A stretch of DNA of 35,688 nucleotides from an uncultured virus (IMG/VR IMGVR_UViG_3300027151_000003) (taxonomy: Duplodnaviria; Heunggongvirae; Uroviricota; Caudoviricetes): the IMG/VR virus record IMGVR_UViG_3300027151_000003. One strand, written 5' to 3'. This document shows, in pieces, positions 1-35,688 of the stretch (its first letter is position 1; every line of letters starts with the position of its first letter). Made by a program: the position numbers and the translations under genes. The notes under the pieces were generated by a model. The model did not search any database, had not been told where the DNA came from, and saw only the letters and a list, made by a program, of their open reading frames with translations.

Positions 1-1
1 A

Positions 2-169
2 GAGGAGGAAGATTACGAAGAAGACGACGAGGATTGGGAAGACGAAGAAGACGAAGTCGAGGATATGGAGAATCTCCATCAAGGAATCGAAGCCATAGCC
101 CGTATATTTGCCAAGGTCTTTATGGAGGAGATGAAGAAAGATAAGGGCGATGGAACCTCTAAGCCCTAA
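2..169 (+). CDS. C-terminal part of an acidic hypothetical protein (5' truncated by window edge)
   Basis: Open frame EEEDYEEDDEDWEDEEDEVEDMENLHQGIEAIARIFAKVFMEEMKKDKGDGTSKP*, stop at 167-169 overlapping the next gene start. Confidence 0.7.
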   Translation, partial: EEEDYEEDDEDWEDEEDEVEDMENLHQGIEAIARIFAKVFMEEMKKDKGDGTSKP

Positions 170-1070
170 AGCCCTAGGTATACTCCTACATATTCGCTCG
201 TTCGGTGCTCTGCGGGGCGCTGAGGGCCTCTCTGAGGCCTTCCAGACGGGGGTGAAGGTAATCCGCTCAGGGCTGACTGAGCTCCGTTCTAGGGGCTACG
301 TGGCCCTAGAGAAGGGTAGGGGTCAGGGAGGTCACTACTGGAGTCAGTTGCTAATTACCGAAGAGGGACTAGAGTATCTGTCACGGTATGCCGAAAAGGC
401 ACCTGGACGGAGTGCCAAAAAGGAACGCGGACCGCATGCCAAAAAAGGCAACTCCATTTCACAGAATAGCAATATAGCTAATTATCCTAATAGTCTATAT
501 ACAAATTCTTTATTAAAAGAGGGTCCGACGGAGTCGGACCACAATGAAACTTTTGAAACGATGGACCTAAAGATTGGAGAACAGATGTTAGGCGGGGACC
601 CAATTGACCCTGATGACTTGGCGGATTTAAAAGCAAAGGACCGCGAGCGAAAGCGCCGCGAAAAAACAGAGGCTCGTCAAGGTCGTCATGCAGATAAAGT
701 TATTGAACTTGCGAGTCGTGATGTTAAGGACTGGACACCTAGCCAAGTCTCTACATACTTTGCGGACCAGATGAAACAAATCTGGCACATTGCTGAGTGG
801 ACAACCAACCGCTCTGGATTAAATGGCGCCATTGAGTTGCTCCGCGAAAAGCACGGCACCAACGGTGAAGAAGAAAAAACTTTAATTGATAAGTTCTTAT
901 CAACCATCAAGCACGACAAGAGACTTGACAACCCAGATAAGGTGTGGCGTATGTTTATAAAGAGGGCGCCAGATATGCTTCCCGATATCCGCAGAAGTAG
1001 TAATACTGATGTTGATGTTGCAGCACTTAAGAATGACGCATCTAAATCATGGGAGGGCTTTAATGTATAA
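150..1070 (+). CDS. Putative phage replication initiator (N-terminal winged HTH)
   Basis: N-terminus (ALGILLHI...VIRSGLTELRSRGYV) resembles a wHTH initiator; lies directly upstream of a DnaC-like loader; contains internal iterons plus an AT-rich tract. Confidence 0.7.
   Translation: MEPLSPKALGILLHIRSFGALRGAEGLSEAFQTGVKVIRSGLTELRSRGYVALEKGRGQGGHYWSQLLITEEGLEYLSRYAEKAPGRSAKKERGPHAKKGNSISQNSNIANYPNSLYTNSLLKEGPTESDHNETFETMDLKIGEQMLGGDPIDPDDLADLKAKDRERKRREKTEARQGRHADKVIELASRDVKDWTPSQVSTYFADQMKQIWHIAEWTTNRSGLNGAIELLREKHGTNGEEEKTLIDKFLSTIKHDKRLDNPDKVWRMFIKRAPDMLPDIRRSSNTDVDVAALKNDASKSWEGFNV
383..540. repeat. Candidate replication origin: 3 iterons, AT-rich tract and a palindrome
   Basis: ACGGTATGCCGAAAAGGCAC (383), ACGGAGTGCCAAAAAGGAAC (407), ACCGCATGCCAAAAAAGGCAAC (431) at 24-bp period; AT-rich ~465-520; GGTCCGAC-GGA-GTCGGACC at 522-540. 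Confidence 0.65.
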
Positions 1071-1752
1071 GTTAGGGGAACAAAAAGTTAGACGTCGCTC
1101 CTGGATACAATCTGCTGGTATTCCATACTTGCTTCAAGGTTGGACTTTGGATGATTGCCAACAGTCAGACCCAGAAGACATTAAAAAGATACGTGCTTGG
1201 GTTCAAGCTGTTGCTGATGGCAAAGTAGTACGGGCTGCTGGTAACCCATCATGTGGAAAAGGTCTTCTATTATACGGCAACCCAGGGCGTGGAAAAACTA
1301 CTTTAGCTTTGTCGATTATTCAAGAAATGATGTTAACCCTGCCAATTGAGGCCTTTGACGTAAAGGCTAGCGAGTCATTAATTAGACCTTGTTACTTTAT
1401 GACCTTTAATGATTTCTTAAACCTCAAAGGTTCTATGATGAATGAGCCGACAGATGACCAAGACACCCTCTATCATGGTGTTCTAGGTGAGTCTTTAGCG
1501 GATGCCTACAATATACGTGTATTAGTTTTAGACGATATTGGTAAGGAACATGCGGGTCTCTCTGGGTGGCAAAAGAACATGCTCCATCATCTTTTGCGCA
1601 CTAGATACAACAACGGATTACCAACTATTATTACCACAAACGTAGAACTAAATGATTGGGCAGGCCTCTATGGGGACGCAACAGAGAGTTTCGCAAGGGG
1701 TGCGTTTGCCTATTTACCAGTCGTGTCACAAAGAGGAGACCTACGTAAATGA
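1063..1752 (+). CDS. DnaC/IstB-like AAA+ helicase loader
   Basis: Walker A GNPGRGKT, Walker B VLVLDDIGKE, RYNNGLPTIITTN; ATG at 1063 follows a GGAGGG RBS. Confidence 0.88.
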   Translation: MYKLGEQKVRRRSWIQSAGIPYLLQGWTLDDCQQSDPEDIKKIRAWVQAVADGKVVRAAGNPSCGKGLLLYGNPGRGKTTLALSIIQEMMLTLPIEAFDVKASESLIRPCYFMTFNDFLNLKGSMMNEPTDDQDTLYHGVLGESLADAYNIRVLVLDDIGKEHAGLSGWQKNMLHHLLRTRYNNGLPTIITTNVELNDWAGLYGDATESFARGAFAYLPVVSQRGDLRK

Positions 1753-2063
1753 GGAATACTGTGAATGAAGAGTTCAGACTGGTACAGGTTTTCCTAAGCC
1801 AGACTCAGACCCCAGGTCCAGGAATCTACGAAGTATCAGTTCAAGAAGGAACTGAGAAATTATCTTGTACATGTCCTGGCTTTAAAGGTCGTGCCACTTG
1901 CAAGCATGTTAAGTTTGTAAAGACGCGCATTGAAAATAATAACGGAAACTATCCTCTAGAAATCTCTAGTCGTGCTTCTAAAGACGACGCGGATAAAGCT
2001 CGCCAATCTAATACAGACTTTCGAGAATTTGTCATCAAGTTTGGAAAGATAGAGGTATTCTAA
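1749..2063 (+). CDS. SWIM zinc-finger protein
   Basis: CTCPGFKGRATCKH matches CxC-xn-CxH. Confidence 0.8.
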   Translation: MRNTVNEEFRLVQVFLSQTQTPGPGIYEVSVQEGTEKLSCTCPGFKGRATCKHVKFVKTRIENNNGNYPLEISSRASKDDADKARQSNTDFREFVIKFGKIEVF

Positions 2064-2067
2064 CCCC

Positions 2068-2475
2068 ATGAAGCATGGGGATATAAGTAACGAGTTACCA
2101 AAAAGGCTACTGGTTACCACCGACATTTTTTTAACACTTGAAATTAAAAAAGGCAAAAAGTTTAAAATAATTCCAACTGTTAAGATAGATAAAAAAATTG
2201 ACAGGGCCATCCTTAGTTGGTTGTACCTGTATACAAATAGAACAGGCTTTACATTAGAGCTTGTTTCATATGATTTAACGGAACAAGATTTATCTACATT
2301 GGTTGACCAGCTTGACAAGGCAGGTACTAACCCGTTTAGATACTTTACGGCATACGATACGGTCAACCATTTAGTATCTGAGTTACCCCTCAGACCTGAA
2401 GTTGTAGGTGTCGTTGATATACAATCAAGGCTCCTACGATACGGGCACTGGGGACGGGACTTTAAAGGCTTATGA
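2068..2475 (+). CDS. Hypothetical protein
   Basis: 135-aa ORF tightly packed in the operon. Confidence 0.7.
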   Translation: MKHGDISNELPKRLLVTTDIFLTLEIKKGKKFKIIPTVKIDKKIDRAILSWLYLYTNRTGFTLELVSYDLTEQDLSTLVDQLDKAGTNPFRYFTAYDTVNHLVSELPLRPEVVGVVDIQSRLLRYGHWGRDFKGL

Positions 2476-3695
2476 ACAATGAAACTAAATTACTAAGTAA
2501 AGTTCTTGCTGACCGCGACCTAGCCCTTTTATTTGAACGTGGTGTACATGACTCCTGGTTTATTGACCCAGATAATAAACAAGTCTGGAAGCTAACCCGA
2601 GAACACTTCACAACTTACGCTGAAGTCCCAAGCCTTGACGTAATTAAACAAAACTTTCCTAACTATAAATTAGTAGATGTACAAGACTCTCTTGAGTATT
2701 TAATAGATGTTGTAGTTAAAGAGCGCCGTGTTGCAGCCACCATCAAGATGATTGATGGTGCTATTAAATTTATTGATGCTCAAGACCACGAGACAGCGCT
2801 TCTTACATTACAGAGCGGGATGTCCAGTCTTGAAGAAGATGGCTTAAGTAAAAGCAGCGACCTAGATGTAACTAACGAGCCACTATCTCGTTGGGATGAG
2901 TATGAGTATCGCAAGAACAACCCAGGACTTCTTGGAGTTCCAACAGGGTTCCCAACTATGGACCTAGCAACTGGTGGTCTACAAGACGGGCAGTTAATTG
3001 TTATTGTGGCCCCACCTAAGACTGGTAAGTCAACTCTTGCATTACAGATTGCACAGAACGTGCACATGCAAGACAAGAAAGTTATGTTCCAGTCTTTTGA
3101 GATGAGCAACAGCGAACAGATTACCCGTTATGACTCTATGCGAGCTCGCATTTCCCACAGTCGACTAATCAATGGTTTGTTAACACCAGAAGAAGAAGCA
3201 CGGTATAAGCAAAAGCTTGAGAACATTACAAAGATGCGTGAGAAGTTCTGGTTAGTTGATGCCGCATCAGGTATGACCGTAACTGGTATTGCTAGCAAAA
3301 TTCAGGTCTTGCATCCAGACATTGTATTTATTGACGGTACCTATTTGATGATTGATGAGCAGACTGGTAAGTCCAACGAGCCACTTGCTATTACTAACAT
3401 TACTCGTTCTTTAAAGCGCATGGCTCAAAAGTTTAAGGTGCCTATTGTTGTATCAACCCAAGCATTGAAATGGAAGATGAGCAAGGGTCAGGTAACAGCC
3501 GACTCTATTGGTTACTCATCTTCTTTCCACCAAGACGCAGACGTGTTGTTTGGTTTACAGCGTGAAGATGAAGCGGTAGATGACACACGTTTATTAAAGA
3601 TTCTTGATAGCCGTAACTCTGGACGCGCAGAGGTATCACTTATGTGGGATTGGAATAATGGCCAGTTCCGTGAGATTGATGGAAGTGACCTATGA
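2472..3695 (+). CDS. dnaB: Replicative DnaB-like (SF4) helicase
   Basis: GVPTGFPTMD, APPKTGKS Walker A, SFEMS, VFIDG, SLKRMAQKFKVPIVVSTQ, QDADVLFGL. Confidence 0.93.
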   Translation: MNNETKLLSKVLADRDLALLFERGVHDSWFIDPDNKQVWKLTREHFTTYAEVPSLDVIKQNFPNYKLVDVQDSLEYLIDVVVKERRVAATIKMIDGAIKFIDAQDHETALLTLQSGMSSLEEDGLSKSSDLDVTNEPLSRWDEYEYRKNNPGLLGVPTGFPTMDLATGGLQDGQLIVIVAPPKTGKSTLALQIAQNVHMQDKKVMFQSFEMSNSEQITRYDSMRARISHSRLINGLLTPEEEARYKQKLENITKMREKFWLVDAASGMTVTGIASKIQVLHPDIVFIDGTYLMIDEQTGKSNEPLAITNITRSLKRMAQKFKVPIVVSTQALKWKMSKGQVTADSIGYSSSFHQDADVLFGLQREDEAVDDTRLLKILDSRNSGRAEVSLMWDWNNGQFREIDGSDL

Positions 3696-4621
3696 CCATA
3701 GAGGAAATGGAAGACACACTTGAAAGGCTAGGTATTGAAGTTGTTTCTACTAGAGGTTCCGAAATCCAAGGCTATTGCCCAGCACACGTTGAGCGTACGG
3801 GCCACGAAGACCGTAACCCGTCGTGGTGGATTAACTCAGACACAGGTGCCCATATCTGTTTTTCATGCCACTTCAAAGGCGGACTGCTGTCCTTGGTTTC
3901 CTATATTCAAAAGTGGGACTTTGATAAATCTAAAGAGTGGCTTGAAGATGGAACAACAAATCTTAGTGCTGCACTACAAAAAGCAGTAAAGCCTAAAAAA
4001 ATATTTGAAGAGTTAACTTATATAACGGAGTCTATGCTTGCTGCGTTTGGTACTCCACCAGATGACGCTTTAAAAGCTAGAGGGTTAACAGCATCAACCG
4101 CAGCAGAGTATGAAGTGTTGTGGGATAACAGACACAGTAATTGGATTACCGTTATCCGCGACCCATACACACATAAGTTATTGGGGTGGCAGGAGAAGGG
4201 TCACAAGTCTAGGTTTTTTAGAAATCAACCTACAGGTGTGCAGAAAAGTAACTCCCTATTTGGTTTTAAACAATACACAGGCGGAGACATGATTGTTGTT
4301 GAGTCGCCGTTAGACGTTGTTCGCTTAGCGTCTGTAGGGATTAAAGGTGGGGTTAGTACCTACGGTTCAATAGTATCCATGCAACAGTTTAATGTTATTA
4401 GAGGAGCCGATAGGGTTATCTTTGCTATGGACAATGATACGTCTGGGCGTGAGTCGTCCGTAAACCTTTTAATTCTTTGTCAAGAGTATGGCAAGGAAGC
4501 TTGGTTTTTTAATTATGAGCAGACCGAAATGAAAGATGTTGGCGGAATGAGCAAAGCCGAGATACAGTACGGCTTAGAGAAGGCTCGTCACATGGTTCAT
4601 GGAAAGAAGGCGCTTCGATGA
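3692..4621 (+). CDS. DNA primase (zinc finger + TOPRIM)
   Basis: CPAH...CFSC zinc-binding motif; VVESPLD and AMDND TOPRIM motifs; KDVG. Confidence 0.9.
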   Translation: MTIEEMEDTLERLGIEVVSTRGSEIQGYCPAHVERTGHEDRNPSWWINSDTGAHICFSCHFKGGLLSLVSYIQKWDFDKSKEWLEDGTTNLSAALQKAVKPKKIFEELTYITESMLAAFGTPPDDALKARGLTASTAAEYEVLWDNRHSNWITVIRDPYTHKLLGWQEKGHKSRFFRNQPTGVQKSNSLFGFKQYTGGDMIVVESPLDVVRLASVGIKGGVSTYGSIVSMQQFNVIRGADRVIFAMDNDTSGRESSVNLLILCQEYGKEAWFFNYEQTEMKDVGGMSKAEIQYGLEKARHMVHGKKALR

Positions 4622-5160
4622 TTATTGGACTTACAGGTTATGCACAGTCTGGCAAAGACTCTGTTGCTGATATCCTTGTTAAAAACTATGGCTATACACG
4701 CATAGCTTTTGCAGACCCTATTCGCAAACTTCTTTATGAGATGAACCCTATAGTTAAAGATGGTGGGTATAGGGTCCAACCAGTTGTTGATAGTTACGGT
4801 TGGGATGTTGCCAAGACTGCTTTCCCAGAAATTCGCACTATGTTACAGAGTCTAGGTGTCGGCGCTCGTAAAACTTTTGGTGATATGTTTTGGGTAAAGC
4901 AAGCATTAAATGAACTTCAGTTGTTTGGAGAAGTTAACTATGTTATTACAGATGTTAGGTATCCAAATGAAGCTAAGGCTATTAGAGACTACGACAACTC
5001 ACAGATTTGGCGCATAAGGCGCAGTGGGGTTATCCCAGTAAATGCTCACTCGTCAGAGACCGCCATGGATGGTGAAAAGGTTGACCAAATATTTCTTAAC
5101 AACGGTACCCTTGATGACCTTAAGATTCTTATACAAACTAGAATGAGAGGGTACTCATGA
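4618..5160 (+). CDS. Deoxynucleoside monophosphate kinase
   Basis: IIGLTGYAQSGKDS, FADPIR, VITDVRYPNEA, HSSE motifs. Confidence 0.9.
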   Translation: MIIGLTGYAQSGKDSVADILVKNYGYTRIAFADPIRKLLYEMNPIVKDGGYRVQPVVDSYGWDVAKTAFPEIRTMLQSLGVGARKTFGDMFWVKQALNELQLFGEVNYVITDVRYPNEAKAIRDYDNSQIWRIRRSGVIPVNAHSSETAMDGEKVDQIFLNNGTLDDLKILIQTRMRGYS

Positions 5161-5396
5161 TTATGGAGTATGGGTCCTGGGTCCTTGCTGTTATAGGTGT
5201 AGGCGGGATTTACTTTGTTGGACGTAAAACTATTTGGGGCTGGCTAGTGCTTCTTTTTAACGAAGTCTTGTGGATTGGTTACGCGCTAACTACTGACCAG
5301 TACGGTTTTATCTTTTCTGCTCTTGCCTACGCTCTTGTCTATATTAGGTCTTATATCCATTGGTCTAAAGATAGAGTTAACGAGATACCTCTGTGA
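5157..5396 (+). CDS. Small membrane protein, PnuC-like half transporter
   Basis: 79 aa with about 3 hydrophobic helices; KTIWGW...W..YA...QYG pattern. Confidence 0.55.
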   Translation: MIMEYGSWVLAVIGVGGIYFVGRKTIWGWLVLLFNEVLWIGYALTTDQYGFIFSALAYALVYIRSYIHWSKDRVNEIPL

Positions 5397-6982
5397 CATT
5401 TACAGGAACCCTTTTGCCTTATCAACCTGAGGCTGTTGACCGCATGTGCGAGCGCCAGAAGATGCTAGTTGCTTACGACCTTGGTTTGGGTAAGACTGTC
5501 CTGACTATTGCAGCTATAGAACGTTTGATGGATGAGAACAAAATTACAGAGCCAGGTCTTATAATATGTCTATCCTCATTGAAGTATCAGTGGGCTAACC
5601 AGATTGAGAAATTTACTAATGGAACTTCAAAGGCTTTGGTTATTGATGGAACGCCGAAGAAACGTGCAGAGCAGTACGCTGAAGCCATGGACTGGCGGAC
5701 TACAGGGATTGATTACATCGTTCTTAACTACGAGCAGGTTGTTAACGACTGGGATTCCATCAAAGAACTACCACGAGGATTCGTTGTACTTGACGAAGCC
5801 ACAGCCATCAAGTCCTTCAAATCCAAGCGCTCCAGAGCAGTAAAGAAGTTAATCAATGCTAAATATAGATTTGCACTCACTGGTACTCCGATTGAAAATG
5901 GCAAGCCTGAAGAGCTGTATAGCATTATGCAGTTCGTTGACGCCAGCGTACTTGGTAGGTTTGACATCTTTGATGCTGCTTTTATTGTAAGAAATTCTTG
6001 GGGAGCTCCCCAGTACTACCGTAACTTAAAGACCCTGCATGAGAAGATGAAAGAAGCTTCTGTACGTAAAGCTCAGAAAGACCCAGATGTCGCCCCTTAC
6101 TTGCCAGACACTATCCACAAAGACCCTATAAAGATTTTCTTTGACCGCAGGGCATCTAAGTTATACGGTCAGGTAACTTCAGATTTGATTAATGACCTGG
6201 ATGAAGCTCAGGATTTATTTGGCCATAACTTTAATCTTCTAGCTCACTACGGCGTTGAGTCTCGTCGAGGCGGTCCAGAGGATGAAATGCGTGGCAAGAT
6301 TATGTCTAAGATTGGCGCATTAAAGATGCTGTGTTCTCACCCAGAGTTGTTAACAACTAGCGCTAAAAAGTTTAAACAGATGGGTGGAGAAGGCTCAGCT
6401 TATATTGCTGAGCTTGTAGACACTGGTAAGTTAGACGGATTAACTAACTCTCCTAAATTAGATTACCTAGTTCAATATGTAAAAGACCACCTAGAACAGA
6501 GCGAAGACAACAAGGTAGTTATATTTGCTACCTATGTAGATATGTTAGATAAAGTCGTTGACGCACTGGGCGTTGACATGTGTAGAAAGTACTCGGGAAA
6601 ACTAGATGCTAAAACCAAAGAAGAAAATAAAATTGCCTTCAACACTGACCCCACTATTCGTGTTCTTGTTAGCTCTGATGCTGGGGGCTACGGTGTGGAC
6701 CTCCCTGCTGCTAACCTTCTTATCAACTATGATTTACCTTGGAGTTCAGGAAACGCTACGCAAAGGAATGGTCGTATTCAAAGAGCGTCCTCCACGTGGC
6801 CCACAATCGTAATCCAAGATATTCTTATCGCTGGCTCAATTGAAGAGCGTCAACACGAGGCGCTGCAACAGAAAAACTCTGTTGCTAACGCTATCATTGA
6901 CGGCACTGGCATGACAGAAGATGGTGGAGTACCATTGAGTGTTGGTAGCTTGAGACAGTTTTTACTTGCAGCAAATGTTTAA
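5393..6982 (+). CDS. SNF2-family (SF2) helicase
   Basis: LLPYQ, DLGLGKT, VLDEA, ALTGTPIEN, GGYGVDL, NYDLPW, QRNGRIQR. Confidence 0.93.
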   Translation: MTFTGTLLPYQPEAVDRMCERQKMLVAYDLGLGKTVLTIAAIERLMDENKITEPGLIICLSSLKYQWANQIEKFTNGTSKALVIDGTPKKRAEQYAEAMDWRTTGIDYIVLNYEQVVNDWDSIKELPRGFVVLDEATAIKSFKSKRSRAVKKLINAKYRFALTGTPIENGKPEELYSIMQFVDASVLGRFDIFDAAFIVRNSWGAPQYYRNLKTLHEKMKEASVRKAQKDPDVAPYLPDTIHKDPIKIFFDRRASKLYGQVTSDLINDLDEAQDLFGHNFNLLAHYGVESRRGGPEDEMRGKIMSKIGALKMLCSHPELLTTSAKKFKQMGGEGSAYIAELVDTGKLDGLTNSPKLDYLVQYVKDHLEQSEDNKVVIFATYVDMLDKVVDALGVDMCRKYSGKLDAKTKEENKIAFNTDPTIRVLVSSDAGGYGVDLPAANLLINYDLPWSSGNATQRNGRIQRASSTWPTIVIQDILIAGSIEERQHEALQQKNSVANAIIDGTGMTEDGGVPLSVGSLRQFLLAANV

Positions 6983-7055
6983 TGCCCTATAGCTCAGCTG
7001 GCAGAGCGAGCGACTGTTAATCGCTAGGTCCCTGGTTCGAGCCCAGGTGGGGCAG
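6983..7055 (+). tRNA. tRNA-Asn (GTT), no encoded CCA
   Basis: Cloverleaf: acceptor TGCCCTA/TGGGGCA, anticodon loop CTGTTAA, T-loop TTCGAGC. Confidence 0.95.
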
Positions 7056-7059
7056 CGAT

Positions 7060-7135
7060 GCGGTTGTAGCTCAGTTGGTAGAGCGGCACCTTGCCAAGGT
7101 GCAGGTCGCGAGTTCGAGCCTCGTCAACCGCTCCA
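7060..7135 (+). tRNA. tRNA-Gly (GCC), CCA encoded
   Basis: Acceptor GCGGTTG/CAACCGC, anticodon loop TTGCCAA, ends in TCCA. Confidence 0.96.
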
Positions 7136-7136
7136 G

Positions 7137-7207
7137 TCCCACCTCGTCTAACGGCAGGACGGCGCCCTCTGGAGGCGTCTATCGTGGTTCGAATCCATGG
7201 GTGGGAG
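7137..7207 (+). tRNA. tRNA-Gln (CTG), no encoded CCA
   Basis: Acceptor TCCCACC/GGTGGGA, anticodon loop CTCTGGA, T-loop TTCGAAT. Confidence 0.93.
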
Positions 7208-7214
7208 CTTTACA

Positions 7215-7243
7215 CCCAACGATAATCGTTGGGCAGGTATACT
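7215..7243 (+). promoter_or_regulatory. Perfect palindrome (candidate operator) plus -10 box of a leaderless gene
   Basis: CCCAACGAT-A-ATCGTTGGG (7215-7233); TATACT at 7238-7243, 6 nt before ATG 7250. Confidence 0.55.
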
Positions 7244-7249
7244 TATAGG

Positions 7250-7393
7250 ATGCCTAACGCACCTAAGACCCCAACGCGTACTATCCGCGTATCTGATAGC
7301 CTATGGACCGCTGTCCAAAAGAAGGCTAAGGCAGAGAAGATTACCGTTACAAGCGTCATTATCAAAGCGCTAGAGGATTATCTTAACAAGTAA
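7250..7393 (+). CDS. Ribbon-helix-helix DNA-binding protein (not in the ORF track)
   Basis: MPNAPKTPTRTIRVSDSLWTAVQKKAKAEKITVTSVIIKALEDYLNK; strand-helix-helix pattern typical of RHH. Confidence 0.8.
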   Translation: MPNAPKTPTRTIRVSDSLWTAVQKKAKAEKITVTSVIIKALEDYLNK

Positions 7394-7394
7394 C

Positions 7395-7538
7395 ATGGGC
7401 AAGCACCACGATAAGATTGCCAAGGCCTTGGCTCAACGCCAAGCGTCAACCCCCAATGGCTCTGGTTATAAGAAGCCTGGCAGCATGAACAAGAAGAAGA
7501 CTGGCTACAGAGGAATCAAGGCTAACAACGCCAAATAG
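7395..7538 (+). CDS. Small basic hypothetical protein (47 aa, not in the ORF track)
   Basis: MGKHHDKIAKALAQRQASTPNGSGYKKPGSMNKKKTGYRGIKANNAK, fills the gap after the RHH gene. Confidence 0.65.
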   Translation: MGKHHDKIAKALAQRQASTPNGSGYKKPGSMNKKKTGYRGIKANNAK

Positions 7539-7542
7539 TAAG

Positions 7543-7572
7543 TTGACAGACCCTAGGACTTGGTATTAGGTT
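7543..7572 (+). promoter_or_regulatory. SigA/sigma70-type promoter
   Basis: TTGACA-N18-TAGGTT upstream of ORF 7603. Confidence 0.65.
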
Positions 7573-7602
7573 ATAACCAAGTTCAACAGATAGGGGATTT
7601 TC

Positions 7603-8013
7603 ATGGATACAACAGCTATCCGCTCGTTTATTAATCAATATCAAAAACTTAAAGATGAAGTAGATTTTTTAAGTAAAAGACAAACAGAAATTAAAGGTCG
7701 ACTAACTCAGTCTATTGATGAGTTTGGCGCCGCCGATGAACGCGGTCACATTGTTCTTACAGTCCCTGCAGAGATGTCAGAGGAACAAGATGTAACTATT
7801 ATGAAGCAACGTCGTGTTGCAAAAAACCTAGACATGGATGTAGCAGAAGATATCCTTACTAAAAAAGGTATCCGCGATAAGTGTATTAAGATGGTTCCAC
7901 AAATTGATGAAGCAGCAATCATGGCTGCTTTCTATGAGGGGTATTTAACAGAGGATGACATTGACACGATGTTCCCATCTAAAGTTACTTATGCATTTAT
8001 TGTAGGAAAGTAA
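7603..8013 (+). CDS. Hypothetical protein (N-terminal coiled coil, possibly Gam-like)
   Basis: 136-aa ORF with an AGGGGA RBS; function inferred only loosely. Confidence 0.65.
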   Translation: MDTTAIRSFINQYQKLKDEVDFLSKRQTEIKGRLTQSIDEFGAADERGHIVLTVPAEMSEEQDVTIMKQRRVAKNLDMDVAEDILTKKGIRDKCIKMVPQIDEAAIMAAFYEGYLTEDDIDTMFPSKVTYAFIVGK

Positions 8014-8022
8014 TAGGCTTAA

Positions 8023-8496
8023 ATGTCAGACGAGATAGATAAGATGTTTTCTGATTTGGATACTTATTATCCAAACAGTAAACGAAAGCGTCGGGAATTA
8101 AAAAAGCCCGAGGTAGATGTTCCAGATACATGGGATACAACATCCTATAAAAAGACTCTACCTAATGGTAAGGACATAGAGTTCTATACCATTGGCGCTC
8201 TCGCACAAGCGTTAGGAAGACCTGTAATAACAGTCCGTACATGGATTAAAGAGGGATACCTACCGCCATCACCTTACCGACTTCCCACAAAGAAGAACCG
8301 TAACGGGGATGACCATAAAGGTCGGAGACTGTACTCTCGGGCCCAGATAGAAGCAGTTGTTGAACTGTTTGGTAAGTCTGGAGTTTTGCACGTGAAACGT
8401 ATAGACTGGCCAAATCAGCAATTAACAAATGCTATTGCTGATACTTGGAAACGTATCCAAGTCGAAGATGCTAAAACAAACGAAACAAAGGAATGA
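8023..8496 (+). CDS. MerR-like HTH DNA-binding protein
   Basis: FYTIGALAQALGRPVITVRTWIKEGYLP...RRLYS. Confidence 0.8.
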   Translation: MSDEIDKMFSDLDTYYPNSKRKRRELKKPEVDVPDTWDTTSYKKTLPNGKDIEFYTIGALAQALGRPVITVRTWIKEGYLPPSPYRLPTKKNRNGDDHKGRRLYSRAQIEAVVELFGKSGVLHVKRIDWPNQQLTNAIADTWKRIQVEDAKTNETKE

Positions 8497-8497
8497 T

Positions 8498-9163
8498 ATG
8501 TCAATCAATCGCACGGAAGATTTTCTTCCAAAAGTAGACGAGTTCTCAGTGGACTCACAAATTGATGAGCGTCCGACTCAATCAAGCAGTAACGCAGTAC
8601 AATCAGGATGGGATGCAGCCGAAAAGCTCACCGTATCCGCAGGTGACTACCCAACAGAATTTAAGTTTGTTGATGGTGAGTTCACAATTGTTAAGTTCAT
8701 TGACCAGAATGGTCCCTTTGCTATCTACAAGCAACACTTCCTACAGCAGAAAACTGTGGGCAAGCGCTCGTATGTATCACTAGGGGCTAACGACCCACTA
8801 TGCGTAAAGCTAGGCAGCAAGCCTGAAGACAAGAGAGCATTCACGATGGCAGTGGTTACTCCAGCAGGTGTTGTACGTCAGATGCTTATCGCAAGCCCTC
8901 GCTTGTACAAAACATTGTACGCAGCAGAGTTCTCACCACAAGGTCCTTTGACCAAGAACTACTGGGCTATTAGCCGCACTGGAAAGATGCAGCAAACTGT
9001 GTATCACCTCAACGCAGTTAAGCCACGCGACCTCATGGAAGACTGGGGAATCGATTCAGACATGGCAGAAAAGGGTGTTGCCGAAATCAAGCCGTTCGAA
9101 CGTTCCGTTATTAAGGAACACACATGGGCGGAACTTGAAGAAATCGCCAACTCACTTCTCTAA
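8498..9163 (+). CDS. Putative ssDNA-binding protein
   Basis: Likely start MSINRTEDF at 8498 after an AAGGAA RBS; beta-rich core, acidic C-terminus, directly upstream of the polymerase; function inferred. Confidence 0.5.
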   Translation: MSINRTEDFLPKVDEFSVDSQIDERPTQSSSNAVQSGWDAAEKLTVSAGDYPTEFKFVDGEFTIVKFIDQNGPFAIYKQHFLQQKTVGKRSYVSLGANDPLCVKLGSKPEDKRAFTMAVVTPAGVVRQMLIASPRLYKTLYAAEFSPQGPLTKNYWAISRTGKMQQTVYHLNAVKPRDLMEDWGIDSDMAEKGVAEIKPFERSVIKEHTWAELEEIANSLL

Positions 9164-9173
9164 CAACTAGCGT

Positions 9174-9231
9174 TCTGGGGAGCCATGTTCTTAATCCCCT
9201 TTCTAATATGGCTCCCCAGACTCTTAAGGGG
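9174..9231 (+). promoter_or_regulatory. 16-bp hairpin / candidate pseudoknot over the polymerase RBS
   Basis: TCTGGGGAGCCATGTT / AATATGGCTCCCCAGA stem; loop CCCCTT is complementary to AAGGGG at 9226-9231. Confidence 0.55.
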
Positions 9232-9237
9232 TATCAA

Positions 9238-11208
9238 TTGAACATTATTACAACAAGAGAACAGTTAGATGAGATGGTTGTCTACTATCTTAAGCAAGAT
9301 GCTTTTGCTTTTGACGTAGAAACTGTTGGAGCAAGACGAGGAGTTCCAGTTGTCAACCAAGTATTATGGATTAGCCTTGCGACACATGGTCGCGGGGATG
9401 TTATTCCGTTGGGCCACCCAAATGGTGAGTTTATATCAGAGAGCTTCCCACTCACGGGGCAAGGAGAGAAGCGCGTTCTCGCGGGCTTACAGGCTAGAGA
9501 GAGTGATTACTCTCGTGACCGCAAAAAAGCTACTAAAACTTTCGGCCCTGCTCCTGAACAACTCTTCCCAGCCGAAGTCTTTGAAGCATTAAAACCTTTA
9601 TTTTTTAGTGACAAGTTAAAAGTAGGTCACAACTTAGTCTTTGATTTATGCTCTGTCTCTAAGTATCTAGATAAAAAAATACCTACAGGCCCTTACTTTG
9701 ACACTATGGTTGGCTCATTTGTATATGACAACCGTAATAAAAACAAGTGTGGCCTTGACGACTGTTTAAAGCGCGAGTTGGGTTATGAGATGGAGAAGGG
9801 TGTTGGCGCTCAGGTAGAGGTTCACCCGTTTAGCACTGTGGCTAAATACGCATACCTAGATGCAAAGTACACTTTCTTACTGTGGAAAGAGGTAGCTAAA
9901 AAGATTACAGAAGCTGACCTAGATAATATTATGAACCTAGAGATGGGCGTATTAGAAGTCTTATGTCATATGAAGTTGCATGGCGCACCTATTGACACCG
10001 AGCAGCTAGCTATACTTAATACCCAGTTAGAGATAGATATAGAAAAAGCTAGGGCTGAGATTTATAAGATTGCTGGTCGAGTATTTAACATTAACTCTAA
10101 CCAAGAAAAGCAGTACCTCCTATACAGCAAGAAGTCCGATGGTGGTCAAGGATTAAGCCCAAAGATTCTTACAGCAAAGGGTCAAGACAAAGAGATGAAG
10201 GGTATAGACCTAGACTACGTAGATTATTCTGTGTCAGCTGAGGCATTAGAGCCTTATCGTGAGAAGAACCTGTTAGTTCACGCTCTGCTCACCTACGCAG
10301 ATTTAAATAAGTTACAGAGCACGTACGTAATCCCATACCTGGGAGGTGACGTTGTCCGTACTGTTGGTGGTAAATCTAAAGTAGAGTACAAGGAAAGCCT
10401 ATTAGTTGACGGGCGTATCCACGCTGACTTTATTCAACATGGAGCTGAGACTGGTCGGTTCTCTAGTCGTAACCCAAACTTGCAGAATGTTCCTAACCCA
10501 GCAACTGCGCATGGTAAGGCTATCCGTAACCTGTTCTATGCACCGCCAGGATACAAACTAGTGGTCGCTGACTACTCACAGATTGAACCTCGCATCATTG
10601 CTTCTATGTCTAAGGACCCAACCATGGTTAAAAACTATGTAGAAGGTGGAGACATCTATACAACTGTTGGAGATGTCATGAAGGTAAACCGTCAGGCTGG
10701 AAAGGTTCTTGTTTTATCTATGGCATACGGCGTAGGTCCAGATAAGATTGCTCGTTCTATTGGATGTACCGTTACCGAAGCACGTACTTTATTAGGAAAC
10801 TTTGCGGATAAGTTTAAGTCCGTAAATATCTATCGCATTAAGGTTATTGGGGCTACTAGAAGTAAACAGTATGTATCCACCCTGATGGGGCGCAAGCGTT
10901 ACTTACCTGAAATTAACTCTAGAGATTTCCTAAAGCGTGGCGGGGCTGAGCGTCAGGCGTTCAACACACGTATCCAAGGGTCTGCTGCTGACATCATGAA
11001 GCTTGCTATGATTAGGGCTCATCAGATGATTCCTGAGGGGGCTAGTATCTTGTTAACCGTACACGATGAACTTGTTACTTTAACCCCAGACAATCTTGTT
11101 GAAGAAACAAAAGAGGCTATTAGAGAAGCAATGGAAGGCATCAACTTACTAGAGGTACCGCTTATTGCAGATGTAAAGGTTGTTCAGCGATGGGGAGAGG
11201 CAAAGTGA
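9238..11208 (+). CDS. polA: Family A DNA polymerase (3'-5' exonuclease + polymerase, no 5' nuclease)
   Basis: FDVET exo motif, TGRFSSRNPNLQNVP, DYSQIEPR motif A, RQAGKVLVLSMAYG motif B, VHDE motif C; TTG start at 9238 chosen from RBS spacing. Confidence 0.95.
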   Translation: MNIITTREQLDEMVVYYLKQDAFAFDVETVGARRGVPVVNQVLWISLATHGRGDVIPLGHPNGEFISESFPLTGQGEKRVLAGLQARESDYSRDRKKATKTFGPAPEQLFPAEVFEALKPLFFSDKLKVGHNLVFDLCSVSKYLDKKIPTGPYFDTMVGSFVYDNRNKNKCGLDDCLKRELGYEMEKGVGAQVEVHPFSTVAKYAYLDAKYTFLLWKEVAKKITEADLDNIMNLEMGVLEVLCHMKLHGAPIDTEQLAILNTQLEIDIEKARAEIYKIAGRVFNINSNQEKQYLLYSKKSDGGQGLSPKILTAKGQDKEMKGIDLDYVDYSVSAEALEPYREKNLLVHALLTYADLNKLQSTYVIPYLGGDVVRTVGGKSKVEYKESLLVDGRIHADFIQHGAETGRFSSRNPNLQNVPNPATAHGKAIRNLFYAPPGYKLVVADYSQIEPRIIASMSKDPTMVKNYVEGGDIYTTVGDVMKVNRQAGKVLVLSMAYGVGPDKIARSIGCTVTEARTLLGNFADKFKSVNIYRIKVIGATRSKQYVSTLMGRKRYLPEINSRDFLKRGGAERQAFNTRIQGSAADIMKLAMIRAHQMIPEGASILLTVHDELVTLTPDNLVEETKEAIREAMEGINLLEVPLIADVKVVQRWGEAK

Positions 11209-11708
11209 GTTGGTTTAATCGTTTCTTTAAAAAAGGTGGAGAGTCCTTTAACGTATCTTTTGAGAACTTTAAGGAAGAGATACCGTTAGGAACGTTGATG
11301 CGTTGGTATCTATACGACACGGACCTATCTGAGCACCCAAACGAGTTAGCTTTACTGTTAGGCATGAACCCTGTAAGTGATGAGGGACATGAGCATGAGA
11401 CTGGCGAAAGCGAAGCACGTCTAGATAACGTTGAGTATTTAATACCTTTTATATCCACGATTGCAGAGCTAGGTGCTGATGTCATTGTTGCTATGCAAAT
11501 AGATGAAATTAAAAAACGAGAACCAGATGGGTTTTTAGAAAAAGAAATTGAAAGAGAGACTGAAATGATGCATATGATGTATAGAATGATTGGTTTCTCA
11601 GCTTTATTAGGCGGCTTGTCAACCGCCATGAAACTTGGTTTAATAGTACCTGGGGAAGTTTACTCAACTGACCTAGCTTATAGAAAGGATGAGGACGATG
11701 AGCAGTAA
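11205..11708 (+). CDS. Hypothetical protein
   Basis: GTG start overlaps the polA stop (GTGA). Confidence 0.7.
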   Translation: MSWFNRFFKKGGESFNVSFENFKEEIPLGTLMRWYLYDTDLSEHPNELALLLGMNPVSDEGHEHETGESEARLDNVEYLIPFISTIAELGADVIVAMQIDEIKKREPDGFLEKEIERETEMMHMMYRMIGFSALLGGLSTAMKLGLIVPGEVYSTDLAYRKDEDDEQ

Positions 11709-12051
11709 TTGGTGGGCTAACAAATTAGGGAGCACACCCGCTCCAAGACCTCAGCCAGTAGCACCACAGGTTCAACCACAACAACAACCTGTTTATCAAC
11801 AACCTCCTTCATACCCAACAGTTCAACAAACAGTGCCTTTATCAGAACGTTGTCCTGGATGTGGAAGTAACAACTACGGTGGGGCAACTCCTGAGTCTCG
11901 CAAACGCTGCTATGATTGCGGTTATCCAATTGTTCAATCTGGAACTGGTGTTTCTGGAGTAAATAGCCCAAGAGCAGACGGCCCTACTCAAGCAGCAAAA
12001 CAAGTACAAGCAGGCGGTTTTAATCCAAACACAATCATAGGACACATTTAA
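11698..12051 (+). CDS. Pro/Gln-rich zinc-ribbon protein
   Basis: CPGC...CYDC; GAGGA RBS. Confidence 0.7.
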   Translation: MSSNWWANKLGSTPAPRPQPVAPQVQPQQQPVYQQPPSYPTVQQTVPLSERCPGCGSNNYGGATPESRKRCYDCGYPIVQSGTGVSGVNSPRADGPTQAAKQVQAGGFNPNTIIGHI

Positions 12052-13103
12052 TGAATGCAGAGTTAATAAAAGTCTTAAAGAATATTAACAAGAAGTACGG
12101 GGATGACACCATCATTCTCGGGTCTGACATTAAGACTGATGTTGCTAAGCGTTACACAACTGGCTCAGTATCACTGGACGTTGCATTAGGCGGTGGGTGG
12201 CCAGTAAACCAGTGGCATGAAATCATTGGTGAAGCTAGTAATGGTAAAACCGCTATTGCATTAAAAACTATTGCTGCTAACCAAAAGCGCGACCCAGAGT
12301 TTACAACTGTGTGGGTAGCAGCAGAGCAGTGGGTTCCTACATACGCAGAGATGTGTGGCGTAGACTCCACTCGTGTATACGTAGTTTCAACTAACGTTAT
12401 GGAGCAAGCATATGAATCTGTCATCCAGCTTACAGAAAGTAAAGCGGTCGATTGTATTGTTATTGATTCTTTACCTGCCTTGGTCCCTACAACAGAAAAC
12501 GATAAGGAGATGGAGGAATCTACTGTAGGTCGTAGCGCCCTTCTAACTAATAAGTTTTTCCGTAAGGTAGGAAAAGCGTCTAAGAGAAGTCTTACAGAAG
12601 AAGAACGTCCATTTATTGGTATTGTTATTAACCAGTGGCGCTCCAAGATTGGCGTTATGTATGGCGACCCCCGCACTACTCCAGGTGGTTTGGGTAAAGA
12701 CTATGCGTTCTTTACCCGTATTGAGGTTCGTCGTGACGACTGGATTGAGGTAGGAACTGGACAAGATAAGCGTCGTGTAGGGCAGAGTATTAAGGCCAGA
12801 GTTATTAAGAACAAGTCAGCCCCACCATCACAGGTGGCTACCTTTGACTTCTACTTCTCAAAGGGCAACGGTTTGCATGCTGGCGACATTGATTTTGCTA
12901 AAGAAATCCTTGCTATTGGCATACTAAACAAGGTAATCAGTAGGGCTGGTGCCTACTACCGTTACGCGGATAGACAGTGGCAGGGTTCTGATGCTATGCT
13001 TGACGCTATACGGGAAGAAATTGATTTAAAAGAGACTTTAGAACGCGATGTACTTGACTCCATCAAGGCAGGCTCCAAGTTGGTAGCCGAGAATGAGGAG
13101 TAA
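12051..13103 (+). CDS. recA: RecA-like recombinase
   Basis: TGSVSLDVALGGGWP, GEASNGKT, IVIDSLPAL, INQWRSKIGVMYGDPRTTPGG, KNKSAPP. Confidence 0.95.
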   Translation: MNAELIKVLKNINKKYGDDTIILGSDIKTDVAKRYTTGSVSLDVALGGGWPVNQWHEIIGEASNGKTAIALKTIAANQKRDPEFTTVWVAAEQWVPTYAEMCGVDSTRVYVVSTNVMEQAYESVIQLTESKAVDCIVIDSLPALVPTTENDKEMEESTVGRSALLTNKFFRKVGKASKRSLTEEERPFIGIVINQWRSKIGVMYGDPRTTPGGLGKDYAFFTRIEVRRDDWIEVGTGQDKRRVGQSIKARVIKNKSAPPSQVATFDFYFSKGNGLHAGDIDFAKEILAIGILNKVISRAGAYYRYADRQWQGSDAMLDAIREEIDLKETLERDVLDSIKAGSKLVAENEE

Positions 13104-13437
13104 AGGACAAAAGGAGTCGAAGAAGCACGAGGACCGACTAGCAAAAGCAGTAGGTGGACAGCGTACAGCTGCCAGCGGTGCATTTTGGAGTCGTAAAGGT
13201 GATGTTCGGTCTAAAGACTTGTTAATAGAACACAAGTGGACTGGCAAAGCCACCGTAACCATTAAAGCTACGGTTCTAGAAAAGATTGTTACAGAAGCAA
13301 TTCTTGACAGTCGTATGCCTGTCCTCGGTTTTAGTCTCAACAATGAAAATTATGTGATGCTAACTGAAGATGACTTTTTGGAACTACGCCAGAGACTTCA
13401 GGAGTTAATTGAGTGCACGAAGACGTCGGACACGTAG
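13093..13437 (+). CDS. PD-(D/E)xK nuclease, Holliday junction resolvase-like
   Basis: E...SGA...KGDV...LIEHK motif order. Confidence 0.7.
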   Translation: MRSKGQKESKKHEDRLAKAVGGQRTAASGAFWSRKGDVRSKDLLIEHKWTGKATVTIKATVLEKIVTEAILDSRMPVLGFSLNNENYVMLTEDDFLELRQRLQELIECTKTSDT

Positions 13438-13730
13438 AGGGCTGGAGACATAAAGCCAAGTGTCGCGGTATGGATACAGAGTTGTGGTACCCACCAAGAG
13501 ATAAAGCAAAGTATAAAAAGATAGCAACCGTATCTAAAGCAGTGTGTTTTGGTAAGGATGGTTTGCCAGAGTGCCCTGTGCGTAAAGAGTGTTTACTATA
13601 TTCAGAGTCAATGGATGAGCAGCACGGTATCTGGGGTGGCATGTCACATCGCGAACGCAACGCGTTAAAACGTAAAGCTAAAAAAGAAGGAAAGACCCTC
13701 GAGGAGTGGGTGCTTGACTTTGATATGTGA
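13413..13730 (+). CDS. whiB: WhiB-family Fe-S transcription factor
   Basis: W...AKC, four Cys, CPVRKECL, HGIWGGMSHRER. Confidence 0.9.
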   Translation: MHEDVGHVEGWRHKAKCRGMDTELWYPPRDKAKYKKIATVSKAVCFGKDGLPECPVRKECLLYSESMDEQHGIWGGMSHRERNALKRKAKKEGKTLEEWVLDFDM

Positions 13731-13742
13731 TAGGGTCTGAAT

Positions 13743-14600
13743 ATGACACAGCCTAAGTACAAGCCTTCAGGAGCATTAAAGAGTTTTGTAAACGCTGGTA
13801 AAAAACCAACCAGAGTATTAACTTCAGTAGAGAGACATGTTCTTTCTAAACCAAAAGACATGAGCCGCCGCACCGATGTGTTGCATCCATCAGAGATGGC
13901 AAGCGGTGAGTGGTGTTATCGCGCTTCTTACTTTCAGTTAAAGGGTCACTACCCTCTAGAAAGTAATAGAACCAACAGTCTTAGATTACAATCCGTTTTT
14001 GCTGAAGGCCATGGTATCCACGCTAAGTGGCAAAAGTGGTTCCAAGAAATGAACTGTCTATACGGTAAGTGGTATTGCAAAGACTGTGACGAGTACTTCT
14101 TTGGCGGCTCTGACTGTCACGAAGGGCCACTTGAGTATTGTGAAGTTCCGTTGTTCTATGAGCCTTTGCGCATTTCAGGTCATGCTGATGGGTGGTTAGT
14201 AAACCTAGGTGACCCACTAATGTTAGAGGTTAAATCTATCGGTATTGGAACTATCCGTTGGGAAAACCCAGAGCTAGTAGCACAGCACAGCGGTAATATG
14301 GAAAAGATTTGGGCAGATATTAAAGAGCCTTTTGCTAAGCACATTACTCAAGTACAAATTTATATGAAGCTTGCCGAGTTGTTAGAACTACCAGATTACC
14401 CAAGAGAAGCAGTGCTTATCTACGAAAACAAAGCAACACAGGATGTAAAAGAGTTTGTAGTACCTAAATCTGACTTTGCTATTGCACCAATGTTTGAGGC
14501 AGCAGCAATGATTATGGAAGCCATTAATAACAACACTCCTCCCGCTTGTAATTTAGACAAGTGGGGCGGATGTTCTAAGTGCGGAGGTTATAATGAGTGA
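13743..14600 (+). CDS. Cas4-like / PD-(D/E)xK exonuclease
   Basis: HPSE..WC.R, GHGIH, GHADG..LEVKS, QVQIYM, C-terminal C..CSKC. Confidence 0.8.
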   Translation: MTQPKYKPSGALKSFVNAGKKPTRVLTSVERHVLSKPKDMSRRTDVLHPSEMASGEWCYRASYFQLKGHYPLESNRTNSLRLQSVFAEGHGIHAKWQKWFQEMNCLYGKWYCKDCDEYFFGGSDCHEGPLEYCEVPLFYEPLRISGHADGWLVNLGDPLMLEVKSIGIGTIRWENPELVAQHSGNMEKIWADIKEPFAKHITQVQIYMKLAELLELPDYPREAVLIYENKATQDVKEFVVPKSDFAIAPMFEAAAMIMEAINNNTPPACNLDKWGGCSKCGGYNE

Positions 14601-15084
14601 GATAGTGGCAACAGGCATCAGCGAGATTGTCCTACAACAGTTAGAGTCCCAAGGGCTGCCATTAAAACGCTCAATGAACATCCAACCACCAGAGTTTCCA
14701 GCGGATATTACCTTGGTTGATGACCAAGAACTAATGGTTATGGCTGGTAAATATATGGAGAACTTAAACTTCCTACGTACTCAGGTAGCCTGCGCTAACC
14801 TTGCGGAGTTAGAAGCCACTAACTCCTATGACCTTGAGGTTGCTAAAGGGTTGCTAATGAAGACCACTGGTAAGAGCACAGAAAAAGCCGTCATGTTAAA
14901 GGCAGCAGTCGCTACTGATGAGTACATTATGGTCTTGGATAAAGCAAAGAACTATGCCCACGCATATAGAAAACTATTAGAGACTGCGTTAGAAAACTTA
15001 GAGCGTTACTACTCATTAACTAGTCGTGAGCTCACCCGACGCACGTCTAGCAGTAGGATGATGGGAAATAGATTTGTACCATGA
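14593..15084 (+). CDS. Helical hypothetical protein (possible recombination mediator)
   Basis: 163-aa coiled-coil-like ORF within the recombination cluster. Confidence 0.6.
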   Translation: MSEIVATGISEIVLQQLESQGLPLKRSMNIQPPEFPADITLVDDQELMVMAGKYMENLNFLRTQVACANLAELEATNSYDLEVAKGLLMKTTGKSTEKAVMLKAAVATDEYIMVLDKAKNYAHAYRKLLETALENLERYYSLTSRELTRRTSSSRMMGNRFVP

Positions 15085-15644
15085 CCATTAAAAATTTTGA
15101 TGGAGGTCTTGACCTCGCAGGCAGTAGCCCTGTTTCAGTGTATGTAGGCATAGACCAGTCATATAGTGGATTTGCTATAACCTTGCTAGGAAAGGACAAC
15201 GCTTTTTTTACTCAGGTGTTTAAATCTGATTTACGAGGCATAGACCGTTTGGTAGAGATTAGAGCATTTCTTAGTAATGTCCTATTTGATACGCCTATTA
15301 AAATTTTAGATGTAGCCATGGAAGACTACGCTTACGCAGGCTCAGGCAGGGTGTTCCACTTAGGTGAACTAGGTGGGATGGTTAAGCTTGAGTGTCATGC
15401 TTCTGGTCACTACCCCTTACTGGTACCACCTACCAGCTTAAAAAAGTATGTAACAGGTAAGGGGACTGGTATACAAAAGAACCAGATGCTACTTCACATT
15501 TATAAGAAGTGGGGTGTAGAATTCACGGACGACAACGCCGCAGATTCCTACTCCCTAGCTAGGGTGGTTTCTGGCAAGCATGAGTTAGCGTATGAAAAAG
15601 ATGTGTACGATAAACTACAAGACGTCAAACATAGGGAACGATAA
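15081..15644 (+). CDS. ruvC: RuvC-like Holliday junction resolvase
   Basis: YVGIDQS, VAMEDY, LGELGG, PTSLKKYVTGKG, DDNAADS. Confidence 0.88.
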   Translation: MTIKNFDGGLDLAGSSPVSVYVGIDQSYSGFAITLLGKDNAFFTQVFKSDLRGIDRLVEIRAFLSNVLFDTPIKILDVAMEDYAYAGSGRVFHLGELGGMVKLECHASGHYPLLVPPTSLKKYVTGKGTGIQKNQMLLHIYKKWGVEFTDDNAADSYSLARVVSGKHELAYEKDVYDKLQDVKHRER

Positions 15645-16195
15645 TGACAACACTAGTTGGTGTTCAATACGAAGATAAATGCGTATTAGCTGCAGACAGT
15701 CAGGTGACCGACCCTGATGGGCGTATTCAAAAGCATTACCAGATGGTAAAAATTTCCCAACGTGGAGACCTTTTAATTGCTGGTTCTGGTGAGGTTAACC
15801 CTTGCGATATTGCCCAGCACATTTGGAATCCTCCAAAGTTAACAGCAGCGCACAAAAAAGACGTATATCATTTTGCTATTACTAAAGTAGTACCTTCTTT
15901 ACGTAAATGTTTAAAAGATAACGGCTATAACTTTGAAGAAGAGCGCGATAAAAACACAACCGAGCAGCGTTTCCATTTTCTCATTGCCGTTGGCGGTGAG
16001 ATTTTTGATATTAGTGATGACCTTTCGGTAACTCGTTCTCAAGACGGGTTATACGCCGTAGGAAATGGCTCAGCATATGCTTTGGGGGCGCTTCATGCTG
16101 GTGCTAACGCCGTAGAGGCATTAGAAATTGCAGAAAAACTAGACGCTTATACCTCAGGACCATTTCAAGTAGTAAAACAAGAAAAGGTAGGCTGA
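15644..16195 (+). CDS. HslV/proteasome-beta-like Ntn peptidase
   Basis: N-terminal (M)TTLVG..LAADSQVT, K, IAGSG, AVGNGSAYALGAL, D..TSGP. Confidence 0.8.
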   Translation: MTTLVGVQYEDKCVLAADSQVTDPDGRIQKHYQMVKISQRGDLLIAGSGEVNPCDIAQHIWNPPKLTAAHKKDVYHFAITKVVPSLRKCLKDNGYNFEEERDKNTTEQRFHFLIAVGGEIFDISDDLSVTRSQDGLYAVGNGSAYALGALHAGANAVEALEIAEKLDAYTSGPFQVVKQEKVG

Positions 16196-16362
16196 TGCCA
16201 AAATATGATTTTACCTGTATTAACTGTGACCGTACAGTTGAGATGCACTTTGCTTTTGATGCTACACAACGTCCTTCTTGCGAAGGTTGCGGAGAGTTTA
16301 TGATTAAATCTTACACACCACCATCAGTGCAGTTTAAAGGCGGAGGGTGGGGCGGACAATGA
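16195..16362 (+). CDS. FmdB-like zinc-ribbon protein (not in the ORF track)
   Basis: MPKYDFTCINC...CEGCG...VQFKGGGW. Confidence 0.85.
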   Translation: MPKYDFTCINCDRTVEMHFAFDATQRPSCEGCGEFMIKSYTPPSVQFKGGGWGGQ

Positions 16363-16526
16363 AAAAATATCCAACTATGTACGATTTAGGGCTTAAGTTA
16401 CCAGTTTTAGTTGCTGATGATGATTTTATTGAGCATTTACATGAGATGGGTTTTAGCAAAACTATTGATATTGGGGACTTAGCCCTTGAGTGGGTTGATT
16501 GGGTTAAGGAGAACGTAAATGAGTAA
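16359..16526 (+). CDS. Hypothetical protein (55 aa, not in the ORF track)
   Basis: MKKYPTMYDLGLKLPVLVADDDFIEHLHEMGF...; ATGA overlap with the upstream gene. Confidence 0.65.
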   Translation: MKKYPTMYDLGLKLPVLVADDDFIEHLHEMGFSKTIDIGDLALEWVDWVKENVNE

Positions 16527-16764
16527 GACGCAAGACAAGCGAGCAGCACGTGTTGCCGAACAACAAGAGTTTATTAAGAAACGCCGCATAGCTCAGTTAG
16601 CCGTGTTTGAATCTAACTTTAACGCGGGTTTACAGTTTTATAATGACAACAAAGACAAGATGTCAGAAGAAGAAATTGCCCTTATTGATAAAGAGATTGA
16701 AGACAACCTCGCCCTAATCCATAATATAAAAAAGGAGTGGAGTTTAGATGGCCAAGAGTCATAA
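16519..16764 (+). CDS. Hypothetical protein
   Basis: AAGGAG RBS, 81 aa. Confidence 0.7.
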   Translation: MSKTQDKRAARVAEQQEFIKKRRIAQLAVFESNFNAGLQFYNDNKDKMSEEEIALIDKEIEDNLALIHNIKKEWSLDGQES

Positions 16765-16981
16765 GAAAAAAGACTTGCTAGAAGACGGTTGGATGACCTC
16801 TGATGAGTTTGTAGACCGCCTTGCCCTTGGACTTAGGGAGTATCTAAGCTCTAATTGGGGCCATACTCACGGTCAGCTACACCATCCAGAAGACTTAGCA
16901 ACTACTGCTTCAGTTTATATGGAAGTTGCTTATAGAGTTATTGCAGACTTTAGCGGTTGTCGCCATGGCAAAGGGAATTAG
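16748..16981 (+). CDS. Hypothetical protein
   Basis: GGAG RBS, 77 aa. Confidence 0.65.
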   Translation: MAKSHKKKDLLEDGWMTSDEFVDRLALGLREYLSSNWGHTHGQLHHPEDLATTASVYMEVAYRVIADFSGCRHGKGN

Positions 16982-17186
16982 AGAACTAAAGCCTGATTAC
17001 ACAGGCACTATGGAGTATGCGGACCAGATTTGCCATGAATGCCCTACCTGTGAGTCTAGTCTGTGGAATATAAAGGCTAGTTTTCAGGATTACGAGTTAG
17101 CCCAGTATTTGTTGGATATGGAGTGTTCTGTTTGCGGCAGCTATGCCAAGGCTCCCACGCCTTTAGACAGACCAACTTTAATTTAG
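16965..17186 (+). CDS. Zinc-ribbon hypothetical protein
   Basis: CPTC...CSVC; likely start MAKGIREL at 16965. Confidence 0.7.
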   Translation: MAKGIRELKPDYTGTMEYADQICHECPTCESSLWNIKASFQDYELAQYLLDMECSVCGSYAKAPTPLDRPTLI

Positions 17187-17238
17187 ACTGCATAATTGTA
17201 TCTACGGGGTTCCACACTATTCGTAAACCGAGGTACAC

Positions 17239-17517
17239 ATGTCCGAACCAAAAGATGAACAAATCCTACGCGTTGGCGCAGGAAGCAACCCACAAGCTGT
17301 AGCATCAGCTATTGCCCACAGCATTTATGAAACTCGCACTTGTAAAATTCGTGCAGTTGGCGCTGGCGCAGTAAACCAAGCCGTTAAGGCAATCGCTATT
17401 GCCCGTGGATACACAGCTCCACGAGGTCTAGACCTTCTTTGCATCCCTGGCTTCTCAAGCATTGACAGCCATGACGGTCAGATTTCTGCAATTGTTTTTG
17501 ATGTAAAGGCAAGTTAA
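17239..17517 (+). CDS. spoVS: Stage V sporulation protein S (SpoVS) family
   Basis: LRVGAGSNPQAVASAIA...AVGAGAVNQAVKAIAIARGY...CIPGF...ISAIVF. Confidence 0.92.
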   Translation: MSEPKDEQILRVGAGSNPQAVASAIAHSIYETRTCKIRAVGAGAVNQAVKAIAIARGYTAPRGLDLLCIPGFSSIDSHDGQISAIVFDVKAS

Positions 17518-17578
17518 CCCTGTATTTCTACCCCAATAGATATACCCTGTTATTACTCCTAAGGCCAAAGGAAACCAT

Positions 17579-17920
17579 ATGAAAAAAGACTCAACAAAGA
17601 ACTCAGCACCGATTGCTCCGACATCTGCGGAACCATCAAACGCTGCAGGTTCAAAGCCACAAGTTGCTAGACCTGTAAAGGGAACACTTGTGAAGAAGAC
17701 TGGCAACGCTAAGGGTGCAACAGACCCTTACACACAGGCAAAGCCAGCACGTAAGAACATTCTTGGACAACTCGCTCGCGGTGGCGCTCGCTACGGCATT
17801 CGTGTTAAGTTCCAGAAGAGCACTGCTCCAGAAGCAGGCGCTACTCAGAGCAATGGTCGTATGTTTAGTTCAGCCATTAATCGTCAGCGCCCAAATTTCA
17901 AAGACGGCAGCAGCAACTAA
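17579..17920 (+). CDS. Basic low-complexity hypothetical protein
   Basis: AAGGA RBS; K/A/S/R-rich 113 aa. Confidence 0.65.
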   Translation: MKKDSTKNSAPIAPTSAEPSNAAGSKPQVARPVKGTLVKKTGNAKGATDPYTQAKPARKNILGQLARGGARYGIRVKFQKSTAPEAGATQSNGRMFSSAINRQRPNFKDGSSN

Positions 17921-17934
17921 AACTTAATAGCTAG

Positions 17935-17960
17935 AGGCCCCGCTATATGCGGGGCTTTTT
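17935..17960 (+). terminator. Rho-independent terminator
   Basis: AGGCCCCGC-TATAT-GCGGGGCTT followed by a T run. Confidence 0.85.
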
Positions 17961-18056
17961 GCATTTTGGGAATATATTTTATATTAGATTGTTGTATACT
18001 ATAGATGACTGCTCAACCGAGGGTCACTTAACTTATATCGTCTAAGGAGATATATT

Positions 18057-18605
18057 ATGGCTTCAGGCTACCCAATGGGCTCACCACATGAAAGAAATCA
18101 AGAATGGTCGATTCCCCATCAACCAAAGCAAATACCAGCAGGAACTCAACAGCTTATTAAGGGTTATCAACTAGCTGCAGAACGTTCCGTAGACCCATTT
18201 AAACTGCTACACAACATGCTAGACCCGTGGACATTTGGGTTTGAGCGCCACCTAGAGTTCTTCGAGAACCTAGAAGACGTTCGTATTAAGTCCAACTACC
18301 CCCCATACAACATCAAGACCCTACCCGATAATAAGGCGCAAATTGAGCTTGCTATTGCAGGGTTTAAGAAGGATGATGTTAAGATTACCTATAAAGAAAA
18401 CATCATCACAGTCGAAGGCAACCAAGGCGAAGACGATGCGGAGTACTCATATAAGGGTATTGCAGCACGTAACTTTGTACAGAAGTTTGCAGTTGCAGAC
18501 GACGTAATTGTAGGAGACGCAAAACTATCTGATGGTTTCTTAATCATTGAGCTAGAGCGCCTCATTCCCGAAGGCAAAAAAGAAAAAACAATCAAGATTA
18601 AATAA
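18057..18605 (+). CDS. Hsp20/IbpA-like small heat shock protein
   Basis: NYPPYNI, IELAIAGF, YKGIAARNF, A.LSDGFL.IEL, PEGKKEKTIKI. Confidence 0.93.
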   Translation: MASGYPMGSPHERNQEWSIPHQPKQIPAGTQQLIKGYQLAAERSVDPFKLLHNMLDPWTFGFERHLEFFENLEDVRIKSNYPPYNIKTLPDNKAQIELAIAGFKKDDVKITYKENIITVEGNQGEDDAEYSYKGIAARNFVQKFAVADDVIVGDAKLSDGFLIIELERLIPEGKKEKTIKIK

Positions 18606-18652
18606 GACTGTCCATGGACGTCCACTGACGTTCACCAGTGTTATTATATGAT

Positions 18653-18745
18653 TGCAAGACGTACTGTAACCCTGTTATAGTACGACTCCCCCTTCTTGTA
18701 CCGTGACCCCCTGCTAAATATTTTATTTAGCAGGGGGTTTACTTT
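18653..18745 (+). ncRNA. Candidate ~90-nt small RNA with its own promoter and terminator
   Basis: Extended -10 TGnTATTAT (18639-18647); 7-bp + 11-bp nested stem with C-rich bulge ACTCCCCCT; 15-bp terminator hairpin 18706-18738. Confidence 0.5.
18706..18745 (+). terminator. Terminator hairpin
   Basis: ACCCCCTGCTAAATA-TTT-TATTTAGCAGGGGGT then TTACTTT. Confidence 0.75.
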
Positions 18746-18812
18746 ACTTACCGCCACTGATTCTTTATGATACGCTTACTATCACACACGAGACGGGGCG
18801 AAAGGACAACCT

Positions 18813-19112
18813 ATGCCTAAGGAGCCAGATAAAAAGAGTCTGGGCGATTTGCTTACAGAATTAGAGGCAAATCCAAAGAGAAGCAAAAGCGCAGGTGCAT
18901 GTATCTGTGGTAGATGGTTAACAACTATTGATAAAGATACAGTAGAGCGTATGTATAAAGCTTTTGGTGGAACAAAAATTCTTGTAGATATTTCTAATTA
19001 CTTTTATGCAATTAAAGAAGTGTATCCAGAGATTCCATTAGAAAAGACAACGTTCTATATGCACTTTAGAAGAAAATGCTCATGCTATAGAAACAACGGA
19101 GATAATGCCTAA
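18813..19112 (+). CDS. Hypothetical protein with Cys/His motifs
   Basis: CICG...HFRRKCSC; coupled to the phosphoesterase via TAATG. Confidence 0.7.
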   Translation: MPKEPDKKSLGDLLTELEANPKRSKSAGACICGRWLTTIDKDTVERMYKAFGGTKILVDISNYFYAIKEVYPEIPLEKTTFYMHFRRKCSCYRNNGDNA

Positions 19113-20143
19113 TGACAACAAAATTAAGTTTAAACGATATTTTAGATATGGCTATAGTAGACGCGGAAGTCGCTCCTACTAACTGGGCTTGGCCACCAAT
19201 ACAACAAGCAAAGCCAACAGTTATTAAGCCAGCAGAATATAAAGAAAAACAAGCAACAAAAAATGGATTTAAATTATTCGTATTTGTACCCGACCCACAG
19301 ATTGGTTACCGCAAATACGAAGATGGAGCACTAGACCCATTCCACGATGAAGCAGCAATTGATGTACATTTCCAACTACTTGCATACATGGAAAAACGCT
19401 ACGGCGTAGATGAGATTGTGCACCTAGGCGATTACTTAGACCTACCAACAATGGGTAAGTACGCCCAAGAGGAAATGTTTGCACACACTGTGCAACCAGC
19501 ACTTGATTACGGCCACGCTTTGCTAGCTAAACAACGTGCCACTTGCCCAACTGCAAAGATTACTTTAATTGAAGGTAACCACGACTGCCGTATGCAGAAG
19601 TACGTAACAATGAACGCCATGGCTTCTAAGGGTATTAAACGCGCAGGCGCTACTCCAGAAGATTGGCCTGTTATGTCTATTCCTTTCCTACTTCGCTTAG
19701 ATGAAATTAATGTTGATTACGTAGGTGGTTACCCAGCAGGTGAGTATTGGATTACTCCACACTTACGTGCTGTACACGGAACTACTGTCCGCTCTGGTGG
19801 GTCAACCGCTTCAGCGTATGTAAACAAGAACCCACACGTATCAACAGTGTTTGGTCACGCTCACCGTCAAGAGATGCAGTACAAAACTGTGGCTAATGGC
19901 GATGGCCCTATCCGTTCAGTGTCAGCGTCACCAGGATGCTTATGCCGTGTAGATGGTGCCGTTCCTTCATATGGTTCTGGTTTAAATGACCAAGGACGTC
20001 CACTTAAGCACTGGGAAGACTGGCAGCAGGGAATTATGATTGGCTGGGTCCATGAAGATGACGGCCATTTCACCTTGCAACCTATTCATATTATGGATGG
20101 CGAAGCTATTTACGAGGGTAAAGAGTTTAAGGCGACCGTCTAA
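19112..20143 (+). CDS. Calcineurin-like metallophosphoesterase
   Basis: PDPQ, LGDYLD, EGNHD, HG, FGHAHR motifs. Confidence 0.9.
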   Translation: MTTKLSLNDILDMAIVDAEVAPTNWAWPPIQQAKPTVIKPAEYKEKQATKNGFKLFVFVPDPQIGYRKYEDGALDPFHDEAAIDVHFQLLAYMEKRYGVDEIVHLGDYLDLPTMGKYAQEEMFAHTVQPALDYGHALLAKQRATCPTAKITLIEGNHDCRMQKYVTMNAMASKGIKRAGATPEDWPVMSIPFLLRLDEINVDYVGGYPAGEYWITPHLRAVHGTTVRSGGSTASAYVNKNPHVSTVFGHAHRQEMQYKTVANGDGPIRSVSASPGCLCRVDGAVPSYGSGLNDQGRPLKHWEDWQQGIMIGWVHEDDGHFTLQPIHIMDGEAIYEGKEFKATV

Positions 20144-20166
20144 ACATACAGGCGTATGATTGAGGC

Positions 20167-20712
20167 ATGACTGCCCCACACCAAAATACACAAAGTCTAG
20201 GCGCTGCAGGTATGCAGGGCACCTACACCAATTACGGTGGCGGTGGAACCCCTGTTGCTCGTTCAGAGCTTGACTTCTTGCGTATTGGTCAAGGACGTAT
20301 ACCTCAAGCTGAGTATCCAGACGGATACCTTGGAACTATTCGTACACGTCGTGACGACCGTGGCCGTGGCAAACCAAACGGAACATCAGAAAATGTACTT
20401 GACAGCTTAAAGACTCGCGTCACTCAACGCTCATACCAACGCGGTGTTCACCGCGGTGAGCGTATTGACCAGTCTGATTATTACTATCCCGCAGGTTTAG
20501 AAAACACAAGAGGCATCGCTCGACAGATGCAAGCATCTAAAGAGGGAAACGTATATAAAGTTAAGCGTCACGTTGAAGCCTATAACTTGGTGCCTGCTCC
20601 TCACCTTCCTAACGACGGTAAAGCAGGCCCTACTGTTAAGAGTGATTCACCTGTTAACATTAATAAGGTACGCCAAGAGCAGATGTCGCGCATGCGACCA
20701 CAGTGGAAGTAA
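20167..20712 (+). CDS. Hypothetical protein (leaderless candidate)
   Basis: 181 aa; TATGAT-N6-ATG. Confidence 0.7.
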   Translation: MTAPHQNTQSLGAAGMQGTYTNYGGGGTPVARSELDFLRIGQGRIPQAEYPDGYLGTIRTRRDDRGRGKPNGTSENVLDSLKTRVTQRSYQRGVHRGERIDQSDYYYPAGLENTRGIARQMQASKEGNVYKVKRHVEAYNLVPAPHLPNDGKAGPTVKSDSPVNINKVRQEQMSRMRPQWK

Positions 20713-20715
20713 AAT

Positions 20716-21105
20716 ATGCCAGGTAAATACGCAGATGGTGTCTACGGTCATAAGCCGTGGGACAAAGACCGTCCTGGACTTTACGCTCCAGAAGAAGCAG
20801 CATTTCCCCCACAGGAATACCTAGGGCCATTTCAGTCTAATCAAGACCGTTTACTTAACCAGTCTTTGGCAACATGGACTATGAGTAGCGAAGAGATTCA
20901 GGCTTATGTGCGTCCAAACCTGCCTCAAATAAACTTATTTCCGTCACGATACGGTTATGTAACAGAGGAAATTGGTATTCAAGATATAATTGAACTACCT
21001 GGTAGAAACCAGAATCAGGTTGGTCAGCGTGTAGAGTCTGATTACTCCAATACTCCAAACACTACACAATCAACAAGCCGAAACACACTAGGAGGGTCAG
21101 TCTAA
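20716..21105 (+). CDS. Hypothetical protein
   Basis: 129 aa, tight packing. Confidence 0.7.
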   Translation: MPGKYADGVYGHKPWDKDRPGLYAPEEAAFPPQEYLGPFQSNQDRLLNQSLATWTMSSEEIQAYVRPNLPQINLFPSRYGYVTEEIGIQDIIELPGRNQNQVGQRVESDYSNTPNTTQSTSRNTLGGSV

Positions 21106-21284
21106 TGCCACGTAATAACGCAGATTTTAAAGCAGGACAGGTTCCTGTAACTTTCCAGATGTCTGCAAAAGATGGAAGCTGGTCAGGCTCACATACTTTT
21201 ATGTCTAAAAGCCCAGAGCATGCAAAATCGCAAGCTGCTGCAACAGGTTATAAAGTTGAAGGCGAAGGAAAAGTCGGCGCATGA
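21105..21284 (+). CDS. Hypothetical protein (59 aa, not in the ORF track)
   Basis: MPRNNADFKAGQVPVTFQMSAKDGSWSGSHTFMSKSPEHAKSQAAATGYKVEGEGKVGA; GGAGGG RBS, overlaps both neighbours. Confidence 0.7.
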   Translation: MPRNNADFKAGQVPVTFQMSAKDGSWSGSHTFMSKSPEHAKSQAAATGYKVEGEGKVGA

Positions 21285-21493
21285 GTAAAGACCCAGGATT
21301 ATTCACCGATAGCACAGGTGAAGGCATGGCTGGGGCTACAGATGTCAGCCTTGGGACCGTTTATAATGGCACTAAAAGCTGTAAAGCCTGTGGTTCAAGC
21401 ATGAACCCAGTACAATCATTGAGGGACCAAGACGTTTGCCCAAACTGCAACCGTCGTAAGGCCCATCGATTAGTGAAAGGACGCATGTCATAA
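21281..21493 (+). CDS. Small zinc-ribbon protein
   Basis: CKAC...CPNC. Confidence 0.7.
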   Translation: MSKDPGLFTDSTGEGMAGATDVSLGTVYNGTKSCKACGSSMNPVQSLRDQDVCPNCNRRKAHRLVKGRMS

Positions 21494-21702
21494 TGGCAGT
21501 CAATCAATCACGTTCACTTAACGGAGATATGTCCGAAGGTGCAACAGACGGCAAGTATCGTAAGCGCCGTCCTAATACAACTGTAGCTGCTGGCATGGGC
21601 GACCAAGATGTGGTTAAGAACCGCGCAGGTCTACACCCATACATGAACTACGGTTTTATTAATTCAGAAGAACAATCTAAGGTTAACCCAGCGGGTAACT
21701 AA
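21493..21702 (+). CDS. Hypothetical protein
   Basis: 69 aa, TAATG coupling. Confidence 0.65.
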   Translation: MAVNQSRSLNGDMSEGATDGKYRKRRPNTTVAAGMGDQDVVKNRAGLHPYMNYGFINSEEQSKVNPAGN

Positions 21703-21703
21703 C

Positions 21704-21886
21704 ATGGCAAAGACACCACGTCGCCGTGAGTTTGACAGCGTACGCCAATTTCAAAAGTTTGGTAGTGCGTTAGACAAGCTTGGCAATAAGTCATCAGGTC
21801 CAACTAGTAATGTAACTAAGTTGGAAGATTCTGAGTATTACGAGCGCAAAATGGGCGCCGACATTATTGAGGCGCGTAACAAGTGA
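21704..21886 (+). CDS. Hypothetical protein
   Basis: 60 aa, tight packing. Confidence 0.6.
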   Translation: MAKTPRRREFDSVRQFQKFGSALDKLGNKSSGPTSNVTKLEDSEYYERKMGADIIEARNK

Positions 21887-22410
21887 ACCCTAGTGAGTTT
21901 CAGTTTAGCGGAACAAGGGACGCAAACGGCGAAATTAAAATAAGCGCTCAAGAGGCAATGAACCCTAAAGAGCACAAGATGATTAAGTTTGATAAAGAAA
22001 ACGCTGCTCAACGCGCAATCCTTTCCGCATCAGCAGATAAAGAACACCCAAACTATATTGCTGGAACCGCAATCCACGCTGGCGGTCACTTTTCTATCCC
22101 TAACACAGCAATTCGTAAACCAAATAACTATTCCCCTGCAGCAGACCACAGACGTCATAAGCTTATTACAGACGCCATGGCTGGTGGCCAAAACAAGGCT
22201 AAAGTTACCCCAACACCAAGGGGTGGAAAAAAATCAACGGGACCATCCCCGCTTGAAGCAGTAGCCGCAAAGCTTGGACCAAGCACCCAGCGTAAGACCA
22301 CAATTGACACCGTAACTGGTAAGAAAACCGAAAAGATTTCAGATGCTGAGTTTGCTGCCAAAGAAGCTAAGATGTCAAAAGCAAGGGCAGCTTTAAAAAA
22401 GTCTAAGTAG
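21883..22410 (+). CDS. Hypothetical protein with Lys/Ala-rich C-terminus
   Basis: 175 aa, GTGA overlap. Confidence 0.65.
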   Translation: MNPSEFQFSGTRDANGEIKISAQEAMNPKEHKMIKFDKENAAQRAILSASADKEHPNYIAGTAIHAGGHFSIPNTAIRKPNNYSPAADHRRHKLITDAMAGGQNKAKVTPTPRGGKKSTGPSPLEAVAAKLGPSTQRKTTIDTVTGKKTEKISDAEFAAKEAKMSKARAALKKSK

Positions 22411-22427
22411 TGTGATAGGCTACCGTC

Positions 22428-22985
22428 ATGGGTAACATCATTGACGAGCTAGAGCCAGATAGAATGAACCTGCTTGTATGTAAGCAGTGTAAAACTATCC
22501 AAGAAATTCCGTACACCAAGACTGGTAAGTCATTAGGTGAGGGTCGTTATGACCAATCTGATAATCCATTTATTCAAATGTATATCGGCGACTGCGAGCG
22601 TCAAGGGCACTTTGGTGTCCTTAGTGACTGTTTAACAGTTGCATGGATGGGTAACCCAAGTCTTAAAGAAAGTATCCTTAATCAGATTAAGGAACAGATA
22701 CTAGATGGTGGCTCTAAGGGGCTAGACATCCTTGGCACTAACTTCTATAACGTAAAAGACACCTATTCCTCAGATGCGATGAAGTGTTACGCTATCCATA
22801 ACCGTCCCAAGGGACAGTGCCCTGACTATAAGTCAGACCGCAAAGAACTAAAACCAGATACAGCCAAAGACCGTCTAGAAGCAGGGCTAAAAGCAACAAA
22901 CGCAAAGATTCACTTATGTGATTTTTGTCCTGTTAAGATGTACAACCAAAAACGTGCTTACCAAGCGAGAGGACTATACAATTGA
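22428..22985 (+). CDS. Cys-rich hypothetical protein (leaderless candidate)
   Basis: CKQC, C..H..P..QC, CDFC; TAGGCT-N6-ATG. Confidence 0.7.
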   Translation: MGNIIDELEPDRMNLLVCKQCKTIQEIPYTKTGKSLGEGRYDQSDNPFIQMYIGDCERQGHFGVLSDCLTVAWMGNPSLKESILNQIKEQILDGGSKGLDILGTNFYNVKDTYSSDAMKCYAIHNRPKGQCPDYKSDRKELKPDTAKDRLEAGLKATNAKIHLCDFCPVKMYNQKRAYQARGLYN

Positions 22986-23308
22986 CCGAAAATATTGAAG
23001 ACGCACAGGTTATTGAAACTATTGCAGAGAATACCCCTGCAGCACCTGATGCAACAACAGCATTTATTATTATTAAGCAAAACAACAACGACTGGTACGC
23101 TACAGCTGACCTATCAACCGCTATTACTGTTGACCGTGAGGCCACAGTTGACGACATCAAGCATGGGTGTCAGGACATTGTTGATAGCATGAACCAAAGT
23201 GCTATTGCTTATCAAGTTATGGCACTTTTGAAGCCTATTGTGGAAGATAGTGATGATTCCGTTGCTAGTTCAATCAAACAAGCACTGCAGGAGCGCGATA
23301 TACTGTAA
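22982..23308 (+). CDS. Acidic hypothetical protein
   Basis: TTG start after GAGGA RBS. Confidence 0.65.
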   Translation: MTENIEDAQVIETIAENTPAAPDATTAFIIIKQNNNDWYATADLSTAITVDREATVDDIKHGCQDIVDSMNQSAIAYQVMALLKPIVEDSDDSVASSIKQALQERDIL

Positions 23309-23329
23309 ATACAGTTAAGGGGTGTTCCT

Positions 23330-23554
23330 ATGGCGTTCATAGAAATGTCATGCAATTGCATGGCGTCGTTCCAAGCAGATGTGCAAGAAGTTGCAAATGA
23401 GGCCCTAGTGATTATGTGGGCGCAGCAGTTTGTTTCCGCGCATCAACAATGTGGCTATATGAACCCAATAAAGACCGATACCCCAGAGAAGCACCGTAAA
23501 TTTGAGTTCGAAACCGATGTTATGCACAAAGAGAAAAAAGAAAAAGAACTATAA
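23330..23554 (+). CDS. Hypothetical protein
   Basis: AAGGGG RBS; CNC...H..C. Confidence 0.65.
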   Translation: MAFIEMSCNCMASFQADVQEVANEALVIMWAQQFVSAHQQCGYMNPIKTDTPEKHRKFEFETDVMHKEKKEKEL

Positions 23555-23561
23555 TACCTAG

Positions 23562-24494
23562 ATGAACTTCTATGACGCGCTGGTGAAGCAGGCTAAGCCA
23601 GTCACTATAGAGCCCTCCGAGACTTCCTACTTCAGCACCCCAGGTGCTGGGTTGGACCCCCGTCTGTTTAGAGACGGAAAGATTATTCCCCATATCCGTT
23701 CTTTAATTTATAGAATCCTTCTTGAGCATTTAAGAGCCCGCTACAGCAACCCAGAATCATACGTACATGTGTGGTTAGCTGGTTCTGCAGTTTCTTATCA
23801 ATGGACAGCAGCAAGAAAACCAGCAGACCTTGATTGCCTAATTGGAGTTAACTACCTAGCGTTTCGTCAGGCTAATCCAAAGTATAAAGGTCTAAGTGAC
23901 CGTGAGATTTCCCAGATGTTCAACGAGGGTTTTAATACGGAATTGCACCCAGTTACAGGAAACTTCCTGGATATATTTGAATTGACGTTCTATGTTAATG
24001 TGCAGTCTGACATACGTAAAATAAAGCCATACGCAGCATACTCACTGACAAATGATGATTGGACTGTGCAACCTGAAGTTAGGGCTGTTCCTAATAATAA
24101 ACAATGGAACCGTCGTGTAGCTCAGGATAAATCCTTAGCTGTAGATATTTTATCTAGATACTCAGATGCTTTATCTAATATAGGTTCTGCTTCTACTGAT
24201 GTGGCTAGACGCAATGCTGAAGCTGCATTAAAGCTAGCTGTAGAGCAGGGAGCTGCTTTATTTGAAGACATCCATCAAGGAAGAAAACACGCGTTTAGCC
24301 CTAGTGGACAGGGTTATGGAGATGTATATAATTATCGCTGGCAGTCAGGAAAAGCAAGCGGAGTCGTACAAGCACTAAAAGAACTAAAAGAAATTTCTAA
24401 AAAAACAAAACAAGATTTTGAAGCACAGACTTATGGTATGGAACTACCAACAACTAGCACTCTAATAAGGAGAGCAGCTACACACTACAACTGA
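23562..24494 (+). CDS. Pol-beta superfamily nucleotidyltransferase
   Basis: WLAGSAVSYQW...ADLDCLIGV (GS + DxD), later ELTFYV strand; TATAAT-N6-ATG. Confidence 0.78.
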   Translation: MNFYDALVKQAKPVTIEPSETSYFSTPGAGLDPRLFRDGKIIPHIRSLIYRILLEHLRARYSNPESYVHVWLAGSAVSYQWTAARKPADLDCLIGVNYLAFRQANPKYKGLSDREISQMFNEGFNTELHPVTGNFLDIFELTFYVNVQSDIRKIKPYAAYSLTNDDWTVQPEVRAVPNNKQWNRRVAQDKSLAVDILSRYSDALSNIGSASTDVARRNAEAALKLAVEQGAALFEDIHQGRKHAFSPSGQGYGDVYNYRWQSGKASGVVQALKELKEISKKTKQDFEAQTYGMELPTTSTLIRRAATHYN

Positions 24495-24506
24495 TAGGGT
24501 ATATAC

Positions 24507-24968
24507 GTGGCAATATTAGTTTTTCTAGATGGGGTATTAAAAGATACTAGGCTTGGTGGCCCCATTCAAGACGGCATGTCTTTATATAGAACACTTAAAG
24601 AAAAACACCGTGTTTTAATCCTTTGTGATGATGTTACAAAGGGCGACCATTGGCTTCGCCAACAACGAATTAACAATATTGACGACGTTGTAGATAAAAC
24701 CAACGTCCCCGCACTTGGTGACAACGCAGACTTTAGACTGGTGGAGTGGATTAAAAGCCAAGGCCCAGTAGAGTTAGTTATTACTTCTGACCCCGATTTG
24801 ACTGTTAAGTTATTGTCTGTTGGTATTACTACCTTAGTATTTATGTCCCCTGTCTACATTAGGGAAGAGTTCAGACCCGATAGCCGAAAGGGTGTCAAGT
24901 CTTGGCAAAAGATTGTAGAAGAGATAGACTCACAGAACGCCGCATATAAGGAGGACCCACGGATATGA
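24507..24968 (+). CDS. HAD-fold protein with degenerate motif I
   Basis: ILVFLDGVLKD (canonical DxDGVL lacks the first Asp here). Confidence 0.55.
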   Translation: MAILVFLDGVLKDTRLGGPIQDGMSLYRTLKEKHRVLILCDDVTKGDHWLRQQRINNIDDVVDKTNVPALGDNADFRLVEWIKSQGPVELVITSDPDLTVKLLSVGITTLVFMSPVYIREEFRPDSRKGVKSWQKIVEEIDSQNAAYKEDPRI

Positions 24969-25075
24969 CCGATACACCAAAATGTCCACAAGGATGTGAC
25001 TCCAAAACTTTGGAGTATGTTGGAGACAAAGCCTGGTTATGTTCCAAGTGTGGGCATACCTGGGGCCGTGAATGA
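24965..25075 (+). CDS. 36-aa zinc-ribbon microprotein (not in the ORF track)
   Basis: MTDTPKCPQGCDSKTLEYVGDKAWLCSKCGHTWGRE; ATGA overlaps at both ends. Confidence 0.65.
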   Translation: MTDTPKCPQGCDSKTLEYVGDKAWLCSKCGHTWGRE

Positions 25076-26538
25076 AGATTATTTATCTAGGTGCTGAGGT
25101 TCCTTCAAATAGAGTAATCCTTGAGGAGACTACCGCCAATCATGTGGGAGTAAGCTACTACCGCCTGGTGCAACGCGGCCTACCAAAAACCAAAGAGTAT
25201 CTATTAGAAAACTACTTTAATAAGGATTTCTATATTTATGTATCCCCTGGTTTACCCAAGACTCTAAAGCTGGGCCCAGCTGAGCTGGAAGAGTTTGCAG
25301 CTGGTTACGAGCACTTTGTGGCTGTAAATATGGACAGGCTTTCCACCTTTTATGAGATTAACGGCTATGGGATTGACCCAGAGTTCATAGACCAACAACG
25401 TAAAGACGTGTGGTCAGAGGTCCCACCCGCTAAGTTCGTGCCTGTATGGCAGCCACAGACAGGCTACGACGGCCTAAAAAACCTAGTTGAGTATTACCTA
25501 GATGTTGCTATCCCAGGCGACGCAATTGAGTCAGAGACCCAGTTGGCAAGCGCTACACGTATACATAGCAAGCGTCAGGGAACCCGCTGGCATGCGCTAG
25601 GATGCGCCAAGCCAGATAACCTGCGTCAAGTTCCGTTTGATTCCGCAAGCACCTTGTCGTGGTTATCACCCATGATGCATGGTGAGACTATTATTTGGGA
25701 TGGCACTAGGCTTGTCCGCTACCCCAAGAAGATGAAAGACCAAGCACGTTCTAGATACAAGGCTACCTATGAAAAGGCTGGCTTAGATATAGATAAGATT
25801 CTTGAGGATGACCCGCAAGAAGTTGCTAAGTTAGCCGTGTGGTCTTACGAACAGTTTGAAGTAAGGATGAATATGATGAGCGGTAATCCAGAAGACCCAA
25901 TGTTATATGATAACAGTGATGGGAGTGAAGTGGAGCAAAGTGGGGAAAGTGCTCCTGCCGTATATGATAATAGGGGGGTAGATATGCGGAAACTTGAGCC
26001 GCGAAATCCCGCCGAAATGGGCAATCTTCCAGTCTTTGGATTCAATACAAAGACCGAAATTGACGAGGATGGCACCATCAAAGATGTCACCGCAGTTAGT
26101 TCTCAACAGACCTCACTTCGTGCATGCGACACATGTTTTGTAGCCGCTAACTGCCCTGCTTTCAAGCCTCAATCTGCCTGTGCTTTTAAGTTACCAATCG
26201 AAGTAAAGACTAAAGACCAACTCAAGAGTTTAATTAATGCAATCATCGAAATGCAGGGACAACGTGTTGCTTTCATGCGTTTTGCTGAAGAAATGAACGG
26301 TGGATACGCTGACCCTAACGTTTCTCAGGAGATAGACCGCCTATTTAAACTGATTAAAACTACTAAAGAATTGGACGACTCACGTGAGTTTATTCGCATG
26401 ACTGTAGAGCGACAAGGCTCTGCTGGTGTGCTAAGTTCTATCTTTGGAGACAAGGCTCAAGCCCTAAAAGAGTTACCAAATGGTGGGTTTACCGAAGCCC
26501 AAACTACGGAAATAATCAAGGGCGCAATAGAAGAATAG
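25072..26538 (+). CDS. TGT/DpdA-like barrel (degenerate) fused to a Cys4 domain and helical C-terminus
   Basis: VPVW, VAIPG, WHALG, PFDSASTLSWLS..HG in TGT-like order; CDTC..NC..C. Confidence 0.55.
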   Translation: MKIIYLGAEVPSNRVILEETTANHVGVSYYRLVQRGLPKTKEYLLENYFNKDFYIYVSPGLPKTLKLGPAELEEFAAGYEHFVAVNMDRLSTFYEINGYGIDPEFIDQQRKDVWSEVPPAKFVPVWQPQTGYDGLKNLVEYYLDVAIPGDAIESETQLASATRIHSKRQGTRWHALGCAKPDNLRQVPFDSASTLSWLSPMMHGETIIWDGTRLVRYPKKMKDQARSRYKATYEKAGLDIDKILEDDPQEVAKLAVWSYEQFEVRMNMMSGNPEDPMLYDNSDGSEVEQSGESAPAVYDNRGVDMRKLEPRNPAEMGNLPVFGFNTKTEIDEDGTIKDVTAVSSQQTSLRACDTCFVAANCPAFKPQSACAFKLPIEVKTKDQLKSLINAIIEMQGQRVAFMRFAEEMNGGYADPNVSQEIDRLFKLIKTTKELDDSREFIRMTVERQGSAGVLSSIFGDKAQALKELPNGGFTEAQTTEIIKGAIEE

Positions 26539-26651
26539 GATTTCCTATTATCATATAAGAAACCTTAGCAACACCCTGGAACATGATTAGTTCTAAAACA
26601 GATGTAACGCACGTATAAACTATACGTTCAATTAAACAAGAGGAGATTACG

Positions 26652-28685
26652 ATGGCATTTACTTTTCGCCTAGCAGAAGAATTTTTAAAGGACTACCGCG
26701 AGAAGAAAGTGCCTTGGGGATACCAAGATGCCGCTGGTAACTCAGTTGGCGAAATTACCTTTTTAAGAACCTACTCCCGCTTAAAAGAAAATGGGGAAAA
26801 GGAAACTTGGACCGACGTTTGCCAACGCGTAATCGAGGGCATGTATTCAATCCAGAAAGACCACTGTAAGTCTCAGCGTTTACCTTGGAATGACTCCAGG
26901 GCTCAGGCTTCGGCTAAGGAAGCGTTTGACCGTTTGTTTAATTTAAAGTGGACTCCACCAGGCCGAGGTCTGTGGGTTATGGGCACCCCGATTGTCAATG
27001 AGCTCAAGAACTCTGCAGCACTGCAGAACTGTGCTTTTGTCTCTACTTCTAGCATGTCTAAATTAGACCCTGCCAAGCCGTTTGCTTTTCTAATGGAAGC
27101 ATCAATGCTGGGCGTAGGTGTAGGCTTTGACGACAAGGGCGCGGACAAAGATTTCACAATCTACGAGCCTAAGTTGCCAGAAGTAACTATCCAGATTCCA
27201 GATACCCGTGAGGGCTGGGTTGAGTCATTAAGCATGCTTATTAACTCCTATTTAAAACCAGAACAGCCTGTCTATGTATTTGATTACTCCCTAATCCGTC
27301 CTGCTGGCGTTCCCATCAAAACCTTTGGAGGCACGGCCGCGGGCCACGAGCCGCTGGAGAAGCTGCACAATCACGTCCGCTCTATCTTTAATAAGAAAAG
27401 GGCCAATTCTAAATTAACAAGGGTAGATATTGCCGATTTAGGTAATTTAATCGGTGTGTGCGTTGTCTCTGGCAACGTCCGCCGCTCAGCCGAGCTACTC
27501 ATGGGTAGATTAGATGACCAAACCTTTTTAAATTTAAAGAACCCTGCCAAGTTCCCAGAGCGCAACTCATACGACAGCTCAGCTCCTGGTTGGGCCTGGA
27601 TGTCTAACAACTCTGTTGAGGTCTCAGTCGGTTCTAATTTAGAACACATTGTTGAGGGTATTGCCCTGAACGGTGAGCCTGGTGTTATCTGGATGGATGT
27701 TACTCGTCAGTATGGTCGCCTTATTGACCCAATCAATAATAAAGACCATCGAGCCGCTGGTTACAACCCATGCGCGGAACAGTCTTTGGAATCATTTGAG
27801 TGTTGCACTCTGGTTGAAACCTACCTCAACCGCCATGACTCTATAGAAGATTACAAGCGCACATTAAAGTTTGCTTACCTTTACGCGAAGACCGTCACAT
27901 TGCTACCTACCCACTGGGAAGAAACTAACGCAATCATGCAACGCAATCGTCGCATTGGAACTTCTATGTCTGGTGTAGCCAACTTTGCAGACCGCGTAGG
28001 GCTACCAACTCTTCGTGTGTGGATGGACGAGGGATATGCAGTTATCCAAAACTACGACCGCACATACTCCGAGTGGTTAGGTATCCGCGAATCTATTAAG
28101 ACTACGACAGTCAAGCCATCAGGAACAGTATCTATCCTTGCTGGTGAATCTCCTGGGGTGCATTGGACTCCTGGTGGTGAGTATTTCCTTCGTGCAATCC
28201 GCTTTGGAAACGATGACCCTATGCTTCCTCTCTTTAAGGCGTCAGGTTATAAAGTAGAAAAAGCTTCGGAATCTCCTAAGACTACTAGCGTGGTGTTCTT
28301 CCCTATTAAGTCCTCTGCAAAAAGGTCGGAAAAGGATGTCTCTATTTACGAAAAGATGTCTCTCGCAGCGATGGCACAGCGTTATTGGTCAGACAACAGC
28401 GTTAGCGTTACAGTATCATTTAATGCAAATACTGAAAAAGACGCCGTAGGAACAGTGCTACATATGTTTGATGGGCAACTCAAAACCGTTTCTTTCTTAC
28501 CTATGGGGAACGAGACTTACCCACAGATGCCATACACACAGATAACTAAAGAAGAATACGAAAAATCTACTATGAAGTTACTGCCTATCGACTTTACTGA
28601 TGTCTATGCAGGAATGGCAGCCGATGCAATCGGTGAGAAATACTGCTCAACGGACTTCTGCGAAGTGCCTATAAAAGATAATTAA
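26652..28685 (+). CDS. nrdJ: Class II (AdoCbl-dependent) ribonucleotide reductase, RTPR-like
   Basis: RTYSR, PPGRGLW, LQNCAF, GNVRRSA, NGEPG, NPCAEQ, TVKPSGT, C-terminal CSTDFC; no small subunit nearby. Confidence 0.92.
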   Translation: MAFTFRLAEEFLKDYREKKVPWGYQDAAGNSVGEITFLRTYSRLKENGEKETWTDVCQRVIEGMYSIQKDHCKSQRLPWNDSRAQASAKEAFDRLFNLKWTPPGRGLWVMGTPIVNELKNSAALQNCAFVSTSSMSKLDPAKPFAFLMEASMLGVGVGFDDKGADKDFTIYEPKLPEVTIQIPDTREGWVESLSMLINSYLKPEQPVYVFDYSLIRPAGVPIKTFGGTAAGHEPLEKLHNHVRSIFNKKRANSKLTRVDIADLGNLIGVCVVSGNVRRSAELLMGRLDDQTFLNLKNPAKFPERNSYDSSAPGWAWMSNNSVEVSVGSNLEHIVEGIALNGEPGVIWMDVTRQYGRLIDPINNKDHRAAGYNPCAEQSLESFECCTLVETYLNRHDSIEDYKRTLKFAYLYAKTVTLLPTHWEETNAIMQRNRRIGTSMSGVANFADRVGLPTLRVWMDEGYAVIQNYDRTYSEWLGIRESIKTTTVKPSGTVSILAGESPGVHWTPGGEYFLRAIRFGNDDPMLPLFKASGYKVEKASESPKTTSVVFFPIKSSAKRSEKDVSIYEKMSLAAMAQRYWSDNSVSVTVSFNANTEKDAVGTVLHMFDGQLKTVSFLPMGNETYPQMPYTQITKEEYEKSTMKLLPIDFTDVYAGMAADAIGEKYCSTDFCEVPIKDN

Positions 28686-28696
28686 ATATATAAAGT

Positions 28697-28735
28697 AGAG
28701 AGCCCCCCTAGACCCGAACTAGGGGGGCTTTCTTT
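28697..28735. terminator. Bidirectional terminator at the strand switch
   Basis: AGAGAGCCCCCCTAG-ACCCGAA-CTAGGGGGGCTTTCT with A-rich left and T-rich right flanks. Confidence 0.85.
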
Positions 28736-28740
28736 ATGCT

Positions 28741-28808
28741 ATAGCGTTGATTACGGCGAAGGGACGGAAACCATAATCAAGGGCGGAGATGAGGACACCC
28801 TGCGCTAT
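28741..28808 (-). ncRNA. Candidate three-way-junction structured RNA with two C/U-rich loops
   Basis: Minus strand ATAGCG-CA-[GGGTG TCCTCATCTC CGCCC]-[TTGATTATGG TTTCCGTCCCTTCG CCGTAATCAA]-CGCTAT; G-U pairs only work on the minus strand. Confidence 0.55.
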
Positions 28809-28814
28809 TAAATC

Positions 28815-28967
28815 CTAACCACAACTATTACAGAAATTATATACTCTCATTTGTTGTTTAGCAATTAGGAAAGACCTACCGCAGTGATAGCAAGCCACCA
28901 TTTCTGTAGTCCTGCGTCTCTTATGTAACTCTATTAGAACTTCGTAGTTACTTATATTAATCTTCAT
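28815..28967 (-). CDS. Small zinc-finger protein (50 aa, not in the ORF track)
   Basis: MKINISNYEVLIELHKRRRTTEMVACYHCGRSFLIAKQQMRVYNFCNSCG. Confidence 0.65.
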   Translation of the reverse strand: MKINISNYEVLIELHKRRRTTEMVACYHCGRSFLIAKQQMRVYNFCNSCG

Positions 28968-29082
28968 CGTCGTCGCCTAACTCAAACTCTTCAAACTCTT
29001 CTTCACTCTCTTTAACTGGTGAAGATATGGTCCAATCGCCGTTAGGGACAATAGGGTCAAAAGAATAGTTAAAAGTAGACAT
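28957..29082 (-). CDS. Acidic microprotein (41 aa)
   Basis: MSTFNYSFDPIVPNGDWTISSPVKESEEEFEEFELGDDDED. Confidence 0.55.
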   Translation of the reverse strand: MSTFNYSFDPIVPNGDWTISSPVKESEEEFEEFELGDDDED

Positions 29083-29090
29083 TTAAGTAA

Positions 29091-29378
29091 TTAAATCTCT
29101 CTCTTAAATATAACTTGTCCTGCAAACTCTGTCGGTTTTCCCTTCGCGTCAAGCGTAGCTCCTGGGCCCATTTTTACAGACTTGCGTGTGGTCATCTTGA
29201 TAACCATCTCTTTAATCCAACGCTTACCTGCGCTCGCGTTAGACCATGCGGTTGATACGATTACATTACCTTCGTCAATGCCCTCATCATAGGTAGTAAC
29301 ACGGGCTAACCATGCGCCACCTTTTTCAGGGTTCTTCTTTAGTGTTGCGTCAAATACTACATTTACTTTTTTACCCAC
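29091..29378 (-). CDS. Hypothetical protein
   Basis: 95 aa, AAGGAG RBS with GTG start. Confidence 0.7.
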   Translation of the reverse strand: MGKKVNVVFDATLKKNPEKGGAWLARVTTYDEGIDEGNVIVSTAWSNASAGKRWIKEMVIKMTTRKSVKMGPGATLDAKGKPTEFAGQVIFKREI

Positions 29379-29381
29379 TTG

Positions 29382-29795
29382 TTACTCCTTAGTAATAGGC
29401 CAATGGTATGGCAAGGTTTCATCTACATCAGGGAAGTATTGCCGATAATGTTCTGCAAACTTCCTAACTAGGTTCGCTTGGTGCGACCTATGAAAGTCGG
29501 GGTCGCCTAGCCATGAAGGATAGACTACAGGCTCAACAGGGAACTTGTCTAGTAGGGTGTCCTTGTAACCTCTCTCGCGCCACTCAACACAAACTATGCG
29601 CCCATACTCGTAAAGGGCAGGCTCGTAATCTCTCCACATGAGAACGGCAGGGTGGTTACGCCAACCGCCACCTTTACTCTCTCCGTTAAGAACTCTCATA
29701 ATTTGGTAAGCCTCAACTCTCTGCTTACCTAATCGGCGCATGTCCAGCACCCTAGCACTCTCTCTAAAATTAGATAGCGGTAGGAAAGTCTGCAT
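29382..29795 (-). CDS. MSMEG_6728-like / pyrimidine-dimer glycosylase-fold protein
   Basis: MQTFLP...LD.RRLGKQRVEA, NHPAVLMW, EWRERGY, PSWLGD..HRSHQANLVRK, PYHWP. Confidence 0.8.
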   Translation of the reverse strand: MQTFLPLSNFRESARVLDMRRLGKQRVEAYQIMRVLNGESKGGGWRNHPAVLMWRDYEPALYEYGRIVCVEWRERGYKDTLLDKFPVEPVVYPSWLGDPDFHRSHQANLVRKFAEHYRQYFPDVDETLPYHWPITKE

Positions 29796-29877
29796 GCTCT
29801 CCCTCTTTCTGCTCTAGGCACTTATGGACTTCCCATAAGCCCTCTTTCATTAAGTCACCGCACCAATTACACATCAT
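29770..29877 (-). CDS. Microprotein with C2HC motif (35 aa)
   Basis: MMCNWCGDLMKEGLWEVHKCLEQKEGEHADFPTAI; GGAGAG RBS. Confidence 0.5.
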   Translation of the reverse strand: MMCNWCGDLMKEGLWEVHKCLEQKEGEHADFPTAI

Positions 29878-29886
29878 CTCTCTCTC

Positions 29887-30030
29887 CTATACTTTATCGG
29901 GGCTACCTTGCGGTATAGCGCATAATACACAGAACGCTAGACCAATTTCTCCTGCTTCTTCATTATATACATCATCAGGGAATAACATCTCTCCCTTATC
30001 AAACTCTAAAAAACATCTAGCGCACCTCAC
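29887..30030 (-). CDS. Zinc-finger microprotein (47 aa)
   Basis: MRCARCFLEF...FCVLCAIPQ; GTG start overlaps the upstream stop. Confidence 0.55.
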   Translation of the reverse strand: MRCARCFLEFDKGEMLFPDDVYNEEAGEIGLAFCVLCAIPQGSPDKV

Positions 30031-30194
30031 GATACGCCGTCCATTTCAATAACGGACTTCTTTTCTATATTTAATCCTTTATCTTTCTCTCCACACGCAC
30101 AGTTTCCGCAACCACAACCGCCACCACCGCCGCCACTCAGCGTAGGTGCATTTTCTTGGGTGTATAGGATTTCTTGTCCAGCGTTATCTCTCAT
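30027..30194 (-). CDS. Gly/Cys-rich microprotein (55 aa)
   Basis: MRDNAGQEILYTQENAPTLSGGGGGGCGCGNCACGEKDKGLNIEKKSVIEMDGVS. Confidence 0.6.
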   Translation of the reverse strand: MRDNAGQEILYTQENAPTLSGGGGGGCGCGNCACGEKDKGLNIEKKSVIEMDGVS

Positions 30195-30214
30195 TTGATT
30201 ATCTCTTTTCTATA

Positions 30215-30337
30215 TTAAAGGACTACATAGGGAATAGGTTTAGAGCAGGTATCGCACTCTCCGCTACAGCAGGTGCAGTAACTATCATAGACATGGGAGT
30301 TACTTTCGGGTAACTCCCAACAACACACTCTCTCCAT
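30215..30337 (-). CDS. Cys-rich microprotein (40 aa)
   Basis: MERVCCWELPESNSHVYDSYCTCCSGECDTCSKPIPYVVL. Confidence 0.5.
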   Translation of the reverse strand: MERVCCWELPESNSHVYDSYCTCCSGECDTCSKPIPYVVL

Positions 30338-30338
30338 A

Positions 30339-30515
30339 TTATTTTTTACCTTCCGCGTCGGTGTTAGCGTCGTCGTATCCTGCCATATAAATAGCGGATA
30401 ACCTCTCCACCAGCATATTAGTTGCGTTATCTATATTAGGCATTGAAGCCTCAAAATACATAATTTGGTCGGCTTGTTCTTTAATATCCTCTAGTGCATC
30501 AGCGCTTATCATCAT
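30339..30515 (-). CDS. Hypothetical protein (58 aa)
   Basis: MMISADALEDIKEQADQIMYFEASMPNIDNATNMLVERLSAIYMAGYDDANTDAEGKK. Confidence 0.6.
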   Translation of the reverse strand: MMISADALEDIKEQADQIMYFEASMPNIDNATNMLVERLSAIYMAGYDDANTDAEGKK

Positions 30516-30927
30516 CTATCACCGCCTCTCCTTCCTGTATCTTTCCGTCGGCTAGGGTTAGTGTATCTCCGTAACCTTTCCACACGATATTGCCTTCGGG
30601 GTCGCTAATAGTAATAAGGTTATCGGGGTCTTTAACCCATTGTTGTAGGGCATGGGCGTTGATAATAGTTTCAACGCTAGCAACACTCTCTCCCTTATAT
30701 TTATTTCCATTAAGGTCTATCTCTGCATACCACTCGCCCTCGTTAGCCTTGTTAATAGCATTAACGCATGGGTCAAGCATACTTAGTGGGATAGTCTTAT
30801 CGAACTTGTTTTGCAGGTGATACGCGACTTCGGCGTGTAGCGGTGATAACTCCTCTACCGCGTCGTCGTCATGCTCGATGACTTCTGCGTCGATAATCTC
30901 GTTCCCGTTAGCGTCGTAATCCGTCAT
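30499..30927 (-). CDS. Acidic hypothetical protein
   Basis: 142-aa ORF co-directional with the early operon. Confidence 0.75.
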   Translation of the reverse strand: MTDYDANGNEIIDAEVIEHDDDAVEELSPLHAEVAYHLQNKFDKTIPLSMLDPCVNAINKANEGEWYAEIDLNGNKYKGESVASVETIINAHALQQWVKDPDNLITISDPEGNIVWKGYGDTLTLADGKIQEGEAVIDDDKR

Positions 30928-30957
30928 TAGTTTTCTCTCTAATAGTTGTTGTATATA

Positions 30958-31113
30958 TTAAACTAACGCTTTGACGCGATAGTCTGCCTTGTGCTTCAGA
31001 TTTCCGTATTCTTCTCCGACCCACTCGTCGGCTAGGGCTATCGCTTGGTCTGCGTTTTCCGCTTCCCATGTTGTCGCCATATTAACTATCACTTGCACTT
31101 CGTATCTAGGCAT
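30958..31113 (-). CDS. Hypothetical protein (51 aa)
   Basis: MPRYEVQVIVNMATTWEAENADQAIALADEWVGEEYGNLKHKADYRVKALV; GAGGA RBS. Confidence 0.65.
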   Translation of the reverse strand: MPRYEVQVIVNMATTWEAENADQAIALADEWVGEEYGNLKHKADYRVKALV

Positions 31114-31273
31114 ATTCCTCTACCTCTCGCTCTATGTAGCCTTCTACAATTAAACTATCTAGTAAGTCTGATATATCGCCTAACCGACCTCTTAACTTCG
31201 GTTCGGTTACTGCGTATCGTGCTTCCTCTATAGCATTTACCATAGAGTATAGGTTTTCCTTTGTATAGTCCAT
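31106..31273 (-). CDS. Hypothetical protein (55 aa)
   Basis: MDYTKENLYSMVNAIEEARYAVTEPKLRGRLGDISDLLDSLIVEGYIEREVEEYA; AGGAG RBS. Confidence 0.65.
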   Translation of the reverse strand: MDYTKENLYSMVNAIEEARYAVTEPKLRGRLGDISDLLDSLIVEGYIEREVEEYA

Positions 31274-31279
31274 TTATTT

Positions 31280-31531
31280 TTACTCCTCTATCTCATCTAA
31301 TCGGGTAATCATAGGCGCTTGCAGATTTAAGTCTGCGATAACCTTAGTAAGACTATCAACCCACTCGTCAATATCTTGTCGTTCATCATGGTAATCAAGG
31401 TTATCTAGTCGGGTATCTTTGCTACCGCGTAGGTAGTTTAGGTCAAGGCTTGCACCTAACGCCGTATCTATAAGGATAATAGCCGAACTATCGCCCTCTA
31501 GGTATTTCTTGCATACTTCGTCGTATATCAT
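31280..31531 (-). CDS. Hypothetical protein
   Basis: 83 aa, AGGGGA RBS. Confidence 0.7.
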   Translation of the reverse strand: MIYDEVCKKYLEGDSSAIILIDTALGASLDLNYLRGSKDTRLDNLDYHDERQDIDEWVDSLTKVIADLNLQAPMITRLDEIEE

Positions 31532-31539
31532 TTTATCCC

Positions 31540-31731
31540 CTATCTGATTTTAGTATTGTCCTCTAGGTAGAACGCATAGTCAATAGCACTAAGCGCTAGG
31601 TTATTTAGATTTTCCGCTTGCGGGTGGTTGGTATCTTGCACTATGTCTAGTATCTTGTTAAGCGTTACTTTAAGCATTTCCTTGTAATCTATATTTATAT
31701 TGTCTGTGTCTTGTGCGATTTCTATGTCCAT
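31540..31731 (-). CDS. Hypothetical protein
   Basis: 63 aa, GGAG upstream. Confidence 0.65.
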   Translation of the reverse strand: MDIEIAQDTDNINIDYKEMLKVTLNKILDIVQDTNHPQAENLNNLALSAIDYAFYLEDNTKIR

Positions 31732-31753
31732 GTTCCATCTCCGTTTAATTCCT

Positions 31754-31804
31754 GACTTCCCTAGTTTGTGTAGGGCGTGGGGGGAAGGGTTAGCCCACGC
31801 CCTA
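31754..31804 (-). promoter_or_regulatory. 11-bp intergenic hairpin / candidate pseudoknot
   Basis: Minus strand TAGGGCGTGGG-CTAACCCTTCCC-CCCACGCCCTA then CACAAACTAGGGAAG; loop CTTCCC complements GGGAAG. Confidence 0.5.
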
Positions 31805-31818
31805 ACTCTATATTTATC

Positions 31819-33723
31819 TTATCGTCTGACTAACTTCATCTGCGACTTCACTAAGTCTTTGGCGATAGCGATAATGTCTTTCTCATCATCTACTATCTTA
31901 AAGAACTTAGCGCCATGACGATAGCGGATAAGCATTTTCGCGTAGTCGTCGGGGTGATTTTCTTTATACCACTCTAGCCCACCGATAAATACCACCTGTG
32001 TTAAGACACCTGCGTTATTCATGCGAGAGATAATCTGATTATTGAGGTCGTCGCTATCCCACTCGCCGTCGGTGATAATGAAGCATATCTTTATCCCCTT
32101 ACGGCTTGCGTTAAGGATACGCTCTGCCTCGATTAAGCCCTTAAAGGGATTAGTGCTACCGCTAGTTTGGCAGAACCTCATCTCATCACTCTTAGCCTTA
32201 TCGTCTGCTTTATATACGATACGACTATCGTGGTTGAACTTATAGACAGTAACCTTGCCGTTGATACGCTCGATACCGCGCTTTAGTATCCACGCCGTTT
32301 CCATTGTCTTATAGATACGACCGCCCATGCTACCGCTAGTATCTACTAGGATTACCGCTTCAATATCGTTGCTATCGTTGCCTTGTTCCCACCTATCAAA
32401 TAACTTATCTATGTTATTTATATCGGCGTTCATGGCTCTACCGACATTGAGGCGACCGCTTTCTACTTCTAGTTGCCATGCAGGGTCGTTATCTATGCGT
32501 AGTCGCTCTAACTCCACCGCGAAGCGTCGAGCGCTTGCGGAAGTAGTCATGCTTACGGACATATTAGAATAGGAAGCGGATTTAACTCCGCTACGCATTT
32601 CCTCATTATCCATAATCGCTCTACGGACTTCTGCGGTATCGCGCTTCACCACTTCGTTGTTTTGTAGATTAGATAATTGTTGGTTGATAAGGTCTTTAAT
32701 AGCCTTATCGTCGTCGCTCATCTTATCTTGAACTTCTTTAGTAGTGATAGGACTATCACCGCCACCTGCGCCTTCGCTTTGTTGTGCGTTGTCGCTAGGC
32801 TTATCGTCTAAGGTTTCGCGCTTGGTTGAACCTTCCATGCGGTCGGCTTTTTCCTGTAAGCGGTCTTGTTCCTTAGCGCTTTCGGCGCGACCTTTTTTCA
32901 TCATGCTTCGGTCAATATGTCCGTCGCACTTACCTTCGCCGTTTGTAGGCATGAAGGAAGGTGGCGTGTCCTCATCTGTTCCCATGTATTTAGAGAACTC
33001 TGCGATAAGCCTTTTAGCGCGGTCATAATCTTTGGGGAAAGATAGTGTCCGATACTCATGGATAATATCCGCTAAGGTTATCGCTAGCGCTTGCCCGAAG
33101 TTTGTGGCGAAGCGTGTAGCAATTTCTTGTCGGATATTTATATCAAGGTATTTTCTACCTGTGATAAGGATAAATAGGGAAGCCCACTCGCTACTGTCGC
33201 CCTTTAATATATATTCAAGGGTCGAAGCCTCTAGGAAAGGTTGCGTTGCAGGATACTTTGCTACCAATAGTCGTTCGATACGACTATCCTCTAGGATATT
33301 TAGGCAACGCTTATACTTATTTTGTATAACCCATTGACCTAACTCGCTATTGGCGCGTGGCGTGTATTGGATATGTCCGACCTCATGGTAGTTGAACCCA
33401 TGAAGGCTAACGATAGTGTTATCGTCAATATCCTCTAATAATGAAGCGTTGAACACGATAGATTTTCCGTCGTTGAAGGCGGTGGTATCTAGGTTGGGGT
33501 CGTCGTCTATCTTAACCTCTACCTTGTCGCCTGTGATAATACTATCGGCGCGTGAGTAGATAACACCAACGCTAGATAACGCTTCTTTGTGTGCTTGATA
33601 GGCTTCTTGCTTGGCTTCAATATCAACGGCATATTCCATAGTGTTTGTATCACTATTCCATGACGCACTTTGATATATCTCGTTCATAAGCCTATCTAGG
33701 CTATCTTGCTCGTTGCGCCACAC
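31819..33723 (-). CDS. vWA-domain protein with N-terminal HExxH region (CobT/ViaA-like partner of MoxR ATPases)
   Basis: HEVGH, NILEDSRIE, SGRL, MIDAS DTSGSM, GST, ITDG. Confidence 0.88.
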   Translation of the reverse strand: MWRNEQDSLDRLMNEIYQSASWNSDTNTMEYAVDIEAKQEAYQAHKEALSSVGVIYSRADSIITGDKVEVKIDDDPNLDTTAFNDGKSIVFNASLLEDIDDNTIVSLHGFNYHEVGHIQYTPRANSELGQWVIQNKYKRCLNILEDSRIERLLVAKYPATQPFLEASTLEYILKGDSSEWASLFILITGRKYLDINIRQEIATRFATNFGQALAITLADIIHEYRTLSFPKDYDRAKRLIAEFSKYMGTDEDTPPSFMPTNGEGKCDGHIDRSMMKKGRAESAKEQDRLQEKADRMEGSTKRETLDDKPSDNAQQSEGAGGGDSPITTKEVQDKMSDDDKAIKDLINQQLSNLQNNEVVKRDTAEVRRAIMDNEEMRSGVKSASYSNMSVSMTTSASARRFAVELERLRIDNDPAWQLEVESGRLNVGRAMNADINNIDKLFDRWEQGNDSNDIEAVILVDTSGSMGGRIYKTMETAWILKRGIERINGKVTVYKFNHDSRIVYKADDKAKSDEMRFCQTSGSTNPFKGLIEAERILNASRKGIKICFIITDGEWDSDDLNNQIISRMNNAGVLTQVVFIGGLEWYKENHPDDYAKMLIRYRHGAKFFKIVDDEKDIIAIAKDLVKSQMKLVRR

Positions 33724-33725
33724 GA

Positions 33726-35195
33726 TTAGTTACCTGCGTATGCTTGTTGGTTGGTGATAGGGATATTTATAACGGAAAGGTCGCTAATCTTATCCTCTAG
33801 TGTTTCGGTAACGGCTTCATCTGTTTTAATAGAAAGAACCGCTAAGCCTAACTCCTCTGCGATATTGTCGCGGTGAGTATTGACTACTAACCTTACTGCT
33901 GACCTTTCCTCATCACCCTCGAACGAGTTAATGTAGTTATAGGTAGCGAACTCCATGCCGAACGCTTTGGCGTTGGTAATGAAGGCGACTAGCGAGCGTG
34001 TCGATACTGGCGTAGCGAGTGTGCCCTTGTTGAACTCGGCGCGTAGTTGGTTTGCCATTTCCACTAGCGACTTATTCTTTAGTAACTTCTGTTCAATAGG
34101 CTTATCGTATGGGAACGATAGTCTTACTGCGAAGCGGTCGGCGAGTGCCTGATTAAGTGGGCGAGTGCCACGATAGTCGGGGTTCATGTCGCCCATGATT
34201 AGTAGGTCGGGGTGCGCCTTGATTACTTCTCCACCATTTTCCATTAGTTGTATCTCACGACGATAATCTAATAAAGAAAAGATAAAGGTGAGGAAGCGCT
34301 CGGGTGCGAAGTTAATCTCGTTGAACAATAGAACGCCACCATTACGGACTATCTCCGTAACCGCGCCGTCTTGCCAACGGAAGTGTCCGTCGGGAGTTGG
34401 TATCCAACGACCGACTAGGTGCGAAGCCTCTAGCCCGATATGGCAAGCGACATTGAAGTAACGCATATTGCGAGCGCTAGCATAAGCCTGTGCGCTCATA
34501 GTCTTACCGCTTCCTGCATGACCTTCGATAAGGATATTCATGGAGTTGGCTAGTGCGTGGTCATATACCTCGAAGTCGGTAAGGTTATCAACGACCTTGC
34601 GGTTGATATAAGTCGTCGCCCACTTCTTGTCGGGAACGCTCACCATAGCACTTACGAGCGATAGGCTTGTTTCGTTGGTTGGTCGAACCTCGATAACCTT
34701 ATTAGTGGTAGTTGCTACTTCCACTATCTTTGCTTCCGCGATAGGCGTATCTGCACCCTTAAAGATAGGCTTAATAGATACACCCTGATTACGGCGTTTG
34801 TCCGTAATGTAATCATTGAGGCTATTGTCGCCAATTTCTAGGCGAGCGATAAGACTACCTGCTACCTCATTGTGGTTGCTGATAACCTCATCATTGACCG
34901 CTTCTGCGGTTTCTAGTGCATATAGCGCCTTGATACCGATATTGGTAATCTGTCCTAGTTTCATCATGTCGCGGTCGCGGTCGCTGATAACGACGGCGCA
35001 TACTTCGTGTGAGATAGGAGTGCTTGGGAGTTGTGCTAGTGCTACCTGCTTCCATGCCTGACCTCTGCCCTTCATGCCGTTCGATACGCGGTGGTAGATA
35101 TATACTTCGGTATCGTCGGATAGGATAAGTGTCTGTGCCTGTGCAGGTAGTCCTTCGAGTTGGTCGTCGGATACGACCATTAGTGCTAAGGACAT
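33726..35195 (-). CDS. MoxR/CbbQ/CobS-like AAA+ ATPase with long N-terminal extension
   Basis: EGHAGSGKT, WQDG, LLFNEIN, HPDL, MNPDYRGTRPLNQALADRF, STRSL. Confidence 0.9.
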   Translation of the reverse strand: MSLALMVVSDDQLEGLPAQAQTLILSDDTEVYIYHRVSNGMKGRGQAWKQVALAQLPSTPISHEVCAVVISDRDRDMMKLGQITNIGIKALYALETAEAVNDEVISNHNEVAGSLIARLEIGDNSLNDYITDKRRNQGVSIKPIFKGADTPIAEAKIVEVATTTNKVIEVRPTNETSLSLVSAMVSVPDKKWATTYINRKVVDNLTDFEVYDHALANSMNILIEGHAGSGKTMSAQAYASARNMRYFNVACHIGLEASHLVGRWIPTPDGHFRWQDGAVTEIVRNGGVLLFNEINFAPERFLTFIFSLLDYRREIQLMENGGEVIKAHPDLLIMGDMNPDYRGTRPLNQALADRFAVRLSFPYDKPIEQKLLKNKSLVEMANQLRAEFNKGTLATPVSTRSLVAFITNAKAFGMEFATYNYINSFEGDEERSAVRLVVNTHRDNIAEELGLAVLSIKTDEAVTETLEDKISDLSVINIPITNQQAYAGN

Positions 35196-35314
35196 CTGTG
35201 TAACCCTTCTTAGTCGCCATTATTGGCTTAGTTCCTATCTAAGTCTATTTCCGTATTTGACGCAAGGTGGCAGGGCATATATTTGATTACTTTTTGATAA
35301 CGATTATTGGTGGG

Positions 35315-35350
35315 TTATCCACAACCTGTTGAACAACCTATGAACAACCT
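35315..35350. promoter_or_regulatory. Consensus DnaA box plus triple ACAACCT repeat
   Basis: TTATCCACA at 35315-35323; ACAACCT at 35321, 35333, 35344. Confidence 0.5.
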
Positions 35351-35552
35351 TCTTATGCCTCTCTGTGAAAAATCGGCGCGGTAATAGGGTTATCTCTTGT
35401 TATATAGAGAGAGATATAGGGAAGGGATAGGACTACTGCTCTCTTGCGCTCTCTCTGCCTCTTATCATATAGCCGATAGGGCTACCCTGTCGTAAGTCTG
35501 GCTGTGCGCCCGATAAGCCTATCGGCTCTCTCGGCAGTAGCCCAAACTTCCG

Positions 35553-35618
35553 AACTTACTCTCTGCTCTCTCCGCTTTCAAGCCGACACGCCGTATCTCT
35601 CATGTGATAAGCGCCACA
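35553..35618 (-). promoter_or_regulatory. Leftward promoter with GACAC motif and CRP-like site
   Basis: Minus strand TTGAAA-N17-TAAGTT; GACAC 3 bp upstream of the -35 box; TGTGA-N6-CCACA at 35603-35618. Confidence 0.55.
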
Positions 35619-35634
35619 CGCCGTAGGGTTTGTG

Positions 35635-35688
35635 TTGGCTATAACTTCGTTATAGCCAATATTGCTATAAATACAAAGTATTTATAGC
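35635..35688. repeat. Two tandem perfect 11-3-11 inverted repeats
   Basis: TTGGCTATAAC-TTC-GTTATAGCCAA (35635-35659) and GCTATAAATAC-AAA-GTATTTATAGC (35664-35688). Confidence 0.75.

What the first reader, a model, noticed from the sequence alone, without database searches (positions are those of the whole stretch)
9174..31804. Recurrent structured RNAs exposing C/U-rich anti-SD-like strands: a possible RNA regulatory layer
Seen: four separate intergenic elements (9174-9231 +, 18653-18745 +, 28741-28808 -, 31754-31804 -) each show a stable stem presenting CCCCTT, CTCCCCCT, TCCCTT/TCCTC or CCCTTCCC unpaired; three have a complementary G-rich tract just downstream. Known: actinobacterial 6C RNA and alphaproteobacterial cuckoo RNAs use C-rich loops against RBS regions. 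Inference: a phage system of cis switches and trans sRNAs acting on SD-led translation, complemented by leaderless genes. I do not recognise it as a described family.
Basis: partly seen in the sequence, partly recalled or inferred. Interest (0 to 1): 0.72.

Follow-up and report, generated by a model that had tools for sequence, protein, structure and literature searches.

The report
C-rich loop RNA hairpins, freshwater phage
Four intergenic RNA structures of an uncultured freshwater phage do share an exposed cytosine-rich motif resembling the ribosome's mRNA-docking sequence, and the one before the DNA polymerase gene is kept in dozens of related phages, but they are not one family and how they work is unproven.

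Summary
The window is part of a ~96-kb phage of a large freshwater group whose nearest cultured kin are Streptomyces phages. E1 (9174-9220) is a real 16-bp hairpin just upstream of the DNA polymerase ribosome-binding site. All 42 distinct relatives have a hairpin there, with 18 unrelated stem sequences. The loop motif AUCCCCU(U) is kept in 29 of 42. E4 (31771-31804, minus) is kept in all 4 known variants, with compensatory stem changes and a conserved CCCUUCCCC loop. E2 is the hsp20 3' region: a poorly conserved hairpin, a conserved CUCCCCCUUCUU strand and an ordinary terminator, with promoter-like boxes that could make a small RNA. E3 is weak in the window, but relatives carry a covarying three-way junction with C/U-rich loops at the same place. 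CCC+UU+C lies at 5 intergenic and 1 coding site on the sense strand. No Rfam family matches. The 'one RNA regulatory layer' reading is only partly supported. The loop-to-Shine-Dalgarno complementarity is real at consensus level. It lacks covariation support, and for E1 it cannot form a classical pseudoknot. No discrete transcript was shown. Best reading: anti-SD-like C-rich loop elements (RsaE/6C principle), two in cis and two terminator-linked. Confidence is moderate.

The parts
9174..9220 (+). E1 hairpin (16-bp stem, 15-nt loop) between the stop of the 244-aa gene (9163) and the polymerase ribosome-binding site
   Evidence: A hairpin of >=11 bp sits at this place in 42 of 42 distinct relatives, with 18 stem types.
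9194..9204 (+). E1 loop motif AUCCCCUUUCU (anti-SD-like)
   Evidence: A C-run loop is kept in 29 of 42 distinct relatives (15 of 18 stem types).
9226..9231 (+). AAGGGG Shine-Dalgarno of the DNA polymerase gene, complementary to the E1 loop CCCCUU
   Evidence: GGGG lies within 20 nt of the start in 23 of 29 class-A and 1 of 13 class-B relatives.
9238..11208 (+). DNA polymerase I gene, start TTG 9238
   Evidence: PHROG 17, E 1e-120. Relatives start at the equivalent ATG/TTG.
18639..18681 (+). Two promoter-like boxes inside the hsp20 3' region: TGTTATTAT (18639-18647), and TTGCAA-18 nt-TGTTATAGT (18652-18681)
   Evidence: TTGCAA and TGTTATAGT are conserved while the spacer varies in L025, L032, L033 and L055.
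18660..18684 (+). E2 hairpin 1 (10 bp, loop CCCUG); not conserved as a structure
   Evidence: The 5' arm changes without compensation in L055, L032 and L025.
18686..18697 (+). E2 C-rich strand CUCCCCCUUCUU
   Evidence: Conserved in 7 of the 8 distinct sequences of the window clade and two sister clades; the eighth (L006) has one U for C (CUCCCCCUUUUU). Absent from the other 20 of 28 distinct hsp20-downstream spacers.
18705..18749 (+). Canonical intrinsic terminator of hsp20 (16-bp stem, T-rich tail)
   Evidence: Every relative has a terminator here.
28741..28808 (-). E3: closing stem plus two hairpins with loops UCCUCAUCUC and UUUCCGUCCCUUCG, 11 nt upstream of the terminator on the minus strand
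   Evidence: One compensatory change and one minus-strand-only G-U against L236. Relatives have a covarying three-way junction at the same position.
28836..28864 (-). Promoter-like TTGCTA-17-TATAAT upstream of E3
   Evidence: 10 of 12 consensus matches. Not clearly conserved in relatives.
28701..28729 (.). Bidirectional terminator between the convergent RNR and minus-strand units
31771..31804 (-). E4 hairpin (11 bp), loop CUAACCCUUCCC (31793-31782)
   Evidence: Kept in 4 of 4 distinct variants with compensatory stem changes.
31756..31771 (-). ACACAAAC box (31771-31764) and GGGAAG tract (31761-31756) complementary to the E4 loop
35421..35426 (-). Fifth intergenic CCCUUC site (UAUCCCUUCCCUAUA) in the long leader/origin-like region
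   Evidence: Homologous site in G004 at 95090.

Best explanation
The four sites are separate RNA elements of one phage lineage. What they share is a pyrimidine seed, UCCC(C)UU(U)C, displayed unpaired on stable helices of the transcribed strand. This is the same design as the UCCC/C-rich loops of RsaE, RNAIII and 6C RNA, which pair with G-rich Shine-Dalgarno regions.

E1 and E4 are intercistronic cis elements. Each is a tail-less hairpin whose conserved loop faces a complementary purine tract a few nucleotides downstream. For E1 that tract is the AAGGGG(A)U SD of the DNA polymerase gene.

E2 and E3 sit next to the terminators of two transcription units (the hsp20 3' end and the end of the minus-strand unit). 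They could be released as 3'-end-derived or separately promoted small RNAs carrying the same seed.

Inferred mechanism: the C-rich loop competes with the 16S anti-SD for purine-rich ribosome-binding sites and so damps translation. This would act between molecules, or after partial opening of the stem for E1, and possibly through a pseudoknot for E4.

Shown: existence, strand, conservation, stem covariation, loop conservation, consensus complementarity. Inferred: pairing with the SD, any effect on translation, and discrete transcripts.
For: E1:
- 77 of 78 polymerase loci were usable and gave 42 distinct upstream sequences. All 42 have a hairpin of >=11 bp between the upstream stop and the SD.
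- There are 18 stem types. In 16 of 18 representatives all 10 inner positions pair, whereas arms from different types pair at a mean of 4.5 of 10 (n=306).
- 390 of 420 inner cells pair, with 45 G-U against 5 A-C, which indicates sense-strand RNA.
- Loops keep a C-run in 29 of 42. 25 of those 29 have a C-run-containing complement of 4-8 nt in the SD region.
- Class A hairpins are not terminator-like: 1 of 29 has a U-tract, against 10 of 13 in class B.

E4: 4 of 4 variants keep the loop CUA[A/U/C]CCCUUCCCC over changed stems. One A<->U change in the loop is matched by U<->A in the downstream GGAAGG(UUA/AUUA).

E3-like element of 7 relatives: 19 pairs, 10 with compensatory changes. Minus-strand G-U 17 against A-C 4. 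Loops carry CCCUUC, CCUUUCU or CUCCCCCUC.

Motif placement: 5 of 6 sense-strand CCC+UU+C sites are intergenic. In G004, 6 of 20 are intergenic, in 7.6% of the genome.

Precedent:
- An unpaired UCCC motif of RsaE and RNAIII loops binds SD regions and blocks initiation (PMC2790875, abstract and passages read).
- 6C RNA binds mRNAs through C-rich loops without chaperones (PMC6486639, abstract read).

Host frame: nearest cultured polymerases are from Streptomyces phages at 40% identity. The phage carries WhiB and TGnTAnnnT promoters, some leaderless.
Against: - The permutation test finds no loop/SD flank covariation beyond the two consensus motifs: own 6.19 against cross 5.99 nt, p=0.21.
- On the polymerase tree the class-B loop plus non-GGGG SD is one clade, so one concordant event. 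L112 (B loop, GGGG SD) and three A-loop lineages without GGGG are discordant.
- E1 linkers of 0-8 nt cannot span stems of 13-21 bp, so loop and SD cannot pair while the stem stands.
- Streptomyces phage BRock has an 18-bp hairpin at the same place with a non-C-rich loop. The hairpin itself therefore has a role independent of the motif.
- The trans target scan ranks many ribosome-binding sites, and the polymerase site is not among the best six for the E1 loop.
- C/U-rich hexamers in general are enriched in intergenic DNA.
- RNA-library contigs of three runs bridge from hsp20 into E2. E2 is thus at least part of the hsp20 3' end, and no separate small RNA was shown.
- The window's E3 is not found by the model of the relatives' element.
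Confidence: 0.4

Rival explanations
1. These are ordinary transcript-end or transcript-boundary hairpins. They would be tail-less or leaky terminators, attenuators or nuclease barriers that set the ratio and stability of upstream and downstream messages. The C-rich loops would have no pairing role.
For: - All lie right after stop codons or next to terminators.
- The E2 3' hairpin and 28701-28729 are canonical terminators.
- 10 of 13 class-B E1 homologues have a U-tract and short ACGUGC-type loops.
- BRock has a position-equivalent hairpin without a C-rich loop.
- Tail-less hairpin terminators are discussed for Actinobacteria (recalled, not checked here).
Against: - The loop motif is kept across 15 stem types while the stems are replaced.
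- Loops of 8-20 nt are unlike terminator loops.
- 28 of 29 class-A homologues lack a U-tract.
- The polymerase gene has no room for its own promoter between hairpin and SD, so full termination is excluded.
- The same motif recurs in E2-E5.
Confidence: 0.25
2. They are protein-binding operators. The loops would be read by a phage or host RNA-binding protein. Examples are autogenous translational control of the polymerase, as at the T4 gene 43 operator, or a boxB-like antitermination site with one site per transcription direction.
For: - Conserved loop with free stem sequence is the signature of loop-reading proteins.
- There are two loop classes, and class B is one polymerase clade.
- The E1 and E4 loops resemble each other: UAAUCCCCUUUC against UAACCCUUCCC.
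- E1 sits on the plus-strand unit and E4 on the minus-strand unit.
- The missing loop/SD covariation fits a protein partner.
Against: - No RNA-binding domain was found among the 79 protein queries scanned: 40 against PHROGs and 39 against Pfam.
- The T4 operator parallel is recalled, not tested.
- Consensus complementarity to the adjacent purine tract in both E1 and E4 would then be coincidence.
Confidence: 0.2
3. They are DNA-level elements: cruciforms or protein sites for replication, packaging or transcription control.
For: - E4 is followed by (C)AACACAAAC. This box occurs 11 times in relative G004. 8 of the 11 lie near the ends of the G004 record (positions 376-3103 and 95269-95361), and three of those are followed by TGTGGATAAC DnaA-box-like repeats.
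- 10-nt periodic repeats lie beside E2.
Against: - G-U pairs are valid only on the transcribed strand: 45 against 5 in E1 and 17 against 4 in the E3-like element.
- Stem sequences are not conserved.
- The motif is biased to the sense strand in intergenic DNA, 5 against 1.
Confidence: 0.05

Closest known systems
UCCC-motif small RNAs of Firmicutes (RsaE/RoxS, RNAIII, other Rsa RNAs)
   Same: An unpaired UCCC/C-rich motif sits in the most conserved part, helices vary, and the motif is complementary to SD sequences. Typical layout is a 5' hairpin plus terminator (PMC2790875), as proposed for E2 and E3.
   Different: Those are chromosomal, separately transcribed and shown to block initiation. Here there is no homology (no Rfam hit), the elements are in a phage, two of the four are intercistronic cis hairpins, and neither transcripts nor targets are shown.
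6C RNA of Actinobacteria
   Same: C-rich loops on stable hairpins pair with G-rich mRNA sites without a chaperone (PMC6486639 abstract). The host phylum is probably the same.
   Different: There is no match to any Rfam model at E<=10. The loops have CCC(C)UU rather than runs of six or more C. Architecture and genomic setting differ.
Cuckoo RNAs of Alphaproteobacteria
   Same: Multi-hairpin RNAs with C-rich loops aimed at ribosome-binding sites. I saw PMC4615179 only as a search listing; the mechanism is recalled.
   Different: No Rfam match, a different phylum, and the elements here are not repeated copies of one gene.
T4/RB69 gene 43 translational operator
   Different: The T4 operator has a short stem and binds a family-B polymerase. 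Here the stems are 11-21 bp, the polymerase is family A, and binding is untested.
Intrinsic (rho-independent) terminators
   Same: A GC-rich stem after a stop codon. The E2 3' hairpin, 17933-17959 and 28701-28729 are typical examples.
   Different: E1 and E4 have 12-15-nt loops and no U-tract, so the scan does not call them on their own strand. 28 of 29 class-A E1 homologues lack a U-tract.

Membership tests
6C RNA (Rfam) | Match to the family covariance model | tested here: not met
   Only tRNAs reach gathering score. At E<=10 there are 6 matches, none to 6C.
6C RNA (Rfam) | Two hairpins whose loops each carry a run of about six C (feature as recalled) | tested here: not met
   The two loops of E3 have at most CCC. 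E1 has CCCC and E4 has CCC plus CCC.
Cuckoo RNA (Rfam) | Match to the family covariance model | tested here: not met
   No match at E<=10.
UCCC-motif SD-targeting sRNA class | Unpaired UCCC motif in the conserved part of the RNA | tested here: met
   E1 has AUCCCC, E2 CUCCCCC and E3 GUCCCUU. E4 has AUCCCUU in G004 but AACCCUU in the window. All are unpaired in MFE folds, and the loops are conserved.
UCCC-motif SD-targeting sRNA class | Discrete transcript with its own promoter and terminator | tested here: inconclusive
   Promoter-like boxes and terminators flank E2 and E3. RNA-library contigs only show continuity from hsp20 into E2. E1 and E4 have neither.
UCCC-motif SD-targeting sRNA class | Pairing with SD regions that blocks initiation | not testable with these tools
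   Only consensus complementarity is seen. The covariation test is negative and the target scan is unspecific.
Intrinsic terminator | GC-rich stem, loop of 3-8 nt, U-tract within 2 nt of the stem | tested here: met
   Met for 18705-18739 (the E2 3' hairpin) and for 28701-28729.
Intrinsic terminator | Same features, applied to E1 and E4 | tested here: not met
   Neither is listed on its own strand. The loops are 15 and 12 nt and the tails are CUCUUAAG and CACAAACU. A U-tract is present in 11 of 42 E1 homologues, 10 of them class B.
H-type pseudoknot (loop pairs with downstream tract) | Linker long enough to span stem 1 | tested here: not met
   For E1 the linker is 0-8 nt for stems of 13-21 bp in class-A homologues, except L080/L081 with 15 nt. 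The length rule is from recalled pseudoknot geometry.
H-type pseudoknot (loop pairs with downstream tract) | Covariation between loop and downstream tract | tested here: inconclusive
   E4 has linkers of 9-20 nt for 10-14-bp stems and one compensatory A-U/U-A change among 4 variants. For E1, p=0.21.

The most novel reading that the evidence does not exclude
A widespread group of freshwater actinobacterial phages carries a dedicated set of anti-Shine-Dalgarno mimics. These are cis hairpins in front of the DNA polymerase and other genes, plus two terminator-linked small RNAs, all built on the seed UCCC(C)UU(U)C. Together they would hold down SD-dependent translation of chosen phage (and perhaps host) messages, while several phage genes escape because they are transcribed leaderless from TGATAGG(G/C)T promoters.
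Probability: 0.12. Interest if true: 0.8.

Novelty: new variant of a known kind. Interest (0 to 1): 0.55.

Why it matters
Phage-encoded RNA regulators are few, and almost none are known from the abundant uncultured freshwater actinophages. E1 is a strongly covarying RNA motif, with 18 stem types, tied to the replication polymerase. The three-way junction next to the RNR terminator is a second such motif. Neither matches any Rfam family, so both are ready candidates for new RNA families. If the C-rich loops do act on Shine-Dalgarno sites, it would show that the chaperone-free C-loop/G-site principle of Gram-positive small RNAs is also used by phages. It would also link that principle to the leaderless/leadered split of actinobacterial translation. 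Streptomyces phage BRock has a hairpin at the same place, which offers a cultured system for a first test.

Tried and rejected
- DNA searches of the cultured-phage collection found nothing.
- Earlier-findings look-ups were empty.
- Rfam gave only tRNAs, plus a sub-threshold rli38 hit over the E2 terminator (30.4 bits against a 49-bit cut-off), which I rejected.
- MAFFT alignments of the E1 hairpins were not structure-consistent, and RNAalifold then predicted 0 pairs. I therefore measured covariation in a script anchored on the loop and did not use the count of structure pairs.
- Model R2, built from 5 close E1 sequences, recovered 8 further true sites only weakly (E 3e-8 to 4.5), alongside antisense and chance hits, so I did not iterate it.
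- Model R1 of the relatives' three-way junction did not find the window's E3, G004 or the near relatives L235-L237 and L239 at E<=1. Pairwise alignment of E3 to that element was about 2 SD above shuffles in either orientation, so homology and an apparent inversion are left open.
- The protein and pattern searches for more E4 relatives gave only the same three clades. 6 of the 11 distinct pattern hits were chance matches without a hairpin.
- Metatranscriptome contigs cannot show starts, ends or strand. Parts without cover, the contig ends at 18686, 18690 and 18705, the shared start at 18042 in three runs, and an adapter-joined end at 9182 were not used as evidence.
- The first literature search returned nothing relevant. 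The third found no paper on phage-encoded C-rich-loop RNAs in actinophages.
- The preQ1-riboswitch idea, prompted by the DpdA-like gene, was dropped because no Rfam hit supports it and the stems are far too long.


Full report
**Setting**

- The window carries plus-strand genes from 150 to 28685 and minus-strand genes from 35195 down to about 28958.
- PHROG and Pfam matches include DnaC- and DnaB-like proteins, primase, a helicase, DNA polymerase I, UvsX, RusA, WhiB, RuvC, an HslV-like peptidase, SpoVS and Hsp20. They also include a metallophosphoesterase, a DpdA-like transglycosylase, ribonucleotide reductase and a CobS/CobT-like pair.
- Three tRNAs (Asn, Gly, Gln) lie at 6983-7208.
- No cultured phage matches at the DNA level. 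IMG/VR holds many relatives: 68 loci around the metallophosphoesterase, 275 polymerase matches of which 78 loci were kept, and 597 RNR matches of which 80 were kept.
- One relative, G004, is 95,461 bp and estimated 99% complete.
- The nearest cultured polymerases belong to Streptomyces phages at 40% identity. With WhiB and TGnTAnnnT promoters this points to an actinobacterial host, which is an inference.

**E1 (9174-9220, plus strand)**

- Structure in the window: a 16-bp stem with the 15-nt loop CUUAAUCCCCUUUCU (-29 kcal/mol for the 82-nt context, z -3.8). It starts 11 nt after the stop of the 244-aa gene. It ends 5 nt before AAGGGG, the SD of the polymerase gene.
- The polymerase start is TTG 9238, because relatives align from residue 8-11 and carry ATG or TTG there.
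- Conservation of the hairpin: 77 of 78 polymerase loci were usable and gave 42 distinct upstream sequences. All 42 have a hairpin of at least 11 pairs at this place.
- Covariation: the inner ten positions define 18 stem types. 16 of 18 representatives pair at 10 of 10 positions, and the other two have a bulge. Arms taken from different types pair at a mean of 4.5 of 10, n=306.
- Strand: 390 of 420 inner cells pair, and 45 are G-U against 5 A-C, so the structure belongs to the sense-strand RNA.
- Loop classes: class A has a C-run inside AUCCCCU(U) (29 of 42 sequences, 15 stem types). Class B has (AAC)ACGUGC (13 of 42).
- Terminator test: class B looks terminator-like, with a U-tract in 10 of 13. 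Class A does not, with a U-tract in 1 of 29.
- Cultured kin: Streptomyces phage BRock has an 18-bp hairpin (z -6.0) between gp86 and the polymerase SD with a non-C-rich loop. GiJojo has no spacer there.

**Does the E1 loop pair with the SD?**

- At consensus level the fit is clear. 25 of 29 class-A sequences have a C-run-containing complement of 4 to 8 nt in the SD region.
- GGGG lies within 20 nt of the start in 23 of 29 class-A sequences but in only 1 of 13 class-B sequences.
- Three results weaken the idea.
  - Swapping loops and SD regions among stem types does not lower the match significantly. Own is 6.19 against cross 5.99 nt (p=0.21, 16 types). Over all 19 class-A types it is 5.89 against 5.65 (p=0.14).
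  - On a polymerase tree the class-B, non-GGGG sequences form one clade (98/97 support). L112 and three class-A lineages are discordant. The association therefore rests on very few independent events.
  - The linker from stem to purine tract is 0-8 nt for stems of 13-21 bp. Loop and SD therefore cannot pair while the stem stands (geometry recalled).
- What remains is joint retention of loop CCCC and SD GGGG across the whole tree while stems are replaced.

**E4 (31771-31804, minus strand)**

- Structure: an 11-bp stem with the loop CUAACCCUUCCC, lying between the CobT-like gene and a 63-aa gene.
- Depth of comparison: only three related clades could be found, giving 4 distinct variants.
- Conservation: all four keep the loop CUA[A/U/C]CCCUUCCCC. 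The stem changes with compensation (GGGCGUGGG/CCCACGCCC against GCGCGGUGGG/CCCACCGCGC, with G-U pairs on the minus strand).
- Possible pseudoknot: a purine tract complementary to the loop lies 9-20 nt downstream (GGGAAG, GGAAGGUUA, GGAAGGAUUA, GGAAG). One loop A/U change is matched in the tract. A pseudoknot is sterically possible here, but the evidence is thin.
- Adjacent box: the hairpin is followed by (C)AACACAAAC. This box occurs 11 times in G004. 8 of the 11 lie near the ends of the G004 record (positions 376-3103 and 95269-95361), and three of those are followed by TGTGGATAAC repeats.

**E2 (18653-18745, plus strand)**

- Terminator: every relative has a canonical terminator after hsp20, followed by a TGnTAnnnT promoter.
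- Conserved block: only the window clade and two sister clades (8 of the 28 distinct spacers) have the extra block TGTTATAGTACGACTCCCCCTTCTTGTAC. It is exact in 6 of these 8; L006 and L033 each differ at one base within the C-rich strand.
- Hairpin: its 5' partner arm is not conserved and changes without compensation, so the first hairpin is not a conserved structure.
- Promoter-like architecture: the conserved pieces fit a promoter, TTGCAA, a 17-18-nt variable spacer and TGTTATAGT. A second copy, TGTTATTAT, lies 34 nt upstream. These could give RNAs of about 58 and 93 nt ending at the terminator.
- Transcript evidence: contigs from three river RNA libraries (X1, X2, X4) run from 18042 to 18686-18705. 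They bridge the hsp20 stop and the hairpin. The region is therefore at least part of the hsp20 3' end. DNA carry-over in such libraries cannot be excluded, and contigs cannot show ends.

**E3 (28741-28808, minus strand)**

- In the window it is a closing stem with two hairpins (z -2.4). It lies 11 nt before the bidirectional terminator and downstream of a TTGCTA-17-TATAAT box.
- Near relatives add one compensatory change and one G-U valid only on the minus strand.
- At the same position, 7 more distant relatives carry a three-way junction with 19 predicted pairs, 10 of them with compensatory changes.
- That junction folds better on the minus strand (-18.9 against -14.5 kcal/mol), with 17 G-U against 4 A-C cells there. 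Its minus-strand loops carry CCCUUC, CCCCUUC, CUCCCCCUC or AACCUUUCU.
- Homology with the window's E3 could not be shown.

**The shared motif**

- CCC+UU+C on the transcribed strand lies at E1, E2, E3, E4, a fifth intergenic site (35426) and only one coding site. The antisense strand has 10 coding hits and 1 intergenic hit.
- In G004 the sense-strand split is 6 intergenic to 14 coding.
- All C4U2 words, and also purine G4A2 words, are about 3-fold enriched in spacers.
- No Rfam family matches, even at E<=10.

**Comparison with known systems and verdict**

- The design is that of UCCC/C-rich-loop regulators (PMC2790875 passages; PMC6486639 abstract).
- My three literature searches found no description of such elements in phages. 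I did not search further than that.
- Verdict: the features are real, and E1 and the three-way junction are new RNA motifs. The unifying mechanism remains an inference.

Noticed in passing
window 13728-13745, 22413-22430, 24492-24509; also 18768-18776: TGATAGG(G/C)T followed by exactly 6 nt and ATG/GTG at three gene starts. These look like extended -10 promoters for leaderless mRNAs. The same box type (TGnTAnnnT) sits 36 nt upstream of gene 18813 and after the hsp20 terminator in nearly all relatives.
   Followed up: partly
window 35196-35688; G004 (L245, L249) 370-3110 and 95260-95460: A long non-coding region holds hairpins, the repeated box CCAACACAAAC, DnaA-box-like TGTGGATAAC, tandem TGAACAACCT, and GAGAG/CUCUC tracts. 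It may be an origin or an early control region.
   Followed up: partly
window 18610-18640; L023, L024, L029, L032 spacers after hsp20: 10-nt periodic direct repeats (GTCCAYNGAC / ACTGACGTCC / TTCACTGAAG) lie beside E2. In the window clade they are upstream of the conserved TATAGT block, and in another clade downstream of it.
   Followed up: no
L183:4084-4175, L155, L156, L186, L198, L207, L225 (minus strand of the loci): A covarying three-way-junction RNA lies next to the RNR/convergent terminator. It has invariant junctions GCGUYAAAG, CUAAGG, CAUGA and ACCUGCGC and has no Rfam match.
   Followed up: partly
window 28958-29081 (minus): A 43-aa ORF with an acidic tail (...ELGDDDED) is conserved in L183 and missed at the 50-aa cut-off. 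The listed ORF 28815-28967 may be spurious.
   Followed up: no
window 18042: RNA-library contigs of three runs all begin at 18042, 15 nt before the hsp20 start and 8 nt after TAACTT. hsp20 has the highest contig depth of the 20 kb laid. This is only a weak hint of a transcription start.
   Followed up: no
L274:1130-1170 (Streptomyces phage BRock, between gp86 and gp85): An 18-bp hairpin (z -6.0) lies directly upstream of the DNA polymerase ribosome-binding site. It is position-equivalent to E1 but has the loop GAUACAUUUC.
   Followed up: partly
E1 homologues, stems (L071-L148): The 5' arms are purine-rich with SD-like words (GGAGG, GAAGG, GAAAGG, GGGGAG). The 3' arms carry the complementary CCUUUCU or CCCUUCU, so the stem itself resembles an SD/anti-SD duplex.
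   Followed up: no
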